In this document: positions 1 through 64,000 of the stretch, one piece after another
How the letters are laid out: each line of letters opens with the position of its first letter
Numbering within the stretch: position 1 is the stretch's first letter
Made by a program: the position numbers and the translations under genes
Source: Candidatus Nomurabacteria bacterium GW2011_GWE1_32_28
GTDB lineage: Bacteria; Patescibacteriota; Minisyncoccia; Phycocordibacterales; UBA9973
NCBI GenBank assembly: GCA_000989515.1
Contig: LBOM01000005.1
Coordinates: 2,709-66,708 of the forward strand
DNA length: 64,000 nucleotides
Reading direction: 5' to 3'
The notes under the pieces: generated by a model
Databases searched by the model: none
The model's input: only the letters and a program-made list of their open reading frames with translations
Told to the model about the DNA's origin: nothing

Positions 1-865
1 TTCTTTAGAATCTTTAGGGTTTCACGGTGAAGGGCTAGAACGAATTCATGATTCTTTAAAACAAAGAATAGGAATGGTGTTGGCTACTGGACCTACTGGT
101 TCTGGAAAGACAACGACACTTTATACGATGCTTGATATTTTAAATAGGCCAGAAGTTAATATTTCTACAGTAGAAGATCCTATTGAATATCAAATACAAC
201 GTGTAAATCAGACTCAAGTAAAGCCAGAGATTGGTCTTACTTTTGCAAATGGGCTTCGTTCTCTTTTGCGACAAGACCCTGATATTCTAATGGTAGGAGA
301 GATTCGTGATAACGAGACAGCAGGACTTGCAATCAATGCTTCTCTCACAGGACATCTTGTTTTGTCTACAATACATACCAATTCTGCATCAGGAGCTATT
401 CCAAGATTGATAGATATAGGAGTCTTGCCCTTTTTAATAATTTCAACTGTTAAAACTATTATTGCACAAAGGTTGGTAAGAAAACTTGTAGATAGTAAAG
501 AAAAATATTTTTTATCTACTAATGAAATAAAAAATTTAGGTAAGCTTGTTGATTTAGATCGCATGCTTTTAATACTTAAAAATGAAAAAATAATAGGACC
601 TGAGGATGAATGGAAAGAAGTTCCATTTTATAAACCAGTAAAAAATAATGAATCTGTAGATGGATATGCAGGTCGTATTGGAATACACGAAGTATTAAAA
701 GTTTCTTCTTCTATAAAAGAATTAATTATACGTGGAAGTTCTCAGGACGAGATAGAAGAACAAGCAAAAAAAGAGGGCATGATAACCATTTTAGAAGATG
801 GTGTTTTTAATGCTGTTTTGGGTCAAACAAGTCTAGAGGAAGTGTTTAGGGTTGTTAGTGAATAG
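1..865 (+). CDS. pilB: Type IV pilus/T2SS assembly ATPase (GspE/PilB family), C-terminal part; 5' end lies outside the window (frame is open from position 2)
   Basis: Walker [11 protein letters not shown] and GspE-type conserved boxes; the reading frame continues without a stop to the window edge upstream of the annotated M at 74. Confidence 0.85.
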
Positions 866-882
866 TTGATCAGAATATATCT

Positions 883-2100
883 ATGCTTTTTACTTATAAA
901 GCAAAATTAAAAAATGGAGAAATTTTTGAAGGGATGATGGAAGCGACAGACCGTCTTTCTCTTTCTCGTGAGTTAAAATCTCGTGGAAATATTCCAATAT
1001 CTATATCAGAACATGACAATAATTCCTCTTATTTTTTGTCTTTATTTCAGCGTTTATTTTCAAGAATAAAAAATGAAGAATTAATTATTTTTACTAAAAA
1101 TTTGAGTGGGATGCTTAAAGCAGGACTTTCCTTGTTTAGAGCATTATCAGTTCTAAAAAAACAAACAAAAAATACTGAGTTAAATAAAATATTAACATCA
1201 TTGAGTGAGGAAATAAATGCTGGTGGAACTCTTTCTTCTGGTCTTGTAAAATTCCCTAATGTTTTTTCTAAACTTTTTATATCTATGACACGTGCAGGGG
1301 AAGAATCTGGTGATCTTGCTGGTGCTCTGACCGAAGTCGGTATGAATTTAGAAAAAGCACAGTCTTTGAGTAAAAAAGTTAAAGGTGCTCTTATTTACCC
1401 TGGTGTTATTTTATCTGCTATGATTTTGATAGGTGTATTAATGTTTGCTTTTGTTGTACCTACTCTTGCTAGAACATTTCAAGAGCTTGGTGTAGAGTTG
1501 CCCACATCTACAAAATTTATAATTTTGTTAGGTAATTTTTTCTCTGAATATTTATTATTATCATTTGTTTTAATAATAGGATCTGTCTTTAGTATTGTCT
1601 CTTTTTTGCGTGCTCCGTTTATGACTAAGTATGTTGATTTTGTGATTTTAAGGCTTCCTTTTGTTGGTAATTTATCGAAAGAATTAAATACTGCACGTAC
1701 TACGCGTACAATGTCTTCCCTTTTATTATCAGGAGTTTCTATTATTAGGGCATTAGATATAACAAAAGATGTTGTTCAAAATGTTTATTATAAAAAAGTG
1801 TTAATGCAAGCCAAGGAGGAAATAGAAAAAGGTGCTCCATTTTCAAAAGCTTTTGAAGAAAACTTAGATCTTTATCCAGTTATGATGACAGAAATGATAG
1901 AAGTAGGAGAGGAGACTGGTAAGTTGTCGGATATGTTGCTTCAGGTTTCTTCTTTTTATGAAGCAGAGATAGAAAATAAAACTAAAAATCTTTCTGTGGT
2001 TATTGAGCCTCTACTTATGATTTTTATTGGTGCTGCTGTCGGATTCTTTGCTATATCTATGATTTCACCTTTGTATTCAGTGCTGGACAATATTCAATAA
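883..2100 (+). CDS. pilC: Type IV pilus assembly platform protein (GspF/PilC family)
   Basis: 405 aa, three TM segments, duplicated GspF-like domains, sits directly after pilB. Confidence 0.8.
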   Translation: MLFTYKAKLKNGEIFEGMMEATDRLSLSRELKSRGNIPISISEHDNNSSYFLSLFQRLFSRIKNEELIIFTKNLSGMLKAGLSLFRALSVLKKQTKNTELNKILTSLSEEINAGGTLSSGLVKFPNVFSKLFISMTRAGEESGDLAGALTEVGMNLEKAQSLSKKVKGALIYPGVILSAMILIGVLMFAFVVPTLARTFQELGVELPTSTKFIILLGNFFSEYLLLSFVLIIGSVFSIVSFLRAPFMTKYVDFVILRLPFVGNLSKELNTARTTRTMSSLLLSGVSIIRALDITKDVVQNVYYKKVLMQAKEEIEKGAPFSKAFEENLDLYPVMMTEMIEVGEETGKLSDMLLQVSSFYEAEIENKTKNLSVVIEPLLMIFIGAAVGFFAISMISPLYSVLDNIQ

Positions 2101-2105
2101 AAAAT

Positions 2106-2573
2106 ATGAAAAAATTTTATCAAAAAGGAATAAGTGTTATAGAAATATTATTAGTTGTAGCGATAATAGGTATTTTATCTTTGATTGTATTTCCTCAATT
2201 TTCAAAAATAAAAGAAAATCAAATATTTAAAAATACAATAGAAGATGTCGTGTCTACTTTGCATAGTGCCCAGTCTCAAAGTTTGGCATCTGTTGATTCC
2301 TTCGAGTATGGTGTACATTTTGAATCTGATGAAATAATAATTTTTAAAGGAAATATTTTTTCTGAAAGTGCTTTAGATAATAAAATTATAAAAATAATTT
2401 CTCCAGCCAATATTTCTAATGTTACATTGGGAGGTGTCAGTTCTAGTTCTGGGGATGTTTATTTTGAACGTCTTTCTGGTGTGCCAAACAAGGTAGGCAC
2501 CATAACTGTTTCTGTTCCTTCTACCTCGAAGATTATTACGATTTATTCCACTGGAGCAGTTGGTGTAGATTAA
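2106..2573 (+). CDS. Type IV pilin (prepilin with class III signal peptide)
   Basis: N-terminus KG|ISVIEILLVVAIIGIL: Gly cleavage site, Glu at +5, hydrophobic helix. Confidence 0.7.
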   Translation: MKKFYQKGISVIEILLVVAIIGILSLIVFPQFSKIKENQIFKNTIEDVVSTLHSAQSQSLASVDSFEYGVHFESDEIIIFKGNIFSESALDNKIIKIISPANISNVTLGGVSSSSGDVYFERLSGVPNKVGTITVSVPSTSKIITIYSTGAVGVD

Positions 2574-2642
2574 AGTCAATTACGAATCAACAATTACGAA
2601 TTACGAATGAAAAAATTAGATTAGAAAATACGAAATAAAAAA

Positions 2643-3125
2643 ATGAAGAATTTTAAAAAAATTTCAGGCGGATTTATGATGGTAGAAGTAATAGTGGCAA
2701 TATCTATTATTGTTGTTTCTGTTTTGGCTGCAATGTCTGTTACCCAAAAATCTATTTTTGTTTCTCGTCAAGCACTTCATGTAAAAGAGGCTTCATTCTT
2801 ACTAGAAGAGGGTGCTGAGTCAATGCGGATTATTCGGGATAATTCATGGAATAATATTTCTACATTAAATATTGGTACTGATTATTATTTTACTTTTTCA
2901 GGTGGAACATGGACATTATCTAATATACCGTCTACTACTGGGATCTTTGTTAGAAAAGTAAATATATCAAATGTTAATCGTAATGTGTCTACCGATGATA
3001 TAGAAAGCCTGGGTATAGACGATCCTGGAACTAAATTAATTACTATTACTGTATCTTGGATTGATGGAGGAGAAACACTAAGTAAGACTTTATCTTTTTA
3101 TATTATGGATATTTTTTCAGAATAA
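2643..3125 (+). CDS. Pseudopilin / minor pilin
   Basis: GG|FMMVEVIVAISIIVV prepilin-type N-terminus with Glu at +5. Confidence 0.6.
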   Translation: MKNFKKISGGFMMVEVIVAISIIVVSVLAAMSVTQKSIFVSRQALHVKEASFLLEEGAESMRIIRDNSWNNISTLNIGTDYYFTFSGGTWTLSNIPSTTGIFVRKVNISNVNRNVSTDDIESLGIDDPGTKLITITVSWIDGGETLSKTLSFYIMDIFSE

Positions 3126-3131
3126 AATCTT

Positions 3132-3668
3132 ATGAAAAATTTTTATACAACAAAAAAAGTAAATAAATCATTCTGTTTTAAGAGTAAACGAAATAGCGGA
3201 TATGCTCTTTTGGAAACTATTTTTTATATTCTTCTTTTTGCTATTCTTTCTATTGCTGTGATTAACTCTATGATTACTATGACAAAAGCTTTTAGTGAAA
3301 CCACAATACAAGCAGAATTAATGCAGGGAGGTAGTACACTAGAAAGAATCTCTCGAGAAATAAGAGGTGCTTATAGTATAAATTCAATAACTTCAAACAG
3401 TTTAAAACTTAATACAAAAGATGCAGAAGGGGTAAATAAAACCATAGAATTTTCATTGCTTGATTCTAATATTAGGCTGTTGGAGAATGATATATTTATT
3501 GGAAATTTGAATACATCAAATATTGTAGTAAACAACATTGTCTTTACACAAATAAATACAACTAAAAGTACGGCGATAAAAATAGTTTTAACTGTCAAGT
3601 CTGGTCATGATTTACAAGATCGTACTGAAGATTTTTATAATACAGTAGTTCTTCGTGGTGATTATTAA
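3132..3668 (+). CDS. Pseudopilin / minor pilin
   Basis: SG|YALLETIFYILLF prepilin-like N-terminus with Glu at +5. Confidence 0.55.
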   Translation: MKNFYTTKKVNKSFCFKSKRNSGYALLETIFYILLFAILSIAVINSMITMTKAFSETTIQAELMQGGSTLERISREIRGAYSINSITSNSLKLNTKDAEGVNKTIEFSLLDSNIRLLENDIFIGNLNTSNIVVNNIVFTQINTTKSTAIKIVLTVKSGHDLQDRTEDFYNTVVLRGDY

Positions 3669-3695
3669 GCAAATCACGAATTATAAATTTTAAAA

Positions 3696-5456
3696 ATGCA
3701 AAAACAAAAACAAAAAAAAGTTAATAATCAGTCAGGTGCTGCAATGTTGGTGTCTATTGTTTTTTTTCTTTTTATTTCTCTTGCTATAATTTCTGGTCTT
3801 GTTTCACCATCTATTCGTGAATTTAAAAATGCTAATGTTGATTTAAGTTCAAAGAGATCATTTTTCTTAGCTGAATCAGGTATTGAAGATGCATTTTATA
3901 GAATATTAAAAAATAAAATGATAGGAACAAATGAAAATATTACGCTCGATTCTAATTCGACCACGACTACTATTACAACTCTGGAAGGTGGTGAAAAGCA
4001 GATTATGTCACTTGGTGATGTTTCAAATTATGAAAGACAAATAGGTTTAAAACTTTCTACTGGCAGTGGTGTTTCTTTCAATTATGGAGTACAGGTAGGA
4101 CAAGGTGGTATTAATTTAGTTGGTAGTGGTACCGTAAACGGAAATATATATGCAAATGGTCCAATTACTGGAGATGGTTCTGCTATCATCACTGGTACAG
4201 CAATTTCAGCTAATAGTCCTGCTCTAGCTGCAGACCAAGAAAATGGAGTTGGAATTCCAGACTACAATGTTACATTTGGAAATACAAATAGTACTCAAGA
4301 TATTGCTCAAAGTTTTAAAGTTGGAACAGAAAGTCCATTAAATAAAATTCAAATTTATGTTAAAAAAGTTGGTAATCCAAGTAATGCTACTGTTAAGATA
4401 GTCAATGATGTAAATGGAAATCCTGGTACTACAATATATGCTAGTGGAACACTTTCTGCTTCTGCTGTTACTACTTCATATGGATGGTTAAATATTACTT
4501 TCTCGTCTAACCCGTTACTTGATGTTGCCACGACTTATTGGTTAATTCTTGATGCAAGTACTTCTAGTAGTAAATATTATGTTATTGGTGCATCAAATAA
4601 TGGATATTTAAATGGTGTTGGAAAGATTGGTCAATCAAGTGGGATCTGGAACAATACAACACCAGAAGGACTTGATTATTATTTTGGTATTTACCTTGGT
4701 GGTTTTAATGGACTTATACAAGGTAATTCTCTTAGTCAGTGGAATCAGCTTCATGTTGGTACTATATCTGGTTCTGCTCAGGCTCATACTGTAAATTATA
4801 CGAACGCTACTGGAAATATATATTGTCAAACAGGGACTGGTAACAACAAGCCTTGTATCTTGCAGACTGATCCGACTTATATAGATTTTCCTGTTTCAGA
4901 AGCAAATATTTTACAATGGAAAACAGAAGCAGAGGCAGGTGGAGTTTATAATGGTAATTATTCGGTGGGTTGGGCTGGTGCAACCCTGGGTCCTAAAAAG
5001 ATAATTGGAAATTTGACAGTCTCAGGTGGAGGTATCTTAAATGTTACTGGTAGACTATGGGTTACAGGAGAGATTACTCTTAATGGTGGTGGAACGATTA
5101 AACTTGATTCAAGTTATGGCTCAAATGATGAGGTAATTATTTCTGATGATGAAGTTTCTATTTCTGGAGGAGGTCATGCAAGCGGATCTGGTACTGAAGG
5201 AAGTTATATTATGATGTTTTCTACTTCTACTGAGAGTGATGCAATGTTGATTTCTGGTGGAGCTGGTGCTGTTATTGCATACGCTCCTTTTGGCACTATC
5301 ACTATCTCTGGTGGTGCTTCTCTAAAAGAAGCTACAGGATATAGAATAATTGTCTCTGGTGGATCTAGTATTACTTATGAATCTGGTTTGACTAATAATA
5401 ATTTTTCTAGTGGACCTTCTGGTTCATGGGTAGTAGAAGAATGGATGGAGAAATAA
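3696..5456 (+). CDS. Large (586 aa) pilin-like / PilX-type minor pilin with Gly/Ser/Thr-rich beta-rich C-terminal region
   Basis: N-terminal SG|AAMLVSIVFFLFISLAII hydrophobic prepilin-like helix without Glu+5; last gene of the pilus cluster. Confidence 0.45.
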   Translation: MQKQKQKKVNNQSGAAMLVSIVFFLFISLAIISGLVSPSIREFKNANVDLSSKRSFFLAESGIEDAFYRILKNKMIGTNENITLDSNSTTTTITTLEGGEKQIMSLGDVSNYERQIGLKLSTGSGVSFNYGVQVGQGGINLVGSGTVNGNIYANGPITGDGSAIITGTAISANSPALAADQENGVGIPDYNVTFGNTNSTQDIAQSFKVGTESPLNKIQIYVKKVGNPSNATVKIVNDVNGNPGTTIYASGTLSASAVTTSYGWLNITFSSNPLLDVATTYWLILDASTSSSKYYVIGASNNGYLNGVGKIGQSSGIWNNTTPEGLDYYFGIYLGGFNGLIQGNSLSQWNQLHVGTISGSAQAHTVNYTNATGNIYCQTGTGNNKPCILQTDPTYIDFPVSEANILQWKTEAEAGGVYNGNYSVGWAGATLGPKKIIGNLTVSGGGILNVTGRLWVTGEITLNGGGTIKLDSSYGSNDEVIISDDEVSISGGGHASGSGTEGSYIMMFSTSTESDAMLISGGAGAVIAYAPFGTITISGGASLKEATGYRIIVSGGSSITYESGLTNNNFSSGPSGSWVVEEWMEK

Positions 5457-5484
5457 AATCTATATAATATGATACAATTGTTTT

Positions 5485-6270
5485 ATGTCTAAAAATACTG
5501 TAAATAAAATTACAAAAAAAATAGTATGTGGTAATTGGAAGATGAATCCGCGTTCTTCAGTAGAAGCAGAGAAATTATTTCTTGAAATCATAAAAGAACT
5601 TCCAAGTATTAAAAAAACTGATGTAGTTATTTGTCCTCCTTTTTTATATTTAGAAAAATTTAGAAAAATTTCTAAAAAGATAACATTGGGTGCACAAGAT
5701 GCCTTTATTGGAAATATTGGTGCTTATACTGGAGAGATCTCACCTGAAATGCTTTGTAGTATTGGTTGTAAATATGTTATTTTGGGTCACTCAGAAAGAC
5801 GCACATTAGGAGAAAATAATAATGATATAAATAAAAAAATAAAATCCACGCTTTCTTCTGGACTTGTTCCTGTTGTTTGTGTTGGAGAAAATATGAGAGA
5901 TGAAAATCATGAATATTTAAATTTTATAAAGACACAGATAGAAGAGTCTCTGGATAAAGTTTCCAGAAATTCTATCTCGAAGATTGTTATTGCTTATGAG
6001 CCAGTTTGGGCTATAGGCAAAGGGGCATTACCTGCAACCCCAGAAGAGTTTAGAGAAATGAATATTTTTATTAGGAAAGTTTTAAGTGATAAATTTGGAG
6101 TTAAGGATATTAAAAATATTAGGATTATTTACGGAGGATCAGTTGACGAAAAAAATACTGAAGAATTTATTAAAAATGGTCATGCAGATGGCTTTCTTCT
6201 AGGAAGAGCAAGCCTAGATCCAAAAAAGTTTTCTAAAATTATAAAAATATGCGAAGCATTAAACAAATAA
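5485..6270 (+). CDS. tpiA: Triosephosphate isomerase
   Basis: CGNWKMN N-terminal motif, AYEPVWAIG(K)G active-site region, GGS...LVGGASL C-terminus. Confidence 0.85.
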   Translation: MSKNTVNKITKKIVCGNWKMNPRSSVEAEKLFLEIIKELPSIKKTDVVICPPFLYLEKFRKISKKITLGAQDAFIGNIGAYTGEISPEMLCSIGCKYVILGHSERRTLGENNNDINKKIKSTLSSGLVPVVCVGENMRDENHEYLNFIKTQIEESLDKVSRNSISKIVIAYEPVWAIGKGALPATPEEFREMNIFIRKVLSDKFGVKDIKNIRIIYGGSVDEKNTEEFIKNGHADGFLLGRASLDPKKFSKIIKICEALNK

Positions 6271-7313
6271 AAAATTTAAAAAATAAAAAAGTATTAGTTC
6301 GTGTAGATTTTAATGTACCTATAAAAAATGGGATCATTTTAGATGATTTTAGAATCAAAAAATCTTTACCGACTATTAAATTCTTAATAAATAAAGGTGC
6401 AAACGTCTTACTCATGACACATTTAGGCAAGGATGGTAGTGAAAGTTTAGAGCCAATAATAAAACATTTTTTTAAAATTTCAAAAATCTCTAAAAATAGA
6501 GTTTCTTTTTTTGAAAACATAAGAAAATTTGAAGGAGAAACAAAAAATGATAAAAATTTTGCAAAAGAGATTTCAAAATTAGGAGATATATATGTAAATG
6601 ATGCTTTTTCTGTTTCTCATAGAAATCATGCATCTATATTATCTTTGCCGAAGTATTTACCAAGCTACGCTGGTTTTCAATTGGAAGAAGAAGTAAAAAG
6701 CTTATCAAGAGTTATAAAAAACATAAAACATCCATTTCTTTATATAACAGGTGGGGCCAAATTTTCAACGAAATTACCTTTGATAAAAAGATATATTAAA
6801 ACAGCAGATTATGTATTTGTAGGTGGTGCATTAGGGAATACTCTTTTGAAAAAGAAAGGATGCGAGACTGGAATTTCGTTAGTAGATTCTGAAAATTATG
6901 ATTTTAAAAATATTTTAAAAAGTAAAAAGATAATCTTACCTAAGGATGTTTTAGTAAGTTCAAATAATAAATTGATTGAGAAAAATTTAGAAAAAATAGA
7001 AAAAGGAGACAATATAATAGATATTGGAGAAAATACAGTTAAAGATTTAACTAGTTTAATTAAGAAATCTAAATTAATTCTTTGGAATGGACCATTGGGT
7101 GAATATGAGAAAGATGGGGGAGAGGCAACAAAAAAGATATTGAAAATAATTTCAAAAACTAATACAGAAAGTATAATAGGGGGAGGAGATATCGTCTCTT
7201 TGATTTCTAAATTAAAATTGGAAAAGAAGTTCACTTTTGTTTCTACAGGAGGAGGAGCTACCTTAGATTTTTTGTCTAATGGAACCCTCCCGGGAATAAA
7301 AGCACTTAAATAA
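6249..7313 (+). CDS. pgk: Phosphoglycerate kinase
   Basis: KKVLVRVDFNVP N-terminal signature, 354 aa, overlaps tpiA by 22 nt. Confidence 0.85.
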   Translation: MRSIKQIKNLKNKKVLVRVDFNVPIKNGIILDDFRIKKSLPTIKFLINKGANVLLMTHLGKDGSESLEPIIKHFFKISKISKNRVSFFENIRKFEGETKNDKNFAKEISKLGDIYVNDAFSVSHRNHASILSLPKYLPSYAGFQLEEEVKSLSRVIKNIKHPFLYITGGAKFSTKLPLIKRYIKTADYVFVGGALGNTLLKKKGCETGISLVDSENYDFKNILKSKKIILPKDVLVSSNNKLIEKNLEKIEKGDNIIDIGENTVKDLTSLIKKSKLILWNGPLGEYEKDGGEATKKILKIISKTNTESIIGGGDIVSLISKLKLEKKFTFVSTGGGATLDFLSNGTLPGIKALK

Positions 7314-7701
7314 TTTCTTTTATTATTTTTTTTGTTACTTCTTCTATTTTTATTTCATTATATTTTTTTGTTGGCCAGTTTGAAAGTCCATCGTTAAAAT
7401 AACGTGGTATTAGATGTATATGAAAATGTGGTATATCTTTTCCACTTATTGCGAGCTGTACATAGTCGCAGTTGAAAGCTTTCTTTATAGCCAGCATTAG
7501 CTTCTTAGACAATTTGAATATTCCAGATATTGTATTATCATCAGCATCTTGCATCCAAATGATATGTTTTTTGGGGATTACTAAGATATGACCAAATGCT
7601 ACTGGTTCAATATCTACAAAAGATAAAAATTCTTCATCTTCATAAATCTTTTCACATGATATTTCTTTTTTAATTATTTTACAGAAGATACAATTTACCA
7701 T
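7306..7701 (-). CDS. HIT (histidine triad) family nucleotide hydrolase
   Basis: HxHxHxx motif HFHIHLIP, 131 aa, N-terminal Cys pair. Confidence 0.75.
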   Translation of the reverse strand: MVNCIFCKIIKKEISCEKIYEDEEFLSFVDIEPVAFGHILVIPKKHIIWMQDADDNTISGIFKLSKKLMLAIKKAFNCDYVQLAISGKDIPHFHIHLIPRYFNDGLSNWPTKKYNEIKIEEVTKKIIKEII

Positions 7702-7737
7702 GCGATTATTATATCAAATTATGTTAAAATTGCATTT

Positions 7738-9390
7738 ATGCAGAAATATTCTGAATTATTAAGGACAATTTTACAAAAAAGGGGAATAAAAGATCAAGCT
7801 TTAGCTGAAATTTTTTTAAATCCAGACTATGAAAGAGATTTACATGATCCATTTAAAATGAAAGATATGGAAAAAGCTTGTGTTAAACTTTTTGAGGTAA
7901 TAGAAAATAAAGAAAAAACTATTATTTATGCTGATTATGATTGTGACGGTATTCCTGGGGCAGTCGTTTTAGAGGATTTATTTAAAAAAATAGGTTATGA
8001 GAATTATAAGGTTTATATTCCTGGTAGAAATTCTGAAGGTTATGGTTTGAATTCTTCTGCCATAGAACAATTTGTCGAAAAAAAAGTGAAACTTTTAATT
8101 ACTATTGATCTTGGAATTACTGCAGTTTCTGAAATTGCTCAAGCAGAAGTACAAGGGATTGATGTCATTGTGACAGATCATCATTTACCACACACTACTT
8201 TGCCTCGCGCGTATGCCATATTAAATCCAAAAGTAGATGATTATCCAGAAAAAACATTGTGTGGAGCTGGAGTTGTTTTTAAATTAGTACAAGGATTTGT
8301 AAAAAAGTATGGTGAATTTTATAAGATAAATACTGGTTGGGAAAAATGGTTATTAGATATGGTTGGTATTGCTACACTTTCAGACCTCGTTCCTCTTTTA
8401 GGAGAGAATAGAGCTTTATCATATTTTGGAATGAAGGTTCTTAAAAAATCACCTCGTGTTGGTTTACAAAAACTTCTTTCTAAAATGAAAATTGACCAGA
8501 AATATTTAAATGAAGATGATGTTGGTTTTATGATAGCACCAAGACTAAATGCAGCATCACGAATGGATGATCCGATGAGAGCTTACGAAATTCTTTCTAC
8601 GGAGGATGAAGTTAATGCTGGTATTCTCGCAGATCATTTATCAAAAATTAATGATGATAGAAAAACAATGGTTGCGAGCATAATGCGTGAAGTAAATAAG
8701 AAATTTGAAAAACGCGAGATTAGAGAAGTTATAGTTGTAGGTAATCCTAAATGGCGCGTCGGTGTCCTTGGACTTGTGGCTAGTAAGATTGTAGATCAAT
8801 ACAAAAGACCTGTTTTTGTTTGGGGTAAAGATGAAAATGATTTAATAAAAGGATCTTGTAGGTCAGATGGTTCAGTATCTCTTGTTGAACTTATGACAGA
8901 AGCTAATGAATCTTTCTTGGAATTTGGTGGACATGAATTTGCTGGTGGTTTTACTGTTGATAATGAAAAGATTCACTCTTTAGAGGATGTTCTTTCTTTG
9001 TCTTTTGTTAAGGTTGCTCGTGATAAGATAGAAGAAAAATTAATCTATGATGTTGAATCTGATTTGAGTATTGTAAACATGAAAAGCTGGCGTGAACTAG
9101 AAAAACTTGCTCCATTTGGTTTTGATAATCCAAAACCTATTTTTTTATTTAAAAATATAAATATAGAAAATATAAAAAAGTTTGGAAAGAATGGTTCTCT
9201 AGAACATTTAGAAATTACTTTTTCTAATATTGGTAAAAATAAGATTAAAGCAATTTCTTTTTTTTCAGATAATGATTCTTTTAAAAAGACCATCAATGAA
9301 GGTGACAAAGCTGATTTATTGGCAACCTTTGATCTTTCTAGGTTTAGAGGAAGAGAAGAGCTAAGATTAAGAATAATTGATATAATATAA
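7738..9390 (+). CDS. recJ: Single-stranded-DNA-specific exonuclease RecJ (DHH/DHHA1)
   Basis: DHH motif VTDHHLP, DHHA1 GGHxxAGG motif EFGGHEFAGGF, 550 aa. Confidence 0.8.
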   Translation: MQKYSELLRTILQKRGIKDQALAEIFLNPDYERDLHDPFKMKDMEKACVKLFEVIENKEKTIIYADYDCDGIPGAVVLEDLFKKIGYENYKVYIPGRNSEGYGLNSSAIEQFVEKKVKLLITIDLGITAVSEIAQAEVQGIDVIVTDHHLPHTTLPRAYAILNPKVDDYPEKTLCGAGVVFKLVQGFVKKYGEFYKINTGWEKWLLDMVGIATLSDLVPLLGENRALSYFGMKVLKKSPRVGLQKLLSKMKIDQKYLNEDDVGFMIAPRLNAASRMDDPMRAYEILSTEDEVNAGILADHLSKINDDRKTMVASIMREVNKKFEKREIREVIVVGNPKWRVGVLGLVASKIVDQYKRPVFVWGKDENDLIKGSCRSDGSVSLVELMTEANESFLEFGGHEFAGGFTVDNEKIHSLEDVLSLSFVKVARDKIEEKLIYDVESDLSIVNMKSWRELEKLAPFGFDNPKPIFLFKNINIENIKKFGKNGSLEHLEITFSNIGKNKIKAISFFSDNDSFKKTINEGDKADLLATFDLSRFRGREELRLRIIDII

Positions 9391-9393
9391 AAA

Positions 9394-9894
9394 ATGAAAA
9401 AAGATAAAATAATAATTTATACAGATGGTGCTGCGAGAGGAAACCCAGGTAAGGCTGGATGGGCAGCTATTATAATCAATTACGAATTACGAATTACGAA
9501 TCCAAAAATAATAGAGCTTGGTGGTTCATCTAGTTATGCCACAAATAACCAAATGGAGCTTTCTGGGCCAATAGGAGCATTAAAATATCTACATTTAAAT
9601 TCCGCTAGGCAAGGCCTAGCGCATGATGTAGAAATTTTTTCTGATTCAAAATACGTTATATTGGGTATTACAGAATGGATTTTTAATTGGCAGAAGAATA
9701 ATTGGAGAAATGCAGCCAAAAAATCAGTTTTGAATAAAGAGCTTTGGGTGGAGCTTTATGAGCTTTCTAGAGAATTTAAGATTAAATGGACTTATGTAGA
9801 AGGTCATAGTGGTGATAAATATAATGAAAGAGCAGATGAAATAGCTACAAATTTTGCTGATGGCAATAAAATAGAATTAAAAAACGAAAGATAA
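9394..9894 (+). CDS. rnhA: Ribonuclease HI
   Basis: IYTDGAARGNPGKAGWAAI N-terminus, TNNQMEL and HSGDKYNERADEIA catalytic regions; carries an in-frame (AATTACGA)3 repeat at 9477-9503. Confidence 0.8.
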   Translation: MKKDKIIIYTDGAARGNPGKAGWAAIIINYELRITNPKIIELGGSSSYATNNQMELSGPIGALKYLHLNSARQGLAHDVEIFSDSKYVILGITEWIFNWQKNNWRNAAKKSVLNKELWVELYELSREFKIKWTYVEGHSGDKYNERADEIATNFADGNKIELKNER

Positions 9895-9923
9895 TTTTTT
9901 ATAATTTTAACCTTAAAATATAA

Positions 9924-11402
9924 ATGCAAGATAAAGTTTTTTATGCATCTTGTTTTGGTTTTATATTTGGAGTGCTGTTGCGCTCTTTTGTTTTTGTAGA
10001 TTTATATTTAGTTATTTTATTTATGTTAATTGCTTTGGCAATTATTTTGTTTTATTCCTTAATTTCAAAAAATAAATGGGGAATATTTGTAGGAATTTTT
10101 ATTTTAGTTTTCTCTTTAGGGATTTTTAGATTTAATATGGTTGATGTTTCTGCTCCTGCAGTTTTTGAATCAAGTCTTGGACAAAAAGCATTTTTCTCTG
10201 GAGAAATAATAGACGAACCGAGTATAGGAGATACTAATCAGAAATTTAGTGTAGAAATTAAGAATAATAAAGATAAAACAAAAGTTTTGTTGTCTGTAAA
10301 TTTAAATGAATATTTAAAATATGGTGATGAAATAAATTTTGAAGGAACACTAGAGAAACCAGAAAATTTTATCACAGATCAAGGAAAAGAATTTGACTAT
10401 ATAAATTATTTACGGAAAGATGGCATATTTTATGTTATGAGATATCCTACGATTGAAATTGTATCTCATGGGAATGGTAATTTTATAAAAAATGCTCTTT
10501 TTTATGTTAAAGAAATGTTTTTAAATAAAATGAATTTGGCTATAAGAGAACCAGAATCATTGCTCATGGGTGGACTTATTTTAGGAGAGAAAGCTTCATT
10601 TGATGAAAGTTTAAGGCAAAGTTTTGTAGATACTGGTACGATACATATTGTTGCACTTTCTGGGTACAATGTGACTATCGTTGCTGAGTGGATAATGAAA
10701 ATATTTTCTTCATTTCCTAAAAACATAGGTCTTGGTGCTGGTATATTTTCTATTCTTCTTTTTGTTTTGATGACTGGTGGGTCTTCTACTGCAGTACGAG
10801 CTGGAATAATGGCGAGTCTTGCACTTTTTGCACGTCTTATAGGAAGAAATTATGATGTTGCACGGGCACTAATACTTGCTGGTATTGTAATGGTTTTAAT
10901 AAATCCATTTGTTCTCGTTTTCGATGTTTCTTTTCAACTTTCTTTCATAGCGACTGTCGCTGTGATATTCTTTGCACCTAAAATTGAGAAATATTTTTTA
11001 TGGGTCACTACTCGTTTTGAATTACGAGATATTATTTCTGTAACATGTGCAGCTTATATTTTTGTTTTACCTTTTATACTTTATAAGATGGGCAATCTTT
11101 CATTGGTGGCATTGCCTGCGAATGTTTTGATATTACCATTTATTCCTTTTACTATGATTTTAGGTTTTCTGACTGGTTTTACAGGAATTATTTGGTATGT
11201 TTTTGCAATTCCTTTTGGTTCACTTTCTTTTGTTCTTCTTCATTATGAACTCTCTGTAATAAGTTTCTTTTCAAATTTGCCATTTGCTGCATTGTCTGTG
11301 CCAAATTTTCCATTTATTCTTACACTTTTAATTTATATCTATTTTATTTATAGACTTTTTGGAAGGAGCATCAAAAGTTTTTTTAAAGAAGCTTTAGAAT
11401 AG
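9924..11402 (+). CDS. comEC: ComEC/Rec2-family DNA internalisation channel, membrane (DUF4131 + competence) part only
   Basis: 492 aa polytopic membrane protein with ComEC-like N-terminal OB/DUF4131 region and competence-domain TM core; no metallo-beta-lactamase domain in this ORF. Confidence 0.6.
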   Translation: MQDKVFYASCFGFIFGVLLRSFVFVDLYLVILFMLIALAIILFYSLISKNKWGIFVGIFILVFSLGIFRFNMVDVSAPAVFESSLGQKAFFSGEIIDEPSIGDTNQKFSVEIKNNKDKTKVLLSVNLNEYLKYGDEINFEGTLEKPENFITDQGKEFDYINYLRKDGIFYVMRYPTIEIVSHGNGNFIKNALFYVKEMFLNKMNLAIREPESLLMGGLILGEKASFDESLRQSFVDTGTIHIVALSGYNVTIVAEWIMKIFSSFPKNIGLGAGIFSILLFVLMTGGSSTAVRAGIMASLALFARLIGRNYDVARALILAGIVMVLINPFVLVFDVSFQLSFIATVAVIFFAPKIEKYFLWVTTRFELRDIISVTCAAYIFVLPFILYKMGNLSLVALPANVLILPFIPFTMILGFLTGFTGIIWYVFAIPFGSLSFVLLHYELSVISFFSNLPFAALSVPNFPFILTLLIYIYFIYRLFGRSIKSFFKEALE

Positions 11403-11493
11403 CTGCCTTTTCACAGCCCGCACTCGAACCTGAATGTGGTTTACGAATCTAATATTGCGTATGCTGAAAAAGGCACCATTCTAAAGCTTCTTT

Positions 11494-12087
11494 TTATTTT
11501 ACCTTTTTGAAGTTTTCTTCTATCACTTCCCAATTTAGATTTTCAAAATAAGCATCAACGTATTTTTTCTTTTCTGAAGTTGCATAGTCGTATATAAAAG
11601 AATGTTCCCACATATCAATACACAAGATCCATTCAAAACCATTTAATTGTCCTATGTGTTGTTCATCTATCCAAATATTTAAGAGTTGTTTTGTTTGTTT
11701 GTCATAGCCTAACACAGCCCAACCTATTCCTCGTGTCATGGCGAGAGTTTTAAAATTAGATAGCCATACATCAAAAGAAGATATTTGTTTTTCTATTTCT
11801 TCTTTTAGTTTAGAATTTTCTGGAAGAGGTTTTGCTCCACCTTCTAAAGATTGAAAATAATACTCATGATTTCTTACACCATTAAATTCAAAACCCAACC
11901 TTCTTCGTAATTCACTTATTATGTATGTGTTCTTCTCAGGATCACTCATATATTCTTCTATCTTTTCTAAAATAAGATTTGTGTGTTTTACATATCCTGA
12001 ATAGAGTTTTAAATGCTCTTCTACGTTTTTAGTTGAGAGATCTTTTAATGGAGGTATATTAAATTTTAGTTCTTCGAATTTTTTCAT
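11494..12087 (-). CDS. sodA: Fe/Mn superoxide dismutase
   Basis: C-terminal DMWEHSFIYDY (DxWEHAYY) signature, 197 aa. Confidence 0.8.
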   Translation of the reverse strand: MKKFEELKFNIPPLKDLSTKNVEEHLKLYSGYVKHTNLILEKIEEYMSDPEKNTYIISELRRRLGFEFNGVRNHEYYFQSLEGGAKPLPENSKLKEEIEKQISSFDVWLSNFKTLAMTRGIGWAVLGYDKQTKQLLNIWIDEQHIGQLNGFEWILCIDMWEHSFIYDYATSEKKKYVDAYFENLNWEVIEENFKKVK

Positions 12088-12196
12088 TTTGTTTTTAAAT
12101 TATATTTCTTTAGATCTTGTTTGAGATGAAAAGAAGTATAATTTTATATTAAATTAATAATTATCTAAGAGAGGTTTATCGTGTTAATATTATAAC

Positions 12197-13063
12197 ATGC
12201 TTTTGGACTACAAGAAATATTGGTTATTTTTACTTACATTTTTACTTTTAATAGCTAATATTTTTATTTTTTATTTTGATTGGAAAAGTTCTCATAAAAG
12301 TTTTATATTTGCGATGTTAGATGTAGGACAAGGAGATGCACTTTTTATAGAATCTCCAACTGGTACACAAATGTTAATAGATGGAGGTCCTCCAAAAAAG
12401 ATACTGAGTCAGCTTTCTAGCATAATGTCTCCATTTGATAGAAGTATAGATGCTATTTTTGTAACTAACCCAGACCAAGATCATATTGCTGGTTTTTTAG
12501 ATGTTTTAAAAGTTTATAAAGTAGATAAAATGTTTGAACCAGGTACGTTGACTGATTCTAAGGTCTATCAAAATTTAAAAGATGAAATAAAAAAAGATGG
12601 TATTCAGAATATTTTAGCAAAAAAGGGAATGAGATTAAACATGGGTGCTGGTGTGTTTGTTGATATTTTATTTCCAGATCGTGATGTATCCTCTTGGTCT
12701 ACAAATGATGGATCTTTGGTAGCTAGACTCACTTATGGAAATAACAAAATAATGCTTACTGGAGATGCATCAGTAAAGACAGAAAAAATAATTCTTGAAG
12801 AAAATCCTCAAGAACAATTAGAAAGTAATATTTTAAAGATTGGACACCACGGTTCACGTACTTCTACGTCCACTGAATTTTTAAAAGCTATAAATCCATC
12901 TTATGCATTTATTTCAGATGGAAAAGACAACAAATATGGTCATCCACACAAAGAAATATTAGACGAATTGAGTCAATTTGGTACTAAAATACTACGCACT
13001 GATATACTTGGAACAATAATTATGAAATGTGCTAAAATAGACAAATGCGAGATAAACAAATAG
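12197..13063 (+). CDS. ComEC-type metallo-beta-lactamase-fold domain protein (stand-alone; N-terminal TM anchor)
   Basis: LDVGQGDALFIESPTGTQMLIDGG and HHGSRTS motifs typical of the ComEC C-terminal MBL domain. Confidence 0.65.
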   Translation: MLLDYKKYWLFLLTFLLLIANIFIFYFDWKSSHKSFIFAMLDVGQGDALFIESPTGTQMLIDGGPPKKILSQLSSIMSPFDRSIDAIFVTNPDQDHIAGFLDVLKVYKVDKMFEPGTLTDSKVYQNLKDEIKKDGIQNILAKKGMRLNMGAGVFVDILFPDRDVSSWSTNDGSLVARLTYGNNKIMLTGDASVKTEKIILEENPQEQLESNILKIGHHGSRTSTSTEFLKAINPSYAFISDGKDNKYGHPHKEILDELSQFGTKILRTDILGTIIMKCAKIDKCEINK

Positions 13064-14289
13064 AAAAATTAATAAATTTAGAAAAGAAAAGACAAGCTGA
13101 AGGCTTGGAGCTTATTCCATCCGAAAATTATGTCTCAGAAGATGTTTTAAAGGCAAATGGCTCTATTTTTACTAATAAATATTCTGAAGGATACCCAGGA
13201 CGTAGATATTATGGTGGACAGGAATTTACTGATAAAGTAGAGCTTTTGGCGATAGAACGTGTGTGTAAATTGTTTAATTGTAAGTTTGCAAATGTTCAAC
13301 CACATTCTGGCGCTCCTGCAAATCTGGCCGTTTATGCTGCACTTTTGAATCCTGGAGATACTGTCCTTGGTATGGATTTGTCTCATGGTGGACATTTAAC
13401 CCATGGTCATCCAATGACTCTTCCTGCGAAGATTTATAAGTTTGTTACTTATAAAATGAAAGATCCTGAAACAGGAGAGATTGATTATGAAGACTTAAGA
13501 AGGCAAGCCATAGAATTTAAACCTAAAATAATTCTTGCTGGATTTTCTGCATATTCACGAACTCTTGATTATAAAAAATTTGTGGAAATTGCAAAGGAAG
13601 TTGGTGCTGTTACTATGGCAGACATGGCACATATTGCTGGAATGATAGCTGGTGGCGCACTTCGAAATCCTTTTGATGATGGTTTTGATATTATAACTTC
13701 CACTACTCACAAAACTCTACGAGGACCTAGGGGTGGAATAATCTTAACTCGTGAAAATGAAGAAATAGCAAAGAAGATTGATAAAGCAATTTTTCCAGGG
13801 ATACAAGGTGGTCCTCATATGCATACTATCGCTGCTAAAGCAGTGGCTTTTGGTGAAGCAATGACTCCAAAATATAAAAGATATGTTAAACAAATTTTAA
13901 AAAATGCAAAAGCTATGGAAAAAGTTTTACATAAAAATAATATTCGTATGATAGGTGGTGGTACAGACAATCATCTTATTTTGGCTGATGTTTTTGGTTC
14001 TTTGGGTGTGACAGGCAAAGAAGCTCAGACTGTACTCGATGAAGTAGGTATTACTTTAAATATGAATTCTATTGCAGGAGATACAAGGAAGCCATTAGAC
14101 CCTTCTGGTATAAGGTTTGGCACTCCAGCTATCACTACACGTGGTTTTAAGGAAAAAGAATGTGCTTATGTGGCAGGACTTATTATAAAAGTTTTAAAAA
14201 ATAAAGATGATAAGAAGTTAAAAGAATCGGTACATAAAGAAATTAAAAAATTAGCAAAAAAGTTTCCAATACCCAAAAGTTTTGTTTAA
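13045..14289 (+). CDS. glyA: Serine hydroxymethyltransferase
   Basis: LELIPSENYVS, YSEGYPGRRYYGG, THKTLRGPRGG (PLP-Lys) motifs; 414 aa. Confidence 0.9.
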   Translation: MRDKQIEKLINLEKKRQAEGLELIPSENYVSEDVLKANGSIFTNKYSEGYPGRRYYGGQEFTDKVELLAIERVCKLFNCKFANVQPHSGAPANLAVYAALLNPGDTVLGMDLSHGGHLTHGHPMTLPAKIYKFVTYKMKDPETGEIDYEDLRRQAIEFKPKIILAGFSAYSRTLDYKKFVEIAKEVGAVTMADMAHIAGMIAGGALRNPFDDGFDIITSTTHKTLRGPRGGIILTRENEEIAKKIDKAIFPGIQGGPHMHTIAAKAVAFGEAMTPKYKRYVKQILKNAKAMEKVLHKNNIRMIGGGTDNHLILADVFGSLGVTGKEAQTVLDEVGITLNMNSIAGDTRKPLDPSGIRFGTPAITTRGFKEKECAYVAGLIIKVLKNKDDKKLKESVHKEIKKLAKKFPIPKSFV

Positions 14290-14398
14290 AAATTAAATAA
14301 TTCTATGGACGAAAAAGATAAGATGAAAAAAGATTTTAGTAGTAGAATAAACATGAAATAGATTTTCAATTTGTGGCTTTTTTTGCTATATTTTCTAT

Positions 14399-15091
14399 AT
14401 GTCTAAAAAAGGAAAACTAATAGTAATAGATGGAACAGACGGAAGTGGAAAAGCAACACAGGTTGAGCTTTTAGCTAAAAGATTAAAAAAAGAAGGCAAG
14501 ACAGTTAAAATAATAGATTTTCCTGATTATTATTCTAATTTCTTTGGTAAATTTATTGGGCATTGTCTAACAGAACAATATTATAATTTTGTTAAAGTTC
14601 ATCCTAAAATAGCTTCAGTCTTGTATGCAGCAGATAGATTTGAATCAAAAATAAAAACAGAAGATTGGCTTAAGAGAGGGTATATAGTAATAGCAAATAG
14701 ATATGTTTCTGCAAACCAGATTCATCAAGGTGGTAAGATAGCTAATATAAAAAAAAGACAAGCTTTTATTAAATGGCTAGATGAAATGGAATATAAAGTT
14801 TTTAAAATTCCAAGGCCAAATGTTGTAATTTATCTAAATCTTTCTATCCCTTTTATATTAAGTCTTATAAAAGAAAGAAATAAAAAGAGTAATCGTTCTT
14901 ATGTTGGTAAAAAGAAAGATATTGTAGAAGGTGATATAAAATATCTTACAAATTCTCAAAAGAGCGCTGTTTGGTTAGCAAAAACACAATCAGAATTCGT
15001 GCAAATAAAATGTGTAAATAAAAATATATTACGAACTAGAGAAGATATTCATGAAGAAGTTTATGAAAAAGTTAAAAAAATTACTAGATAA
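14399..15091 (+). CDS. tmk: Thymidylate kinase
   Basis: P-loop IVIDGTDGSGKATQ, DRF motif YAADRFES, NRY motif. Confidence 0.75.
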   Translation: MSKKGKLIVIDGTDGSGKATQVELLAKRLKKEGKTVKIIDFPDYYSNFFGKFIGHCLTEQYYNFVKVHPKIASVLYAADRFESKIKTEDWLKRGYIVIANRYVSANQIHQGGKIANIKKRQAFIKWLDEMEYKVFKIPRPNVVIYLNLSIPFILSLIKERNKKSNRSYVGKKKDIVEGDIKYLTNSQKSAVWLAKTQSEFVQIKCVNKNILRTREDIHEEVYEKVKKITR

Positions 15092-15103
15092 TTTAATAAA
15101 TAT

Positions 15104-15436
15104 ATGGAATTAAAAGAATATCAAAAAAAAGCATTATTAACAGCATTTCATCCAGAAAAATATAAAATTATTTATCCAGCCTTAGGGCTTGGCAACGAAT
15201 CTGGAGAAGTAATGGGGAAGATAAAAAAATGGTTGCGTGGTGATGATAATGGAGAGACCATGAGCGAAGACAGGAAAGAAGCAATAAAAGGAGAATTGGG
15301 TGATGTGTTGTGGTATTTAGCAGTATTGGCTCACGATTTAGATCTATCTCTTGAAGATATTGCTAAATATAATTTAGATAAATTGCAATTGAGAAAAGAA
15401 AGAGGAACGTTAAAAGGCGATGGAGATACAAGATAG
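15104..15436 (+). CDS. MazG-like nucleoside triphosphate pyrophosphohydrolase (small single-domain form)
   Basis: E-x2-E-x12-LGDVLWYLAxLA pattern typical of MazG/HisE-fold NTP-PPases, 110 aa. Confidence 0.5.
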   Translation: MELKEYQKKALLTAFHPEKYKIIYPALGLGNESGEVMGKIKKWLRGDDNGETMSEDRKEAIKGELGDVLWYLAVLAHDLDLSLEDIAKYNLDKLQLRKERGTLKGDGDTR

Positions 15437-17198
15437 AATAATTATGAAAGAGAAAATAGAAAATTTAATAAAAAATTCTTTAAAAGAATTTGATATAGAG
15501 ACTAACAATATTTTTTTAGAACATCCTGCAGATATAAAGATGGGAGATTATTCTACGAATGTAGCGATGGTTCTTGCTAAAGAAAATAAAACTAGTCCTA
15601 AAGAATTGGCGGAAAAGATAGCTGGAGAAATAAATAAAATGATCGCTATTTCTCTAGATTTAAGGTTGGATGTTGATAGAGTAGAGGCAAAAAATGGATT
15701 TATTAATTTTTATTTGTCTAAGAATTTTTTGATTGATTCTATTAAAGAAATTTTAGAAAATAAAAATTTTGGGAAAAATAATTATTTTGATGGTAAGAAG
15801 GTAATGATTGAATACACAGATCCAAATCCTTTTAAGCCTTTTCATATTGGACATTTGATGAGTAATGCAATAGGAGAATCTATTTCTCGTATTTTTGAAT
15901 TTTCTGGAGCAAAGGTAGTTCGTGCAAATTATCAAGGAGATGTCGGTCCTCATGTAGCAAAAGCTGTTTATCAAATGTTGGAAAATATAGATGATACAAA
16001 ATCTCTAATGATGGATAATGTTTCTTTGACTGAAAAGATTAATTATATTGGAAGTTCTTATTCAAAAGGAAATGATGTTTATGAAAATAAAGAAGAGTGT
16101 AAAAAAGAAATTGATGAAATAAATAAAAAAATTTACGAAAGAAGTGATAAAAAAATAAATGAGATTTATGATTGGGGAAGAGTTCTTACACTGGAAGCAT
16201 TTGAAGAGATTTATAAAAAATTAGGTACTAATTTTAATTATTATTTTTTTGAAAGTATAGTAGCGCCTATCGGTCTTAAGATAGTACACGAAAATTGTGA
16301 TGAAAATAAGTCTGATAATATTTTTGAGAAGAGTGATGGAGCAATAGTTTTTCATGCAGAAAAATATGATTCAAGGCTTCACACAAGAGTTTTTATTAAT
16401 TCTAAGGGTTTGCCTACATATGAGACTAAGGAGCTGGGGCTTACTCAAATGAAATTTGAAAAAGAAAAATTAGATTTATCTGTTGTAATAACAGCAAATG
16501 AACAAGAAGAATATATGAAAGTTGTCAGTAAGGCATTAGAAATAATAAATCCAGGTATTGTTCATAAGATGAAACATATAGTGCATGGCATGATGCGTCT
16601 TTCTTCTGGAAAGATGTCTTCTCGAAAGGGTAATGTTATAACAGGAGAGTCTCTGATAATAGAATCTTGTGATAAAATTTTAGAAAAAATAAAAGATAGA
16701 GATTTTACAGATGAAGAAAAAAAACAAATAAGTAATGATGTCGGTGTGGCCGCGCTTAAATATTCTATTTTAAGACAAGATATTAGTGGAAATATTATTT
16801 ATGACGCAGATAAATCTATTTCATTTGAAGGAGATTCTGGGCCATATTTACAATATTCATATGCTAGAGCTTTCTCTATTTTAGAAAAAGCTAAAGTAGA
16901 AAATATTTTACCAAGTTTTGTATTTTCAGAGATTGATGTTAATGTTTTTGAAATAGAAAAATTATTATATAGGTTTCCTGAAATAGTATTACGTGGAGCA
17001 CAAGAATTTGAGCCACATTATATTGCAAATTATTTAGTAGATATTGCTCGTGCGTTTAATGCTTTTTATGGGAATAATAAAATTATAGACAAAGATGATT
17101 CAATGTCGTCTTATAAAGTAGCTCTTACATTAGCTTTTTCTTATGTTATTAAAAATGGACTTTATCTATTGGGAATTAAGTCCCCCGAAAGAATGTAG
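15420..17198 (+). CDS. argS: Arginyl-tRNA synthetase
   Basis: Class I HIGH motif PFHIGHLMS, ArgRS N-terminal add-1-like domain, C-terminal DALR anticodon-binding region, 592 aa. Confidence 0.85.
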   Translation: MEIQDRIIMKEKIENLIKNSLKEFDIETNNIFLEHPADIKMGDYSTNVAMVLAKENKTSPKELAEKIAGEINKMIAISLDLRLDVDRVEAKNGFINFYLSKNFLIDSIKEILENKNFGKNNYFDGKKVMIEYTDPNPFKPFHIGHLMSNAIGESISRIFEFSGAKVVRANYQGDVGPHVAKAVYQMLENIDDTKSLMMDNVSLTEKINYIGSSYSKGNDVYENKEECKKEIDEINKKIYERSDKKINEIYDWGRVLTLEAFEEIYKKLGTNFNYYFFESIVAPIGLKIVHENCDENKSDNIFEKSDGAIVFHAEKYDSRLHTRVFINSKGLPTYETKELGLTQMKFEKEKLDLSVVITANEQEEYMKVVSKALEIINPGIVHKMKHIVHGMMRLSSGKMSSRKGNVITGESLIIESCDKILEKIKDRDFTDEEKKQISNDVGVAALKYSILRQDISGNIIYDADKSISFEGDSGPYLQYSYARAFSILEKAKVENILPSFVFSEIDVNVFEIEKLLYRFPEIVLRGAQEFEPHYIANYLVDIARAFNAFYGNNKIIDKDDSMSSYKVALTLAFSYVIKNGLYLLGIKSPERM

Positions 17199-17233
17199 GA
17201 AAAAAGTAAATTTTTTGATAATATAGTCTCTAT

Positions 17234-20200
17234 ATGGATAAAGATATAAGTAAATCAGAAGCAGCGCTTCGAGAAGAGGCTGTTTTAGAATTTTGGAAAG
17301 AAAGTAAGATTTTTCAAAAGTCTCTAGAAAAAGAAGCACCAAAAGGTGAATTTATTTTTTATGAAGGTCCACCAACTGCAAATGGTAAACCTGGAATTCA
17401 TCATCTTGAAGCAAGAGCATTTAAAGATGCGATACCTAGATATAAAACAATGCGAGGGTATCATGTTCGCAGAAAAGGCGGATGGGATACACATGGTTTG
17501 CCTGTGGAGCTTCAGGTAGAAAAGAAACTAAATTTAGATTCAAAAATTGCAATTGAAAAATATGGAATTGCAAAGTTTAATCAAGGTTGCAAAGAAAGTG
17601 TTTGGGAATATACAGATCTTTGGAGTAAATTTACAGAACGTATTGGTTATTTTGTTGATCAAGAAAATGCTTATGTAACATATCATAATTCTTATATCGA
17701 GTCTGTCTGGGGTGTTCTTAAAAAAATAGATGAACAAAATTTACTTTATAAAGATTATAAAGTCGTACCTTGGTGTCCAAGATGTGGTACAGTTCTTTCT
17801 TCTCATGAGCTTGCTCAAGGATATGAAGATGTAAAAGATTTATCAGTGACAGTAAAATTTAAAATAAAAGGACAAGAAAATACTTATATTCTCGCTTGGA
17901 CGACGACACCTTGGACATTGCCTGGAAATGTTGCTTTGGCAGTAGGAGAGAAGATTGATTATGTAAAAGTTAGTTTAAATGGAGTTTTTTTAATTTTAGC
18001 AAAAGCACGTTTATCTATAATAGAAGGAGAATTTAAAATAATAGAAGAGATTAAAGGTAAAGACTTAATTGGATTAGAATATGAACCACTCTATCCTTTT
18101 TTAAAAGATACAATTTCTGAGAGCGAAAAACCTAAATTAAATAAAGCTTTTAAGATTTATGGAGCAGATTTTGTGACGACAGAAGATGGTACAGGTGTAG
18201 TACACACTGCTGTCATGTATGGACAAGATGATTTTGTATTGGGTACAGAGATTGGGTTACCAAAACATCATTTAGTTGGTCTTGATGGTGTCTTTTTAAA
18301 GGGTACAGGATTTCTAGAAGGTAGATTTGTTAAAGACGAAGAAGTTGCTATTGATATTATTAAAGATTTGGCGAATCGTTCAACTGATCCACTTTTATTT
18401 AAAAAAGAAAAATATGAGCACTCGTATCCTCATTGTTGGCGTTGTAAAACAGCTCTTATATATTATGCTCGTGACTCTTGGTATATCAAAATGTCTGATA
18501 AAAAAATAAAGGATAAAATGATACAAGAAAATAAAAGTATAAATTGGGAACCATCTCATATTCGTGATGGACGTTTTGGTGAATGGTTAAAAGATATTAA
18601 AGATTGGGCAATTTCTCGTGAACGTTATTGGGGGACACCTCTTCCTGTTTGGGAATGTGTTTCTTGTAAAAAAAGAGAAGTTCTTGGAAGTTTAGACGAA
18701 ATAAAAGAAAGAACAAAAAAATCTGGAAATAAATATTTTGTAATGAGACACGGTCAAGCAGAAAGTAATTTAAAAAATACAATAAGTTCTAAAGTTGAAG
18801 ATGTTGATCATTTAACTGAAAAAGGGAAAAAACAAGTTTTTGATTCTTTGTCTGAGTTAAAAAATAAAAAAATTGATTTTATAATCTCTTCTGATTTTAT
18901 GAGAACAAAAGAAACAGCAGAGATTATAAAAAAAGGACTAGGGATTTCTAATAATAATTTAATTTTTGATAAAAGAATTTGGGAATTATCTGCTGGGATA
19001 TTTGATGGTAATACATGGGATAATTTTTGGGAAGTCCGTGAGAACGGAGAAGGTTATTTTTACAAACCAGAGGGTGGTGAATCACACAAAGATCTCAAGT
19101 TGAGAGTTATTAGTTTTTTATATGATTTAGAAAAAAAATACAAAGATAAGAATATTTTAATCATAACTCATGAAGGACCAGCACGTCTTCTTATTGCTGG
19201 GTTAAAAGGTTTTAATGATATTAATACTATAGAATATTTAAAAGATAATATTGTAAAATTTGATAATGCTGAAATTAAAGAACTAGACTTTGTTTCTATT
19301 CCACATAATGAGAGTTATGAGCTTGATTTACATAGACCATATATTGATGATATAGAAATTGAATGTGAATGTGGTGGAGATCTAATAAGAACAAAAGAAG
19401 TCATGGATGTTTGGTTTGATTCTGGTGCGATGCCTTTTGCTCAAGATCATTATCCGTTTGAAAACAAAGAATGGGTAGATAAAAAAGGTTATCCTGCAGA
19501 TTTTATCTCTGAGGCAATAGATCAGACTCGTGGATGGTTTTATACATTACACGCTGTTGGTGTATTGATGGGACGTGGTAAGGCCTATAAAAACGTTATA
19601 TGTTTAGGTCATTTACTTGATTCAAAGGGTAAAAAGATGTCTAAATCTCTTGGTAACATTGTAGATCCTTGGTCTATGATCGAAAAATATGGAGTAGATA
19701 CATTGCGACTTTGGATGTATTCTGTAAATCAGCCTGGTGAATCAAAGAATTTTGATGAAAAAACCGTTATAGAACTTCATAGACAAGTTTTTGGTTTACT
19801 TTATAATGTTTTAGCTTTTTACGAACTTTATAGAGATATACAACTAGAAACTATTGAGTATAAAAAGTCAGAAAATATTTTAGATAAATGGATTTTAGCT
19901 AGACTTGATGAGTTAATAGATTTTACGACTAAACATCTAGATGATTATAAATTACTTGAACCGACTAGGGCGATAAGAGATTTTATTGGAGATCTTTCTA
20001 CCTGGTATTTGCGTCGCTCAAGAGATAGGATAAAAGATGGAGACAAAGAAGCAAAGCAGACCTTATATTTTGTTTTAAAAAATCTTTCAAAGATAATGGC
20101 ACCATTTACACCTTTTGCCGCTGATGATATATGGTTAAAACTTAAAAATGAAAAAGACATAGAAAGTATTCATTTAGCAGAATGGCCCAAATCATCAAAA

Positions 20201-20716
20201 ACAGTTTTTGATATTTTTAGTAATGGTAAAAATAAAATTTTAGAAGAAATGAAAAAAGTTCGTGAGATTGTTACATTAGGATTTGAAGCTCGACAAAAAG
20301 CAGGTATAAAGGTTCGTCAACCATTAGCGAAGATTCAAATCAAAAATCATACTCTTGATAAAGAGTATGATGAATTAATAAAAGATGAATTAAATATAAA
20401 AGAAATAAAAGAAAATAAAAATATTGAAAGAGGTGTTCTGCTTGATATAGAGATTACAGAAGAATTAAAAGAAGAAGGATGCTATCGTGAATTTGTAAGA
20501 AGCGTGCAGGATATGCGAAAAAATATTGGTCTTACTCCCAGCGATGTTATCTCTCTTTTTATTGAAACGAATGATAAAGGTAAAAAATTAATTCAAAAGT
20601 TTGAGATTGATTTACTTAAAGTAGTTCTAGCCTTAAAAGTAGAATTTAAAGAAAATGAAGGGGAATCTTTAGAGATTGATGAGTTAGTGTTTAAAATTCA
20701 AATAGAAAAAAGATAA
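17234..20716 (+). CDS. ileS: Isoleucyl-tRNA synthetase with an inserted ~195-aa histidine-phosphatase (PGAM/SixA-like) domain
   Basis: PTANGKPGIHHL (HIGH), WISRERYWGTPLP, KMSKS (KMSKSLGN), Zn-knuckle ECECGG; the insertion carries the RHGQAESN and ITHEGPARLL motifs. Confidence 0.9.
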   Translation: MDKDISKSEAALREEAVLEFWKESKIFQKSLEKEAPKGEFIFYEGPPTANGKPGIHHLEARAFKDAIPRYKTMRGYHVRRKGGWDTHGLPVELQVEKKLNLDSKIAIEKYGIAKFNQGCKESVWEYTDLWSKFTERIGYFVDQENAYVTYHNSYIESVWGVLKKIDEQNLLYKDYKVVPWCPRCGTVLSSHELAQGYEDVKDLSVTVKFKIKGQENTYILAWTTTPWTLPGNVALAVGEKIDYVKVSLNGVFLILAKARLSIIEGEFKIIEEIKGKDLIGLEYEPLYPFLKDTISESEKPKLNKAFKIYGADFVTTEDGTGVVHTAVMYGQDDFVLGTEIGLPKHHLVGLDGVFLKGTGFLEGRFVKDEEVAIDIIKDLANRSTDPLLFKKEKYEHSYPHCWRCKTALIYYARDSWYIKMSDKKIKDKMIQENKSINWEPSHIRDGRFGEWLKDIKDWAISRERYWGTPLPVWECVSCKKREVLGSLDEIKERTKKSGNKYFVMRHGQAESNLKNTISSKVEDVDHLTEKGKKQVFDSLSELKNKKIDFIISSDFMRTKETAEIIKKGLGISNNNLIFDKRIWELSAGIFDGNTWDNFWEVRENGEGYFYKPEGGESHKDLKLRVISFLYDLEKKYKDKNILIITHEGPARLLIAGLKGFNDINTIEYLKDNIVKFDNAEIKELDFVSIPHNESYELDLHRPYIDDIEIECECGGDLIRTKEVMDVWFDSGAMPFAQDHYPFENKEWVDKKGYPADFISEAIDQTRGWFYTLHAVGVLMGRGKAYKNVICLGHLLDSKGKKMSKSLGNIVDPWSMIEKYGVDTLRLWMYSVNQPGESKNFDEKTVIELHRQVFGLLYNVLAFYELYRDIQLETIEYKKSENILDKWILARLDELIDFTTKHLDDYKLLEPTRAIRDFIGDLSTWYLRRSRDRIKDGDKEAKQTLYFVLKNLSKIMAPFTPFAADDIWLKLKNEKDIESIHLAEWPKSSKTVFDIFSNGKNKILEEMKKVREIVTLGFEARQKAGIKVRQPLAKIQIKNHTLDKEYDELIKDELNIKEIKENKNIERGVLLDIEITEELKEEGCYREFVRSVQDMRKNIGLTPSDVISLFIETNDKGKKLIQKFEIDLLKVVLALKVEFKENEGESLEIDELVFKIQIEKR

Positions 20717-20739
20717 TACGATATAAGTATTTTAATAAA

Positions 20740-20777
20740 GGTAGCAAACTCTGCTATAGCAGAGTTTGCTACCTTTT
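20740..20777 (+). terminator. Rho-independent terminator hairpin after ileS
   Basis: GGTAGCAAACTCTGC-TATA-GCAGAGTTTGCTACC perfect 15-bp stem followed by TTTT. Confidence 0.7.
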
Positions 20778-20800
20778 GTCTTTTTCTATACAATAGACCT

Positions 20801-21277
20801 ATGTCCATTGTATTTGATATTTTAAAGGAATTAAACAATACGACGATTAATTATAAAGGAGGATGTGTTAGTTTGCTTGGGATACCAAAATTTTCTCATT
20901 ATAAATATGGTTCTCTTAAATCTGGGGTTAGTAAATTAAAGAAGAGACAATTAATTATAAAAGATGAATCCGGTTGGTTGTTAACCTCAAAGGGTAAAGA
21001 ATATATTTCCAAGAAACATGATTCTTTGGTTCAATTTGAGTCTCCGTTCAAAAAAAATGATTCTAAAAATTTACTTGTGATGTTTGATATTCCAGAAAAT
21101 AAAAAAGCAGAAAGGGAATGGCTTCGTTGGCATTTAAAGAAATTTAATTATGAAATGATTCAAAAAAGTGTTTGGCGGGGTCCTTCTCCTTTACCTAAAG
21201 AGTTTTTAAATTACATCAAAAAAATAAAAATTTATGATAATTTAAAAATGTTGAAAATATCAAAAATTATTAAATAA
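20801..21277 (+). CDS. Small winged-helix protein with C-terminal Cas2-like/PaaX-C-like fold (tentative PaaX-family-like regulator)
   Basis: N-terminal wHTH-like segment; C-terminal LLVMFDIPENKKAEREWLRWHLKKFNYEMIQKSVW follows the LxVxYD...R..L...L...G...QxSV pattern of Cas2/PaaX_C. Confidence 0.35.
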   Translation: MSIVFDILKELNNTTINYKGGCVSLLGIPKFSHYKYGSLKSGVSKLKKRQLIIKDESGWLLTSKGKEYISKKHDSLVQFESPFKKNDSKNLLVMFDIPENKKAEREWLRWHLKKFNYEMIQKSVWRGPSPLPKEFLNYIKKIKIYDNLKMLKISKIIK

Positions 21278-21282
21278 AAAAG

Positions 21283-21325
21283 GTACCTATTTCTGCTATC
21301 GCAGAAAGTGGTACTTTTTTTTTAA
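21283..21325 (+). terminator. Terminator hairpin
   Basis: GGTACCTATTTCTGC..GCAGAAAGTGGTAC followed by T9. Confidence 0.6.
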
Positions 21326-21351
21326 TTAAAATTGTATAGTATAATTAAATT

Positions 21352-21495
21352 ATGAAGAAAGTATTTATTATTTATGGATCAGATGATCAAATAGTTTCTT
21401 CAGGGAAATTAAGAGAGATTTCGAAAAATTTAAATTGTGAATTGGTATTTGTTCCTGGAGGAAAATATTTAAATGGTTCTAGTCGTTTTTATTAA
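21352..21495 (+). pseudogene. 48-codon remnant resembling the C-terminus of an alpha/beta-hydrolase (esterase)
   Basis: MKKVFIIYGSDDQIVSSGKLREISKNLNCELVFVPGGKY: resembles esterase C-terminal strand and catalytic-His region, but with Tyr in place of His and no N-terminal domain. Confidence 0.3.
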
Positions 21496-21538
21496 GCTCC
21501 ACAGATTTTAGATTCTTTATAAAAAATTATTTTTTAAA

Positions 21539-22117
21539 ATGCACCATATTTATCACACAGAGGGAATAATATTGAGTAGTGGAGACCTCAAGGAAACAGC
21601 TAAATATTATTCTATTTTTACTCGTGATTTGGGAGTTATTTTTGCTTCTGCTCAAGGTGTACGAAAAATGTCTTCAAAATTACGTTTTGTTTTACAAGAT
21701 TTTTCTTATATAAAAATTGATTTAGTAAAAGGGAAAGATTTTTGGAGAGTTACAAGTGCTTCAAAGACAAATAAGCTTGAAGAATTATCTAAACCAGAAA
21801 TTTTTCAAGTTTTTGTAAATATTTTAAGACTTTTGAAACGTTTGCTTGCTGGAGAAGATCCAAATGAGGGTTTGTTTGTTGATTTGTTGAATGGATTGTA
21901 TATTTTAGAAAAATCTAAAACAGAAGAAGAATTACGAAACATCGAAGCTGTTATTGTTTTACGTATCCTTAATAATTTAGGATATATTGGTGGTAATGAA
22001 ATTTTGAAAGATTTTATTAAGTCACCATTTGAAGAAGATTTGATATTTAAAATTTCTAAAAATAGAGTAAAAATATTACATCAGATAAATAAGGCAATAA
22101 AAGAGACAGATTTATAA
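21539..22117 (+). CDS. recO: DNA repair protein RecO (short form)
   Basis: N-terminal OB-fold pattern EGIILSSGDLKETAKYYSIFTRDLGVIFASAQGVRK...RFVLQDFSYIKIDL typical of RecO. Confidence 0.55.
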   Translation: MHHIYHTEGIILSSGDLKETAKYYSIFTRDLGVIFASAQGVRKMSSKLRFVLQDFSYIKIDLVKGKDFWRVTSASKTNKLEELSKPEIFQVFVNILRLLKRLLAGEDPNEGLFVDLLNGLYILEKSKTEEELRNIEAVIVLRILNNLGYIGGNEILKDFIKSPFEEDLIFKISKNRVKILHQINKAIKETDL

Positions 22118-22174
22118 TAAATTCTATTTTAGCGAGAGATTCCTAAATTTTGTTTGGAATGTTATAATTAAAAG

Positions 22175-24106
22175 ATGGGACTTGATGATAAAGATAAACT
22201 AAATAGGATAGAAGAATTAAAAAGTAAACTTTTTAATAAAAATTATAAAATAAGAGTTGAACACCATGAGAGCTTCCCACATTTCCAACAAAGAGATGTA
22301 GTAGATTCTTGGGAAAACAAAGAAGAAAAAGAACATAATTCTAGTAATAAATTTTCTATGGAAACATCTTTTTTTAAAAAATTTTTTATATTTTCAATAA
22401 TCTTTTTTGTTTTATCTTTAGGTTATGCTTCTTACATTTACTTTGTTAAAGGTAATACTGTTTCTAATGATAATATAGATATTTCTTTGCTCAGTAATGC
22501 TTTTACTGCTGGTGGAGAGGAATATCCTCTTTTACTTGAAATAGTTAATAGAAATAATCTACCACTTGAATTAGTTGATCTTATAGTAGAATATCCAAAA
22601 AGTTCTCAAGACAGTTTGTCACAAGACAATGAACATATTCGTATATCACTTGGCACTATTCCTGCTGGTGGAATAAAAAATGAAAATATAAAAATTGTAT
22701 TGTTTGGAGAACAAGGAAGTACTCGTCAAATAAAAATTTCTCTTGAATATAGAGTAGAGGGATCAAATGCTATCTTTATAAAAGATAAATTAAGTGAAGT
22801 TTATATTAATTCTACTCCAATAGATCTTTCTATAAATGCCCCTGTAGAAATAAGTCAAAATCAGGATATTACTCTTGATGTAAAGGCGATATTGAATTCT
22901 ACTAAATCAGTTTCAAAGATGCTCATCAAGGTTGATTATCCGATTGGTTTTCAATTCATAAAAGCGACACCAGCACCATCTTCTGGTAATAATGTTTGGG
23001 ATATTGGGGATATTGCCCCCGGTGCAGAACGTAATATTTCCATATTTGGTAAAATGCTGGACGTTTATGATGGTGAAGAAAAGATATTCAGAGTGTGGAG
23101 CGGTTCTCAGTCTACTACAGATAAAACTGTGATAGGAGTTATCTTTAATTCCTCAGAACATCTTGTTTTAATAAAGAAGTCTTCTATTCAAGCCAAGCTT
23201 TTGATAAATGGTGTGTATGAAAGAGAATTTGCTGTAGACACCAAGACATCTATTCAAGGAGAAATACAATGGGTAAACAATCTAGACACAAAAATAAATG
23301 ATTTGGAAGTTCGTGCAAAAATTTCTGGTAATGCCGTTAATCGTAAAACAATATCAAGTAGTAAGGGTTTTTATGATTCAGCACAAGATTTAATTATTTG
23401 GAATAAAAATTCAGATCAAAAATTTTTAGAGATTAATCCTGGTGACTCTGGTTCTTTGTCTTTTTCGCTTTCTCCGCTTTCTCTGTTTTCTGCTTCATCT
23501 GGAATAATAATTTCTCCTACTATCAATGTAGATGTTTATATTTCAGGAAGACAAATACAAAATGGATCTGCTATTTTAGAATTAAGTAACTCAGAATCTA
23601 AAACTATAAAAATTATTTCTGATGTAGGGTTTCTTGCTAAAGGTTTCTATAGTTCTGGTCATTTTACAAATACTGGACCGATACCACCAAAAGTAGGACA
23701 AAAGACAACCTATACTATTGTTTGGTCTCTTTCTAATACATCAAACAATATTTCAAAAACAAAGATAAGTTCTATTTTACCAGATTGGGTTAAATTTGTT
23801 GGTACTTCGTATCCAGACACTGAAGATTTGGTTTATAATACCAACACTAGAGAAGTGACTTGGGATATTGGTACTCTTCCAAAAGGTGCTGGAATTACTG
23901 GTGAAGATAAAGAAGTTTCTTTTCAAATAGAATTTATTCCTTCACTTTCTCAGATTAACACGACACCTATTATCATAAATAGTGCAATTTTGACTGGACA
24001 TGATGATTTTGCTAATGTAGACATAAGAGTTACCAAGCCAGCATTAGGTACTCATCTTTTGAGTGATACTGGTTTTTCTTACTCTATGGGTAGGGTTATA
24101 GAGTAA
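22175..24106 (+). CDS. Hypothetical membrane-anchored protein with large extracytoplasmic beta-rich region (643 aa)
   Basis: Single TM helix at roughly aa 70-90, no recognisable catalytic motifs. Confidence 0.4.
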   Translation: MGLDDKDKLNRIEELKSKLFNKNYKIRVEHHESFPHFQQRDVVDSWENKEEKEHNSSNKFSMETSFFKKFFIFSIIFFVLSLGYASYIYFVKGNTVSNDNIDISLLSNAFTAGGEEYPLLLEIVNRNNLPLELVDLIVEYPKSSQDSLSQDNEHIRISLGTIPAGGIKNENIKIVLFGEQGSTRQIKISLEYRVEGSNAIFIKDKLSEVYINSTPIDLSINAPVEISQNQDITLDVKAILNSTKSVSKMLIKVDYPIGFQFIKATPAPSSGNNVWDIGDIAPGAERNISIFGKMLDVYDGEEKIFRVWSGSQSTTDKTVIGVIFNSSEHLVLIKKSSIQAKLLINGVYEREFAVDTKTSIQGEIQWVNNLDTKINDLEVRAKISGNAVNRKTISSSKGFYDSAQDLIIWNKNSDQKFLEINPGDSGSLSFSLSPLSLFSASSGIIISPTINVDVYISGRQIQNGSAILELSNSESKTIKIISDVGFLAKGFYSSGHFTNTGPIPPKVGQKTTYTIVWSLSNTSNNISKTKISSILPDWVKFVGTSYPDTEDLVYNTNTREVTWDIGTLPKGAGITGEDKEVSFQIEFIPSLSQINTTPIIINSAILTGHDDFANVDIRVTKPALGTHLLSDTGFSYSMGRVIE

Positions 24107-24136
24107 TTAATTATAAATTTAAGCAAAAGAATAAAA

Positions 24137-25429
24137 ATGCAGAAAAAAGAAGATAATTTAATGGAAAAGATAGTTTCACTTTGCAAAAGAAGAGGTTTTA
24201 TATTTCAAGGTTCAGAAATTTATGGCGGACTTGCTGGTACTTATGATTATGGCCATTTTGGTTTAGCTCTTAAAAATAATATTAAGCAAAATTGGTGGAA
24301 GAAATTTGTAGACAATAGACATGATATGTATGGCATAGATGCTGCTATCTTGATGCGTCAAGAAGTTTGGCAAAATGCAGGACACGTAGCAAATTTTGCA
24401 GATCCCATGGTTGAATGTGAGAAATGTAAAGAAAAGTTTCGTACTGATCAGATTGAAGATAAAAATAAATGTTCTGTATGTTGTGGAAGGTTAGGTGAGG
24501 CAAAACAATTTAATATGATGTTTCAAACAAAAGTTGGAGCATCTGACGATTCTTCCGCTATATCATATCTACGCCCAGAAACAGCGCAAGGAATGTTTGT
24601 AAATTTTAAAAATACAGTAGACGCTTTTCACCCAAAGCTTCCTTTTGGTATGGCTCAGATAGGTAAAGCTTTTAGGAATGAGATTACTCCTAGAGATTTT
24701 ATTTTTCGTGTTCGTGAATTTGAACAGATGGAGATAGAATATTTTGTTAGAGAAGGAGATTGGGAAAAATATTTCAAATATTGGAAAGATGAAATGATTG
24801 AATGGATGGAAAGTATTGGTCTCGATATGAGCAAAGTTCATGAGCTTGAAGTAGAAGATGGAGATCGTGCACATTATTCTAAAAGAACAGTAGATTTTGA
24901 ATTTGATTATCCTTTTGGCAGGAAAGAACTTTTTGGTTTAGCTTATAGAACAGATTTTGATTTAAAGAACCATAAGCTGGATTACATTGATGAGGAAAAA
25001 GGAGAAAAAATAGTTCCACATGTCATAGAGCCTACATTTGGTGTTGATCGTGCAGTTCTTTCTTTGTTGCTTTCTGCTTATAATGAAGACGACATAGAAC
25101 GTCCATTTTTTAAATTTAATCCAAGTATTGCTCCAGTTATTTGTGCAGTTTCACCATTGCTTAAGAATAAACCAGAACTTGTAGAATATGCGAATACAAA
25201 AGTATTTGCTCCATTAAAAGCAGAGTTTGGGCGTGTAATTTGGGATGACAATGGTAACATAGGTAAGCGTTATCGTCGTCAGGACGAGATAGGTACACCA
25301 TATTGCATCGTAATAGATTTTGATACTTTGACAGACGATACTGTCACAGTACGAGATAGAGATACAGGAGAGCAGGAGAGAGTAAAAGTTGAAAATTTAA
25401 AAGAATATATACAAGAAAAAATTAATTAA
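24137..25429 (+). CDS. glyQS: Glycyl-tRNA synthetase (alpha2 dimeric type)
   Basis: GFIFQGSEIYGGLAGTYDYGHFG N-terminus, class II motifs FRNEITPRDFIFRVREFEQMEIE and EPTFGVDR. Confidence 0.85.
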   Translation: MQKKEDNLMEKIVSLCKRRGFIFQGSEIYGGLAGTYDYGHFGLALKNNIKQNWWKKFVDNRHDMYGIDAAILMRQEVWQNAGHVANFADPMVECEKCKEKFRTDQIEDKNKCSVCCGRLGEAKQFNMMFQTKVGASDDSSAISYLRPETAQGMFVNFKNTVDAFHPKLPFGMAQIGKAFRNEITPRDFIFRVREFEQMEIEYFVREGDWEKYFKYWKDEMIEWMESIGLDMSKVHELEVEDGDRAHYSKRTVDFEFDYPFGRKELFGLAYRTDFDLKNHKLDYIDEEKGEKIVPHVIEPTFGVDRAVLSLLLSAYNEDDIERPFFKFNPSIAPVICAVSPLLKNKPELVEYANTKVFAPLKAEFGRVIWDDNGNIGKRYRRQDEIGTPYCIVIDFDTLTDDTVTVRDRDTGEQERVKVENLKEYIQEKIN

Positions 25430-25435
25430 ATATAA

Positions 25436-26704
25436 ATGAAATTTACAAAAAAAGTTTTAGAGAATGGTTTACGTGTTATTACAGTACCCATGAAAGATAA
25501 TCCTACGGTTACTGTTTTAGTATTAGTAGAAGCTGGTTCTAAATATGAAACGAAGGATATAAATGGTCTATCTCATTTTTTAGAGCATATGTGTTTTAAA
25601 GGAACAACAAAAAGACCTAAAGCTATTGATATTTCGAAAGAATTAGACGCTATTGGTTCTCAATATAATGCTTTTACTGGGCAAGAATATACAGGATATT
25701 ATGCAAAGTCAGGTGCTAAGCATTTTAAAAAGATTTTTGATGTTGTATCAGATATTTATTTGAATTCTACTTTTCCTGAAATTGAAATGCACAGAGAAAA
25801 AGGTGTGATAATAGAAGAAATAAATATGTATGAAGACATGCCAAATAGGCATGTTCAAGATTTGATGATGGAGCTTTTATACGGCGATCAACCTGCGGGA
25901 TGGAATATCGCTGGTCAAAAGAAAAATATTTTAAACATGAAACGTGATGATTTTATAAAATATAAAAAAGCGCATTATCTACCAGAGGCTACTACTCTTG
26001 TTGTTTCAGGAAAAATAAATGAAAAAGATGTGATGAAAGAAGTTAATAAAATTTTTGGAAAAGTTTTATCTGGTAAAAAAGAAAAAAAGTTGAAAGTAAA
26101 AGAAGTACAAACAAAACCAGAAATATTAGTTAAGTTTAAAAAGACAGATCAGACACATTTTGTTTTAGGCATGCGTAGCTTCGATTTATTTAATAAAAAG
26201 AGTTCCATACTTGCTGTTTTAGGAGGAGTTTTAGGTGGGGGAATGAGCTCGAGACTTTTTCAAAAATTACGTGAAGAGATGGGTGTTGGATATTATGTCC
26301 GTGCTTATAATGACACATTTACAGATCATGGATTTTTTCAAGTTTCAGCTGGTGTTGATAATAAAAGAATAGATGAAGTTATTGTTGCTGTACTAGAAGA
26401 GTGTAAAAAGTTAAAAGAGAATTTAGTTGAAGAAGATGAATTAAATAAAGTAAAAGAATGTTTGATAGGGAATATGAAGCTTTCTTTAGAACCTAGTGAT
26501 GATATTGCTAATTTCTATGGTGGACAGGAACTTCTAAAACGTGAAATGAAAAGTGCAGAAGAGAAAGCTAGTGAAATACGCAAAGTCACAGCAAAACAAA
26601 TTAAAGATGTAGCAAATATTATTTTTACAAATGATAAACTTAACTTAGCACTTATTGGACCCTTTAAAGATAAGTCTAAATTTTCTAAAATATTAAAATT
26701 TTAA
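25436..26704 (+). CDS. M16-family (pitrilysin/insulinase-like) zinc peptidase
   Basis: Inverted zinc motif HFLEHMCFKGT (HxxEH), 422 aa. Confidence 0.75.
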   Translation: MKFTKKVLENGLRVITVPMKDNPTVTVLVLVEAGSKYETKDINGLSHFLEHMCFKGTTKRPKAIDISKELDAIGSQYNAFTGQEYTGYYAKSGAKHFKKIFDVVSDIYLNSTFPEIEMHREKGVIIEEINMYEDMPNRHVQDLMMELLYGDQPAGWNIAGQKKNILNMKRDDFIKYKKAHYLPEATTLVVSGKINEKDVMKEVNKIFGKVLSGKKEKKLKVKEVQTKPEILVKFKKTDQTHFVLGMRSFDLFNKKSSILAVLGGVLGGGMSSRLFQKLREEMGVGYYVRAYNDTFTDHGFFQVSAGVDNKRIDEVIVAVLEECKKLKENLVEEDELNKVKECLIGNMKLSLEPSDDIANFYGGQELLKREMKSAEEKASEIRKVTAKQIKDVANIIFTNDKLNLALIGPFKDKSKFSKILKF

Positions 26705-26725
26705 GTATTTTAAAAGTTTGGTGCT

Positions 26726-27817
26726 TTGTGCTATTATATCTATATGTTAGAGAAAAATAATATTTCTTCTATCTATATATCAACTGGGACAATAATCCGG
26801 TTTTTCTTAGTTGCGTTAGGATTTTTTTTGGTCTGGTTTTTGAGGGATATACTTCTAGTTTTATTGACTGCTATCATTCTTGCTTCTTTTGTAGAATCAG
26901 CTATTCCTTATTTTAAAAAGTTTAAAATTAATCGAGTTTTTGGAGTAGTTATTATATATTTTTTTTCAATATCATCTTTGGCTCTTTTATTTTATCTTTT
27001 CGCACCACTTTTAATAACTGAACTTTATAATTTCTCTGTATTCTTGTCTACATATATGCCAGATTCTTCAATCGTGAATTATTTTAAAAATGATGCTTTT
27101 TCTGGTGCTAAAGATATTTTAGGAAATCTTTCTCATAGTTTATCACTGACGACTCTTTTGTCTTCATCTAGTGCTTTTATTACAAATCTTTCAGGTGGTT
27201 TCTTTCAGGTACTTTCTGTGGCATTTGGAAGTATTTTTAACGTTATTCTTATTGTTCTTATTTCTTTTTATCTTTCAATACAAGAAAAAGGGATTGAGAA
27301 TTTCTTGAGAATTATTTTACCAATAGAACACGAAGAGTATGCAGTAGATTTGTGGGTACGTTCACAAAGGAAAATAGCTCTGTGGATGAAAGGACAAATG
27401 CTTTTGGGTATTTTGATTGGTATTTTGACTTATCTTTTATTATCCCTTTTGGGAATTCAATACGCTCTTCTTTTGGCAATAATTGCAGGAATAATGGAAC
27501 TTGTTCCATATGGTATTCTTGTTGCTCTTATTCCCGCTATATCTTTTTCTTATATGTCTGGTGGGCTTTCAAGTGCTTTGATGGTTACTGGAGCTTATAC
27601 AATATTACATCAATTTGAGGTTTTTCTTTTTGCTCCTCTCATTATAAAAAGTGTTGTGGGTCTTTCACCTCTTGTGGTGATACTTGCTGCAGTGGTGGGT
27701 TTTGAATTAGGTGGATTTTGGGGATTAGTTTTAGCTATTCCAGTTGCTGTCTTTATTATGGAATTAATGAGTGATCTTGAGAAAAAAAAGATTTCTTTTA
27801 GGATAAATAAACAATAA
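26726..27817 (+). CDS. Polytopic membrane protein, AI-2E/PerM-like permease (tentative)
   Basis: 363 aa, about 8 TM helices, size and topology like the AI-2E family; no diagnostic motif confirmed. Confidence 0.4.
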   Translation: MCYYIYMLEKNNISSIYISTGTIIRFFLVALGFFLVWFLRDILLVLLTAIILASFVESAIPYFKKFKINRVFGVVIIYFFSISSLALLFYLFAPLLITELYNFSVFLSTYMPDSSIVNYFKNDAFSGAKDILGNLSHSLSLTTLLSSSSAFITNLSGGFFQVLSVAFGSIFNVILIVLISFYLSIQEKGIENFLRIILPIEHEEYAVDLWVRSQRKIALWMKGQMLLGILIGILTYLLLSLLGIQYALLLAIIAGIMELVPYGILVALIPAISFSYMSGGLSSALMVTGAYTILHQFEVFLFAPLIIKSVVGLSPLVVILAAVVGFELGGFWGLVLAIPVAVFIMELMSDLEKKKISFRINKQ

Positions 27818-27820
27818 ACG

Positions 27821-29302
27821 ATGAAAAAAGAAAGTTTTTATATTACGACCACGCTACCTTATGTAAATGCACCTCTTCATATGGGGCATGCTCTTGAGCT
27901 CGTTCGTGCAGATGCTATCGCACGTTACAAGAAACTTATTGGATATGATGTATTTTTTAATACTGGTACAGATGAACATGGTATTAAAATATATCAAAAA
28001 GCTAAAGAAAATGAGATAGAAATACAAGATTTTGTTGACCAAGGTTTTGATACATTCAAAAAACAATTAAAAATGTTTGGAATGAGTGATGATATTCATT
28101 TTGTCCGTACTACAGACAAACACCACGAAGCTGCTGCACAAGAATTTTGGAAAAAAGTAAATGATAATGGCTATATTTATAAGAAAAATTATGAGACAAA
28201 ATACTGTATTGGTTGTGAAAGCGAAAAGACTGATTCTGAGCTAGAAGATGATGAATGTAGAGACCATCCTGGTATAAAAGTTTCTATAATTAATGAAGAG
28301 AATTATTTCTTCAAATACTCAGCATTTGGAGATAAGCTTTTAGGTTTTTATGAAAAGAATCCAGATTTTATAGTTCCAGATTTTCGTTTTAATGAAATAA
28401 AGGCTTTTGTAAAAAAAGGATTACAAGATTTTTCTATTTCAAGATTAAAATCAAAAATGCCTTGGGGTATAGCAGTACCAGGGGATGAAGATCATGTTAT
28501 GTATGTTTGGTTTGATGCACTAACAAACTATATTTCTACATTAGGTTGGCCAGAAGATACAGAACAATTTAAAAAATATTGGGAAAATGGAAACCCTACA
28601 CAATATTGCGGGAAAGATAACACACGTTTTCAGGGGGCGATGTGGCAAGCTATGCTCATAGCAGCAGATTTGCCGAATTCTCATCAAGTAGTAGTCGATG
28701 GGTTTATCACCGGGGAAGGAGGTGTAAGAATGTCAAAAACATTGGGTAATGTCGTTGATCCTAGAGAAATCGTATCTGAATATGGTACAGACGCATTACG
28801 ATATTTTCTTTTGAGAGAAGTTGGTAGTTTTGAAGATAGTCCATTTACTTTAGAGAGATTTAAAGATGCATATAATTCTGGTCTAGCAAATGGTTTAGGT
28901 AATTTATCTTCTAGAATAATGACTATGGCTGTTTCTAACAATATCACTATTAGTGAATTTCCTTCATTTGAAGATGTTTTAGAAATTTTTTCAGAAGATG
29001 AAGAAATTCAATTTCATAAATATATAGAAAAATTTGATATAAAAAAAGCAATTGATTTAGTTTGGTTTCAGGTTCAGTTACTTGATGGAATTATACAAAA
29101 ATCTCAGCCTTTTAAGTTAGTCAAAAGTGAGAATCTAGAAGACAGTGAAAAGGGTAAAAAACAAATTGAAGAATTAATTTTAGGTTTATATTATATAGCT
29201 AAACTTCTTGAGCCGATATTACCTGAAACTTCAAAAAAGATTCAACAACTAATTAAAGAAAATAAAAAGCCAGACGCACCTTTATTTTTAAGAAAAGAAT
29301 AA
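27821..29302 (+). CDS. metG: Methionyl-tRNA synthetase (short form without C-terminal tRNA-binding domain)
   Basis: HIGH-type motif PLHMGHALE, KMSKS motif RMSKTLGN, Cys knuckle CIGCESEK. Confidence 0.9.
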   Translation: MKKESFYITTTLPYVNAPLHMGHALELVRADAIARYKKLIGYDVFFNTGTDEHGIKIYQKAKENEIEIQDFVDQGFDTFKKQLKMFGMSDDIHFVRTTDKHHEAAAQEFWKKVNDNGYIYKKNYETKYCIGCESEKTDSELEDDECRDHPGIKVSIINEENYFFKYSAFGDKLLGFYEKNPDFIVPDFRFNEIKAFVKKGLQDFSISRLKSKMPWGIAVPGDEDHVMYVWFDALTNYISTLGWPEDTEQFKKYWENGNPTQYCGKDNTRFQGAMWQAMLIAADLPNSHQVVVDGFITGEGGVRMSKTLGNVVDPREIVSEYGTDALRYFLLREVGSFEDSPFTLERFKDAYNSGLANGLGNLSSRIMTMAVSNNITISEFPSFEDVLEIFSEDEEIQFHKYIEKFDIKKAIDLVWFQVQLLDGIIQKSQPFKLVKSENLEDSEKGKKQIEELILGLYYIAKLLEPILPETSKKIQQLIKENKKPDAPLFLRKE

Positions 29303-29306
29303 CAAA

Positions 29307-30164
29307 ATGAGACCAAAATATATAGACATACATGCTCATGTAAATTTTAAAATCTTTGATAGAGATCATAATGCTGTCATTCGTAGAGCACTTGATAATG
29401 ATACTTGGTTTTTTAATGTTGGTACTCAGTTAGATACCTCTCGTGCTGCGATTAAATTAGCCCATAGATATCAAGAGGGAGTTTTTGCTGTTATTGGTTT
29501 GCATCCTATTCATACGAGCTCTTCACCACATGATGAAGATGAATTAGGGGAAGGTGTAAAAGAATTTATTTCTCGTGAAGAAATTTTTGATAAAAATGTT
29601 TATAGAAAACTTTTGAAAGACCCAAAAGTTGTAGCCATAGGTGAATGTGGTTTGGATTATTATCATCTAAATGTTGAATCTATAGAAAAACAAAAGAAAG
29701 CATTTATTGAACAGATTGAACTTGCAGATGAAGTAGGGAAACCATTAATGCTTCATATTCGTAATAATCCGCAAGATAAAACACATAATGCATATTTTGA
29801 TACTTGCGAATTATTAAAGAAATTTCCAAAAGTTAGAGGTGTTTCTCATTTCTTTGCAGGCAACGTGGAAGACATGAAAAGGTTTGTAAATCAAGGTATT
29901 TATATTTCTTTTGCAGGACCTATCACCTATAAACCCAAACCAGAGATTTGTGATTATGAGGCCGTAATACTAGAAACTCCACTTAATATGATATTGACAG
30001 ACACAGATAGCCCTTATGTGGCCCCAGTTCCTTATCGTGGTAAACGCAATGAGCCATCTTATGTAAAAGAAATTGTTAAAAAAATAGCTTTAATTAAAAA
30101 TTTACAAGAAGTAGAAGTAGCAAAAGCTATTGTAGAAAATACTGAAAGACTTTTTGACATTTAG
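29307..30164 (+). CDS. tatD: TatD-family metal-dependent hydrolase/DNase
   Basis: IDIHAHVNF N-terminal HxH, GECGLDY, HIRN, conserved His/Asp pattern of TatD. Confidence 0.8.
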   Translation: MRPKYIDIHAHVNFKIFDRDHNAVIRRALDNDTWFFNVGTQLDTSRAAIKLAHRYQEGVFAVIGLHPIHTSSSPHDEDELGEGVKEFISREEIFDKNVYRKLLKDPKVVAIGECGLDYYHLNVESIEKQKKAFIEQIELADEVGKPLMLHIRNNPQDKTHNAYFDTCELLKKFPKVRGVSHFFAGNVEDMKRFVNQGIYISFAGPITYKPKPEICDYEAVILETPLNMILTDTDSPYVAPVPYRGKRNEPSYVKEIVKKIALIKNLQEVEVAKAIVENTERLFDI

Positions 30165-30271
30165 AGATATAATTGCTATTGTGTATACATCTCATTTATT
30201 ACGACTATGAATTCGTAATACAAAGGTCCATAGTGAGATTTATTAAAAATAATTAATATATAGTTAGATAA

Positions 30272-30781
30272 ATGGAAAATACTAATGAAGAGGTAGAAGT
30301 GGCTCCTGGTGAAGAATCAGAAGTGAATTTAAGGGTTTATGAGCTTGGTTATCTTTTGATACCTACTATTTCAGAAGAGAATATACCAGTTGTTTATGGT
30401 AATTTAAAAGAGCTTGTTTCTAATTTGGGTGGAGAAATAATTTCAGATGAAATGCCTAAGATGATTTCTCTTGCTTATCAAATGCTTAAAGTTACACAAA
30501 ATGTACGAAGTAAGTTTAATACAGCTTATTTTGGTTGGATAAAGTTTGAAATGGGTTCGGATAAAATTTTAGAGTTGAAGAAAAAAGTAGATCTAGATCC
30601 AAATTTTATTAGATTCTTGATACTAAAAACAGTTAAAGAAAACACCATTGCCGCTAAAAGATTTACACGTAAAGATTTTAAGAGAAAAACTTCTACTAAA
30701 AAAGATGGTGAAAACGAAGAAGCTCTTCCAATCGATAAAGAGGAAATAGATAAAGAGATAGAAGCTATGATCGCAGATTAA
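30272..30781 (+). CDS. rpsF: 30S ribosomal protein S6 with acidic C-terminal extension
   Basis: S6-like core (YELGYLLIP...), position in the conserved rpsF-ssb-rpsR arrangement. Confidence 0.7.
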   Translation: MENTNEEVEVAPGEESEVNLRVYELGYLLIPTISEENIPVVYGNLKELVSNLGGEIISDEMPKMISLAYQMLKVTQNVRSKFNTAYFGWIKFEMGSDKILELKKKVDLDPNFIRFLILKTVKENTIAAKRFTRKDFKRKTSTKKDGENEEALPIDKEEIDKEIEAMIAD

Positions 30782-30842
30782 ATTAGTTATAGAGTTTATA
30801 AAGTCGAAAAGTTTATAAAGTTAAATAATAGATAAAAAAACT

Positions 30843-31292
30843 ATGTACCTAAATAAAGCAATTGTAATAGGAAATCTTACTCGTGATCCAGAAATACGCT
30901 CTCTTCCTTCTGGAATAAAAGTTTGTTCATTTTCTTTGGCCACAAATCGTGTCTGGAAAGATAAAAATAATGCACGACAAGAATCTACAGACTATCACAA
31001 TGTTGTAGTCTTTGGACGACAAGCAGAAACAGTAGCACAATATATGAAGAAAGGTAGTTCTATTTTAATTGAAGGTAGAATGCAAACAAGAAGTTGGGAA
31101 GATAAAACAAGTGGAGAGAAAAAATATCGTACAGAAATAGTCGCAGATCGTACGCAATTTGGTCCTAAGGGTGGAAGTTCTGGAGCATCTACACCAAGTG
31201 CGGATTCTGAAAAAGTATCAGGCACAAAAGAAGAAATAGATACTATAGAATATCCAGAAGAGGATATTAATCCAGAAGATATTCCATTTTAA
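30843..31292 (+). CDS. ssb: Single-stranded DNA-binding protein
   Basis: OB-fold NKAIVIGNLTRDPEIR...YHNVVVFGRQAE, C-terminal acidic tail ending DIPF. Confidence 0.85.
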   Translation: MYLNKAIVIGNLTRDPEIRSLPSGIKVCSFSLATNRVWKDKNNARQESTDYHNVVVFGRQAETVAQYMKKGSSILIEGRMQTRSWEDKTSGEKKYRTEIVADRTQFGPKGGSSGASTPSADSEKVSGTKEEIDTIEYPEEDINPEDIPF

Positions 31293-31294
31293 TT

Positions 31295-31402
31295 CAATTA
31301 CGAATTATAAATTACGAATTACGAATTAAAATACAAAAGAAGGGAGAATCAATTATGAATTAACAATTACCTGCCTACCGGTAGGCAGGCGAATTACGAA
31401 TT
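31295..31402. repeat. Intergenic cluster of (AATTACGA)n octamer repeats around a perfect 20-bp palindrome CCTGCCTACCGGTAGGCAGG (31370-31389)
   Basis: Direct reading: caattacgaattataaattacgaattacgaatt ... cctgcctaccggtaggcagg ... gaattacgaatt. Confidence 0.8.
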
Positions 31403-31409
31403 AATAAAC

Positions 31410-31610
31410 ATGAAACAAGATTATTTTTCAGCAAACAATATAAAACATATCGACTATAAGGATGTTGAAATTCTAAGGAAATTCTTAAATCCTAATGGCA
31501 AGATTATGAATCATAAACGTACTGGAGTAACAGCAAAGAATCAACGCGCCTTAGCTGGTGCAGTTAAGAATGCTAGATTCTTAGGATTACTTCCTTTTGT
31601 AGCTAAATAA
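31410..31610 (+). CDS. rpsR: 30S ribosomal protein S18
   Basis: [30 protein letters not shown] signature, 66 aa. Confidence 0.85.
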
Positions 31611-31645
31611 AATTAAATATTAAAGTTAAATTAAAAAACAAAAAA

Positions 31646-31685
31646 GGTAGCAAACTCAGCGATAGCAGAGTTTGCTACCTTTTTT
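31646..31685. terminator. Bidirectional terminator hairpin between rpsR (+) and efp (-); same stem sequence as the ileS terminator
   Basis: GGTAGCAAACTCAGC-GATA-GCAGAGTTTGCTACC followed by T6; A-rich on the other side. Confidence 0.7.
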
Positions 31686-32262
31686 ATACTCTTTCTACAT
31701 ACAATCCAGTTTCAGTATTTACACGTATTATATCTCCCTCTTCTATAAACATAGGAGTAGTTAATGTTGTTCCATTTTCTAATGTAATTATTTTATTTCC
31801 ACCTTGTGCTGTATTTCCTTTTACTGCAGGAGGAGCTTCTTTTACCTTGAATTCCATTTTTATTGGAAGAGTTATTTTAATTATCTTTTCTTCATCGTCG
31901 TCATCCCAGACTAGGGCAGTGACAAGACCATTTTCTTTAAAGAATTTACCAGAATCACCTACAAGAGATGAATTTAATTCAAATCTATTTTTGGGATCTT
32001 CGGGATCACAAAACCAATATTCTCCTTTATTTTGATAAAGAAATTTTATATCTTTTTTTTCTATATCTGCCTCCATCGCAGAGTCAGAAACATGAAAAGT
32101 CGCAGAGATTGTCTTACCAGAAATCAAACTTCTTAATTTTACTTGATTTTGAGGTTTTCTTTGTTGTGTACGTGCTACATGAGAATCTATTACTTCACAA
32201 GGTTCACCACTATAAATGATTATTTTCTTTTCTCTTATTTCGCTATATTGTAATTGTGACAT
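31684..32262 (-). CDS. efp: Translation elongation factor P
   Basis: 192 aa, three-domain EF-P pattern (KLRSLISGKTISATF..., C-terminal OB domains). Confidence 0.85.
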   Translation of the reverse strand: MSQLQYSEIREKKIIIYSGEPCEVIDSHVARTQQRKPQNQVKLRSLISGKTISATFHVSDSAMEADIEKKDIKFLYQNKGEYWFCDPEDPKNRFELNSSLVGDSGKFFKENGLVTALVWDDDDEEKIIKITLPIKMEFKVKEAPPAVKGNTAQGGNKIITLENGTTLTTPMFIEEGDIIRVNTETGLYVERV

Positions 32263-32357
32263 ATATTCTTATCTTACAGATTTTTAATAATATTTCTATA
32301 TTGACTTATTTATAATTTGTGATATTGTTTGGCTGGAATATTCTTTAATAAAAAAAG

Positions 32358-33770
32358 GTGGAAGAAATGAAAAAATTACTTGTTTTGTTTGTTTTGTTAG
32401 CTATTCCTATATCTGCACAGTTTCTTTATAATTTTGGACCTGATAGTCCAAACGTTTTGAAAAAAACAACAGGATTTGGTGGATCTCTTGCATGTGAAAT
32501 CAATATTACATGTGATAATGGTTTCCTTCCTGTTTCAGATGGGGTCTTCTGGTTTAATGGATGTACGGCTTTCTTTTTAGCAAACACATCAGGTGATGGG
32601 CGTTTGTTGTTTATGACAGTCAATCACGTTTTCCCATCGAATGTAGCAATAGGGGGGACGACAACAATAGCTATAAAATTTAATTATCAATCTTCTTCAT
32701 GTTCAAACCCAATAATTGAACCATCTGATGGAGTTTTTTCATTAAATTTAACAGTTAGATTGCTTGTAAGAACTTCTTATGATCAAGTTCTCTGTGAGAT
32801 TGTTGATGATGGGTCTTTGCCTCCAATGAATATTACATTACTTGGTTGGGATACTCGCTATACAAGAACATCGTCTATTGAGATGGCTTTTATGGGTCAC
32901 CCTCAAGCAGATATCAAGAAAATTGCATACCCGACAGTTACGGGGAGTAACTCTTGGAATACTTGGACTAAAGTAATAAAAGGCAATGGTACTGTTGAAG
33001 TAGGATATTCTGGGGCTCCATTGTTGGGAAAAGATGACGATGGGATTCGTGTATATGGATTAGCAAGTGCTGGTTCAGTATATGGATGTAATAGTGATGT
33101 ACAATCATATATTACAGCTAAAAATATAGGAGCTGATTGGAATTTATTAGCTCCTTATTTAGATCCATTAAATTCTAATGCATTGTTTTGTAGTGGGGAA
33201 CCAGCAGCTCTTCCAGTTGAATTGATATTTTTCTCAGCTTTTGTTGATGAAAATTTTGTTGAGTTAAATTGGAAAACAGCAACAGAAGTAAACAATTATG
33301 GATTTGAAGTAGAAAGAAAAACTTTAGATTCTGGTTGGGAGACTATTGGTTTTGTTGAAGGACATGGTAATAGTAATTCGCCCAAAGAATATTTATTTTT
33401 TGATGCAGATGTAACTAATGGTGTCTATTCATATAGATTAAAGCAAATTGATAACAATGGTAAATTTGAATATTCTTCTATCTTAGAAGTAATTATAAAA
33501 ATACCAATTAATTTTGTTTTTTCCCAAAACTATCCAAATCCTTTTAATCCAGAAACTGTAATTAGTTATCAACTTCCCATAGATGATTTTGTAAACTTAA
33601 AAATTTACGATATTGTCGGTAGGGAAGTTTCAGAATTAGTTAACGAAGAAAAAAAAGCTGGGATTTATCAAATTAGATTTGATGGTTCCAATTTGTCTAG
33701 TGGGGTTTATTTTTATAGAATTACCACTGGTGATTTTTCTAAAATTAAAAAAATGATTCTTATAAAATAA
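32358..33770 (+). CDS. Secreted trypsin-like (S1) serine protease with C-terminal T9SS-type (Por_Secre_tail) sorting domain
   Basis: Signal peptide MEEMKKLLVLFVLLAIPISAQF; His region TVNHVF, Ser region GYSGAPLLG; C-terminal NYPNPFNPETVISYQL...LKIYDIVGREV...GVYFYRITTGDFSKIKKMILIK is a textbook T9SS CTD. Confidence 0.55.
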   Translation: MEEMKKLLVLFVLLAIPISAQFLYNFGPDSPNVLKKTTGFGGSLACEINITCDNGFLPVSDGVFWFNGCTAFFLANTSGDGRLLFMTVNHVFPSNVAIGGTTTIAIKFNYQSSSCSNPIIEPSDGVFSLNLTVRLLVRTSYDQVLCEIVDDGSLPPMNITLLGWDTRYTRTSSIEMAFMGHPQADIKKIAYPTVTGSNSWNTWTKVIKGNGTVEVGYSGAPLLGKDDDGIRVYGLASAGSVYGCNSDVQSYITAKNIGADWNLLAPYLDPLNSNALFCSGEPAALPVELIFFSAFVDENFVELNWKTATEVNNYGFEVERKTLDSGWETIGFVEGHGNSNSPKEYLFFDADVTNGVYSYRLKQIDNNGKFEYSSILEVIIKIPINFVFSQNYPNPFNPETVISYQLPIDDFVNLKIYDIVGREVSELVNEEKKAGIYQIRFDGSNLSSGVYFYRITTGDFSKIKKMILIK

Positions 33771-33776
33771 TAAAAA

Positions 33777-33800
33777 CCCCCTTCGGAGGAAGGGGGTTTT
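33777..33800. terminator. Bidirectional terminator hairpin between the protease gene and recA
   Basis: CCCCCTTC-GGAG-GAAGGGGG followed by TTTT. Confidence 0.7.
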
Positions 33801-33810
33801 CTTATACCTT

Positions 33811-34851
33811 TTAAACTTCTTCTGTAAACTTTTTACGGATTTCTTTTAGTATCTGTTCAGCTATTTTTTTATTTTCCTTCAAGAATGTTCGAGTAGAATC
33901 ATAACCCACACCTAATTTCATCTTTTCTGCACCTGCGACACCCGATGTATAAAAATAAGAGTTACCAGCCTTTTCTACAATTTTAAATTTCTCGCCTAAT
34001 GCTATTATTTCACCTTCTTTAGATATTCCTTCATTGTAAATAATATCAAATTCTGTTTGTTTAAATGGTGCAGCGACTTTATTCTTTACTACTTTTACAC
34101 GAGTACGAGAGCCGACTATGTCTTCTCCTTTTTTAATCTGTGCTATTTTTCTTATATCAAGTCTTACAGAAGTATAGAATTTGAGTGCTTTTCCTCCTGT
34201 GGTTGTCTCAGGATTACCAAACATCACACCTATCTGCATTCTGATTTGATTTATGAATATTACGACAGTCTTACTTCTTGCTACGATGGCTGTGAGTTTA
34301 CGGAGTGCTTGAGACATTAGTCTTGCTTGTTTTCCTACATGATAAGCTCCCATGTCTCCCTCTATTTCATCTTTTGGTGTGAGTGCTGCTACAGAATCTA
34401 TCACTATCACATCGATTTTACCAGTTCGCACAAGACTCTCGACTATTTCAAGTGCTTGTTCTCCAGTGTCTGGTTGAGAGATGAGTAAGTTGTCGATATT
34501 TACTCCGAGTTTTTTAGTATAGTCAGGGTCCATCGCATGTTCAGCATCTATATATGCACATACTCCTCCGAGTTTTTGTGCTTCTGCTACTATATGTAAC
34601 GAGAGGGTAGTCTTTCCAGAAGATTCTGGTCCAAATATCTCAATGATTCTTCCACGAGGTATTCCTCCTACACCGAGTGCCATGTCGAGCCCGATAGATC
34701 CTGTTGGTATTGTGTTTACATCTACCTTTGGGGAGTCTCCTAGTTTCATGATAGATCCTTCTCCAAATTTTGCTTGGATGGCTTTTACTGTATCATTGAG
34801 TAACGATATTCCCATTGTTTTGTCTTCTTTTTTAATTTTTTTCTTTTGCAT
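33811..34851 (-). CDS. recA: Recombinase A
   Basis: GPESSGKTT Walker [23 protein letters not shown], 346 aa. Confidence 0.9.
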
Positions 34852-35025
34852 AAATTTTCTTTAAAAAAATAAGAATAATGTTTTTAAGGGATTTTGAGGC
34901 TTTTATTCTTAGTTTTTTAAGTTTTTTTTAAAGAACTTATAAATAAAAATTTCAAGAGTCGTGTTGGTTCCCTGTCCTTATGTCTCCGATGGCGAAGGCT
35001 CAGAAATTTTTGATTTTTAAGTTCT

Positions 35026-35394
35026 TTAATACATTAATTTATAAATTTTCTCATCAGCATTTCCAAATTCATCTTTAGCTTCTATATTGATTGTATTATA
35101 TCCTGGTAGCAAAGCTATCGTTTCATTAAAATTTCCTTTTTGGTCTACTGATATTTCACGATTATTTAATATTAAGTTAATAGCATTTCTAGCATTTCCT
35201 GTTATTTTTATGATGTTGTTTACGACCTTTGTACCTTCTTGGATTGGCAATCCATCTACCGACATATTTACATCTTTTATTTTAACACCGAATATTACAT
35301 CTTTAGATGTAAAAAATCCAAAAACAATTATAAAAAGTAAAAGAAAAATAATAGAACCCATTTTTACTATTTTTTTTGCATCTGTGTTTGTCAT
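35026..35394 (-). CDS. Small membrane-anchored/secreted hypothetical protein
   Basis: N-terminal hydrophobic anchor IIFLLLFIIVFGFF followed by about 90 aa beta-rich domain. Confidence 0.35.
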   Translation of the reverse strand: MTNTDAKKIVKMGSIIFLLLFIIVFGFFTSKDVIFGVKIKDVNMSVDGLPIQEGTKVVNNIIKITGNARNAINLILNNREISVDQKGNFNETIALLPGYNTINIEAKDEFGNADEKIYKLMY

Positions 35395-35513
35395 AGTTTA
35401 TTAAAATATTATATAGTTTGCTTTTTTGAGCTGGTCTGGCTGGGGGTCGGGGCCCCAGGGAACCGAGGACCCGAGAAAAAGTGAACTATGTCATATTTTT
35501 ATTTTTTAAATTG

Positions 35514-37775
35514 TTAATTGACTATGTTCTCTCCACTCTCTGTATGTTCTATTTTCTCCAAAACTTCTCTTGGTTTTGCACCATCACCAGCACTTATGAC
35601 TCCACGTTCTTGTAATGTATCCATCAGTCGTGCTGCACGAGCATATCCGAGTTTTAATTTTCTTTGAAGATATGACGTTGAAGCTTTTCCTGCTTCTATC
35701 ACACATTGTCTTGCTTCTTCATACATTTCATCTTCATCATCGTCTTTATCATCCAATGTACTTTCAAATATGCTTTTATCTGCAGAGATTGAACCACTAG
35801 TTAGTGATATTTCATCGGTTAATTCATCTTTGTATGCATCTACTAAATATTTAACAACTTTTTTAACTTCTGTTTCTGAAATAAATGCACTCTGTAGACG
35901 TTCTGGCTGAGCTTCTCCTGAGGAATATAGCATATCACCAGCTCCTAAGAGTTTCTCTGCCCCACCTGCATCGAGGATAGTACGCGAATCTATTTGTGAA
36001 GATACTTTGAGTGCCACGCGAGCAGGAATATTTGCTTTGATAAGTCCAGTAATGACATTTACTTCAGGGCGTTGCGTGGACAATATCAAATGTATTCCGA
36101 CAGCTCTAGACATTTGAGCTAGGCGGACGATTGCAGATTCTAGTTCTCTAGGGTAAGAGCTCATGATATCTGCTAATTCGTCTATGATGATGACTATATA
36201 AGGTAGGCGATCAGCATCTACTTCTGTTTTTGTTCCATCTTCGCCTGTCTTTGTTTTCTTTGGATTTTTACCAAATACATTAGTGTGGTAAGACTCTATA
36301 TCTCTCACAGATTCTGCTTCGAGTATATCATAACGGCGATCCATTTCTTTTGCTGCCCATTTTAATGCTAATATTGTCTTTTTTGCTTCAGTTATGACAG
36401 GGGTAAGTAGGTGTGGAATGTTGTTATAAAGAGTTAGCTCTACGCGTTTTGGATCTATCAAGATAAGTTTTAAATCATCTGGTCCATTTCTATATAATAG
36501 GGAAGTGATAATAGAATGTATTGTCACAGATTTTCCAGAGCCTGTAGTACCTGCGACAAGTGCATGTGGCATTTTTGCTAAGTTTCCAAACATAGCTTTT
36601 CCTGATATTCCTCGTCCTAGAGCTATGGTGAGAGGTTTTGGAGAATTTTGGAACTTACTATCTGAGAGAAGTGTTGCGAGGCCTACTATTGATTTTGATT
36701 TATTTGGGATCTCAATACCTACGAGAGATTTACCTGGGATAGGAGCTTCTATACGGATAGGGTGTGCAGCTAGAGAAAGTGCGAGGTCGTTTTGTAGACC
36801 GACTATGCGTGAGAGTTTTACACCTTCGGCTGGCTTCAATGCATAACGTGTGACGGTAGGTCCGACTGTTATCTCATCCATTTCGACTTCAATGCCGAAG
36901 TTTGCAAGTGTGCGTTTGATTATATTTGCATTTGCTTTTATGTCTCCAGTATTTGGCTTACCTTGATCTTCTTCGAGCAATGAGAGTGGGGGAGGGACAT
37001 AAGTAGAGACGAGGCCACCTTTTCTTTTTCTAATAGGCATCTCTTCTTCCTCTTCTTGTCCGTGTTTTATATCTAGAGCTTTTTTAATTTTCTCTACAGT
37101 AGAACTTTGTTCTTCTACTTCCTTTGTTGCTTTTTCTGAGGCAGGATTTTTGTCTATCATGTTTTCTTCTTTTTCGTTCAATGTGGAGACTGGTTGTTCT
37201 TTTTTTCTTGAAATCGATGCCCATAAATTTTTGAAAGTTAAAATGATGTTTAGCTTCACGTCAAACATCACTACGATAGATATCAATAGTAATGCACCGA
37301 GGAATATTATACTGGCATAGACATCAAATAAAGATACGAGGGGAGTCGAAAGAATTCTTCCCAAGAACCCTCCTCTATGTTCGAGAGAGACGACGTCTAT
37401 GATGCCGAGACTAGAGAGCAAAAACATGGTTCCACTCAATGCACGAGTGAGTCCGACATTTGGAGTTTCTGATTTCAAAAATGATGAGCCGAGTAATATA
37501 AAAAGAAGAGGGAGAAGTATGTATCCTATACCGAGTAAATAATTTAAAATTTCATAAATAAATTGACCAGCTACTCCAGCAATATCAAATATAGACATCA
37601 AAAGAAAAAGCGCTAAAACAAAAAATAAGATTGCCCAGATGCTGTGTATCGTTTCTGTTTTTAATTTGCTCATGGAATAAGAATTATTGTTGGAAGATTC
37701 TCTGTTGTTTTTCTGTTTATTATTTTTTGCCATATAGTACATTTTATCACTTTTTTTCATTTTAGTTAAATCCAC
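35514..37775 (-). CDS. ftsK: DNA translocase FtsK/SpoIIIE
   Basis: N-terminal 4 to 5 TM segments, linker, motor domain with Walker A GTTGSGKS and Walker B DELAD, C-terminal gamma wHTH. Confidence 0.85.
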   Translation of the reverse strand: MDLTKMKKSDKMYYMAKNNKQKNNRESSNNNSYSMSKLKTETIHSIWAILFFVLALFLLMSIFDIAGVAGQFIYEILNYLLGIGYILLPLLFILLGSSFLKSETPNVGLTRALSGTMFLLSSLGIIDVVSLEHRGGFLGRILSTPLVSLFDVYASIIFLGALLLISIVVMFDVKLNIILTFKNLWASISRKKEQPVSTLNEKEENMIDKNPASEKATKEVEEQSSTVEKIKKALDIKHGQEEEEEMPIRKRKGGLVSTYVPPPLSLLEEDQGKPNTGDIKANANIIKRTLANFGIEVEMDEITVGPTVTRYALKPAEGVKLSRIVGLQNDLALSLAAHPIRIEAPIPGKSLVGIEIPNKSKSIVGLATLLSDSKFQNSPKPLTIALGRGISGKAMFGNLAKMPHALVAGTTGSGKSVTIHSIITSLLYRNGPDDLKLILIDPKRVELTLYNNIPHLLTPVITEAKKTILALKWAAKEMDRRYDILEAESVRDIESYHTNVFGKNPKKTKTGEDGTKTEVDADRLPYIVIIIDELADIMSSYPRELESAIVRLAQMSRAVGIHLILSTQRPEVNVITGLIKANIPARVALKVSSQIDSRTILDAGGAEKLLGAGDMLYSSGEAQPERLQSAFISETEVKKVVKYLVDAYKDELTDEISLTSGSISADKSIFESTLDDKDDDEDEMYEEARQCVIEAGKASTSYLQRKLKLGYARAARLMDTLQERGVISAGDGAKPREVLEKIEHTESGENIVN

Positions 37776-37829
37776 TTATTAAGGATTTTTATAGGAACAA
37801 TTTTTAAAAACTATATAGATAAAATCATA

Positions 37830-38134
37830 AATTAAAAGTCTCAAATTATCAAAAAGATTTTAGTAAGAATCAATTTTTATAAAGCAATCTATCTGGCGAA
37901 GCTTCGGGAGCGTTCTGCTCGTCACTCAAGAAAATAATAAATGGAATACCATTTTTATTTTCTAAGCTCCTGCGCAAGGCTTTCTAAAAACTATTCTTAC
38001 TAAAATCTTAAATTACTAAAGTCTTGAATTGTTGCTTTTAAAAAGCATTGCGCAGGCTGTCGAGCTGAGCATAGCAATTTTCTAGCAAGAAAATATGTGC
38101 GGTTTTTAAAAGTAATAATTTGAGACTTTTAATT
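37830..38134. mobile_element. MITE-like element / long inverted-repeat structure (about 305 bp) with 20-bp perfect terminal inverted repeats
   Basis: AATTAAAAGTCTCAAATTAT at 37830-37849 equals the reverse complement of 38115-38134; second IR pair GATTTTAGTAAGAAT 37856-37870 / 37994-38008; GC-rich internal patches. Confidence 0.4.
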
Positions 38135-38140
38135 TATCTT

Positions 38141-38174
38141 AATTCGTAATTCGTAATTGTTAATTCGTAATTGA
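38141..38174. repeat. (AATTCGTA)n octamer repeat array
   Basis: aattcgtaattcgtaattgttaattcgtaattgattcc. Confidence 0.8.
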
Positions 38175-38207
38175 TTCCCCCTTGCATTTTTCTCTGTCCT
38201 ATATATA

Positions 38208-39107
38208 ATGGACAACATGATCTTAGGTGAAAATAAAAACCTAAAAGACACCTCTAAGGATTCTTTTAAAGACACCTTTTCTGTTCCTATCTCAACATCT
38301 AATAAACAAGAGCAATCTGTCTCTTTGGTTTCTTCTTGGCAAAATTATTCTGGTTCATATACTAAAACAAATAAGTTGGTTACCGCTTTATATATGGTAA
38401 CGGACATAATGGAAAAAGGAGAACCTATTCGTTTAAAATTAAGAACTCTAGGAGTAGAAATTCTATCAGACATTGCATTTCTAGAAAAAGGGACTTTTGG
38501 TAATATAAAGGACAAGGTTATTTCAATTTTGTCCTTTTTAAATATTGCTTCTGATTTAGGAATGATATCAGGAATGAACAGTACTATTTTAAAGAAAGAG
38601 TTTACTGGACTTAAGCAATCAATAGAAGAATTTACAAATAAAAACAATCTTTGGTTTGAAGAATTTATGAGTGATAATTCAAAAGAAGAATTAAATGATT
38701 CTGTTTCAAGTCCTTTAGTTTCTAAGATAGATTTTTCTATCGGACACTCTAAATTAAATGATAAAAAAGATGTGTCTTTTGCTAAAGGACAAAGTGTGAG
38801 AATAGGAGTTCAAAAAGGAAGTACATTACTCAAGGCCTTGAGTAATGTTAAGGGAAATTCCATTAACAAAAATGCTAGTTCAGAGGGCTTTGAAATGCTT
38901 AAAAAAGACAGAAGAGAATCAATAATAAAAATTACAAAAAGTATACCAAATGGGGTGAGTATAAAGGACATTGTTACAAGATTAGATAACACTGGAAAAA
39001 AGTATGGAGAGAAGACAATACAAAGAGAATTGGTATCTATGGTAAAGGACAATGTCCTTAAGAAAACTGGAGAGAAGAGATGGAGTAAATACTCAATTAA
39101 CAATTAG
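38208..39107 (+). CDS. Hypothetical protein (299 aa) with possible C-terminal winged-helix; bracketed by octamer repeat arrays
   Basis: No catalytic motifs; C-terminal segment IKDIVTRLDNTGKKYGEKTIQRELVSMVKDNVLKKTGEKRWSKYSI resembles a wHTH. Confidence 0.35.
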   Translation: MDNMILGENKNLKDTSKDSFKDTFSVPISTSNKQEQSVSLVSSWQNYSGSYTKTNKLVTALYMVTDIMEKGEPIRLKLRTLGVEILSDIAFLEKGTFGNIKDKVISILSFLNIASDLGMISGMNSTILKKEFTGLKQSIEEFTNKNNLWFEEFMSDNSKEELNDSVSSPLVSKIDFSIGHSKLNDKKDVSFAKGQSVRIGVQKGSTLLKALSNVKGNSINKNASSEGFEMLKKDRRESIIKITKSIPNGVSIKDIVTRLDNTGKKYGEKTIQRELVSMVKDNVLKKTGEKRWSKYSINN

Positions 39108-39311
39108 AAATTACGAATTACGAATTGGATTCAATTGACCTTTAAAAGGGCCCGCCTTCATAGTAATGAAAGTGGGCCCTTAATTTTTGTAATTCGTAAT
39201 TGATTAGTCTTCTTTTGAGCCTTTAAATTCGTAATTCATAATTGTTAATTCGTAATTGATTAGTCTTCTTTTGAGCCTTTAAATTCGTAATTCGTAATTC
39301 GTAATTTTTAA
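39102..39311. repeat. Octamer repeat arrays plus two copies of a 44-bp unit (TTCGTAATTGATTAGTCTTCTTTTGAGCCTTTAAATTCGTAATT) and a GGGCCC-centred hairpin
   Basis: The 44-bp unit is directly repeated at 39190-39233 and 39251-39294; hairpin aagggcccgcc...gtgggccctt at 39143-39182. Confidence 0.75.
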
Positions 39312-39854
39312 TTGATTCTATAGTTGCTTTTTACCCAAAAATATGCGAAAATAGAGTTGTGGATATTTGGCCTCAAAAGCTATTGTTCTTTTATTAGACG
39401 AGTTATCCACATAATATATTGCTCTATCTTATAGCTATATATTATACTATCTAAAGTGTTCAGAGATTGCGCTTTTATTGAGTGTGTTCTGTGTTCACAA
39501 TTTATATTTGTTTTTGTTCATAATTTCGTCGAAAAAATTTTGAATAAAGGCAAGCCCAACAAAGGTCAAAAATTTGTTTGGGTAAAAGAAAGGTCATTGA
39601 AAACTGAATAAAAAATATCTTATAAAAAGTAAATTTTTTGTAAGAGATTTTGTTCAAGTTTTTAATCTCAATTGAAAAATAAAAAATATTAAAAACATTT
39701 TTTATCATCAATTGATGTTTAAAGAAATCTGTTCATTATTAAATTTTTTCGTCGCATTATTAATTTTTATAAGTTATAGACGAAGAAAAAATAATGATAG
39801 AAAAAATACGCTTTTGGTTTTGTCGAAACTAACTTAATGGCGTAGAAAAAAATT

Positions 39855-42800
39855 ATGAGTAAATTATTAAAATCAAAATTTTTTCTTGGAGTAGCAGTGT
39901 TCGCACTTGCATTCGTTGTCACAGCTTCAGCTATGGCAGCAGATGGTGTTATCACAAAAACTCTTAAGAAGGGAATGAAAGATGTTCAAGTTCAATATCT
40001 TCAACAGACTCTTAACGAAAAAGGTTTTACAGTATCATCAACAGGTGCTGGTTCAGCTGGTTCTGAAACAACATACTTTGGTCCTGCTACTGTAAATGCA
40101 GTAAAAGCTTTTCAAGCTGCTAAGAGTTTAGTAGCTGATGGTATATTTGGTGCAAAGTCACGTGCAGCTTTAGATAGTTCATCTACAGTTGGTGATCTTT
40201 GTCCAAATGGCATGACAATGGCAAGTAACTGTACTACTCTACCAAGTAGTACAACAGAAACTCTTTGTCCAAATGGCATGACATTAGCAAGTAACTGTTC
40301 AGTTGCTCCAGCTGGAAATTCAACTTCAACTGGTCCTATCGCAGTTTCTCTTGCTTATACAAATCCAGCTCCTGGAACATTAGTTACAGGTCAAGCAACA
40401 GCTGACCTTGCACACTTTAATTTCACAGGAACAGGAACAGTCACAGCTCTTACATTACAAAGAATCGGAGTTTCCGCTGACACAACACCTTCAAATATCT
40501 ATCTTTTTGATGGAGCAACACGTCTTACAGACGCAGCTTCTGTCACAAATACTGGTTTAGTTACTTTTGCAAACCCAGCTGGTTTGTTTGTAGGTGGCAA
40601 GACCATTTCTGTAAAGTCAGATATCTTGACAAATACATCAGGTCAAACTCTTGGAATGAAATTAGTATCTTACACAGTAGATGGAGTAGCTACAGCTGCT
40701 AACATTTCAGGAAATATACACAATATTGCTTCTGCAACATTGGCTGCAGTTTCTGCAGGTACAGTTACACCATCAGGTGCAACTATCAACCCAGCTGCTG
40801 CTGTAACACTATGGCAATCAACATTAACAGTCTCACAAAGAGATGTGTTGATGAAAAGATTAGCTCTACGTCAAGTAGGTTCAGCTCCAGCTTCAGCTTT
40901 CCAAAACTTTAAGCTCTATGTAAATGGAGTACAAGTAGGAACAGCTACAGGTCTTGATATCAACGGATATGTCACATTTGATTTAACTTCTGCTCCAGCT
41001 ACATTAGTAGCAGGATCAAGAGTTGTTAGAGTAGATGCAGATGTTGTATCTGGTGCTTCACGCACAGTTCAACTTTCTCTACGTCAAGCAGCAGATGTTG
41101 ATTTCGTAGATTCAAGCTTCGGTGTAAACATTACCCCAACTTCAACTCCATGGACAGGATCAGCAAGTACAATTTCTGGTACTTCAGGTGGATCATTGAC
41201 AGTTGAAAAGGATGTTACATCTCCTTCAACAAACTTAACTTTGTCTGGAACTGATGTAAATCTTGGAACATTCAAATTAACAGCTTATGGTGAATCAATC
41301 AAGGTTGAAACACTTACAGCTGGATTTACCTATACAGATACTTCAGCTGGTGGTAACACAGCTACATTGAGAAACGGACGTCTTTTGATTAACGGTGTTC
41401 AATATGGCTCTACAGCTACAATATTAGCTGCTGGAACTTCATTTACAACAAACTACACAGTAGTTCCTGGTACACCAGTACTAGTAGAAGTACATGCAGA
41501 TGTTTATGACAATGATGGTACTCTAGCAATCGAAGCTGCAGATACAATTGTTGCAACACTTAAGACAGGTTCTTCAAATGCTACACGTGTAGATTCAATG
41601 GGTTCGTTCAATGTTCCTAGTGCAGATGTCTCAGGAAATACATTGACAGTAGCTACAACATCTATCACATTATCAAAGAATGGAACATATGCTAACCAAA
41701 CAACAGTTCTTCCAGCAACTAATTTCAAAATTGGTTCATGGAATTTGACTGGTAGTTCAGTAGAAGATGTTCTTTTGACAACATTGTCATTTGATGCTGA
41801 TGAGGTAGTTGGTACAGAATTTGACGAAGGTGATATGACAAATATGTATGTAGTAGTAAAGAGTGGTTCAACAACAGTTGCTCAACCTTCACCACTAGGT
41901 ACAGTGTCAGCAGCCGACAACAATTTCTCAATCAATTACACTCTTCCTAAAAATGGAAGTGTAACAATTGAATTGTTTGCTAATCTTTCTGATGATGGTC
42001 TTGATTCTGCTATTGATGCAGCTGATTCATTCAAAACAGATCTTACTATAACAGGTACTTCTCTTGTTTCTGGTCAATCTGTCACAGCTACTTCAGCTGA
42101 TACAGATGGTCAAACAATTGCTTATGGTTCAGCTTCAATCACTGTCACAAAAGATGCTTCAACACCAGTTGCAGCTATCGTTTATGACAACCAAGAAGTA
42201 ACAACAGCAGCATTGAAATTTGCAGCTGTCACTTCAGGTTACAACGTAACAGATCTTACATTTACAGTTGATTCTACAACAGTAGCTAATACAGTCAATC
42301 TTTATGATGGTTCTACTTTGTTAGCATCACAAGCAGGTGGAGTATCTCCATTGACTTTCTCAGGATTGGCATGGAACATTCCAGCTAATACAAATAAAGT
42401 CCTTACTGTTAAATTAGTATTAGGTGAAGTTTCTGATTCAGGTGCTGGTAGTACAAACGGTGCTGCATTGTTAACAACATTGACATCCTTTACTGCAACT
42501 TCAACATCAACAGGTGTTTCAGCAGCGGGTACTATCACAAGTGGAGCAGGAAATGTAGCATACGTTTATGCAGCAGTTCCTTCTCTTGAAAATGTATCTT
42601 TGTCTTCTACTAATGTTACTGCAGGTACAAATGTATTTGCTAAATACAAAGTTACTTCAAATGGAGGTCCTACAGCATGGGAAAAAACAATCTTTACTAT
42701 TGCTCGTGCAACAACAGGTGCAGCAGTTGCAAATACCTTTACTCTTTGGGATGAAAACAATACCCAAGTAGCAGGTACAGCAACTCTAACCGATGCAGGT

Positions 42801-43145
42801 ACAGCAGATAACGATTGTGCTGATGCTCTTGATACTTCATGTACAGTTACATTTGTTGCAACTACAGAACAGCAAGTAAGTACTTCAAAGACATACTCAT
42901 TAAAGGGTTCAGTCTCTGGTACACTTACTGATGGAGATTACTTCTCTACTTCTATAGCTCAACCTTCAAGTTTTGTAGCAGCTGATGATTACACAGCAGT
43001 TGCTGCAACAGCAGCTACATTTGTATGGTCAGATATGACTGGTATTGGTCATGACATTACAAGTGAGACTGTTCTTGATTGGAACAATGGATATCTTGTA
43101 AAAATTCTTCCTCTTGATGCACAAACTTTGACTAGATCACTCTAG
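39855..43145 (+). CDS. Large Thr/Ser/Ala/Gly-rich surface (S-layer-like) protein with N-terminal signal peptide and peptidoglycan-binding (PG_binding_1-like) domain
   Basis: Signal MSKLLKSKFFLGVAVFALAFVVTASAMA; motif VQVQYLQQTLNEKGF...GPATVNAVKAFQAAKSLVADGIFGAKSRAAL; 1096 aa low-complexity beta-rich; codon usage distinct from neighbours; about 540-bp AT-rich upstream region. Confidence 0.5.
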   Translation: MSKLLKSKFFLGVAVFALAFVVTASAMAADGVITKTLKKGMKDVQVQYLQQTLNEKGFTVSSTGAGSAGSETTYFGPATVNAVKAFQAAKSLVADGIFGAKSRAALDSSSTVGDLCPNGMTMASNCTTLPSSTTETLCPNGMTLASNCSVAPAGNSTSTGPIAVSLAYTNPAPGTLVTGQATADLAHFNFTGTGTVTALTLQRIGVSADTTPSNIYLFDGATRLTDAASVTNTGLVTFANPAGLFVGGKTISVKSDILTNTSGQTLGMKLVSYTVDGVATAANISGNIHNIASATLAAVSAGTVTPSGATINPAAAVTLWQSTLTVSQRDVLMKRLALRQVGSAPASAFQNFKLYVNGVQVGTATGLDINGYVTFDLTSAPATLVAGSRVVRVDADVVSGASRTVQLSLRQAADVDFVDSSFGVNITPTSTPWTGSASTISGTSGGSLTVEKDVTSPSTNLTLSGTDVNLGTFKLTAYGESIKVETLTAGFTYTDTSAGGNTATLRNGRLLINGVQYGSTATILAAGTSFTTNYTVVPGTPVLVEVHADVYDNDGTLAIEAADTIVATLKTGSSNATRVDSMGSFNVPSADVSGNTLTVATTSITLSKNGTYANQTTVLPATNFKIGSWNLTGSSVEDVLLTTLSFDADEVVGTEFDEGDMTNMYVVVKSGSTTVAQPSPLGTVSAADNNFSINYTLPKNGSVTIELFANLSDDGLDSAIDAADSFKTDLTITGTSLVSGQSVTATSADTDGQTIAYGSASITVTKDASTPVAAIVYDNQEVTTAALKFAAVTSGYNVTDLTFTVDSTTVANTVNLYDGSTLLASQAGGVSPLTFSGLAWNIPANTNKVLTVKLVLGEVSDSGAGSTNGAALLTTLTSFTATSTSTGVSAAGTITSGAGNVAYVYAAVPSLENVSLSSTNVTAGTNVFAKYKVTSNGGPTAWEKTIFTIARATTGAAVANTFTLWDENNTQVAGTATLTDAGTADNDCADALDTSCTVTFVATTEQQVSTSKTYSLKGSVSGTLTDGDYFSTSIAQPSSFVAADDYTAVAATAATFVWSDMTGIGHDITSETVLDWNNGYLVKILPLDAQTLTRSL

Positions 43146-43256
43146 TACTTAGTTTATGAAATCTAGTCGAGTCTTTTAAAAGATTAAACTAAAGTTTCAG
43201 TTAAGTAAGTTTTCCTAAACTATAAATTGGAAGTCTGATTGACTTAAATCATCAAC

Positions 43257-43288
43257 AAAAAACCACCCTTAATTGGGTGGTTTTTTGT
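43257..43288 (+). terminator. Rho-independent terminator after the surface-protein gene
   Basis: AACCACCCTTAATTGGGTGGTT followed by T6. Confidence 0.7.
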
Positions 43289-43354
43289 TTGCCAATTTTT
43301 TTATCCAAACCTAACCACCTCCAATTCTTCCACTTCACCTAATTTCCCACAAGT

Positions 43355-43375
43355 CCCACAAGTTGAACTTGTGGG
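43355..43375. repeat. Palindromic repeat CCCACAAGTTGAACTTGTGGG (family copy 1)
   Basis: Near-perfect 21-bp palindrome; same core at 44205-44225 and 51044-51064. Confidence 0.8.
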
Positions 43376-43494
43376 AAATTAAATCTTAATTAAATAAGGG
43401 CCTTCTTTTCATAGTTATCCACAATTAGCTTTCCCCGAAACCAGGTTTCGGGGAAGGAGAAGGTGGGTTTGTTTTTGTTGTTCATTATATTATA

Positions 43495-44199
43495 ATGAAC
43501 ATTATGATGAATATAGATAAAAAATATATAAAAGTTTGGGTTATTATAGCTGTTGTTGTTATTTTATTAGGATTAGGTTTTTATTTTAAAACTGACATAC
43601 AAAAGAAGTTTTCAACCCAAGAACCTATTGTTGAAGACAAGGTTTTATTAGAAGATGAAGAAAATAATAATACTGAAGCTCCTTCAGAAATAGAAGTAGG
43701 AGTAGAGGAGACAAAAGAAAATGTAGATTTGAAAGCTAAATTTAACGAAGCATTAAAAAATGCACGTGAAGCTTTTGTAAAAAAAGAATATCAAAAATCT
43801 TTAGATTATTATAACGAATCACTAAAATATAAAAATTCTGATATAAGTTATGCTGGAATGTTTTCAGTGTATTCTGCAAAGGGGGAGACAGCAAAAGCAG
43901 TGGAAATGTTAGATAAAGCTATCAAATTAAATCCTGCATATACTGAATATTGGAATTGGAAACTAATCATCTTAGAAGAAAAGACGAGTGCATCTTTTGC
44001 TGATTTAAAAAAGATTTATGAAGATGGTTTAACCAAAGTAGATTATAGAACTAAAGTAAATTTAGTCACTTTCTTTGCAAATATTACGGAGAGGTTTAAT
44101 CAAAAAGAGGAGGCCATATCACTTTGGACTTATGCACAAGAACTCTATCCAGAAAATAAAGAAATTTATCAGAAAGAGATAGATAGATTAACTGAATAA
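43495..44199 (+). CDS. Membrane-anchored TPR-repeat protein
   Basis: N-terminal TM (VWVIIAVVVILLGLGFYF), then TPR-like helical repeats (AKFNEALKNAREAFVKKEYQKSLDYYNESLKYK...). Confidence 0.45.
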   Translation: MNIMMNIDKKYIKVWVIIAVVVILLGLGFYFKTDIQKKFSTQEPIVEDKVLLEDEENNNTEAPSEIEVGVEETKENVDLKAKFNEALKNAREAFVKKEYQKSLDYYNESLKYKNSDISYAGMFSVYSAKGETAKAVEMLDKAIKLNPAYTEYWNWKLIILEEKTSASFADLKKIYEDGLTKVDYRTKVNLVTFFANITERFNQKEEAISLWTYAQELYPENKEIYQKEIDRLTE

Positions 44200-44204
44200 G
44201 TGGT

Positions 44205-44225
44205 CCCCACAAGTTCAACTTGTGG
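44205..44225. repeat. Palindromic repeat CCCCACAAGTTCAACTTGTGG (family copy 2), followed by a second hairpin AAAACCACCTGATGGTGGTTTT
   Basis: Direct reading; lies 6 bp after the stop of the TPR gene. Confidence 0.8.
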
Positions 44226-44301
44226 AAACACTAAAACCACCTGATGGTGGTTTTAGTGTTTATTTTATGGTATAATAACAATACGTAATATTTATACTCT
44301 T

Positions 44302-44877
44302 TTGGTCGATACAAAATCTCTTTTTATATTTATACGCATTATTATAATAATTTCTAAAAATTTTATGGAAAATGAAAATAAAAACAATAAGGTTGTCTAT
44401 TATGTTATAGGTGTAGTTATCGTTGTTGTTTTAATTCTTTTAGTTGTTTTGAATATGCAAACTTCTAATGAAACAATTACTCCAAATACAGATGATGAGA
44501 CGGCACTCGAGTCTGATCTAACGGCTGAGGATATCACAAAAATCTCAGAAGATACTAGTGAGGGGAGTATAAATGTTGGTGCTAGTGTTTCTACGATTTC
44601 TTATGCAGATGCATTGATAAAATATGCAGACAAAAGAATTCAATTTGATACAGCATGTCAGACATTTCCAAATACTGTCACATATAAAGATAATACTGGT
44701 ATCATGCTTGACAATCGTTCATCAATATCTAGAACTATTAAAGTAGGAACCAATTACACAGTTAAACCTTGGAGTTTTAAAATTGTTGTTCTACCAAATA
44801 TTTATCTTCAATCAAAAACTATCCTAGTAGATTGTGATAAATCTCAAAACGTAGCAACCATTCTAGTCCAAGAATAA
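44302..44877 (+). CDS. Hypothetical secreted/membrane-anchored protein (probable start at M 44365)
   Basis: TM anchor VVYYVIGVVIVVVLILLVVL then about 130 aa soluble domain. Confidence 0.35.
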   Translation: MVDTKSLFIFIRIIIIISKNFMENENKNNKVVYYVIGVVIVVVLILLVVLNMQTSNETITPNTDDETALESDLTAEDITKISEDTSEGSINVGASVSTISYADALIKYADKRIQFDTACQTFPNTVTYKDNTGIMLDNRSSISRTIKVGTNYTVKPWSFKIVVLPNIYLQSKTILVDCDKSQNVATILVQE

Positions 44878-44885
44878 AATTTAAT

Positions 44886-45000
44886 AAATCTTATCGGGTG
44901 TTGGACACCCGACAGAAAGAAAGTTTTTTCAAAACACTCACAAAATGTGGGTGTTTTTTATTATATTATGAGATAATGAGTAAGTTGTATTTTTATAATT
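44886..45000. repeat. About 115-bp repeat unit A containing the REP-like palindrome TCGGGTGTTGGACACCCGA (44894-44912)
   Basis: About 85% identical to 45786-45900 in direct orientation; the palindrome recurs at 45086-45106 (inverted core), 45789-45815, 46137-46167 and 46636-46654. Confidence 0.75.
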
Positions 45001-45177
45001 TAATTTAAATATTTTTTTATACATTAAGTGTAAGGGGAATATTTTTTTACTAATGACGTATAGAAAAGTTCCACTTATATCTTCCGTCGGGTGTCCAACA
45101 CCCGACAGTTGAATAAATTTGAAGATTTTTTGTTGGTCTGTATACTTTTTTACTTTTTAAAAGTATATAATTAGATA

Positions 45178-45774
45178 ATGGATCAAAAACAACCATGGTT
45201 TATAAATTTGTTTTTAAATTTTAAAGGAAGACTTTTAATTATAGTTTTTATTACGATCTTTGTTACGTTAATTACAGTTATTCATTCTTTTGTATTGAGA
45301 TTAAATCCTTATTTAATCATAGAGTTAGTAATCACTGTTTCTTTTTTTGGTATGTATTTTTCTATTCCTCAATTGATTGCTACTCAAAAAAGTGAAAAAT
45401 TTAGAAAAAGATTATATCTTAAAAGTGGTAAAAAAATATTATCATTATTATCTTCGATTTCTTTCTATTTTATTTTATGTATTTTAATTGTTTTTTTATT
45501 TGGTATGGTTCTTGCTACTATATTTACTTCATCTGACAATGGAGAAATTTGGGCTTATTCTCTTTTTGGTTCTGGTTTATATGTTTTTATCTTTTGGTTA
45601 GCTTCTTTCTTAGTTGGTGTAATTTCTTTATTATTAAATTCTAATAAATCGGAAATTGTAATAGTTCAGGAAAGAACTCCTGTTAAAGTTTATTTTTCAT
45701 CTATTATTTTTATTTTTTTATCCGTACTTGTATTATTCTTTGTATTTATATTTACTGTAGAAAATTATTTATAA
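45178..45774 (+). CDS. Hypothetical polytopic membrane protein (198 aa) lying between the two 115-bp direct repeats
   Basis: 4 to 5 predicted TM helices, no motifs. Confidence 0.35.
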   Translation: MDQKQPWFINLFLNFKGRLLIIVFITIFVTLITVIHSFVLRLNPYLIIELVITVSFFGMYFSIPQLIATQKSEKFRKRLYLKSGKKILSLLSSISFYFILCILIVFLFGMVLATIFTSSDNGEIWAYSLFGSGLYVFIFWLASFLVGVISLLLNSNKSEIVIVQERTPVKVYFSSIIFIFLSVLVLFFVFIFTVENYL

Positions 45775-45785
45775 TTTTACTTTAT

Positions 45786-45900
45786 TATCTTGTCGGGTGT
45801 TGGACACCCGACAAGATAAGGAGTTTTTATAAAACACTCATATTTTACGGGTGTTTTATTTTGTGTTATGAGATAATAGTTATGGTTGTATTTATAATTT
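45786..45900. repeat. About 115-bp repeat unit B containing the extended palindrome CTTGTCGGGTGTTGGACACCCGACAAG
   Basis: Direct repeat of unit A. Confidence 0.75.
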
Positions 45901-45962
45901 TATTTTAATAAAGATTTTTAAAAGATTTCCAGTTATTGGATTTCTGTAGATCTTAATTTTTT

Positions 45963-46622
45963 ATGAGAAAAAATCCTCTTGTAACTAATCAGTATTATCA
46001 TATTTATAATAGAGGAGTCGATAAAAGAGATATTTTTATGAATAAATCTGATTTAGATAGATTTATTTTGAGTGTAAAGGAATTTAATATAGTTAAACCT
46101 ATAGGTAGTATTAAAGAGCGATTAATAGAATTAAAAGCCCCGTCGGGTGTTGGACACCCGACGGGGCTTGTTTCTATTGTCTGTTATTGTTTTAATCCAA
46201 ATCATTTTCATTTTATTTTAAAACAAGAAGTAGATGGTGGAATTTCAGAATTTTTTAAGCGTTTACTTGGTGGATATACAAATTATTTTAATTTAATACA
46301 CAAGAGAAATGGGGCATTATTTCAAGGAAGATTTAAGTCTAATTTGGTTGACGATGAAGAATATTTTTTAAAAATTCGTCCTTATGTGCATTTAAATTAT
46401 TTAGTACATGATATTCCAAAAGAAAAAAAGTATTTAATATCATCAAGCAAGAAAGAATATGATACTAATAAATTTACTATTGTTTCAAAAAAAGAAGCAA
46501 AAGAACTTTTGGATTTTTATAATGGTAATCTAAATTATAAAAAAGAATGCTTAGATGTAATTTCTTTTATTCGAGAAGAAAGAGGATTAACTTCTTTGTT
46601 TGAAGAAGAATTATTACCATAA
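45963..46622 (+). CDS. HuH-family Y1 (IS200-like / REP-associated tyrosine transposase, RAYT-like) protein; possibly degenerate
   Basis: YYHIYNRGVDKRDIF N-terminal strand, HuH motif NPNHFHFIL, C-terminal GALFQGRFKS...DDEEY...YVHLNYLVHD resembling RAYT LWQRGFYDH...YIHFNPV; a 31-bp perfect palindrome (46137-46167) lies in frame inside the gene. Confidence 0.5.
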   Translation: MRKNPLVTNQYYHIYNRGVDKRDIFMNKSDLDRFILSVKEFNIVKPIGSIKERLIELKAPSGVGHPTGLVSIVCYCFNPNHFHFILKQEVDGGISEFFKRLLGGYTNYFNLIHKRNGALFQGRFKSNLVDDEEYFLKIRPYVHLNYLVHDIPKEKKYLISSSKKEYDTNKFTIVSKKEAKELLDFYNGNLNYKKECLDVISFIREERGLTSLFEEELLP

Positions 46623-46723
46623 AAATTATCCCTTATCGGGTGTTGGACACCCGAAATGGAAAGTTATACACCTTTTTGCTTTATTTTTGTTGTGTAATGT
46701 TTTCATTAGCATATACTTGAACA

Positions 46724-47374
46724 ATGGATAAAATAAAAATATTTTTTGGTGCTCACAAAATTTTGAAAATATTTATGTGGGCTTTTTTAATTCTACTTGG
46801 ATTGTATATTATTTTGGTTGCTTTTCGTGTTGTTAATCTTTTTAATTTAGATAAGACAAATGCACAAGTAGAAAAGATTCATAATACAAAACTTTCTATA
46901 GATGATGTGATGGGTGTAAATCTTCCTTCTGATCCTGGTGTTGAAGCTGATAAAACTGTGCAAGGTATCGATGCTAATGAAAATGGTATTCGTGATGATG
47001 TGGAGATAGCTATATTTAAAGAATATCCCAATTCTGCAAAAACTCGCGCAGTCCTTTTGCAGTATGCTTTAGCTTTGCAGATGGAAGTAATTCAACCTAT
47101 TGAGAATACAGTTACTGTGACAGAAATTATAACAGAACAAAGCAGGGCAGATACTTGTGTTGCCGATACTCTTGTACCCAGAGAAAGTCCTGAATCTTCA
47201 AGACATTATTCTGATGTGGAAAAAATTAACACTTTTATTAAATCTATTGAAGGTAAACAATTTAATACAGAGGTAAGAAAATCAAATCATCAAAATTTTA
47301 TGAAAAATCTTAGAAGTTTTGGAGAATCAACTAATGAAATTTGTGACATAGATATTTTGAAGTTAACAGATTAA
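46724..47374 (+). CDS. Hypothetical membrane-anchored protein (216 aa)
   Basis: N-terminal TM FMWAFLILLGLYIILVAF; acidic soluble domain. Confidence 0.3.
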   Translation: MDKIKIFFGAHKILKIFMWAFLILLGLYIILVAFRVVNLFNLDKTNAQVEKIHNTKLSIDDVMGVNLPSDPGVEADKTVQGIDANENGIRDDVEIAIFKEYPNSAKTRAVLLQYALALQMEVIQPIENTVTVTEIITEQSRADTCVADTLVPRESPESSRHYSDVEKINTFIKSIEGKQFNTEVRKSNHQNFMKNLRSFGESTNEICDIDILKLTD

Positions 47375-47391
47375 AGTTTTTAATTTTTTAT

Positions 47392-48030
47392 ATGAAAAAT
47401 AGAATATTGTTTATTTTTATCTTGATCTCATTATTTTCATTAAGTTCTAGGGTTTTTGCAAGTGGATTATGTTCTCAGAATGGCTACACTATCGCAACTA
47501 TTAATGGAATATTTACTAATGAAGATGGTGCAAAAGAAAATAGAAATAATTTAAAAAAAGGTTTACCTCTAACTTATAACAACCAACCACTTACAGTAGA
47601 CTATCTATATAACCCAACGCATCTTGCTGGGCTAGGTGATGTTTTTGATGCTATTGCACAGGGGGCTTTCTTTCAAAGATCGGACTATGACCTTACAGAA
47701 ATGCTAAATGATGCAAGTCAGAAGATTGGAACCCAGAAACTTCTTTTAGTGGGTCATTCTCAAGGTAATTTTTATACAAATAATTTTTATGACAAAGTTT
47801 CATCACGTCCTGGTGGGATTCCTGGGAGATCTATCAGTGTGTATGGTGTAGCAAGCCCAGCGGGTTATGTGGATGGTGGAGGAAAATATTTAACTTCAAA
47901 TACAGATGAGGTTATAAATTTTGTTAGAGAAAAAAATACAATTGATGTCTTATCACCCAATATTCATATACCGTTGCAAGCAAGTGATGGCAATGGGCAT
48001 AGTTTCTCAGATGTATATTTGAAATACTAG
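47392..48030 (+). CDS. Secreted alpha/beta-hydrolase (lipase/esterase-like) domain protein; probably the N-terminal part of a fusion with the downstream adhesin ORF
   Basis: Signal peptide MKNRILFIFILISLFSLSSRVFA; nucleophile elbow LLLVGHSQGNFY (GxSxG). Confidence 0.5.
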   Translation: MKNRILFIFILISLFSLSSRVFASGLCSQNGYTIATINGIFTNEDGAKENRNNLKKGLPLTYNNQPLTVDYLYNPTHLAGLGDVFDAIAQGAFFQRSDYDLTEMLNDASQKIGTQKLLLVGHSQGNFYTNNFYDKVSSRPGGIPGRSISVYGVASPAGYVDGGGKYLTSNTDEVINFVREKNTIDVLSPNIHIPLQASDGNGHSFSDVYLKY

Positions 48031-48060
48031 GGTGATAGAATTGTTTCTGATATTAAATCA

Positions 48061-51039
48061 TTGCTAAATAATTTAAAAGAAAATGATGAACAGGAAATAG
48101 GGGAGCCTTGTATTTCTCCACCAGAACTTTCTTTACTTCATAAAGTTCAGGGTGTTTTGTTTGCTGTAGCTGACCCGACTGCAGGAGTAGTGAAAGTCGG
48201 ATTAATTAGTTCTTATAATGCAGGTTCTTATATCGCTGATGGTGTGCATAATGCTGGATTAGCAGTAGGAAACGGGATACATGATACTAGCTTAAAAATA
48301 AATAATATGGTTTCAGGATTGTTGGCAAATGCTATTGGAAGTTTGCCTGATGCTGGTGTTATAGCTGCTGTTCCTTTTGGTGTATTAGATTCTGAAAATA
48401 TAGAAGCTGGGGCGGAGGAATTGCCTCCGCCTGCTTCGTCTGTAGAGAAAGAGACCGTCCTTCCACAAGAGATACCTGAGATAAAAGATGAAGTAACTAT
48501 TCCTACTGAACCTGAACCTATTTTAGTTGAGCCAGTTCCTGAAAAAGAAGAAGTTGTGGATGTTGTACCAGAGAAGATTGATCCTATCGTATCTAATACC
48601 ACATATTATGGTGGAGGTGGCGGAAGTAGTACACCTACAGATATAGTTGCTCCAGTTATTACAATTCTTGGAAATAATCCTGAGACAATTACAAAAGATT
48701 CTATTTATCTTGATGCAGGTGCGACAGCTTTGGACGATGTTGATGGTGTGATAGAAGTAGTTGTCACTGGTGTTGTGGATATTAGTGTCGTTGGTGTTTA
48801 TATTATTACTTATACTGCGACAGATCTTTCTAATAATATTGCGACAATGATACGTACTATCAACGTTGTTTTGCCTCCACCCCCACCACTTGCTACTTTT
48901 ACAATTGACTCTGATACTACATTAGTTGCTGGTGAATATAATTATGATAATTTAATTATTACAAATAATGCGGTACTTACCTTAGATAGCAATCGTGATT
49001 CACTAGACCCATTTAAGGGTGTAAAAATAAATGCAGTAAATATAACTATTGAAAATGGTTCATCTATTTCTGCTCAAAGTAAAGGATACGCGAATGGTCC
49101 AGGAACTTATGCAGAGAATAGTCCTGGTGCGAGTTATGGTGGAACAGGTGATAAAAATATTTCAACATCGATATATGGTAGTGCGACCAAGCCTATTGAT
49201 TTAGGTAGTGGGGGATATAATTATTTTCGTGATGGTGGAGCTATTCGTCTTGTCGTCACAGATACTCTCATAAATAATGGTATTGTTTCTTCGAATGGAG
49301 ATAGTACATCGAGTGGTGGAAGTATTTATGTAACAACAAAAAATTTGACTGGAAGTGGTTCATTTAGTGCAAATGGTGGAGGATTATACTCTACTTCCGT
49401 TATTCACGGTTCTGGTAGTGGAGGTAGAATTGCTATATATTATGAAGTTAATTCTTTTTCTGGAATAGTAGAAGCAAAAGGTGGATGTGGAAGTTATGAT
49501 GGATATTCTAGAACTTGTGCGATGGATGGAACAGTTGGATATTTTGATACAATAAATAATGATCTTTCTGTATATAATTCATGGCAATTTTTAAAAGTAG
49601 ATAGTCCATTTAATTATAATAAAATTATTTTAACAAATGGTTCGACAATAAGATCAGAAAAAGAAGTTAATATAACAGCAGACGATCTTCTTTTAGATAA
49701 GATTTCTAATTTTACATTAAACGAAGATCAGATTATAAATATTTCGTCAATTAGGTTAAATGAAAATTCTAGATTAACACTTTCTGGAAGTGAAATGATA
49801 ACTGCTGACAATTTAATTATTAGTGGCAATTCTGATGTCACTATAGTTATAGAGAAAATATTTTCTTTAACTATTCCGAACATTAATATTGAAAGTGGAT
49901 CTTCTATTTCAGCTGATACAAAAGGGTATTTTGGTGGTCCGGGTGCTCCTTTGGTATACAGGGCTGGTGCAAGCTATGGAGGAGCAGGCGAGGGAAGCGA
50001 TGATGCATTAACTTATGGTTCAGTTTTGGAACCTGTAGATTTTGGAAGTGGTGGAAATGGTGATCTACGTGGTGGTGGAGCTATTCGTCTTGTCGTCACA
50101 GATACTTTCATAAACAATGGTATTGTTTCTTCAAATGGAAACAGCACATCGAGTGGTGGAAGTATATATATAACAGTAAAGAATTTATCTGGAAGTGGAA
50201 AATTTAGTGCAAACGGAGGAGGGCTTTATTCTTCTTCTGTTATATTTGGTTCTGGTGGAGGTGGTAGAAATGCAATTTATTATGAGAGTAATCTTTTTAC
50301 TGGAACAGTGGAAGCAAAAGGTGGATGTGGAAGTTATGATGGATATTCTAGAGTCTGTGCAAAAGATGGAACAGTAAAAATGATTGATACTACAAAGAGT
50401 TCAGTAAAACAAATTACGACATTTGATTTTATGAGTTTGACACCAAACGTTGTTGGAATGATTGATGAAGTTAATCATGCTGTTTCTCTAACTGTTCCTT
50501 TTGGTACTGCTGTGACAGCTCTCGTCTCAACTATTACAATTTCAGAAAAAGCGATAATTAGTCCAGATACTAATGTAGCTCAAGATTTTACAAATGCTGT
50601 TACTTACACAGTGACTGCAGAGAATGGTTCTACTCAGGATTATATTGTCACAGTTTTGGTCGCTTCTGATCCAAATCCTCTACCTGATGATACGATACCT
50701 TCAATATTAAGCTCTTCATTAAATGGAATTGCTAGTGATGTGGCGACCAATCCTGTCGTAGACCTTGTTTCTATTGCTTTTATTGCAAATGAAAATGTAG
50801 ATTGGGTTTCTATAAAAATTGAGAAAGAAGACGATGAAACTGTTTACAAATATTTTTATCCAGGGATTGATTGTGATGGGCAGGATGCTTGTACTAAATC
50901 ATGGAATGGTTTATTAGCGGGAGATTCAATAGCACCAATCGGTGTATATAAGATAAGGGTTCGTATTCGAGATCTGATTAGCCTAGAAGAATATGATTTT
51001 TCCCATTTATATAAAATTACAGTAGATACTTCTCTATAA
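48061..51039 (+). CDS. Large surface adhesin-like protein with bacterial Ig-like (DUF5011-type) domain and tandemly duplicated beta-rich about 330-aa domains; same frame as the upstream lipase ORF, separated only by one TAG
   Basis: VITILGNNPETITKDSIYLDAGATALDDVDGVIEVVVTG...YIITYTATDLSNN Ig-like motif; internal duplication GGAIRLVVTDT(L/F)INNGIVSSNG...EAKGGCGSYDGYSR; no signal peptide, TTG start. Confidence 0.5.
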   Translation: MLNNLKENDEQEIGEPCISPPELSLLHKVQGVLFAVADPTAGVVKVGLISSYNAGSYIADGVHNAGLAVGNGIHDTSLKINNMVSGLLANAIGSLPDAGVIAAVPFGVLDSENIEAGAEELPPPASSVEKETVLPQEIPEIKDEVTIPTEPEPILVEPVPEKEEVVDVVPEKIDPIVSNTTYYGGGGGSSTPTDIVAPVITILGNNPETITKDSIYLDAGATALDDVDGVIEVVVTGVVDISVVGVYIITYTATDLSNNIATMIRTINVVLPPPPPLATFTIDSDTTLVAGEYNYDNLIITNNAVLTLDSNRDSLDPFKGVKINAVNITIENGSSISAQSKGYANGPGTYAENSPGASYGGTGDKNISTSIYGSATKPIDLGSGGYNYFRDGGAIRLVVTDTLINNGIVSSNGDSTSSGGSIYVTTKNLTGSGSFSANGGGLYSTSVIHGSGSGGRIAIYYEVNSFSGIVEAKGGCGSYDGYSRTCAMDGTVGYFDTINNDLSVYNSWQFLKVDSPFNYNKIILTNGSTIRSEKEVNITADDLLLDKISNFTLNEDQIINISSIRLNENSRLTLSGSEMITADNLIISGNSDVTIVIEKIFSLTIPNINIESGSSISADTKGYFGGPGAPLVYRAGASYGGAGEGSDDALTYGSVLEPVDFGSGGNGDLRGGGAIRLVVTDTFINNGIVSSNGNSTSSGGSIYITVKNLSGSGKFSANGGGLYSSSVIFGSGGGGRNAIYYESNLFTGTVEAKGGCGSYDGYSRVCAKDGTVKMIDTTKSSVKQITTFDFMSLTPNVVGMIDEVNHAVSLTVPFGTAVTALVSTITISEKAIISPDTNVAQDFTNAVTYTVTAENGSTQDYIVTVLVASDPNPLPDDTIPSILSSSLNGIASDVATNPVVDLVSIAFIANENVDWVSIKIEKEDDETVYKYFYPGIDCDGQDACTKSWNGLLAGDSIAPIGVYKIRVRIRDLISLEEYDFSHLYKITVDTSL

Positions 51040-51043
51040 TTTT

Positions 51044-51064
51044 CCACAAGTTCAACTTGTGGGG
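51044..51064. repeat. Palindromic repeat CCACAAGTTCAACTTGTGGGG (family copy 3), 5 bp after the adhesin stop
   Basis: Direct reading. Confidence 0.8.
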
Positions 51065-51091
51065 GAAGGGGGAGATTGAGTTGTTTGAAGG

Positions 51092-51370
51092 TTGTTATTA
51101 TTATTAGGAGTAGTATTATTAGTAAGGAATAATTCTTTAACAAATCTTAGAGGTATTGTTATGGAACAAAATTGTTGTGTTGCTTATTTGGGTCAATGTG
51201 ACTTTAAAATTCTTTCTCGTATAGACGGTCATTATAAAGAATTTTTTTATGTTTGTATGAACTGTGGAAGAGAAAAGATTTTAGATAGAATTTCTCTTAA
51301 TCATAAAAATCATAAGTATTCAGAAGGAGATCAAATAAAAATGGAAGAGCTATCTTTACAGGGCAAGTAG
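51092..51370 (+). CDS. Small Cys-rich (zinc-ribbon-like) protein; probable true start at M 51161
   Basis: MEQNCCVAYLGQCDF...YVCMNCGREKIL gives a CC-x6-C ... C-x2-C pattern. Confidence 0.3.
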   Translation: MLLLLGVVLLVRNNSLTNLRGIVMEQNCCVAYLGQCDFKILSRIDGHYKEFFYVCMNCGREKILDRISLNHKNHKYSEGDQIKMEELSLQGK

Positions 51371-51405
51371 ATTATTTATAAATAATCTACTTGCCTCTTT
51401 TTTTA
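51363..51405 (+). terminator. Rho-independent terminator
   Basis: GCAAGTAGATTATTTATAAATAATCTACTTGC perfect hairpin followed by CTCTTTTTTT. Confidence 0.75.
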
Positions 51406-51636
51406 TGTTATAATAAAATTATGGTGAAACATTTTTTAAAGACTTTATCTATTTTTATTTTTATGATAATTTTAGGACTCATAGGAGTTTATCTAGTAGG
51501 TTATTTTGATAATAATGAAGAATCAGCTAATGTTTTAAATAATCAAGCGGAAGTAGCAATATAAGGATATAAAATATATTGCTTTAGTTTAAAAGTTGTG
51601 ATATTATACAAATACCGCAAAGAAAATAGGCGTAAT

Positions 51637-51700
51637 CAATTAACAATTAAGAATTACGAGTTAACAATTTGAAATTCGTAATTAAAAATTCGTAATTGAA
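51637..51700. repeat. Octamer and related AT-rich repeat cluster (CAATTAACAATT, GAATTACGAG, AATTCGTAATT x2) upstream of rplJ
   Basis: gtaatcaattaacaattaagaattacgagttaacaatttgaaattcgtaattaaaaattcgtaattgaatg. Confidence 0.75.
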
Positions 51701-51795
51701 TGTAAGTCCTATTTAGTGGGTCGATATTTGCCAAACAGGCGAAAAAGATTTGCGGCGAAAGCCGTTTTTTTTGTTTTTAAAAAATAAAAAGGTAA
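51700..51795 (+). promoter_or_regulatory. Candidate rplJ (L10) leader with a terminator-like hairpin
   Basis: Structured GC-rich leader ...gccaaacaggcgaaaaagatttgcggcgaaagccgtttttttt directly upstream of the rplJ start; CGGC-GAAA-GCCG plus T8. Confidence 0.3.
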
Positions 51796-51802
51796 TAAAA
51801 TT

Positions 51803-52282
51803 ATGTTACAAAAATCAAAAAAAGAAGAAATAATAAAGAGTCTTGAAAAAGCAATCAAAGAATCTTTATCTGTTGTATTTGTTAATTTTCATGGTATGAA
51901 CGTTGGCGATGAGACTGTTCTTCGTAGAGAACTTAGAGACAAAGGAGTAGATTATAAAGTATCTAGAAAAACTTTATTAAAGAGAGCATTGACCAAAAAA
52001 GCAGAAGGGGATATTCCTGAGCTTTCAGGCGAAGTTGCTATAGCATATTCAAAAGATGAAGTTGCTTCTTCTCGTGAAATTTATAATTTTCAAAAAACCC
52101 ATAAAGGTGTCTTGAATATTTTAGGTGGAATTTTTGAAGGTAAATTTATAGGCAAGGAAAGAATGATGGAGATAGCTGTAATACCTTCTAGAGAGGTACT
52201 TCTCTCCAAAATTGCATTTTTGCTTAAATCTCCAATACAACGTTTGGCTATTACAGTCAATGAAGTTGCAAAAAAGAAATAA
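51803..52282 (+). CDS. rplJ: 50S ribosomal protein L10
   Basis: 159 aa, L10 fold pattern (SVVFVNFHGMNVGDETVLRRELRDKGVDYKVSRKTLLKRAL). Confidence 0.85.
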   Translation: MLQKSKKEEIIKSLEKAIKESLSVVFVNFHGMNVGDETVLRRELRDKGVDYKVSRKTLLKRALTKKAEGDIPELSGEVAIAYSKDEVASSREIYNFQKTHKGVLNILGGIFEGKFIGKERMMEIAVIPSREVLLSKIAFLLKSPIQRLAITVNEVAKKK

Positions 52283-52304
52283 TTATTAAATAATAAAAAA
52301 TATT

Positions 52305-52673
52305 ATGTCAAAATTTGATTCATTTATGAAAGACCTTGAGAGCGCATCAGTTTTAGAATTGAATGATCTCGTAAAGGCAATAGAAGAAAAGTTTGGAGTT
52401 TCCGCCGCCGCTGTCGCAGCTGCCGGTCCTGCTGCAGGTGCTGCAGAAGCCGCTGAAGAAAAAGATTCATTTACATTAGTACTTACATCTGCTGGTGAAC
52501 AAAAAATAGCTATCATGAAAGTTGTAAAAGAAGTTTTGAGTCTTGGACTTAAAGAGGCTAAAGATCTAGTCGATGCTGTCCCTTCTACATTAAAAGAAGG
52601 TATGAAGAAAGCTGAAGCTGATGAACTTAAGAAAAAGATTGAAGAAGCAGGTGGAAAAGTAGAATTAAAATAA
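52305..52673 (+). CDS. rplL: 50S ribosomal protein L7/L12
   Basis: N-terminal dimerisation helix, Ala/Pro-rich hinge [20 protein letters not shown]-terminal domain [24 protein letters not shown]... Confidence 0.9.
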
Positions 52674-52681
52674 TAGAAGAA

Positions 52682-52759
52682 AGAGCGAATACAAAAGTTT
52701 TCTGGCGGACAAAAGAACAAAGTGCCCGCAGGCGAAAACTTTTGTATTCGCTCTTTTTT
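52682..52759 (+). terminator. Long-stem terminator after rplL
   Basis: AGAGCGAATACAAAAGTTTT ... AAAACTTTTGTATTCGCTCT: 20-bp perfect stem with about 33-nt GC-rich loop, then T5. Confidence 0.7.
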
Positions 52760-52794
52760 ATTGTTTTTTATAAAAAGGGTGGTATTATATATAT

Positions 52795-53376
52795 ATGGAA
52801 ATTCTGGGAAAAATATTAGGGAGTGGAGCTCGGGTAAAAATAATGCGTCTTTTTTTGTTGAATTCTAAGAGTGGATTTAGTAAAAAAGATATAGTAAAAA
52901 GAAGTCGTGTAAGTTCTAGTATCGCAGGTAAAGAAATAAAACTTTTATCTTCTTTGGATTTTATTAAAAAACATAATATAAATTGGTTTTTTAATCCACT
53001 TTTTAAATACGGGAAAGAATTTGAGAGACTTTTAATAGGGTCTGAGACATTAGACAACAAGATAATTGCTGATACTTTTAAAAAAGTTGGACGAGTAAAA
53101 CTTCTATTAGTTTCTGGTATTTTTATTAAAAATAAAGACACTAGAATTGATCTTCTCATTGTTGGAGATAAAATGAAAAAAAATAAAATTGAAGAAGGGA
53201 TACATAAGTTAGAAGCTGAAATAGGTACTGAACTCGTTTATGCTATTTTTGATACAAAAGAGTTTATATATAGATTAAATATGTATGATAAACTCGTACG
53301 GGACATACTTGATTTTCCTCACAAGATTATTTTTCAAGCTAAAGAGTTATCCACACAAGCTTTAAAAAAATCCTAA
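52795..53376 (+). CDS. Hypothetical protein with N-terminal HTH-like segment and nucleotidyltransferase-like (GS...DIDLLIVGD) core
   Basis: ARVKIMRLFLL...SKKDIVKRSRVSSSIAGKEIKLL (HTH-like); RVKLLLVSGIFIKNKDTRIDLLIVGD. Confidence 0.3.
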   Translation: MEILGKILGSGARVKIMRLFLLNSKSGFSKKDIVKRSRVSSSIAGKEIKLLSSLDFIKKHNINWFFNPLFKYGKEFERLLIGSETLDNKIIADTFKKVGRVKLLLVSGIFIKNKDTRIDLLIVGDKMKKNKIEEGIHKLEAEIGTELVYAIFDTKEFIYRLNMYDKLVRDILDFPHKIIFQAKELSTQALKKS

Positions 53377-53485
53377 AAATTGTTATAATAAAATATAGAA
53401 CTTTACAAGGTCGAAACTTTATAAGTTTTTATTAGTTAATTTTTTAGCTTAATGCTGATCCGTTTTTAGCGGAAATTATAAATTT

Positions 53486-54181
53486 ATGAGTAATATTTGG
53501 ATGACATGGGGTGATGTTTTTAATGTTTCATTGCAAAGTTTGTGGTGGGCTTTTATTCAATTTGCTCCAAGACTTATTTTAGCGATTATTTTATTTGTTG
53601 TTGGTTGGGTATTGGGTTCTCTTGTTGCTAAAGCATTTGAACAAGTTTTTGGTACTTTAAAAATTGATAATATTTTTAAATCTATTGGTGTAGATGATTT
53701 TTTTAGAAAGGCAGGAATGAATCTTAATTCTGGTCATTTCGTTGGAGAAGTAATGAAATGGTTTATAATTATTATTTTCTTGCTCCCTTCACTTAATTTG
53801 ATTGGGTTGGATTCAATTGCATATTTCTTAAAAGATGATGTGCTTGGATTTTTGCCTAAGGTTATAATTGCTGCTTTTGTATTAATAATTGCGACAATCT
53901 TGGCAGAATTTCTTTCAAAAACAGCTTATGCTTCAGCTCGTGCAATGAATCTTAAATCTGCACATATGTTGAGTTCACTTGTAAAATATACAGTTTGGGC
54001 CTTTGCATTTATTATTGCATTAGGTCAGCTTGGAGTAGCAGAAGGGTATATGAATACTCTTTTCGCTGGAATAGTTGGAATGCTTGCTCTTGGTGGTGCT
54101 CTTGCTTTTGGCTTGGGTGCTAAAGATGCAGCAGGAAGATTGATTTCAAAACTTGGAGAAGAAATGTCTCACAAAGAATAA
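53486..54181 (+). CDS. Membrane protein with two tandem conserved-TM-helix repeats (MscS-N-terminal-like)
   Basis: Internal repeat of W..F..FAPRL.LAII.FVVGWVLG.LV.K / V.W.F.II.L..LG pattern; 231 aa. Confidence 0.35.
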   Translation: MSNIWMTWGDVFNVSLQSLWWAFIQFAPRLILAIILFVVGWVLGSLVAKAFEQVFGTLKIDNIFKSIGVDDFFRKAGMNLNSGHFVGEVMKWFIIIIFLLPSLNLIGLDSIAYFLKDDVLGFLPKVIIAAFVLIIATILAEFLSKTAYASARAMNLKSAHMLSSLVKYTVWAFAFIIALGQLGVAEGYMNTLFAGIVGMLALGGALAFGLGAKDAAGRLISKLGEEMSHKE

Positions 54182-55082
54182 TAAATACTTTATAGAAATA
54201 GAAAAAAGATGTCCACACTTTCCCCATTGGGGCTTAGGTTGACATCTTTTTTCGTTTAATATATACTCTTTCAATCAGTATGATTACATTAAGAAACAAG
54301 TTTAAAAGGCGGTTTTAAGCAGACTTTCTTTTGTCTGTTGACCGCTTAAAAAGCGGTTTTTTATTTGGTAAGTATGGCTTGAAAATTGACAACTTAAATC
54401 CTATCCTAGTATTCTTGGACAACTTGCAAAAGTGTGTCCGGCATGCAGCCTGTATGCTTAGGGTCTTTTCAAAGCTAGAGATAGGAAATTGTTTAAATAA
54501 TTTTGAATGCCGAGCGGTCGGACTAGATTTTATTATAAGCATTGTTTTATCCTTATGTAATGTAAGGATTGTGATTTATAAATTTCTTAACAGGAAATTT
54601 AAGGGCGTATGGTGGATGCCTTGACTTTAAGAGGCGATGAAGGACGTGGCGTTGCTGCGATAAGCTTCGGGGAGGTGCTTAGCTACCTTTGATCCGGAGA
54701 TTTCCGAATGGGGAAACCCTATCAAGTAAACCTTGATAACTTTTATCTTTATGATAAAAGAGCATACCCTGGGAAGTGAAACATCTCAGTACCAGGAGGA
54801 ATAGAGACAAATATGTATTTCCTTAGTAGCGGCGAGCGAAAAGGAAGAAGCCCAAACCGTTCTCGCAAGAGGGCGGGGTTGTAAGATGACAATGTAGTTT
54901 ACTAGGAGAGTTAAAAAATAAATTATTAGTTGAAGTTGCTGGAAAGCGACACCGTAGGGGGTGATAGTCCCGTAAACGAAAATAATTTATCTCTTTTATT
55001 GTTATTCTTGAGTACCCCAGGACATGAATGGCCGGGGGGAATCTAGCGGAACTAACCGCTAAGGCTAAATACTCTTAAAGAT

Positions 55083-55119
<37 letters not shown>

Positions 55120-56640
55120 CAGCCCGATTAGGGCGGTGAAATAGACCTGAAACCATATGTCTACAAGGAGTCGGAGCAGGTATTTATATCTGCAACGGCG
55201 TGCCTATTGAAGAATGAGCCAACGAGTTTATTCATACTGCAAGGCTAAGCTGGCTAAAACAGCAGAGCCGAAGGGAAACCGAGTGTTAATAGCGCGAATG
55301 AGTAGTATGCATAAGACCCGAAGCCAGGTGAGCTTGCCATGAGCAGGTTGAAGTTTGTCGAAAGACAAATGGAGGACCGAACCGGTAGATCGTACAACGT
55401 CTTCGGATGACTTGTGGTAAGGAGTGAAAAGCTAATCGAACCTGGTAATAGCTGGTTCTCTCCGAAATAGCTTTAGGGCTAGCGTCACTGGAAGGTTTCG
55501 ACAGGGAGCAATCTCGCGAAACCTATCAAACTCCGAATACCAGAAACCATAGCTTGGCAGTTAGGCCATGGGGGCGAAGCTCCATTGGCCAAAAGGGAAA
55601 CAGCCCAGATCTCAAAATAAGGTCCCTAAATTTATGCTAAGTGTAAGATAAGAAGGTGGAATTTCTCTGACAATGAGGAGGTTGGCTTAGAAGCAGCCAT
55701 CCTTTAAAGATAGCGTAACAGCTCACTCATCTAGAGATTTTGCGTCGACATAGTACCGAATTTGAGGATTTCGTTTTTCTTCGGAAGAACGGAGTGGTAG
55801 GAGAGTGTTCCAATCTGCTGTGAAGTAGGACTCGTGAGAGCCTATGGAGCGTTTGGAAGTAAGAATGTTGGCACAAGTAACCGCAATGAGGGTGAGATCC
55901 CCTCACGTCGAAAGATCAAGGTTTCCTTGGTAATGTCAATCAGCCAAGGGTTAGTCGGGCCTAAGGGAATGGAGAAATCCGTACTCGATGGACATAGGGT
56001 TAATATTCCCTGACTTCTGTATTTTGTGATGGGACGACGGAGTGTAGTATGTATTGCTCATTATTGGATTTGAAGTTTGTTTACTAAAGATGAGGTGTAG
56101 GAAAATCCGCACACTGCTTTCAATGGCAAATCTAAGGTAAATGAAAAGTCTTAAGCCTCGGTTTAGGACAATAATACAAAGCACGCTTCCAAGAAAAATC
56201 TCTAAACTTAAAAATATAGAATCCGTACCGCAAACCGACACAGGTGATCAGGTCGAGTAGACCAAGACGAACGAGTGAGTGGTCCCCAAGGAACTCGGCA
56301 AAAAAGCAGCCGTAACTTCGGGATAAGGCTTGCCCCCACCACTTTGGATATTTCTAAATATTTGAGAGTGTTGGGAGAGTAAGATTTAAGTATCGAGCAA
56401 AAAGAGACAATGAGGAATTAAATTAAAGCTCTTCATCATTTTTTATTTCACAGAATTTTTTTGTGAAGTATCTAAAGTGGTGGGGGCCGCAGCGAAAGTT
56501 TCTCTGGCAACTGTTTACCAAAAACACAGCTCCCTGCGAACTCGTAAGAGGATGTATAGGGGGTGACACCTGACCAATGCCAGAAGGTCAAATATCGGCG
56601 GTGTATGTCGCAAGATGTATGCAGACTGATATAAGCCCTG

Positions 56641-56683
<43 letters not shown>

Positions 56684-57707
56684 ACCTTGTCGGGTAAGTT
56701 CCGACGCGCACGAATGGTGTAATGACTGGAGAACTGTCTCGGGGACCAGCTCGGTGAAAATACAATGCCGGTGAAGATGCCGGCTAAGTGCAGTTAGACG
56801 AAAAGACCCTAGAAGCTTTACTATAACTTGATATTGAGCATGTTTTTAAACTGCGTAGAATAGATGGGAGAGGTTTGAAGTGTACGGTTTCGGCTGTATT
56901 CTACTCGTCAGTGAAATACCATTCTTTTTGAAGGCATGTTCTAACCAATACGGCAAAAACGTATTGAGACAGTATCTGGTGGATAGTTTTACTGGGGCTG
57001 TACCCTCCTAAAAAGTAAAGGAGGGGTTTAAAGGTTAGCTAGGCGCGAATGGAAACCGTGCCGATAGTGTAATGGCACAAGCTAGCTTGACTGTAAGAGG
57101 TACATCTCAAGCAGGTGGGAAACCAGAACATAGTGATCCGACCATACGCATTAGACGCGGTGGAAGCTCAACGGATAAAAGCTACTCTAGGGATAACAGG
57201 CTAGTTCCGCCTAAGAGTTCATATCGACGGCGGAGTTCGGCACCTCGATGTCGGCTCACCTTAGCGCGGCGGTGGAGAAGCTGCCAAGCGTTTCAGACCG
57301 TTCTTCAGTCAATTATTAAATTGACTTCAGAACAGTCTGGATCCTCAGAGGAATAGTGAACGAAAGTGAACTACTGTTTTAATCGAAATTAACCATATTG
57401 CTGTTTGCAATATCACGGCGGTCGCGTTAAATTTATATTAACAAATCACGCGATGAAGTCGGGGTTTTCGGTGGAATCCTATCACATTTATGTGAGGACA
57501 ATACCGAGAAGAAAATTTATTTTTTCTTTGTAGAGACTACAAACCGACCCCCTTAAATTGGGGAATGTATAGTCCAATCCCATAAGTAATTATGGAAATT
57601 GCTAAAGCCTAAGGCCTAATGCCTAAAGCCTAGCATGTAGATGCGTGAGACAGGTTGGTCTCCTATCTACTGCACTCGTTGATTCTTGAGAAGATTTGCT
57701 CCTAGTA

Positions 57708-58527
57708 GGCCCGGAAGGGCTTTGCTACTTCACGAAGAAATTTGTGATGAAAAAGTGGCTAATAACGGTGAAGTCTTCATTGATGTTTCTGATTTGAGAA
57801 AAATAATATCATTCGATCCTTGATATTATGATTCGCTTGAGGACCAGAAATATGATAAGATAATACCGTGGGAAGTCGATTTAAAATTATGAAAGAAATT
57901 GAGAAAGCTTATATTGCTGGTTTTCTTGATGGAGATGGTAGTCTAATGCTTCAAATTAAAAAAAGAAGTGATAGTAAACGAGGAATTCGTTTTATGACAA
58001 CCATTTGTTTCTATCAAGACACTAGACATGAAAAGACTTTATATTGGATGAAAAAGATTTTAGGTATTGGTTATATTTCCAGAAGAAATGATGGAATGAC
58101 TGAACTTAGAATAAATGGATATGTGCAGATTGCAAAAATTCTTAAAGATTTATTGCCTTTTGTAAAATTCAAAAAAATACAAGCTAATATTTTATACAAA
58201 GCTTGTAATCTTTTATCTAAAACAAAGTTTAGTAATCTCTCGGAAAAACAATTAATTAAGCTCGTTGATTTAATTTTAGTTATTCAAGGTGAAAACTATG
58301 TTACTAAAAAGAAAAAAACCAAAAATGAATTGTTTAAAATTTTAAATTTGACCCCGTAACGACTTGTTTCCGACTTTATGTCGGAACGGACTTACATAAC
58401 ACTGGAAAGTTCTAATATATTTAATATATGAGAACAGGTTTATGTTTGTAATACGCCAACGCCTTAACTTTAATTAAAGAAAGGCGAAGATATAGTCTGC
58501 ACTCCTAGAAATAGGGGAGATATGTGA
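57708..58527 (+). mobile_element. Intron (likely group I) in 23S rRNA, inserted inside the sarcin-ricin loop sequence, carrying a homing-endonuclease ORF
   Basis: Exon sequence CTCCTAGTA (ends 57707) resumes as CGAGAGGACCGGAG at 58528; the intervening about 820 nt contains ORF 57868-58359. Confidence 0.55.
57868..58359 (+). CDS. LAGLIDADG-family homing endonuclease (intron-encoded)
   Basis: YIAGFLDGDGSLML LAGLIDADG motif; 163 aa; located within 23S rRNA. Confidence 0.8.
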   Translation: MGSRFKIMKEIEKAYIAGFLDGDGSLMLQIKKRSDSKRGIRFMTTICFYQDTRHEKTLYWMKKILGIGYISRRNDGMTELRINGYVQIAKILKDLLPFVKFKKIQANILYKACNLLSKTKFSNLSEKQLIKLVDLILVIQGENYVTKKKKTKNELFKILNLTP

Positions 58528-58790
58528 CGAGAGGACCGGAGTGAACTGACCTCTGGTGTACGAGCTCTATTGCCAAATGGACTGCTCGGTAGCTATGTCG
58601 GGATTGGATAACCTCTGAAAGCATCTAAGAGGGAAGCCAGCTTCAAGATTAGGAATCGTTAAGAACCGTGAGAGATGATCACGTTGATAGGCTTTAAGTG
58701 TAAGCGAGAAGTACTAATGTTTCGATTCCTGTTAAGAAATTTGTAAATCACAATTAAAAAAATAAAAAAATTCATATTAATATTCATTAT

Positions 58791-58914
<124 letters not shown>

Positions 58915-59036
58915 TTTTTTATTTAAATTTGTCGCAGGATGCCCCGTCTTACAGGCACAGTACACCTTTTGGATTTTTTCATTCACGTTGTTCTGAAAAA
59001 TTCTCAAAAGCTCTTGCACTTGGGTCCCAAACCAAA

Positions 59037-59119
<83 letters not shown>

Positions 59120-59143
59120 CACTGAGTATTTGATTCTTTTAAA

Positions 59144-59222
59144 AACCTAATAAATTAATATTAGGTTTTTTATATATTTATTTGTTTAAAAAATAAAACC
59201 CTTGAATATTCAAGGGTTTTTT
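59144..59222 (+). terminator. Two tandem rho-independent terminators ending the rRNA transcription unit
   Basis: AACCTAATAAATTAATATTAGGTT+T5 (59144-59172) and CCCTTGAATATTCAAGGG+T6 (59199-59222). Confidence 0.7.
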
Positions 59223-59625
59223 GGGTTTTTAAAAGAGTTAAAAAAAAGATATTACTTACAATACATCATGCAATGGCTTTGGCCATTTGTTGCTGTTTTG
59301 CATTAATTATCAAATTTTTCAATTTGATTAATTCAGTCTTTTGACTGTTGATTCCAAGATTTTAAAGAACAATTTTGAAGCTTCTCGAATTTAAATTTAA
59401 GGGTGATGAATGGTTGCGAACCATCAGTGTTTCCATGCTAACCTCCAAATTAATTGATCATCTTTGAATTTATCTTTCCCTAAGAATTTAGGGGGAATAT
59501 ATCTTAAGAACAAACTAGATTCATATAAATGATACATCAAATTTTAGATTAATCAATAGGAAATGTGGAAAAACACAAAAGAAAGGATTTTATAGAAAAC
59601 GCTGTTTTATATATTATTTTGATAC

Positions 59626-59654
59626 TTGACATATTCATTTTTAACTTGTAGTAT
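59626..59654 (+). promoter_or_regulatory. Candidate sigma70-type promoter of the aspS-radical SAM operon
   Basis: TTGACA (59626-59631) - 17 bp - TAGTAT (59649-59654); strong SD AAAGGAGG 8 nt before the ATG at 59720. Confidence 0.4.
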
Positions 59655-59719
59655 CAAATTAAGTATGTGCGCCAAAATATTTTTGGCTTTGATAACTTAA
59701 TAAAAGGAGGTACCACGTT

Positions 59720-59989
59720 ATGGCTACAGAAAGATCAGTAGTTGAAGTCAAAGCACGGTGTAAACCACTCTTAGGTCAATTACCACTAGTTGAGTTTGTT
59801 CAACAAAGTGGTAGTCCTACAGCTGCTTATACTATTATTTTTTCTGAAACTAATAGTAAAGAATTAGCAAAGGCGGGACGATGGCTTGCTGTTTTAAAGC
59901 GAGACTTTCCGCAAGAGTATAATTCTGTCATTTTTTCACTTAAATTAAGCCATGCTAATGAAGCAAGGTTAAAAGGAGAATCATCATGA
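59720..59989 (+). CDS. Small hypothetical protein (89 aa), first gene of the coupled operon
   Basis: Strong SD; stop overlaps the aspS start (ATGA); no recognisable motifs. Confidence 0.4.
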   Translation: MATERSVVEVKARCKPLLGQLPLVEFVQQSGSPTAAYTIIFSETNSKELAKAGRWLAVLKRDFPQEYNSVIFSLKLSHANEARLKGESS

Positions 59990-61305
59990 AAACTGTTTCT
60001 GCAAATCAACATCTCAATGTCCATGCTTGTTCTTTAAATGAATACGATAGACAAAAAATAACCATAAGCGGAGCGATTTACAGAATTCGCAAGTTAGGAG
60101 GAGGGTTATTTTTTATCGTTATTCGCGACGGAGAATCTTTGATTCAATGTAAACTTGAATCAAACGAGAGTATAATTTCTATAGAAGAATATTCTGAAGG
60201 AGATTATGTTTCTATTACGGGTATTTGTCAAAAAGAAAATCGTGCTCCACATGGAGCTGAAATTAAAGTTCAAAGTATAGAAATTTTATCAAAATCAACA
60301 GAAGAGATGCCTTTTTCTATAAATCAAAAGCTCTTTGAAGTTGGTCTAGATAGTAATCTTAACTTTCGTCCAATTAGTTTACGACATCCAAAACAGCGTG
60401 CAATTTTTGCTATTCAATCAGCAATTTCAATGCTTTTCAGGCAGGGATTAAGCTTGATTGATTTTACAGAAATTCACACTCCAAAATTAGTTTTTGCTGG
60501 CGCCGAAGGTGGAGCCAATGTATTCAAGGTAAAATACTTTGAAAGAGAACTTTTTTTGGCCCAATCACCTCAGTTTTATAAACAAATGATGGTTGGAGTT
60601 TTTGGTAAGGTAATGGAGGTGGGTCCAGTATTTAGAGCGGAACCACATGAAACTTCTCGACACCTAAATGAATATACTTCAATGGATCTCGAGGTAGGAC
60701 CAATCAAAAGTTTCGAAGATATAATGGAAATTGAAACTTATCTTCTTAGATATATTTTTGAAGAACTTCCAAAATTCTGTTCAGCAGAATTAAAATTATT
60801 AGAGGTTTCCATGCCACAGATTAATAATATTCCTATTATTAAAATGTCTGAAGCATTGGAAATCATTAGTAAAAATCGTAAAATAAAAGATAGGAGTGAT
60901 CTTGATCCTCAAGGAGAACAGATTATTTGCCAATACATTTTTAAAGAAACTGGTAGCGAATTTGTTTTTGTTACTCACTATCCGACAATTAAACGTCCTG
61001 TATATGCAATGGAAGATCCTGAAAATAATGAAGTTACATTAAGCTTTGATCTACTTTTTCGTGGATTAGAAATCACGACTGGAGGGCAAAGAATCCATGA
61101 CTACAAGATGCAAGTTGAAAAAATGAAACGTCTTGGTTATAATCCAGATGATTTTGTATCTTATCTTCAAATCCATAAATATGGTATGCCACCTCACGGT
61201 GGATTTGGTTTGGGTTTAGAGAGACTAACAATGCAACTTCTTAATCTTTCAAGTATTAAAGAAGCTTGTCTATTTCCAAGAACTATAAATAGGATAACAC
61301 CATGA
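59986..61305 (+). CDS. aspS: Aspartyl-tRNA synthetase, archaeal/eukaryotic type (class IIb, about 439 aa, no GAD insertion)
   Basis: N-terminal OB anticodon-binding domain; FLAQSPQFYKQ Asp-recognition loop; motif 2 FRAEPHETSRHLNEYTSMDLE; motif 3 HGGFGLGLERL. Confidence 0.8.
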   Translation: MKTVSANQHLNVHACSLNEYDRQKITISGAIYRIRKLGGGLFFIVIRDGESLIQCKLESNESIISIEEYSEGDYVSITGICQKENRAPHGAEIKVQSIEILSKSTEEMPFSINQKLFEVGLDSNLNFRPISLRHPKQRAIFAIQSAISMLFRQGLSLIDFTEIHTPKLVFAGAEGGANVFKVKYFERELFLAQSPQFYKQMMVGVFGKVMEVGPVFRAEPHETSRHLNEYTSMDLEVGPIKSFEDIMEIETYLLRYIFEELPKFCSAELKLLEVSMPQINNIPIIKMSEALEIISKNRKIKDRSDLDPQGEQIICQYIFKETGSEFVFVTHYPTIKRPVYAMEDPENNEVTLSFDLLFRGLEITTGGQRIHDYKMQVEKMKRLGYNPDDFVSYLQIHKYGMPPHGGFGLGLERLTMQLLNLSSIKEACLFPRTINRITP

Positions 61306-62603
61306 AAAACTCAGAATATAAAACAAGGCTTTTCCATGGTTTGCCTGCAGTTTTTTGCAATAACCATTGGGTAGTAATATCTCCTTACGCTGGAGAACTG
61401 GTTCGTATTGATGATGATAAATTTGATAGTCAGGAAACAAAAATAGAGCTAGAAAAGAAAGGATTCTTTGGACATCCATCAGAAAAAGGACCTGGTGCTT
61501 TAAGTGATTACCTTCAGTTGACCTTAATTACAAACAGTGATTGCAATTTAAAATGTAGTTATTGTTTTGCTAACGCTGGAGAAACTAAGATTGTTATGGA
61601 AGAGAATGTGGCTTTTGCTGCGGTTCGTTATTCTGTTAAAAAAGCAAAAAGCAGAGATTTATTAATTTCATTCTTTGGTGGTGAACCTTCTTTAACCCAG
61701 TCATTGATTAAAAAAGTTGTTGCTTATGCAAAGCAATCAATAATCGGTACTGAAGTTAAAAAAGTACGTTTTAATATTACCACTAATGGAGTAATGAGTA
61801 AGTCTTTCTTAAACTTTTTAATTGATAATGATTTTTTTCTTACAATTTCAATGGATGGATTACCTATTGTTCAAAACCATCAAAGACCACTAAGATATCC
61901 ATCAAAAGGAAGCTTTGACTCTTCTCCAATTTTGGAAAGAACAGTTAAAACGTTAGTTGCTAAAAAGCATGAATTTATGATCAGAGCTACAGTTACTGAT
62001 TTTTCTGTAAAATATCTTGTGCAAACAATTCAGTATTTAGATAATCTTGGAGTGACTCAATTTCACTGTGAAGTTATAAATCTTGCTGGTAGAGCCATAA
62101 TTAAAACTAAAGGACAACCAATGAAACGTCCGGCAGTAGATGATTTTATAGAAAATCTTAAAGCTTCTATCTTAGAAGCTGGTAAACTAGGAATGGGAAT
62201 TTTAAACTCATCTTACATGAATCTTCTTCAACCATCAGTGCATTTCTGTGATGGTGTGGGAGGAAATAGAATTTCTGTTTCTTATACCGGTGAAGTAACT
62301 ACTTGTCTTGAAGTACAAGGTGGTTGTCATCCAACAGCTGATAATTTTATTATCGGTGCTTATAATAAAGAAACAGGTGATATAGATATTAGTTCTTTAA
62401 AGCAGCTAAAAATTTGCAGTAATCCAATTACTAGTCAAAATTCTTGCTGTAAGGATTGTTTCGCTATTTACATTTGTGGTGGCGGATGTCCAATTCGTAA
62501 CTATCACATGACAGGTGATCAAAATAAAGTAGATCTTTTTCGTTGTCAGGTTATTAAATCAATTTTACCATTTATCTTTGATCTTTTTGACCAAAGCAGT
62601 TAA
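61302..62603 (+). CDS. Radical SAM enzyme with C-terminal SPASM/twitch Cys cluster and about 85-aa N-terminal extension (peptide-maturase-like)
   Basis: CNLKCSYCF (CxxxCxxC) at about aa 81-89; C-terminal ...CSNPITSQNSCCKDCFAIYICGGGCPIRNY; start overlaps the aspS stop (ATGA). Confidence 0.75.
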   Translation: MKNSEYKTRLFHGLPAVFCNNHWVVISPYAGELVRIDDDKFDSQETKIELEKKGFFGHPSEKGPGALSDYLQLTLITNSDCNLKCSYCFANAGETKIVMEENVAFAAVRYSVKKAKSRDLLISFFGGEPSLTQSLIKKVVAYAKQSIIGTEVKKVRFNITTNGVMSKSFLNFLIDNDFFLTISMDGLPIVQNHQRPLRYPSKGSFDSSPILERTVKTLVAKKHEFMIRATVTDFSVKYLVQTIQYLDNLGVTQFHCEVINLAGRAIIKTKGQPMKRPAVDDFIENLKASILEAGKLGMGILNSSYMNLLQPSVHFCDGVGGNRISVSYTGEVTTCLEVQGGCHPTADNFIIGAYNKETGDIDISSLKQLKICSNPITSQNSCCKDCFAIYICGGGCPIRNYHMTGDQNKVDLFRCQVIKSILPFIFDLFDQSS

Positions 62604-62638
62604 ATAGATTAAAATGAATAAGAAGGAGGTGATAAAAG

Positions 62639-62713
62639 ATGAAGACTTATAAACTTATAATTCCAAAAGGAATTATCGTTAAACAAGGTCGCGTTGCTTC
62701 TTGTGACGATTAA
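62639..62713 (+). CDS. 24-codon ORF MKTYKLIIPKGIIVKQGRVASCDD with strong SD (candidate precursor peptide; speculative)
   Basis: AAGGAGGTG 7 nt upstream of the ATG; followed at 62742-62773 by a perfect terminator hairpin; not in the supplied ORF track because it is too short. Confidence 0.3.
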   Translation: MKTYKLIIPKGIIVKQGRVASCDD

Positions 62714-62741
62714 ATTCAAGCCAGTTATTCTGGCACATCAA

Positions 62742-62773
62742 GGGATAGAAAAATTAATTTTTCTATCCCTTTT
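62742..62773 (+). terminator. Rho-independent terminator
   Basis: GGGATAGAAAAATT-AATTTTTCTATCCC followed by TTTT. Confidence 0.75.
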
Positions 62774-62841
62774 ATTATTTTACATCATTGTAAATTTATT
62801 TTAATAATTGTAATATAAATGAGTTCCCTAGTTAAATATTT

Positions 62842-63243
62842 ATGTATAAAAAAGAACAAGAAATAGAAATTAAAAACTTATCACTTTTACCTAAGAATAT
62901 TTTTCATTTAGTTCCTGAAGAACTATTTAATAAGTTTATTAATAAAAATGGTGATTATGATTGTAGATATAAAAAAGTATGGGGAAATAATTCTCCTTTT
63001 ATACATACTACACCCACAAAAAAGCAATTAAAAAAAAGAGTCGCTGATGTTAATTGGTCAAAATATCCAATAAAAAAGAATTTTTTATTATTAAAAATAG
63101 ACACAAGAAAAATTAACAGCAAGGTGACCTATTCAATCTTTGAAAATAATATTTACCACCACATCTGGGGAAAATTACTAAAAGAATCTTTTCAGATAAT
63201 AGATGTCGTTCGTGACAAAAATGGTAAATTTTTATTTTTATAA
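62842..63243 (+). CDS. Hypothetical protein (133 aa)
   Basis: ORF only; Lys-rich; no motifs recognised. Confidence 0.3.
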   Translation: MYKKEQEIEIKNLSLLPKNIFHLVPEELFNKFINKNGDYDCRYKKVWGNNSPFIHTTPTKKQLKKRVADVNWSKYPIKKNFLLLKIDTRKINSKVTYSIFENNIYHHIWGKLLKESFQIIDVVRDKNGKFLFL

Positions 63244-63342
63244 GTTTTTTAAGACGATAAGTAGTTTTGTGTAAATATTATTTTGTAATTTATTAAATAA
63301 AAAGAGTATTCACTACATTGAAGTTGTAAATACTCTTTTGGA

Positions 63343-64000
63343 TTAAAATTTAAAAAATGTTTTAGCATTTTTATAAAAAACTTTCTCTTTTATTCTTTCT
63401 CTCTCTGGAGCTGTAAATGTATTTATGGCTGATCTAATAGCATTCATTGATAACCAATGAGAATGTATTACCCCACTAGCTAAATGAGAATATAAACGAT
63501 GATTTTCTTCGTCAACCCAGTGGTATAAATATTCTGTAATAAGCCATTGACCTTTTTTAGGATGTATAAATACTTGAGACCTAATAAGATATAATGGTTC
63601 ATCACTACCAAACATTATTCTATCTTCACCAAATATATCTAGTGCTAGTTTAACTATTTCTGGAGACGGATTAAGGGCGGTATCTAAAAAAATATTTTCA
63701 TACGTTGTAAACTCTTTAAAGACACTTTTGAGTTGAGGAATCAAAACTTTTAAAGATCCGAGGTGTGCAATTGAAATTTTCAAGTTTGGAAAATCTTTTA
63801 AAACTTGTTTTAAGTCTCCCTTACTTTCGGTTATAATTTTTGGTAAATGAAGAATAATTGGAATACCAAGTGTTTGAGCTTCTTCTAATATTTTTGGTTT
63901 GAAAAACTCATAGATTTTTGTAGCTGTAGGTTCTACATAAGAGTAATACATTTTCAAAGCTGAAACTCTTGGATTACTTAACATTGATATTGTATATTCT
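63343..64000 (-). CDS. Amidohydrolase-2-family (TIM-barrel metal-dependent hydrolase)-like protein, N-terminus probably beyond the window edge
   Basis: C-terminal-half motifs (IAHLGS, FGSDEP); no N-terminal HxH within the window. Confidence 0.45.
   Translation of the reverse strand, partial: EYTISMLSNPRVSALKMYYSYVEPTATKIYEFFKPKILEEAQTLGIPIILHLPKIITESKGDLKQVLKDFPNLKISIAHLGSLKVLIPQLKSVFKEFTTYENIFLDTALNPSPEIVKLALDIFGEDRIMFGSDEPLYLIRSQVFIHPKKGQWLITEYLYHWVDEENHRLYSHLASGVIHSHWLSMNAIRSAINTFTAPERERIKEKVFYKNAKTFFKF

Follow-up and report, generated by a model that had tools for sequence, protein, structure and literature searches.

Bacteria have been known since 1990 to carry heptanucleotide repeats, the classical STRR units being CCCCAGT, TTGGTCA and CAACAGT, and to our knowledge both where these repeats come from and what they do are still unsettled. 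Long SSRs are reportedly dominated by heptamers, an observation ascribed to Mrazek et al. in 2007 (cited in PMC4692102 and PMC4679880), and Elhai et al. are said to have described in 2008, for Nostoc punctiforme, small dispersed repeats (SDR) lying within tandem heptamer arrays (cited in PMC3116915). In many bacteria SSRs with a seven-base unit are over-represented, for which polymerase slippage has been suggested as an explanation (PMC4679880; PMC4692102). Intergenic direct repeats of the heptamer TAACTGA are found in marine Beggiatoaceae and also in Cyanobacteria and Bacteroidetes (MacGregor, 2015; PMC4679880). For certain heptamers in Nostoc, reporter data hint at regulatory effects, with no partner identified (bioRxiv 10.1101/2022.06.06.494920).

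Here we describe arrays of the unit AATTACG in a Candidatus Nomurabacteria genome (Paceibacterota/CPR), which is small and has 31% GC; the window is the whole stretch of 64,000 nucleotides that was analysed (contig LBOM01000005.1). No mention of an AATTACG repeat was found in the literature searched, and the arrays fit the known heptanucleotide SSR class (STRR, TAACTGA, GGGAATC). Like the STRR heptamers of Calothrix and Nostoc and the heptamer-dominated long SSRs, they are tandem, intergenic, present at many loci and variable in copy number, but their sequence differs from the classical STRR units and their carrier here is a small 31% GC genome. The GGGAATC / GGGGAYT repeats of Xanthomonas and Nostoc are likewise shared by related species at matching gene junctions, vary extensively in length and sequence, have a part-conserved, part-variable unit and include some inverted pairs capable of stem-loops; they are G-rich and quadruplex formation has been proposed for them, whereas AATTACG is incapable of forming a G-quadruplex (Rehm et al., 2015; PMC4692102).

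The likeness to TAACTGA extends to a 7-nt unit, dispersal over many intergenic sites in arrays of 2-6 copies, frequent abutment on the starts of Shine-Dalgarno-less genes including ribosomal-protein operons, occasional copies in ORFs, and a cross-phylum spread that suggests horizontal transfer without a known mechanism (PMC4679880). In contrast, TAACTGA has forward-strand stop codons and lies mostly in forward orientation upstream of starts, while AATTACG has one stop-free strand and is found in both orientations, often downstream of stop codons in inverted pairs that make hairpins; its arrays have a sharp phase at their 5' boundary, and its host here is a CPR bacterium. A 7-nt tandem unit with slippage-driven copy change is also found in the HMW1A promoter, the neuO heptanucleotide and the ctxAB TTTTGAT repeats. 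Each of these occupies one defined promoter or 5' coding site of a surface or virulence gene, where copy number sets expression, whereas the AATTACG arrays are scattered beside housekeeping genes in either orientation, for the most part in 3' or intercistronic positions.

The repeat unit and its arrays

An earlier note on this DNA had recognised a dispersed repeat family, and the window bears this out. It contains 28 copies of AATTACGA where 2.7 +/- 1.7 would be expected, and 0 of 100 shuffles reach that count. The repeat had been taken for a tandem octamer, but its period is seven. From one match of AATTACGA to the next, the start moves by 7 bases and 1 base is shared, TRF assigns period 7, and when AATT-AATT distances from 4 to 12 are compared, a spacing of 7 gives 46 pairs and 21 triples, as against 6-13 pairs and 0-1 triples for each other distance. 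The repeat unit is the heptamer AATTACG in head-to-tail tandem copies. Over 51 units, A1, A2 and T3 are present in 100%, T4 in 94%, A5 in 84%, C6 in 53% and G7 in 55%, which is the decay pattern typical of an SSR with a constrained core, AATTA, and drifting positions 6-7. The supposed companion motifs CAATTAAC and TAATTGAT do belong with the repeat, not as separate motifs but as degenerate units of the family, AATTAAC and ATCAATT.

In total, the window holds about 13 AATTACG-type arrays of 2 to 5 units each at seven loci (Table 1). Six of these loci are intergenic although the window is 88.5% genic (P=1.5e-5), and one array lies within a coding region, as had been claimed: an in-frame triple unit in rnhA. 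The coordinates first listed were mostly correct, but the arrays at 3672-3692 and 31351-31369 had been overlooked, and 30213-30230 holds no tandem array, only a single inverted pair (TATTACGA..TCGTAATA) in the tatD-rpsF spacer; an array in front of rpsF is therefore unsupported. Similarly, the array said to precede a pseudopilin gene is found downstream of the pilin-like gene, and 31296-31402, listed as separate arrays before rpsR, is the complete ssb-rpsR spacer. Arrays in both orientations are present, they often take up all of the non-coding DNA between the stop codon of one gene and the start codon of the next, and array-flanked segments are themselves duplicated in tandem as 55-56-bp higher-order units.

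Table 1. Heptamer arrays and associated elements, in window coordinates
Feature	Position	Strand	Context
Array AATTACG AATCAAC AATTACG AATTACG AAT	2578-2608	+	Starts 4 nt past stop of pilin-like gene 2106-2573; ends 34 nt before next start
Degenerate array AATCACG AATTATA AATTTTA	3672-3692	+	Fills 27-nt spacer between ORFs 3132-3668 and 3696-5456
Perfect (AATTACG)3 + AAT, in frame	9478-9501	+	Inside rnhA (9394-9894)
Five-unit array, first part of ssb-rpsR spacer	31296-31330	+	Starts 3 nt after ssb stop
Non-heptamer core AAATACAAAAGAAGGGAGAATC of ~55-nt composite unit	31331-31350	+	
Units AATTATG AATTAAC AATTA(C), broken by next palindrome	31351-31369	+	
20-nt perfect GC-rich palindrome CCTGCCTACCGGTAGGCAGG	31370-31389	.	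Exactly inside one heptamer
CG AATTACG AATTAAT	31390-31405	+	Ends 4 nt before rpsR start codon at 31410
Five units, + strand reading AATTCGT	38141-38172	-	Directly upstream of promoter-like pair of gene 38208/38217-39107
Five units, 5' arm of long hairpin	39095-39126	+	Overlaps stop codon (39105-39107) of 299-aa gene
GC hairpin GGGCCC..GGGCCC, then TTAATTTTT	39148-39188	+	Terminator-like, enclosed by inverted arrays
Three antisense arrays in 56-bp higher-order unit x2.3	39189-39317	-	Distal array pairs with 39095-39126
AATTAAC AATTAAG AATTACG, hairpin 5' arm	51638-51658	+	Hairpin ~105-165 nt upstream of rplJ
Five antisense units, 3' arm of rplJ-upstream hairpin	51666-51697	-	
Second heptamer family (CTAANGC)4.4	57602-57634	+	23S-5S spacer

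The core AAATACAAAAGAAGGGAGAATC recurs in reverse complement at 38173-38195 and in the related genome L124. When the palindrome CCTGCCTACCGGTAGGCAGG is taken out of the ssb-rpsR spacer, AATTA and CG join into an intact heptamer. In this respect it resembles the SDR of Nostoc punctiforme, a short hairpin element precisely within a heptamer array, although its sequence is different and the window has only one in-array copy; hairpin inserts also lie inside AATTACG arrays at four Nostoc loci (L006, L022, L111 and L113).

Two other repeat classes can be set aside. CRISPR arrays have repeats of 23-50 nt, unique spacers of similar length and usually cas genes, whereas the present units are 7 nt long and contiguous, without spacers, and Pfam scans of the window ORFs found no cas gene, in agreement with the earlier note. 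The palindromes of REP/REPIN-RAYT or MITE elements, which are scattered as single copies or inverted doublets and have a cognate Y1 transposase, do not match either, as the heptamer is not a 20-40-nt imperfect palindrome and the nearby Y1_Tnp gene has a different one. That gene lies 8 kb upstream of the window, flanked by the palindrome GGGCGGAGGAATTGCCTCCGCC, which forms a separate family.

Arrays and their neighbouring genes

Where arrays form inverted pairs at gene ends, they fold as long hairpins, with z=-8.0 for 39088-39320 and z=-3.6 for 51630-51710, and the element enclosed by the former looks like an intrinsic terminator. A structural role is the only function that this anatomy would suggest, in which inverted pairs may form hairpins that enclose or replace the terminator.

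Arrays at promoters had also been proposed to bind a regulator. Both orientations occur, arrays outside the window lie more often between convergent than divergent gene pairs (29 against 12), and position and orientation relative to promoters are not fixed, while most relatives lack arrays at the same spacers or have different units in their place; these observations argue against an operator or iteron array. The suggested regulator, the 299-aa product of 38208-39107, belongs to a family of ~2000 proteins across Paceibacterota in which one source annotates a winged helix, and it has no match in Pfam, NCBIfam or PDB. The contigs of L125 and L148 encode members of this family, and the 20-kb stretches of them sampled around ssb have no AATTACG arrays.

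The triple unit in rnhA is a 7-codon in-frame insertion that encodes NYELRIT in a beta-hairpin, and it has exactly three units in three species. Between two species all seven of its codons are identical, three of them rare (p about 0.007), in a comparison where only 49% of codons are shared at conserved residues. It also bears on the idea that the arrays are contingency-locus repeats, in which gain or loss of units switches adjacent genes. The unit length is no multiple of three, copy number varies between related species and one array adjoins pilus genes, as phase variation could require. Nevertheless, 5' coding regions and the stretches between -35 and -10 hexamers are free of arrays, which instead come after stop codons (that beside the pilin-like gene included), occupy intercistronic spacers or, before the 299-aa gene, lie upstream of the -35 hexamer of a promoter-like pair (TTGCAT-16 nt-TATAAT). 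Moreover, the neighbours are mostly housekeeping genes (ssb-rpsR, rplJ, rnhA), and a one-unit change in the rnhA array would destroy the enzyme. Phase variation is thus highly improbable, and the arrays appear to be neither switches of this kind nor operators of a dedicated regulator.

Orthologous loci in related genomes

The public copies of this genome, L121 and L122, match the window over 20 kb with 100% identity. Among 80 relative loci fetched for ssb-rpsR (spacer readable in 76), 12 have AATTACG-type arrays in the same orientation, with ~4-6 units and differing variants. Most relatives have no AATTACG array at the same spacers, and instead have different heptamers, such as the (CTAANGC) family, palindromes, MITE-like inserts or almost no spacer, some ssb-rpsR gaps being only 2-15 nt. 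The ssb-rpsR spacer is hypervariable and also hosts a GIY-YIG ORF; array-bearing spacers are scattered across the tree of relatives, and sister taxa have unrelated elements at the same site. L124 and L162 have also retained the arrays downstream of the 299-aa gene, in differing copy numbers: in L124 a 55-bp unit occurs three times, compared with 2.3 copies of a 56-bp unit in the window. Period 7 is commonest in the relatives, with periods 8-9 close behind.

Orthologous arrays thus differ by whole units and point variants, so the earlier description of a slipped-strand element holds for an SSR that varies in copy number and units, though not for phase variation. The filling of spacers, the whole-unit and point differences and the 55-56-bp duplications are signatures of slippage and unequal exchange. 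The arrays are probably a heptanucleotide SSR family of the STRR or long-SSR kind in a CPR genome, shaped by slipped-strand mispairing and unequal exchange. They would persist where they are harmless. Neither strand of the unit contains ATG, GTG or TTG, and its AATTACG strand is also free of stop codons. Spacer sequence and length may be only loosely constrained because the host hardly uses Shine-Dalgarno sequences (8 of the 54 window genes have a Shine-Dalgarno-like motif).

The largely Shine-Dalgarno-less host also lends itself to another explanation, that arrays are cis-acting RNA or DNA binding sites for a conserved factor, such as ribosomal protein S1 or a cold-shock-type protein on Shine-Dalgarno-less leaders, as suggested for TAACTGA repeats, or RNase III on the double-stranded stems of inverted pairs, and would thereby modulate the neighbouring genes at the level of translation, processing or termination. 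In relatives, the array reaches the rpsR start codon without a Shine-Dalgarno sequence, and many arrays elsewhere begin within 6 nt of the upstream stop codon. The conserved AATTA core with drifting positions 6-7, the retention of the unit in GC-rich genomes, and the 21 bp of three units, about two turns of dsRNA, in hairpins are consistent with binding. The Nostoc reporter data, obtained for other heptamers (bioRxiv 10.1101/2022.06.06.494920), and a translational role proposed for TAACTGA repeats (PMC4679880) point the same way. Against this, intergenic arrays occur in both orientations with no strong strand bias (31:25 and 28:15), most relatives lack an array at the same spacer or have another heptamer in its place, and neither covariation, an Rfam family nor a candidate factor specific to array-bearing genomes was found. 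Such binding sites are accordingly an improbable explanation, and the SSR reading is preferred.

The unit in other phyla and in viruses

AATTACG arrays were found in at least seven phyla (Cyanobacteria, Bacteroidota, Acidobacteriota, Chloroflexota, Planctomycetota, Ignavibacteriota and CPR) and are abundant in Nostocales genomes. Viral contigs with a GC content of 55% and 64% have them too, in one case 11 arrays in 9.9 kb. In viral contigs, (AATTACG)3 is present at 64 loci against 22, 5 and 5 for composition-matched heptamers, and is thus 3-13 times commoner, with only four control heptamers scanned and in the viral collection only. Around the arrays of other phyla there are 204 exact period-7 arrays against at most 15 of any other period, with 50 further heptamer units, and around the viral loci 141 against at most 19. 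Arrays within ORFs are all in the stop-free orientation (9/9 and 14/14). In the other phyla, start phases at the 5' boundary are 51, 3, 4, 1, 3, 1 and 18 (p=4e-35), in contrast to a diffuse 3' end; the same analysis of TAACTGA arrays gave no comparably sharp 5' phase.

Several of these observations are left unexplained by slippage. It does not account for the seeding of the same unit at new sites and in unrelated lineages, and slippage from local sequence explains neither one unit common to seven loci of one genome nor the patchy array-bearing spacers over the tree of relatives. Slippage alone also leaves unexplained an identical AT-rich unit in at least seven phyla and GC-rich viral contigs, its 3-13-fold excess over composition-matched heptamers in viral contigs, the sharp 5' phase and the unchanged rare rnhA codons. 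An array could instead be an element in its own right, produced by active copying or synthesis through micro-mobility or templated polar addition, that spreads within genomes, between lineages and through phages, with slippage acting only later. The phylum range, the density in GC-rich viral contigs, the excess over composition-matched heptamers, and the sharp 5' phase with a diffuse 3' end would fit this, as would the patchy occurrence at a hypervariable spacer that also takes in palindromes, MITE-like elements and a GIY-YIG ORF, the ~55-nt composite unit dispersed to three places and the rare rnhA codons unchanged in two species. On the other hand, no target-site duplication, fixed element length, or transposase or reverse transcriptase tied to the arrays was found, the only nearby Y1 transposase being flanked by another palindrome, and arrays differ by whole units like ordinary SSRs. 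Heptamer-rich genomes hold dozens of different units, so that any single heptamer recurs across taxa, and the over-representation of AATTACG covers four control heptamers in the viral collection only. A discrete, actively copied element is therefore unlikely, though somewhat likelier than binding sites, and it is likewise doubtful that the array is a polar DNA element whose 5' end is defined and whose 3' end varies, made or recognised by a specific mechanism and horizontally shared among at least seven phyla and viruses, including GC-rich phages in which it marks many gene junctions. A heptanucleotide SSR family remains the favoured reading.

Outlook

The AATTACG unit was not found in the searchable literature yet recurs across phyla and GC-rich viral contigs, and it offers testable regularities in its sharp 5' phase, its placement after stop codons, its inverted pairing where genes end and its insertion into genes as in-frame triple units. 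The orthologous ssb-rpsR series displays fast turnover among arrays, palindromes and MITE-like inserts. A CPR carrier has a very small gene repertoire and hence fewer candidate enzymes or binding partners; if the polar-element reading were true, such a minimal carrier would sharply narrow the candidate enzymes and binding factors. If the arrays are neither generated nor bound specifically, they would be neutral intergenic filler; if they are actively generated or specifically bound, the question 'why seven?' would open to experiment.

The heptamer unit and its arrays

The dispersed repeat is real and non-random, as the window holds 28 copies of AATTACGA, whereas dinucleotide-preserving shuffles give 2.7 ± 1.7 and 0 of 100 reach that number. 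It was first read as an octamer, but consecutive AATTACGA matches start 7 bases apart with a one-base overlap, and Tandem Repeats Finder returns period 7 with the consensus AATTACG. In an independent test, AATT recurs at distance 7 in 46 pairs and 21 triples, against 6–13 pairs and 0–1 triples at each other distance from 4 to 12, and the unit is therefore a heptamer. Over 51 units, positions A1, A2 and T3 stand at 100%, T4 at 94%, A5 at 84%, C6 at 53% and G7 at 55%. The supposed companion motifs CAATTAAC and TAATTGAT are present, but as degenerate units of the AATTACG family rather than separate motifs.

There are approximately 13 arrays at 7 loci in the window (GC ~31%), including two, at 3672-3692 and 31351-31368, that the earlier note did not list; 30213-30230, which it did, is no array but just one inverted pair, TATTACGA..TCGTAATA. 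Although the window is 88.5% genic, 6 of the 7 loci are intergenic (binomial P = 1.5e-5). The base before the array is C, usually as TC, in 10/10 window arrays checked by eye. No more AATTACG arrays were found in the 10 kb outward from either window end. The original view that this is not a CRISPR array is sound, spacers and cas genes being absent.

Table. Heptamer arrays and other features, in window positions unless stated otherwise
Feature	Position	Remark
AATTACG array	2578-2608	starts 4 nt past stop codon of pilin-like gene
AATTACG array	3672-3692	occupies 27-nt spacer completely
(AATTACG)3, intragenic	9478-9498	in frame within rnhA
AATTACG array	31296-31405	entire ssb-rpsR spacer; interrupted by 22-nt non-heptamer core and 20-nt perfect palindrome
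AATTACG array	38141-38172	adjoins TTGCAT-16-TATAAT promoter-like pair of conserved 299-aa gene
AATTACG array	39095-39126	overlaps stop codon of 299-aa gene
Inverted partner arrays of 39095-39126	39189-39317	56-bp higher-order repeat
Inverted pair of arrays	51638-51697	upstream of rplJ
(CTAANGC)4.4, second heptamer family	57602-57634	in 23S-5S spacer
Shine-Dalgarno-like AAGGGAG and mini-ORF	31339-31365	ssb-rpsR spacer; two-codon ATG AAT TAA 9 nt on
Palindrome CCTGCCTRCCGGYAGGCAGG	31370-31389	20 nt, GC-rich, perfect; exactly within one heptamer
Terminator-like palindromes, first family	20737-20776; 31640-31685	near-identical pair
Terminator-like palindromes, second family	45785-45819; 46135-46169	near-identical pair
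Palindrome GGGCGGAGGAATTGCCTCCGCC	48410-48431	within large surface-protein ORF
Two further GGGCGGAGGAATTGCCTCCGCC copies	L409 1905-1935; 2604-2632	~8 kb upstream of window start; flank Y1_Tnp gene
Y1_Tnp gene	L409 1961-2596	211 aa
Isoleucyl-tRNA synthetase	17234-20716	1160 aa; histidine-phosphatase (His_Phos_1) domain inserted, residues 502-661
23S rRNA	54589-57407	
LAGLIDADG endonuclease ORF	57868-58359	in 23S-5S spacer
5S rRNA	58796-58901	1.39 kb from 23S rRNA

Orthologous spacers in relatives

The source records of two window-encoded proteins, RNase H and the 299-aa protein, give Candidatus Nomurabacteria, and that of RNase H adds the bin GW2011_GWE1_32_28 (Paceibacterota, CPR). Two public copies of this genome (L121, L122) match the window at 100% identity over 20 kb and give nothing on copy-number variation. 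A metagenome scan with the SSB query yielded 80 relative loci at 79-94% SSB identity, among which the ssb-rpsR spacer is hypervariable and in many cases only 2-15 nt long. At 12 loci it holds AATTACG-type arrays in one constant orientation, spanning from stop codon to ATG with ~4-6 units and differing variants, and elsewhere another heptamer (TAGGCNN/NNGCCTA) is present as inverted arrays. In a neighbour-joining tree of SSB and S18, the taxa that carry arrays are scattered. Arrays also lie 3' of the 299-aa gene in two relatives, as a 55-bp unit repeated three times in L124 and, in L162, as inverted arrays that by themselves make the hairpin downstream of the stop codon; 5' of the gene, L124 carries TAANGCC heptamers versus AATTCGT (antisense) units in the window. 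A locus can thus keep an array while copy number shifts by whole units and the unit is replaceable. The proposed slipped-strand element is borne out in the unit-step copy-number change between related genomes, but its phase-variation side finds no support in the positions of the arrays, nor does a dedicated regulator operator array in their positions and orientations.

The second heptamer family, CTAANGC (= TAANGCC / TAGGCNN), holds spacers in relatives that carry AATTACG arrays in the window, partly inverted (ssb-rpsR in L123, L141 and L191; L124 7640-7665). When L124 7700-7770 is compared with window 38173-38216, the promoter of the 299-aa gene is seen to hold, in L124, an inserted ~50-nt hairpin element between its -35 and -10 regions; the insert brings its own TTGCAA at 17-nt spacing to TATAAT. 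The ssb-rpsR spacer is also an insertion hot spot in relatives (L125, L133, L136, L138, L153, L154, L155, L185, L195, L201; L144, L158, L164; L131, L172, L176, L193), with inserts of three types: MITE-like elements of 80-137 nt with termini CCCGTACGAAAT...ATTTCGTACGGG, inserts of 180-330 nt, encoding a GIY-YIG-like peptide in L144, and perfect palindromes of 45-50 nt. Palindrome CCTGCCTRCCGGYAGGCAGG is likewise dispersed in relatives (L129 9007, L150 3245, L153 12471 and 16259, L176 16218, L191 8071), apparently in frame within tatD in L129 and L150. The mini-ORF in the window spacer is made partly of heptamer units and may be due to chance.

An array within a coding sequence

The array in rnhA is translated as the peptide NYELRIT. 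Of 25 close RNase H homologues aligned, nine have this 7-residue insertion (NYELRIT, NYELKIT, NYELGIT or NYQSGIT), 14 have none and two have a different 13-residue insertion in the same loop; E. coli RNase HI is shorter at this site. The 13-residue insertions, at the NYELRIT beta-hairpin site, read YPHPASPLLKGRK / YPYPTSPLVRGRS (sequences P0028 and P0086). At the DNA level, locus L408 has an identical perfect (AATTACG)3, L407 a decayed copy and L406 none. The insert includes codons that are rare in this genome (TAC 12%, CGA 7%, ACG 5%), so the peptide derives from the repeat and not vice versa. Between the window and L408, 7/7 insert codons are identical, whereas elsewhere the same codon is used at only 49% of conserved residues (p about 0.007). 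A (NYELRIT)6 protein search for arrays in genuine proteins returned only hypothetical ORFs of 31-74 aa, mostly from Nostocales, which look like gene calls over intergenic arrays.

Other phyla and viral contigs

In a one-genome-per-species collection, (AATTACG)3 was found at 120 loci or more, finished chromosomes among them. By record title, the 80 matches listed include about 33 Cyanobacteria (mostly Nostocales), 23 Bacteroidota, 7 Acidobacteriota, 4 Chloroflexota, 4 Planctomycetota and 3 Ignavibacteriota. Exact arrays of at least 3 units in those matches listed number 204 at period 7 versus at most 15 at any other period, and the same loci contain 50 other heptamer units, so that the carriers are heptamer-rich genomes in general. 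Arrays beyond the clade are overwhelmingly intergenic. The intergenic ones show no strong strand bias and lie between convergent genes in 29 cases versus divergent genes in 12; for ~12-16% of arrays, an inverted partner lies no more than 150 nt away. Arrays inside ORFs all run in the direction that is free of stop codons (9/9; viral contigs 14/14), as expected because CGTAATT yields TAA in all three frames. Nostoc loci have small hairpin elements within AATTACG arrays, which recall the SDR elements reportedly described by Elhai (work cited in PMC3116915).

Three tandem units of AATTACG were found at 64 IMG/VR loci, compared with 22 for AATTAGC, 5 each for AATATCG and ATTAACG, and 107 for the published heptamer TAACTGA. 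One viral contig (L232, 55% GC) has 11 AATTACG arrays in 9.9 kb, many as inverted pairs at gene junctions, and another (L219, 64% GC) has several long ones; base composition is therefore no explanation of the unit. Freedom from start codons is not a sufficient explanation either, since AATATCG and ATTAACG likewise lack start codons on both strands, yet are rare.

Array boundaries

Boundary phase was analysed in exact arrays of at least 27 nt, a cut-off that removes seed bias, leaving out ends continued by a degenerate unit. Start phases are sharply distributed (51, 3, 4, 1, 3, 1 and 18; p = 4e-35), with arrays beginning with AATTACG and phase-6 starts as expected from a chance upstream G; end phases are diffuse with a mild peak at ...AATTA. 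The identical analysis of TAACTGA arrays gave no sharp phase. Of these arrays, 31% of the genomic and 59% of the viral ones begin no more than 40 nt from a stop codon that ends an ORF of at least 90 codons, mostly within 6 nt. Overlap with the stop codon cannot alone account for the sharpness of the 5' phase, as the first AA of the array is part of an upstream TAA in just 14 cases.

Slippage does not explain the phased 5' start or the stop-codon proximity, and we know of no earlier description of these AATTACG regularities. What is left over, a single unit seeded and spread across loci, lineages and phages with a polar boundary, keeps two other explanations alive. The arrays could be a mobile or templated element, which we consider unlikely, or could be recognised by a conserved binding factor, which we regard as very doubtful. 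The 299-aa gene, suggested earlier as a candidate regulator, does not appear to be array-specific: it belongs to a conserved, widespread Paceibacterota family that is also found on contigs whose sampled stretches are array-free, and its product has no informative match in Pfam, NCBIfam or PDB.

RNA structure and expression signals

In the predicted fold of 39088-39320, the sense array and the distal antisense one are paired around a GC hairpin and T-run, at -66.9 kcal/mol versus -35.8 ± 3.9 for shuffles (z = -8.0). Similarly, two array arms form a hairpin in 51630-51710 (z = -3.6), and the ssb-rpsR spacer is weakly structured, its palindrome excepted. Rfam scans, run at the gathering threshold for the window and by E-value for 37700-39900 and 51000-51850, returned rRNA and chance hairpin matches only. 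The sequences of the terminator-like palindrome families are AAAGGTAGCAAACTCTGC... and ...GTCGGGTGT/ACACCCGAC....

A Shine-Dalgarno-like motif accompanies only 8/54 window genes, and a TATAAT-like box often lies 6-10 nt before the start codon (e.g. upstream of 5485, 7701(-), 9394, 13045, 22175 and 38217), so most of the organism's genes do without SD sequences and leaderless mRNAs are probably abundant. Judged from these signals, leaderless or SD-independent translation may be widespread. A sigma-70 promoter inside the AATTACG unit was considered by eye and rejected, the best hexamers matching at 3/6 only.

Neighbouring elements

The Y1_Tnp match (33 bits) is above the Pfam cut-off and the match to the REP-associated tyrosine transposase model is weak; together with GGGCGGAGGAATTGCCTCCGCC, the gene resembles a REP/RAYT-like arrangement, here in a CPR genome. 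No support was found for a connection of this transposase with the heptamers. The window contains no 16S rRNA or tRNA gene.

Interpretation

The best-supported reading is that AATTACG arrays are a heptanucleotide simple-sequence-repeat family of the STRR or long-SSR kind. They would be resized through slipped-strand mispairing and unequal exchange, and would be tolerated between the genes of an SD-less organism, given that the unit is free of start codons on both strands and of stop codons on one; inverted arrays could then provide hairpins at gene ends. Heptamer over-representation and the idea of polymerase slippage (Mrazek 2007) are summarised in PMC4679880 and PMC4692102. Like AATTACG, TAACTGA repeats are distributed across phyla; they are found close to start codons, and no function is known for them (PMC4679880). 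With AATTACG, GGGAATC repeats share between-species variation and inverted pairs (PMC4692102). According to a Nostoc preprint, other heptamers have modest effects in reporter assays, with the partner unidentified (10.1101/2022.06.06.494920). No mention of AATTACG as a repeat was found in the literature searched. The arrays belong to a known yet unexplained class, to which they bring a new unit and a new lineage.

What the first reader, a model, noticed from the sequence alone, without database searches (positions are those of the whole stretch)
18737..19324. Isoleucyl-tRNA synthetase carries an inserted histidine-phosphatase (PGAM/SixA-like) domain
Canonical IleRS has only about 25 to 30 residues between the WxCxxCG segment and the DLHRPYID/CxCGG zinc knuckle. 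Here there are about 225. The extra about 195 aa contains the diagnostic RHG motif (FVMRHGQAESN) and a second catalytic-His region (ITHEGPARLL) of the histidine phosphatase superfamily. That suggests a catalytically competent phosphatase embedded in an aaRS, which makes the protein 1160 aa.
Basis: partly seen in the sequence, partly recalled or inferred. Interest (0 to 1): 0.65.

Follow-up and report, generated by a model that had tools for sequence, protein, structure and literature searches.

The report
Phosphatase domain nested inside isoleucyl-tRNA synthetase
The isoleucyl-tRNA synthetase of this tiny candidate-phylum bacterium carries a complete, apparently active histidine phosphatase inside one of its surface loops; related bacteria encode the same phosphatase as a separate gene directly upstream of the synthetase gene, so tRNA charging and this phosphatase appear to be linked in a way that I could not find described.

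Summary
ORF 17234-20716 (+, 1160 aa) is a type-2 IleRS (TIGR00392, 857 bits). About 195 aa (residues ~495-689, nt 18716-19300) sit in the CP3 zinc knuckle and form a full His_Phos_1 domain (Pfam E 4e-28; AlphaFold pLDDT 94.5).

It is not a chimera. The identical protein is recorded on 11 contigs, and 77 of 80 related genomes have one intact ORF with the insert.

The catalytic residues R505, H506, R557 and H646 are invariant in 78 orthologues. E584 is kept in 77 and N512 in 77. The rest of the domain is only ~41% identical.

In sister lineages the same ~190-aa phosphatase is a free-standing gene. In 37 of 44 cases it lies between argS and ileS, directly upstream of an insert-less ileS, usually overlapping it. 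The two states interchanged at least 5 times on bootstrap trees.

Relatives of the domain also occur at two other IleRS sites, in up to four copies in a ValRS-like protein, and fused to ArgRS and TsaC.

The substrate is unknown. I favour a nucleotide-type phosphomonoester: a free nucleotide or a phosphorylated tRNA end. I found no paper describing this architecture.

The parts
17234..20716 (+). Complete gene for a type-2 isoleucyl-tRNA synthetase with a nested phosphatase (1160 aa)
   Evidence: ORF. TIGR00392 ileS scores 857.5 bits, above the cut-off of 621.4. Pfam finds tRNA-synt_1, Anticodon_1, DUF5915 and His_Phos_1. 100% identical to P0087, Isoleucine-tRNA ligase of Candidatus Nomurabacteria bacterium GW2011_GWE1_32_28.
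17234..18715 (+). IleRS N-terminal part: first half of the Rossmann fold, CP core, CP1 editing domain, CP2, and the first half of CP3 (residues 1-494)
   Evidence: Aligns to 8c8w residues 10-476. The editing motifs WTTTPWTL and GTGVVH are visible in the translation. Domain names follow PMC7191050 and PMC7955072.
17393..17404 (+). Class I signature motif in its non-canonical form, G54-I55-H56-H57 (GXHH instead of HXGH)
   Evidence: Translation GIHH. At least 90% conserved in alignment A1. This motif form is linked to mupirocin hyper-resistance in IleRS2 (PMC10485003).
18656..18667 (+). First half of the CP3 zinc knuckle, C475-V-S-C478
   Evidence: Translation CVSC. Both Cys are present in 62 of 78 orthologues, and the other 16 lack the Cys at all four knuckle positions. 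The zinc motif in CP3 of T. thermophilus IleRS is noted in PMC7191050.
18716..19300 (+). Inserted histidine phosphatase domain (residues ~495-689), corresponding to a whole ~190-aa free-standing protein minus its start and stop
   Evidence: Gap in the PDB alignment. PF00300 E 3.9e-28. AlphaFold domain model pLDDT 94.5, pTM 0.91. Foldseek top matches 4ij6/4ij5, 6s2q, 3dcy, 9mmh and 1h2e. Aligns end to end with free-standing homologues P0018-P0039.
18746..18754 (+). RHG motif: R505 and the nucleophile H506
   Evidence: R and H are present in 78 of 78 orthologues. They are also kept in every copy in the multi-copy relatives.
18902..18904 (+). Second phosphate-binding arginine, R557 (MRTKET)
   Evidence: 78 of 78 orthologues.
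18983..18985 (+). Proposed proton-donor glutamate, E584
   Evidence: 77 of 78 orthologues, with one Asp.
19169..19171 (+). Second catalytic histidine, H646 (ITHEGP)
   Evidence: 78 of 78 orthologues.
19364..19372 (+). Second half of the CP3 zinc knuckle, C711-E-C713
   Evidence: Translation CEC. Both Cys are present in 62 of 78 orthologues.
19301..20716 (+). IleRS C-terminal part: rest of CP3, second half of the Rossmann fold (WFDSG, KMSKS at 19634-19648), stem-contact fold, anticodon-binding domain and the type-2 C-terminal domain
   Evidence: Aligns to 8c8w residues 479-856 and 936-1019. Pfam Anticodon_1 at 884-1033 and DUF5915 at 1030-1159. KMSKS translation checked.
15420..17198 (+). Arginyl-tRNA synthetase gene, the conserved upstream neighbour. 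In sister lineages the free-standing phosphatase gene lies between it and ileS.
   Evidence: Pfam Arg_tRNA_synt_N, tRNA-synt_1d and DALR_1. Synteny argS-(phosphatase)-ileS-recO seen in most of 80 metagenome loci.
21539..22117 (+). RecO-like gene, the conserved downstream marker of the same syntenic block
   Evidence: Pfam RecO_N. Found downstream of ileS in both the embedded and the free-standing states.

Best explanation
The insert is a genuine, catalytically competent histidine phosphatase (His_Phos_1 branch, PhoE/PspA/CobC-like). It is nested with almost no linker in the CP3 zinc knuckle of an otherwise complete type-2 IleRS.

Origin. It derives from a small phosphatase that is a dedicated partner of class Ia synthetases in Paceibacteria-type Patescibacteria. 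In sister lineages that phosphatase is a separate gene lying directly upstream of ileS and usually overlapping it. In the Nomurabacteria lineage the whole coding sequence sits inside ileS, so every synthetase molecule carries one phosphatase.

Shown here: identity of both parts, intact reading frame, invariance of the catalytic residues, the operon/insertion alternation, and recurrence at other sites and in other synthetases.

Inferred: the phosphatase acts at or next to the synthetase on a nucleotide-type phosphomonoester. This would be either a free adenine-type nucleotide that occupies or leaves the adenylate site, or a phosphorylated 3' (2') end of tRNA that cannot be charged. H506 would take the phosphate as a phospho-histidine intermediate and E584 would protonate the leaving group, restoring a usable ligand for aminoacylation.

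My confidence is about 0.9 that it is a real, selected, active phosphatase functionally tied to the synthetase. It is about 0.4 that the substrate is of the nucleotide or tRNA-end kind. The number in the confidence field refers to the full statement including the substrate class.
For: Identity and integrity.

Selection on catalysis:
- R505, H506, R557 and H646 are in 78 of 78 orthologues, E584 in 77 of 78, and N512 in 77 of 78.
- Mean pairwise identity of the domain is 0.41, against 0.69-0.70 for the synthetase body.
- All complete copies in multi-copy proteins keep the catalytic set.

Fold: pLDDT 94.5; Foldseek TM 0.77 to PspA.

Dedicated partnership:
- In 80 metagenome loci found with a free-standing homologue, 36 have the domain embedded in IleRS.
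- 37 of the 44 free-standing copies lie immediately upstream of an insert-less ileS. The stop-to-stop reading frames are separated by -153 to +18 nt in 36 cases and 715 nt in one. ATGA-type stop/start overlaps were read directly in two loci.
- 4 more free-standing copies are cut by contig ends (first seen).
- The argS...recO synteny is the same as in the window.

Recurrence:
- Parsimony on 100 bootstrap NJ trees of the IleRS body needs 5-8 changes between the two states.
- Two further insertion sites exist in IleRS, at about 745|754 and 869|877.
- A ValRS-like protein carries four copies.
- ArgRS C-terminal fusions exist.
- TsaC fusions occur in four clusters.
- Of the 150 closest cluster representatives, 99 contain class Ia synthetase sequence, 47 are the phosphatase alone, and none of the other four has a partner outside the tRNA field (ArgRS, TsaC, and two with short unassigned N-terminal extensions).

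Nucleotide theme:
- All partners bind ATP and form adenylates or handle tRNA.
- In 8 of 77 related loci an HD_3/YfbR/HDDC2-like HD domain (the 5'-nucleotidase clade, weak match) is fused to the IleRS C-terminus. In 6 more it is a separate gene right after ileS.
- Tmk and MazG genes lie just upstream in the window.
- TsaC in the same bacteria is also fused to NUDIX and 2H cyclic-phosphodiesterase domains.

Position: CP3 follows the CP2-3 linker, which lines the tRNA CCA/reveromycin pocket in yeast IleRS (PMC7955072).

Precedent: phosphorylated tRNA ends are a real problem. toxSAS toxins pyrophosphorylate the CCA end, and the modified-tRNA hydrolases are HD enzymes.
Against: - No enzymatic data exist, and no curated phosphatase family cut-off is met, so the substrate is open.
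- The nearest solved structures are all small-molecule sugar- or amino-acid-phosphate phosphatases: PspA, GpgP, TIGAR, the riboflavin-pathway HFP, PhoE and CobC.
- Conserved positions are just the generic catalytic core. I saw no extra conserved basic patch that would point to RNA binding.
- The window's own insert is not basic (pI 6.3). The high pI of the free-standing forms (median 10.0) is not far above the local background of 9.2.
- Insertion sites B and C, and the ArgRS C-terminal fusion, need not place the phosphatase near the tRNA 3' end. This argues against a strict geometric requirement.
- TsaC fuses with many unrelated domains, so that fusion is weak evidence.
- The full-length AlphaFold model has pTM 0.42 and a poorly modelled Rossmann core, so the relative position of the two active sites could not be read.
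- The 2H-phosphodiesterase neighbour of a free-standing homologue was seen in only two near-identical contigs.
Confidence: 0.4

Rival explanations
1. Metabolic hitch-hiker. The domain is an ordinary small-molecule phosphatase of central or salvage metabolism (phosphoserine, phosphoglycerate-type, sugar-phosphate or riboflavin-pathway substrate). Its gene happened to sit in the argS-ileS operon and became fused, gaining only co-expression or stability. There is no mechanistic link to aminoacylation.
For: - The closest structures are PspA, GpgP, TIGAR, HFP, PhoE and CobC, all metabolite phosphatases.
- Sources name the free-standing homologues PhoE or probable phosphoglycerate mutase.
- Gene fusion of neighbours is common in reduced genomes. 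The ArgRS-phosphatase and IleRS-HD fusions look like simple read-through of adjacent genes.
- The fusion sites are scattered, so precise geometry seems unimportant.
Against: - An upstream gene cannot become an internal insertion by simple stop-codon loss. Yet this happened at three IleRS sites and in a ValRS-like protein, and the embedded/free states changed at least 5 times.
- Among the 150 closest representatives no partner other than class Ia synthetases and TsaC was seen.
- Two to four intact copies in one synthetase are hard to explain for a single metabolic step.
- The region after E584 (about residues 588-615) is poorly conserved, unlike substrate-specific metabolic enzymes.
- All dPGM, CobC and PspA equivalog scores are far below cut-off.
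Confidence: 0.25
2. Product remover. The phosphatase hydrolyses pyrophosphate (or AMP) released by adenylate-forming enzymes. This pulls amino-acid activation forward locally.
For: - All fusion partners (IleRS, ValRS-like, ArgRS, TsaC) make an acyl-adenylate and release PPi, then AMP.
- Several copies per synthetase would make sense for a product sink.
- A diffusible substrate explains why the fusion site can vary.
Against: - From general knowledge, branch-1 histidine phosphatases are phosphomonoesterases or mutases. I know of no PPase among them.
- AMP is normally recycled by adenylate kinase.
- TsaC fusions are promiscuous.
Confidence: 0.12
3. Protein phosphatase. The domain removes a phosphate from the synthetase itself, for example a serine of the KMSKS loop. 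This would counteract HipA/HipT-type kinases or a native regulatory kinase.
For: - The superfamily includes protein phosphatases such as SixA, PGAM5 and Sts (general knowledge).
- HipA and HipT inactivate class I synthetases by phosphorylating the KMSKS-type loop (from memory, not checked here).
- Sites A, B and C all lie in the sequence stretch around the second Rossmann half and KMSKS (495|692, 745|754, 869|877, with KMSKS at 801-805).
- The CP2-3 linker and KMSKS line the same pocket in yeast IleRS (PMC7955072).
Against: - No kinase gene was noticed in the neighbourhoods whose gene tables were seen, but no kinase search was run.
- TsaC has no KMSKS loop.
- SixA similarity is weak: 34 bits against a cut-off of 74.5.
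- There is no direct evidence.
Confidence: 0.1
4. Structural or regulatory module without catalysis. The domain serves as a tRNA- or partner-binding platform, or as a sensor of a phospho-metabolite.
For: - Nested domains in class Ia synthetases often serve tRNA handling. CP1, and the INS element described in 10.64898/2026.02.03.703510, are examples.
- One free-standing homologue (P0036) has Ser in place of the second catalytic His.
Against: Near-complete invariance of all six catalytic positions in 78 embedded copies and in every complete extra copy, while the rest of the domain drifts to ~41% identity. This pattern is typical of an active enzyme.
Confidence: 0.05

Closest known systems
Bacterial type-2 isoleucyl-tRNA synthetase (IleRS2; e.g. 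Priestia megaterium 8C8U-8C9D, Thermus thermophilus 1ILE)
   Same: Same enzyme family and domain order: Rossmann fold, CP core, CP1 editing, CP2, CP3 with a zinc knuckle as in T. thermophilus, anticodon-binding domain and type-2 C-terminal domain. E 5e-248 to 8c8w. TIGR00392 is above its cut-off. It carries the GXHH signature variant described for many IleRS2.
   Different: About 195 extra residues forming a complete enzyme domain in the tip of CP3. A 2026 preprint surveying 96,219 IleRS sequences does not contain the words phosphatase or Patescibacteria.
Small branch-1 histidine phosphatases: PspA phosphoserine phosphatase (4IJ5), PhoE (1H2E), CobC, mycobacterial GpgP (4PZ9), riboflavin-pathway HFP (9MMH)
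   Same: Same fold (TM 0.68-0.77), same size (~190-210 aa), and the same catalytic residues: RHG, Asn, second Arg, Glu and second His.
   Different: Only 20-27% identical. Below every curated family cut-off. Not a free enzyme but nested in, or operon-coupled to, a synthetase. The region after E584 (about residues 588-615) is poorly conserved within the family.
Rv2228c-type bifunctional RNase H / CobC-like acid phosphatase (NCBIfam NF005567)
   Same: A branch-1 histidine phosphatase covalently joined to an enzyme that acts on nucleic acid. The phosphatase half matches the insert at 59-61 bits.
   Different: That is an end-to-end fusion with RNase H, not an internal insertion in a synthetase. 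The score is far below the cut-off of 326.
IleRS with an N-acetyltransferase domain (NCBIfam NF040702, ileS_w_GNAT)
   Same: A precedent for an IleRS carrying an additional enzymatic domain. The model exists as a curated exception.
   Different: Different added domain. The window protein scores 319 bits against a cut-off of 1999, so it is not a member.
tRNA-end repair and de-modification enzymes: small alarmone hydrolases that reverse toxSAS pyrophosphorylation of the CCA end, and the HD domain of bacterial CCA-adding enzyme
   Same: This is a functional analogy only. These are enzymes that remove phosphate groups from the tRNA 3' end so that it can be charged (for toxSAS/SAH; the CCA-enzyme HD activities are from memory).
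   Different: Those are HD-superfamily metal enzymes acting in trans. Here the enzyme is a metal-independent histidine phosphatase inside the synthetase, and activity on tRNA is untested.

Membership tests
Isoleucyl-tRNA synthetase (TIGR00392 ileS; type 2) | Whole-protein score above the curated equivalog cut-off | tested here: met
   857.5 bits against a cut-off of 621.4, in two stretches split by the insert.
Isoleucyl-tRNA synthetase (TIGR00392 ileS; type 2) | Class I signature motifs (HIGH-type and KMSKS) | tested here: met
   KMSKS at residues 801-805. The HIGH position reads GIHH, the G/AXHH variant shown to be functional in IleRS2.
Isoleucyl-tRNA synthetase (TIGR00392 ileS; type 2) | CP1 editing domain and type-2 C-terminal domain present | tested here: met
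   Residues 196-400 match isolated IleRS editing-domain structures 1wk8 and 1wny. Pfam DUF5915 at 1030-1159.
Isoleucyl-tRNA synthetase (TIGR00392 ileS; type 2) | Charges tRNA-Ile with isoleucine | not testable with these tools
   Needs an aminoacylation assay.
Histidine phosphatase superfamily, branch 1 (Pfam PF00300) | Score above the Pfam gathering threshold | tested here: met
   94.0 bits in the whole protein and 98.9 bits for the insert alone, against 21.7.
Histidine phosphatase superfamily, branch 1 (Pfam PF00300) | Catalytic core: RHG nucleophile His, Asn, second Arg, acid Glu, second His | tested here: met
   R505, H506, N512, R557, E584 and H646 are present. They are kept in 77-78 of 78 orthologues.
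Histidine phosphatase superfamily, branch 1 (Pfam PF00300) | Alpha/beta fold of the superfamily | tested here: met
   Domain model pLDDT 94.5. Foldseek probability 1.00 and TM 0.77 to 4ij5/4ij6, with 299 PDB matches at E <= 0.001.
Histidine phosphatase superfamily, branch 1 (Pfam PF00300) | Phosphatase activity through a phospho-histidine intermediate | not testable with these tools
   Needs enzyme assays with an H506A control.
Cofactor-dependent phosphoglycerate mutase (TIGR01258; archaeal NF038349) | Score above the curated cut-off | tested here: not met
   23.7 bits against 81.7, and 75.0 bits against 225, for the insert alone.
Alpha-ribazole phosphatase CobC (TIGR03162) | Score above the curated cut-off | tested here: not met
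   78.9 bits against 162.9.
Phosphohistidine phosphatase SixA (TIGR00249) | Score above the curated cut-off | tested here: not met
   34.3 bits against 74.5, and only the N-terminal 71 residues match.
Metal-independent phosphoserine phosphatase PspA (NF045917) | Score above the curated cut-off | tested here: not met
   52.4 bits against 350, although PspA is the best structural match.

The most novel reading that the evidence does not exclude
The phosphatase is built-in repair or immunity for the charging step. Held at the mouth of the synthetic site, it would strip phosphate groups that block aminoacylation. Candidates are a 3'-phosphate or pyrophosphate put on the tRNA CCA end by RNases or toxSAS-type toxins, or a phosphate put on the synthetase's KMSKS loop by Hip-type kinases. 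In some lineages the HD-domain hydrolase fused to, or encoded next to, the same IleRS would assist. This would be the first synthetase that repairs its own substrate or itself by dephosphorylation, and it would have evolved repeatedly in episymbiotic Patescibacteria.
Probability: 0.17. Interest if true: 0.9.

Novelty: new variant of a known kind. Interest (0 to 1): 0.68.

Why it matters
Aminoacyl-tRNA synthetases are among the best-studied enzymes. Their known nested domains serve editing or tRNA handling.

Here an apparently active phosphomonoesterase has been tied to class Ia synthetases again and again in a large, uncultured branch of bacteria. The ties are an operon partner gene, three insertion sites in IleRS, multi-copy arrays in a ValRS-like protein, and fusions to ArgRS and TsaC. 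That points to an unrecognised phosphate-removing step linked to tRNA charging.

Whatever the substrate turns out to be, the system is directly testable with recombinant protein. Candidates are a damaged or toxin-modified tRNA end, an inhibitory nucleotide, a reaction product, or a phosphorylated synthetase.

The finding also gives a natural example of a whole enzyme inserted in a zinc-knuckle loop, with free-standing and nested forms available for comparison. Finally, NCBI names most of the homologues that carry a name 'class I tRNA ligase family protein' rather than IleRS, so annotation could be improved.

Tried and rejected
1. Frameshift or assembly chimera: rejected. The ORF is intact in 77 of 80 related genomes, the identical protein is on 11 contigs, and composition is smooth across the insert.

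2. Mobile-element footprint: only AT-rich chance repeats flank the insert.

3. Reading the relative position of the two active sites from a full-length AlphaFold model: failed. pTM is 0.42 and the Rossmann core is below pLDDT 50. Only the insert and the editing domain are confident, and coordinates are not exposed.

4. True phosphoglycerate mutase, CobC, SixA or PspA membership: rejected by curated cut-offs.

5. A general link between the phosphatase and 2H cyclic phosphodiesterase genes: the neighbour seen in L086/L087 did not recur in any of the other 169 loci.

6. Isoelectric point as a sign of RNA binding: not decisive. Free-standing forms have a median of 10.0 against a local background of 9.2, and the window's insert is 6.3.

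7. Testing whether these bacteria lack inorganic pyrophosphatase or another phosphoglycerate mutase: not possible, because the whole-genome scans were exhausted and the papers found were uninformative.

8. A single insertion followed by differential loss of a duplicated copy: no locus holds both a free-standing and an embedded copy. The domain tree is not split into two clean clades, needing 4-12 changes. This is not excluded, because the trees are neighbour-joining only.

9. Classifying the associated HD domain: only weak matches to HD_3/YfbR/HDDC2-type 5'-nucleotidases, with best PDB E 0.005.

10. Literature: no paper in the searchable library pairs a histidine phosphatase with a synthetase.
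Full report
**What is there.** The window is AT-rich (about 29% G+C around the gene). Positions 17234-20716 (+) hold one ORF of 1160 aa. NCBIfam places it above the curated cut-off of the isoleucine-tRNA ligase equivalog (TIGR00392, 857.5 bits against 621.4), with the match split in two stretches. Pfam finds tRNA-synt_1, Anticodon_1, the type-2 C-terminal DUF5915 and, between the two halves of tRNA-synt_1, His_Phos_1 at residues 502-661 (E 1.2e-26). The finding's own coordinates, translated alone, give E 3.9e-28.

Against solved structures, residues 10-492 align to residues 10-476 of Priestia megaterium IleRS2 (8c8w). Residues 690-1067 align to 479-856. About 197 residues are therefore inserted between two neighbouring reference positions. 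The insertion lies between the two cysteine pairs C475/C478 and C711/C713. By the domain nomenclature of the Candida and yeast IleRS structures this region is CP3. CP3 carries a zinc motif in Thermus IleRS and follows the CP2-3 linker that lines the tRNA-CCA/reveromycin pocket (PMC7191050, PMC7955072).

**It is not an artefact.**
- The protein is 100% identical to a database entry named Isoleucine-tRNA ligase of Candidatus Nomurabacteria bacterium GW2011_GWE1_32_28. That entry is recorded on 11 contigs in several archives.
- All 120 best full-length homologues listed (65-80% identical, 1138-1355 aa) carry both PF00133 and PF00300.
- A scan of one genome per species found 139 stretches encoding a relative. 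All 80 loci kept match the whole query (insert plus flanks). They carry Nomurabacteria, Paceibacterota, Minisyncoccia, Patescibacteria-group or 'uncultured Candidatus Saccharibacteria' titles.
- In 77 of those 80 loci one uninterrupted ORF contains both RHG and KMSKS.
- Composition is smooth across the insert, and only AT-rich chance repeats flank it.

**The phosphatase looks active.** In 78 aligned orthologues R505, H506, R557 and H646 are invariant. E584 is kept in 77 (one Asp) and N512 in 77. Mean pairwise identity of the insert is 0.41, against 0.69-0.70 for the synthetase body. Drift everywhere except the catalytic core is the usual pattern of an enzyme under selection for catalysis.

AlphaFold2 folds residues 495-700 with pLDDT 94.5 and pTM 0.91. 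Foldseek finds 299 PDB chains at E <= 0.001. The top matches are:
- the metal-independent phosphoserine phosphatase PspA (TM 0.77, 25-26% identity);
- mycobacterial glucosyl-3-phosphoglycerate phosphatase;
- TIGAR;
- a riboflavin-pathway histidine phosphatase;
- PhoE and CobC.

None of the curated families (dPGM, CobC, SixA, PspA, GpmB) reaches its cut-off. The domain is therefore a small branch-1 histidine phosphatase of unassigned specificity, not a mutase.

The synthetase part also looks functional. KMSKS and the editing-domain motifs are present. The signature motif reads GIHH, the G/AXHH form shown to work in IleRS2 and to confer mupirocin hyper-resistance (PMC10485003).

**Where the insert came from.** The nearest relatives outside IleRS are free-standing proteins of about 190 aa. 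They align with the insert from their fourth residue to their last: NNKYYILRHG... against GNKYFVMRHG..., and ...GELRKL against ...AEIKELDF. The whole coding sequence is what is nested.

Two first look-ups showed such genes next to an insert-less IleRS, in the order argS - phosphatase - ileS - recO. The window has the same synteny. A metagenome scan with these free-standing proteins returned 80 loci:
- In 36 loci the domain is embedded in IleRS.
- In 44 loci it is free-standing.
- 37 of those 44 lie immediately upstream of an insert-less ileS on the same strand. The stop-to-stop reading frames are separated by -153 to +18 nt in 36 cases and by 715 nt in one.
- 4 more free-standing copies are cut off by the contig end.
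- 3 are exceptions.

ATGA-type stop/start overlaps were read directly in two loci, L096 and L117. No locus holds both forms. The phosphatase is thus a dedicated neighbour of ileS across lineages whose IleRS bodies have diverged to about 40% identity.

On 100 bootstrap neighbour-joining trees of the IleRS body (931 columns), parsimony needs 5-8 changes between the free-standing and embedded states, and never fewer than 5. The domain tree needs 4-12, against about 32 for shuffled labels. These are distance trees, so the exact number is soft. One clean event does not fit them.

**The association goes beyond this site and this synthetase.** A profile-free search of 1.84 billion cluster representatives with the insert gave 41 hits at E <= 1e-30. 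Of the 150 best, 99 contain class Ia synthetase sequence and 47 are the phosphatase alone. Two of the remaining four are an ArgRS C-terminal fusion and a TsaC (Sua5/YrdC) fusion. The other two carry only short unassigned N-terminal extensions.

Mapping the flanks onto the window protein shows three insertion sites in IleRS:
- site A, the CP3 knuckle (495|692), used by about 190 proteins;
- site B, at about 745|754, after HYPFEN;
- site C, at about 869|877, before the anticodon-binding domain.

Some proteins use B and C, or A and C, together. A protein whose best family matches are valine-tRNA ligase models carries four copies. Every complete copy keeps the catalytic set.

ArgRS-phosphatase fusions occur in two independent places. 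In one of them ileS is no longer adjacent. TsaC-phosphatase fusions form four clusters at 52-65% identity. However, TsaC in these bacteria is also fused to Ogt-like, 2H phosphodiesterase, NUDIX, TruB, glycosylase and GNAT domains, so this fusion carries less weight.

**A second phosphohydrolase.** In 8 of 77 related loci an HD domain is fused to the C-terminus of the same IleRS. In 6 more it is a separate ORF starting at the end of ileS. All 14 match Pfam HD and HD_3, and 10 match YfbR-like. The best solved relative is human HDDC2 (E 0.005). This is a weak pointer to the 5'-nucleotidase clade of HD proteins. The window itself has no such gene. It has thymidylate kinase and a MazG-like pyrophosphohydrolase just upstream of argS.

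**How it most likely works.**

Shown:
- a complete synthetase and a complete, conserved phosphatase active site in one chain, attached with almost no linker at the tip of CP3;
- an evolutionary history of obligatory co-expression with ileS;
- repeated, independent covalent joining to class Ia synthetases.

Inferred: the phosphatase works at the synthetase on something that the synthetase binds. Several things steer me towards a nucleotide-type phosphomonoester, either a free adenine-type nucleotide or a phosphorylated 2'/3' end of tRNA. All partners bind ATP, make adenylates or handle tRNA. The second associated hydrolase looks nucleotidase-like. The neighbourhood is rich in nucleotide house-cleaning genes. 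CP3 adjoins the CCA pocket. H506 would accept the phosphate and E584 would protonate the leaving group.

That blocked tRNA ends are a real biological problem is shown by toxSAS toxins. They pyrophosphorylate the CCA end and are countered by HD-type hydrolases. I put about 0.4 on this substrate class.

**Rivals.**
- An unrelated metabolite phosphatase that merely hitch-hikes (0.25). This is favoured by the structural neighbours. It is disfavoured by the recurrent internal insertions, the exclusive partner set and the multi-copy arrays.
- A local pyrophosphate or AMP remover (0.12). This is attractive because every partner releases PPi, but it is without precedent in this branch of the superfamily as far as I know.
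- A protein phosphatase that resets a phosphorylated KMSKS loop (0.10). This is speculative.
- A non-catalytic module (0.05). This is contradicted by the conservation pattern.

**What I could not do.** The full-length model is too poor (pTM 0.42) to place the two active sites relative to each other. I could not profile whole genomes for missing enzymes.

**Known or new.** Both parts are members of well-known families, and public pipelines already record the two Pfam domains on these proteins. I found no paper that describes a histidine phosphatase in or next to a synthetase. A 2026 preprint that annotated the domain architecture of 96,219 IleRS sequences does not contain the words phosphatase or Patescibacteria. 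NCBIfam does hold an exception model for IleRS with a GNAT domain, so extra enzymatic domains in IleRS are not unheard of. I therefore rate this as a new variant of a known kind, with a high value for follow-up because the function can be tested directly.

Noticed in passing
window 17393-17404: The IleRS signature motif reads GIHH, the non-canonical G/AXHH form. The same form is at least 90% conserved in the 84-sequence alignment. In IleRS2 this swap was shown to raise mupirocin Ki up to 1000-fold (PMC10485003).
   Followed up: partly
L012:7933-8577, L027:7951-8598, L003:7966-8607 and five more; free-standing in L013:8093-8755, L075:8073-8720, L078:3566-4219, L042, L032, L022: An HD-domain protein (Pfam HD and HD_3, weak YfbR/HDDC2-like) is fused to the C-terminus of the phosphatase-bearing IleRS in 8 of 77 related loci. 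In 6 more it is a separate ORF starting at the end of ileS. One synthetase can thus carry two different phosphohydrolases.
   Followed up: partly
P0209 (L082:366-3851); P0272, P0274 (L081:1932-6191), P0349, P0340: A ValRS-like protein has four tandem or interspersed histidine phosphatase domains. Some IleRS proteins have the domain at two other sites (about 745|754 and 869|877 in window-protein numbering), sometimes two or three copies in one chain. All complete copies have intact catalytic residues.
   Followed up: partly
L103:6375-8561; L171:6001-8070 (P0335): The same phosphatase is fused in frame to the C-terminus of arginyl-tRNA synthetase. In L171 recO follows directly and ileS is not adjacent.
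   Followed up: partly
P0236 (L170:977-2140), P0352-P0354; P0355-P0467: TsaC (Sua5/YrdC, threonylcarbamoyl-AMP synthase) of Patescibacteria is fused to a striking variety of C-terminal domains. These are the histidine phosphatase, an Ogt-like DNA-binding domain (the most common), 2H cyclic phosphodiesterase, NUDIX, TruB, methylpurine glycosylase and GNAT.
   Followed up: no
window 18656-18667 and 19364-19372, compared with L001-L080: 62 of 78 orthologues keep all four cysteines of the CP3 zinc knuckle that holds the insert. The other 16 lack the cysteine at every one of the four positions, so zinc binding is dispensable once the domain is nested.
   Followed up: no
P0036 (L088:3877-4452): One free-standing homologue next to ileS has Ser instead of the second catalytic His (ILIISSEGP). 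It is possibly an inactive variant.
   Followed up: no
window 20801-21277: The small ORF directly downstream of ileS matches the PaaX central Cas2-like domain and Pfam CRISPR_Cas2 (E 1e-5). Nothing CRISPR-related was noticed in the parts of the window I annotated.
   Followed up: no
window 14399-17198: Thymidylate/deoxynucleoside kinase, a MazG-like pyrophosphohydrolase (overlapping the start of argS by 17 nt) and argS precede ileS on the same strand. This is a tightly packed housekeeping block mixing nucleotide house-cleaning and tRNA charging genes.
   Followed up: no
window 1-64000: ARAGORN finds no tRNA or tmRNA gene in the whole 64-kb window.
   Followed up: no
L086:1891-2427 and L087:2418-2954: A more distant free-standing homologue (P0045) lies about 800 nt from a 2H cyclic phosphodiesterase/LigT-like gene and near a NUDIX gene. 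The pairing did not recur in the other loci.
   Followed up: yes

Follow-up and report, generated by a model that had tools for sequence, protein, structure and literature searches.

The window analysed here, a 64-kb stretch of DNA from a tiny groundwater bacterium of the CPR, encodes an S1 serine protease that begins with a signal peptide and ends in an FN3-like module followed by a T9SS type-A C-terminal sorting domain (CTD). We consider it probable that the gene goes back to an old lateral transfer of a T9SS-cargo protease gene from FCB bacteria, that its product would be exported by Sec only, and that the C-terminal modules have been kept for a role independent of T9SS. A T9SS cargo tag is taken to be diagnostic of an FCB bacterium and of export by T9SS; in the present case, an intact and selectively constrained tag is carried by a cargo-type protease of monoderm CPR bacteria and DPANN archaea.

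The features of the gene are given in Table 1. The GTG codon from which the ORF finder started the gene falls within the AGGTGGA ribosome-binding site. An exact look-up of the GTG-start protein returned no record; the ATG form is on record, as an NCBI protein (P0001) that is 100% identical to the window protein. The start codon is probably the ATG at 32367, in agreement with the NCBI form. All of the strings quoted in the preliminary description (TVNHVF, GYSGAPLL, NYPNPFNP, LKIYDIVGREV and GVYFYRITTGDFSKIKKMILIK) are present in this ORF. Promoter-like sites are rarer in the upstream region than in shuffled sequence, and the promoter-like site in Table 1 is weak evidence for a promoter. At the other end, the intrinsic-terminator hairpin is common to the protease gene and the convergent recA gene (33811–34851, minus strand).

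Table 1. Features of the protease gene and its flanks (window positions; residue numbers are those of the 470-aa version)
Feature	Position	Strand	Residues	Remarks
Promoter-like site	32301..32328	+		TTGACT, 16-nt spacer, TG-extended TATTGT; consensus scan alone
Shine-Dalgarno-like AGGTGGA	32356..32362	+		Read from sequence; 4 nt 5' of ATG 32367
ORF-finder call	32358..33770	+		GTG start, 470 aa
Probable true CDS	32367..33770	+		ATG start, 467 aa plus stop
Putative Sec-type signal peptide MKKLLVLFVLLAIPISAQ	32367..32420	+	4-21	Judged by inspection
Short disordered linker or mini-propeptide	32421..32480	+	22-41	Ends ..VLKK before the API-equivalent mature N-terminus
API-like S1 serine-protease domain	32481..33197	+	42-280
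Catalytic residues	32625-32627; 32781-32783; 33009-33011	+	His90; Asp142; Ser218
Unnamed FN3/Ig-like beta-sandwich (mid) module	33210..33527	+	285-390	LPVEL...NNYGFEVER...YRLKQID motif
T9SS type-A C-terminal sorting domain	33531..33767	+	392-470
Bidirectional intrinsic-terminator hairpin	33772..33801	.		13-pair stem, T-runs on both strands

A signal peptide had been proposed ahead of the protease, and the N-terminus looks like one on inspection; the AF2 model, in which a helix (aa 5–14) is followed by a disordered stretch, is consistent with this. An equivalent N-terminus is present in all members of the family. Residues 17–41 have pLDDT values below 50, and the match to mature Achromobacter protease I (API) begins at around aa 42, opposite residue 2 of that enzyme. 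In the FCB relatives a pro-region of approximately 170–200 aa is present and the protease domain starts at around aa 165–200, in contrast to around aa 42 here; the long propeptide is absent from all members of the subfamily to which the window protein belongs, hereafter the compact subfamily.

A profile of the N-terminal-domain family, compared with the PDB, matched API (1arb) at E = 2.4e-24 over residues 2–263 of 268, and the Lysobacter lysyl endopeptidase (4nsy, 4nsv) at E values of around 6e-23. The identity to API is 26%. Pfam Trypsin_2 (PF13365) scored 15.6 bits, below its cut-off of 27.6; homology to the S1 fold is instead established by the profile match to API and by Foldseek. The AF2 model of the domain has pLDDT values mostly above 90, and Foldseek matched it to chymotrypsin-fold proteases with target-normalised TM-scores of 0.5–0.6. 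The preliminary description, which had seen a trypsin-fold S1 protease, is thus borne out by the API match, with the refinement that the enzyme is API-like and not generically trypsin-like. The API triad (His57, Asp113 and Ser194) aligns to His90, Asp142 and Ser218, and is invariant in the 12 original members of the subfamily and in all 85 FCB relatives; a compact member found later (P0265) has lost the His and the Ser.

Asp225 of API lies in the S1 pocket, and we take it to confer Lys specificity. The equivalent residue is Asp in 76 of the 85 FCB relatives. In the multiple alignment, Ile252 occupies this position in the window protein; the 12 original members all have V, A or I, and in the five compact members included subsequently it is Y, L, V, A or G. 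A HMMER pairwise alignment had pointed to Gln249 as the equivalent, and was overturned by the 98-sequence alignment in favour of Ile252. Because Ile replaces Asp225, cleavage is probably not specific for Lys. Two API disulfides, 6–216 and 12–80, are retained as Cys46/Cys244 and Cys52/Cys115, and the third (36–58), which is kept in 84 of 85 FCB relatives, has been lost, position 58 being Val here.

The mid module that follows has no match in Pfam or NCBIfam, even at E <= 10, and scores 150.6 bits with a locally built HMM. In the AF2 model it is all-beta with a pLDDT of around 90, and Foldseek gives matches to tandem FN3 domains. The T9SS type-A CTD, in bacteria that use it, is cleaved off by PorU and the cargo is joined to anionic LPS. 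Residues 392–467 of the window protein score 46.2 bits with TIGR04183 (cut-off 23) and 45.2 bits with PF18962, Por_Secre_tail (cut-off 27), the latter match stopping three residues short of the stop codon. The T9SS sorting domain that had been read from consensus motifs thus clearly passes both curated cut-offs, and the possibility that it would fail to score against T9SS models did not materialise. T9SS type-A CTDs are Ig-like, seven-stranded 3+4 beta-sandwiches (PMC11285876); about seven beta strands are modelled for residues 387–468 (pLDDT >90), with Foldseek matches to FN3/Ig tandems and PorU. A PDB sequence search with the mid and CTD modules together gave nothing significant.

Thousands of FCB proteins have the mid module placed before their CTD, and the pair lies at the extreme C-terminus in 133 of 134 cases. 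More than 100 unrelated FCB cargo proteins end in a sequence that shows 57–63% identity with the C-terminal module of the window protein; one of them is P0133, which lies among other Por_Secre_tail genes.

NCBI annotation places the identical protein in GW2011 bins of Candidatus Nomurabacteria, a lineage within the Parcubacteria group of Patescibacteria. Type IV pilus genes, ComEC and a giant peptidoglycan-binding protein are encoded in the window, whose 23S rRNA is split by a LAGLIDADG-encoding insertion. The Nomurabacteria annotation and this CPR-typical content uphold the earlier view of a CPR-like genome. Contamination or mis-assembly, by which an FCB gene would have been wrongly joined to or binned with CPR sequence, might be suggested by the similarity of the C-terminal half, which is greatest to Ignavibacteria and Bacteroidetes proteins, but it is effectively refuted. 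The identical protein is carried by 24 independently assembled contigs, in every case between efp and recA. Eighteen of these are 50–200 kb and five 0.2–1 Mb in length, the longest being 410 kb. Core genes flank it on both sides (S6-SSB-S18-EF-P on one, RecA-FtsK on the other), the terminator is held in common with recA, and homologues exist independently on Komeilibacteria and Pacearchaeota contigs. The G+C content is typical of the window, and the codon usage, for which a comparison with neighbouring genes had been suggested, shows no anomaly (GC3 z = +0.06; synonymous-codon score z = +0.03; rank 25 of 49). Because of the 24 contigs with the efp–recA context and the codon usage matching that of its neighbours, the protease gene is a settled resident of the CPR genome and not contamination. 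The codon comparison is negative for a recent transfer, so that the transfer is old or ameliorated.

We surveyed around 40 window proteins against Pfam, and the immediate neighbours of the gene through precomputed Pfam matches. No T9SS or outer-membrane component was found in the 64-kb window, as the preliminary description had stated for T9SS machinery; the protease gene is the only window ORF with a CTD or a mid module. Nor was any sign of an FCB organism with a full T9SS, the alternative raised at the outset, seen within the window. The portion inspected amounts to 64 kb, from a contig at least 410 kb long, and beyond it the absence of T9SS rests on taxonomy and the literature. An outer membrane or T9SS-like apparatus that has escaped recognition could therefore be encoded elsewhere in the genome, but we find this scarcely credible: T9SS genes are reported to be lacking from archaea and from all phyla other than those of the FCB group (PMC11285876), a passage of PMC8871954 that cites Luef 2015 describes the CPR cells characterised to date as monoderm, and the gene family is also kept in archaea, for which an outer-membrane system of bacterial type is implausible.

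An exhaustive HMMER search was used to size the protease family, a word-indexed search with the N-terminal profile having given only six matches. The family comprises 7,511 relatives, against which the compact subfamily amounts to roughly a dozen sequence clusters. At least 532 relatives are in named genomes, and the best 80 of them are nearly all from Bacteroidota, Chlorobi or Marinimicrobia; the viral contigs searched contained no relatives of the protease. Four proteins (P0006, P0010, P0011 and P0013) share the C-terminal modules alone and were left out of the family alignment. The compact subfamily is found in T9SS-rich bacteria of FCB type, in CPR bacteria (Nomurabacteria and Komeilibacteria) and in DPANN archaea (Pacearchaeota). 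Four of its members (P0008, P0134, P0135 and P0136) lie in contexts with conserved synteny that are rich in TonB-receptor and Por_Secre_tail genes. The L001 and L086 contigs have RpoD and RpoN matches above the curated cut-offs, and L21e and archaeal S11 matches below theirs; the best named RpoD matches of the archaeal contigs are from Pacearchaeota and Nanoarchaeota.

Neighbour-joining trees were built from approximately 274 columns at roughly 30% identity. In these, the compact subfamily is recovered as a clade in 299–300 of 300 bootstraps and, when rooted with API, is nested under at least two FCB clades in 279 of 300. This protease-domain phylogeny, which the preliminary description had called for, and the high identity of the C-terminal module to FCB cargo proteins support its suggestion of horizontal acquisition. 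The closest relatives of the Nomurabacteria protease appear to be in similarly tiny archaea, although branching within the subfamily is poorly resolved: a grouping of CPR with DPANN members, recovered in 200 of 300 bootstraps, dissolved once P0267, from a contig with MlaE, was added. Therefore the number and routes of the transfers are uncertain. The same poor resolution leaves some room for the reverse course, in which FCB bacteria received a compact protease that had arisen earlier among CPR or DPANN organisms. However, such an origin is highly improbable given the API-rooted nesting, the presence of the mid and CTD modules in thousands of FCB proteins with unrelated functions, and the fact that this pair has an established use only where T9SS exists.

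The CTD is conserved rather than decaying. In a pair of Pacearchaeota sequences, the one pair (archaeal, not from Nomurabacteria) on which selection was assessed, dN/dS is 0.25 for the CTD (bootstrap interval 0.12–0.47) and 0.27 for the protease. Judged from this archaeal pair, purifying selection acts on the CTD in hosts that lack T9SS, which is compatible with the second option of the preliminary description, namely that the CTD serves another export route. Among CPR and DPANN members the identity is 59% for the mid module, 55% for the CTD and 43% for the protease, and the CTD motifs are all intact. These values bear on whether the FN3-like module and the CTD are a neutral passenger, that is, functionless leftovers that have not yet decayed on a protein of which only the signal peptide and protease matter. 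We think this unlikely. It would fit with the absence of a T9SS able to read the tag, which is indicated by the literature and the window survey, and with a C-terminal module still near the consensus of the FCB pool, as expected shortly after transfer; but the codon usage is fully ameliorated, the CTD is as constrained as the protease domain, and the C-terminal modules, with their motifs intact, are better conserved in CPR and DPANN members than the protease itself.

The CTD and its FN3-like partner might instead be a working signal in organisms without T9SS, re-used for their own surface anchoring or host adhesion, or allowing the protease of an episymbiont to be docked on or displayed by the T9SS attachment machinery of an FCB host. 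We regard this as quite unlikely, but if it were true, a secretion tag would have crossed domains of life and gained a new reader. A related reading, in which the CTD is still a targeting signal, read either by an export or anchoring route that CPR and DPANN organisms would share or by the T9SS of an FCB host, seems to us very unlikely. In the host version, the protease released by an episymbiont would dock through its Ignavibacteria-type CTD on PorV/PorU at the host surface. The purifying selection on the CTD in hosts without T9SS and the unusual closeness of the C-terminal module to the FCB consensus are in keeping with targeting. CTD recognition is described as species-specific in a passage of PMC11285876, and therefore it could be of consequence that the sequence is still of the donor's type; a passage of PMC7906910 describes CPR and DPANN organisms as episymbionts. 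Against this, nothing indicates that FCB bacteria are hosts of CPR or DPANN organisms, recognition of the CTD normally begins in the periplasm, and a candidate receptor gene was not found near the protease gene in any context examined; the idea is entirely inferential.

The reading that we favour, an old transfer followed by retention of the modules, may be outlined as follows. The gene would have originated as a T9SS cargo gene in FCB bacteria, probably Ignavibacteria-like ones, and by lateral transfer become a settled gene in CPR bacteria (Nomurabacteria and Komeilibacteria) and DPANN archaea (Pacearchaeota). The signal peptide would take the protein through Sec across the sole membrane of the cell, where the triad, whose residues are all present, would cut extracellular proteins, probably with a specificity other than for Lys as the alignment indicates at the Asp225 position. 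A T9SS step would be neither needed nor possible. The FN3-like module and CTD would remain on the protein, and their conservation suggests a T9SS-independent role, most likely retention of the enzyme at a cell surface, adhesion, or stabilisation of the protein.

A search of the literature on T9SS and CTDs in relation to Patescibacteria, CPR and DPANN brought up no paper that deals with CTDs in CPR or DPANN organisms. For annotation, the present case means that a T9SS should not be assumed from the label "T9SS type A sorting domain-containing protein". It also documents a secreted enzyme family common to FCB bacteria, CPR and DPANN, suggests that proteins are broken down outside the cell by organisms believed to rely on others for their amino acids, and poses a concrete, testable question, namely which function the CTD fold has where its secretion system is missing.

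The closest known systems are the T9SS-secreted lysyl endopeptidases PepK of P. gingivalis and NdpD of T. forsythia, which likewise consist of a signal peptide, an API-type S1 protease and a T9SS CTD; NdpD is released by wild-type cells and not by a porK mutant (PMC4175972). The likeness rests on that paper and on shared homology to API, and the FCB relatives found here have the same general layout. The window protein differs in its Nomurabacteria host, which in all likelihood has neither T9SS nor outer membrane, in the absence of the pro-region of approximately 170–200 aa, in the insertion of an FN3-like module before the CTD, and in the loss of Asp225 and the Cys36–Cys58 disulfide. To API (1arb) and the Lysobacter lysyl endopeptidase (4nsy, 4nsv; MEROPS S1) the homology extends over the whole mature enzyme, with the triad and two of three disulfides kept; in contrast to API, the window protein, at 26% identity, has Ile for Asp225, no long propeptide and a different C-terminal extension, consisting of the FN3-like module and T9SS CTD. 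The C-terminal module itself is of the Ignavibacteria cargo type represented by P0133 and P0012, with 63% identity over 186 aa, but proteins of that type have unrelated N-terminal domains and occur in T9SS-rich genomes, unlike the window protein. Lateral transfer between CPR and DPANN, as described for RuBisCO in a passage of PMC6389311, likewise involves one family across ultra-small groundwater radiations and across domains, whereas in the present case the gene encodes a secreted enzyme bearing the sorting tag of a system that is in all likelihood absent from both recipients.

All of the motifs cited in the preliminary description are present in the protease ORF. Its GTG start (32358) falls within the ribosome-binding site AGGTGGA, which sits 4 nt 5' of an ATG at 32367, and therefore the real protein is probably the 467-aa product of the NCBI record; residues are given here in 470-aa numbering.

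Positions of the protease gene, its flanking signals and other features in the window and in contigs carrying relatives
Feature	Sequence	Position	Strand	Remark
Promoter-like site	window	32301-32328		5' of protease gene
Protease gene	window	32358-33770	+	mechanical ORF from GTG
Bidirectional terminator hairpin	window	33772-33801		between protease gene and convergent recA
recA	window	33811-34851	-	
ftsK	window	35514-37775	-	
Class I tRNA-synthetase ORF	window	17234-20716	+	1160 aa
Cas2-like / PaaX_M protein	window	20801-21277	+	158 aa, solitary
Run of five ORFs	window	44302-48030	+	about 200 aa each
ORF in this run	window	45963-46622		IS200-like Y1 transposase match, marginal
DUF5018 / Bact_surface_Ig-like protein	window	48061-51039	+	992 aa
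Interrupted 23S rRNA	window	54589-58700		
LAGLIDADG endonuclease ORF	window	57868-58359		inside 23S insertion
Resumed LSU fragment	window	58516-58644		just ahead of 5S rRNA
5S rRNA	window	58796-58901		
Protease-gene neighbourhood	L001 (Pacearchaeota-type)	10001-19352		
Protease-gene neighbourhood	L086 (Pacearchaeota-type)	2698-7650		
P0007, homologue	L003 (Komeilibacteria)	9533-10966		402 aa in NCBI
P0266, compact-subfamily protease	L091	611-1591		

The T9SS C-terminal sorting domain (CTD) proposed earlier lies at aa 392-467 and scores above cut-off in both models searched (PF18962, 45.2 bits, cut-off 27; TIGR04183, 46.2 bits, cut-off 23). The S1-type protease also proposed stands, and can be made more precise as a protease like Achromobacter protease I (API), although Pfam Trypsin_2 alone stays below threshold on the protease region (15.6 against 27.6 bits). 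What settles the identity is a profile built from eight family members' N-terminal domains, which matched API (PDB 1arb) over residues 2-263 of 268 (E = 2.4e-24) and Lysobacter lysyl endopeptidase (E about 6e-23). The mid module (aa 285-390) has no name in Pfam or NCBIfam. An AlphaFold2 model (mean pLDDT 86.5; aa 17-41 disordered) shows a beta-rich protease domain followed by two beta-sandwiches at the C-terminal side, and Foldseek matched it to chymotrypsin-fold proteases and tandem FN3/Ig domains, PorU among them.

The gene resides in a CPR genome. The same protein (100%) is annotated in Candidatus Nomurabacteria GW2011 bins, within the Parcubacteria group of the Patescibacteria, and is found on 24 contigs of independent assemblies (18 of 50-200 kb, five of 0.2-1 Mb), all with the gene order S6-SSB-S18, EF-P, protease gene, RecA, FtsK. 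The codon-usage comparison suggested earlier revealed no anomaly: the protease gene is typical of the window in GC (z = +0.48), GC3 (z = +0.06) and synonymous-codon usage (z = +0.03, rank 25 of 49). On this composition and codon usage we reject a recent arrival and, together with the one shared neighbourhood, contamination. Synonymous-codon usage departs furthest from the rest in recA and ftsK (ranks 1 and 2 of 49), which also have the highest GC3; strand bias may explain this, since both are minus-strand genes in a window whose GC skew is positive throughout.

Other window genes encode type IV pilus PilB/PilC and pseudopilins, ComEC, a giant peptidoglycan-binding protein and a minimal glycolysis. 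No T9SS or outer-membrane genes were found within the 64-kb window, in agreement, as to the T9SS, with the preliminary description, and the protease ORF is the sole carrier there of a CTD or mid module. The rival explanation of a T9SS hidden elsewhere in the genome is to be weighed against the reported absence of T9SS genes outside FCB phyla and from archaea (PMC11285876) and against the monoderm organization of CPR cells described to date (PMC8871954, citing Luef 2015).

When 1.84 billion representative proteins were searched exhaustively with HMMER, 7,511 protease-domain relatives emerged, set off by a sharp score gap; of the clusters formed at 50% identity, only some 6-11 have the compact form (close relatives of the window protein). 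Relatives occur at no fewer than 532 loci of named genomes, at 27-33% identity, the best 80 being nearly all from Bacteroidota, Chlorobi or Marinimicrobia. Neighbour-joining trees with API as root recover the compact subfamily as monophyletic in 299-300 of 300 bootstraps; in 279 of 300 it is nested below two or more FCB clades, its sisters being Saprospiraceae sequences. The CPR-resident protein is thus nested within FCB diversity, which supports the earlier interpretation of a horizontally acquired gene; there is good support for FCB bacteria as donors and CPR and DPANN as recipients, the rival being transfer in the reverse direction. Branching within the subfamily is weak, which makes it uncertain how many transfers took place and by which routes. 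Among full-length homologues, two show the highest identity to the window protein, 47% each across the full aligned length: P0002, encoded on the Pacearchaeota contig L001, and P0003, which has a near-identical cluster mate, P0121, on archaeal contig L086.

Three groups of hosts carry the compact subfamily: FCB-type diderms, CPR bacteria (Nomurabacteria, plus two lineages of Komeilibacteria) and DPANN archaea. Contigs of the diderms carry CarboxypepD_reg TonB receptors and several adjacent Por_Secre_tail genes, and their synteny, which takes in a BBE oxidase and a GFO_IDH gene, is conserved; a further member lies on an MlaE-carrying contig. The two archaeal contigs, L001 and L086, show synteny with one another. 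RNA polymerase subunits D and N encoded there exceed the curated cut-offs, L21e and archaeal S11 match below theirs, and the best named matches of RpoD are from Pacearchaeota and Nanoarchaeota (59-68% identity). Both share the same protease-gene neighbourhood, with small ORFs lacking Pfam matches, which suggests vertical inheritance within this Pacearchaeota-type lineage; an RpoD-S11(-S4-S13) cluster lies a few kb away, and in L001 a PEGA-domain protein directly follows the protease gene. The start of P0007 is apparently miscalled, as its stop-to-stop ORF reaches further upstream and adds a signal peptide and the conserved GFGxSLxC N-terminus.

Over 100 proteins with no other relationship to the window protein end in a sequence 57-63% identical to its mid module and CTD together (186 aa), but identity is only 46-57% to the modules of the window protein's own protease relatives, a ranking to be taken with care because the underlying protein list is biased toward the best C-terminal matches. 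The neighbours of P0133, the best match, include other Por_Secre_tail genes. The module is therefore a tail of the kind found on Ignavibacteria-type T9SS cargo, shuffled and near consensus. The tag is not decaying: among CPR and DPANN members all CTD motifs are intact, and identity is 59% in the mid module, 55% in the CTD and 43% in the protease domain. Furthermore, the CTD is constrained in one pair of Pacearchaeota genes (archaeal, not of this bacterium; 84% amino acid identity, dS about 0.33), with dN/dS of 0.25 (bootstrap 95% 0.12-0.47), compared with 0.27 (0.17-0.41) in the protease domain and 0.32 (0.13-0.96) in the mid module; these values count against the rival reading of the tag as a neutral passenger. 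In this pair (L086 and L087), dS falls to 0.15 in the mid module, under half the value in the domains on either side (0.36-0.47), which could reflect nucleotide-level constraint or recent gene conversion.

In the scheme we favour, the signal peptide would direct Sec export, the protease would act extracellularly with a specificity other than Lys, and the C-terminal sandwiches would have a T9SS-independent role. P0266 carries a transmembrane helix and basic tail where the mid module and CTD would be, a hint that such a part may hold the enzyme at the cell surface; its contig also holds tiny ORFs without Pfam match and an RNA ligase. P0265, also of the compact subfamily, keeps the mid module and CTD, with catalytic His replaced by Ser and catalytic Ser by Ile, and is probably an inactive pseudo-protease. 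Alternatively, the tag might be read by the T9SS of a host cell, or by an unknown route; CTDs are described in PMC11285876 as seven-stranded Ig-like sandwiches with species-specific recognition.

Elsewhere in the window, the 23S rRNA body ends near model position 2651 (about 57352) and resumes after an insertion of about 1.16 kb, in which a group I intron model gives a weak match of 27 bits, below threshold; the default Rfam call had been a complete 23S rRNA of 2819 nt. His_Phos_1 (aa 502-661, E = 1e-26) splits the catalytic domain halves of the class I tRNA synthetase, which we read as IleRS-like. Besides the Cas2-like ORF, no CRISPR-associated genes were found among the window ORFs scanned. 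Four of the five ORFs in the run lack a Pfam match, and several are low in GC (0.22-0.30). The 992-aa protein, which matches surface-protein domains associated with Bacteroides, may mean that this CPR genome has a second surface gene of FCB origin.

The interest of the protease lies in where an API-like enzyme of T9SS-cargo type occurs, and in a sorting tag that is orphaned but conserved. Database labels already mark the window protein and a Komeilibacteria homologue as CTD-containing; our literature search found no paper that treats such domains in CPR bacteria or DPANN archaea. In Bacteroidota, CTD-bearing lysyl endopeptidases are established T9SS cargo, T. forsythia NdpD being homologous to P. 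gingivalis PepK (PMC4175972). Compared with API, the window protein keeps the catalytic triad (His90, Asp142 and Ser218, all invariant in the 12 close-subfamily members and in 85 of 85 FCB relatives) and the cysteines matching two of three disulfides. In contrast, in a 98-sequence alignment the position of API Asp225, which we take to be the residue for Lys specificity, is Asp in 76 of 85 FCB relatives but Ile252 in the window protein; each of the 12 close-subfamily members has V, A or I there. The Cys36-Cys58 disulfide of API is absent from the window protein in this alignment, and the pro-region, about 170-200 aa in FCB relatives, amounts to about 20 disordered residues. Because of these three losses, we name the protein API-like and not a lysyl endopeptidase.
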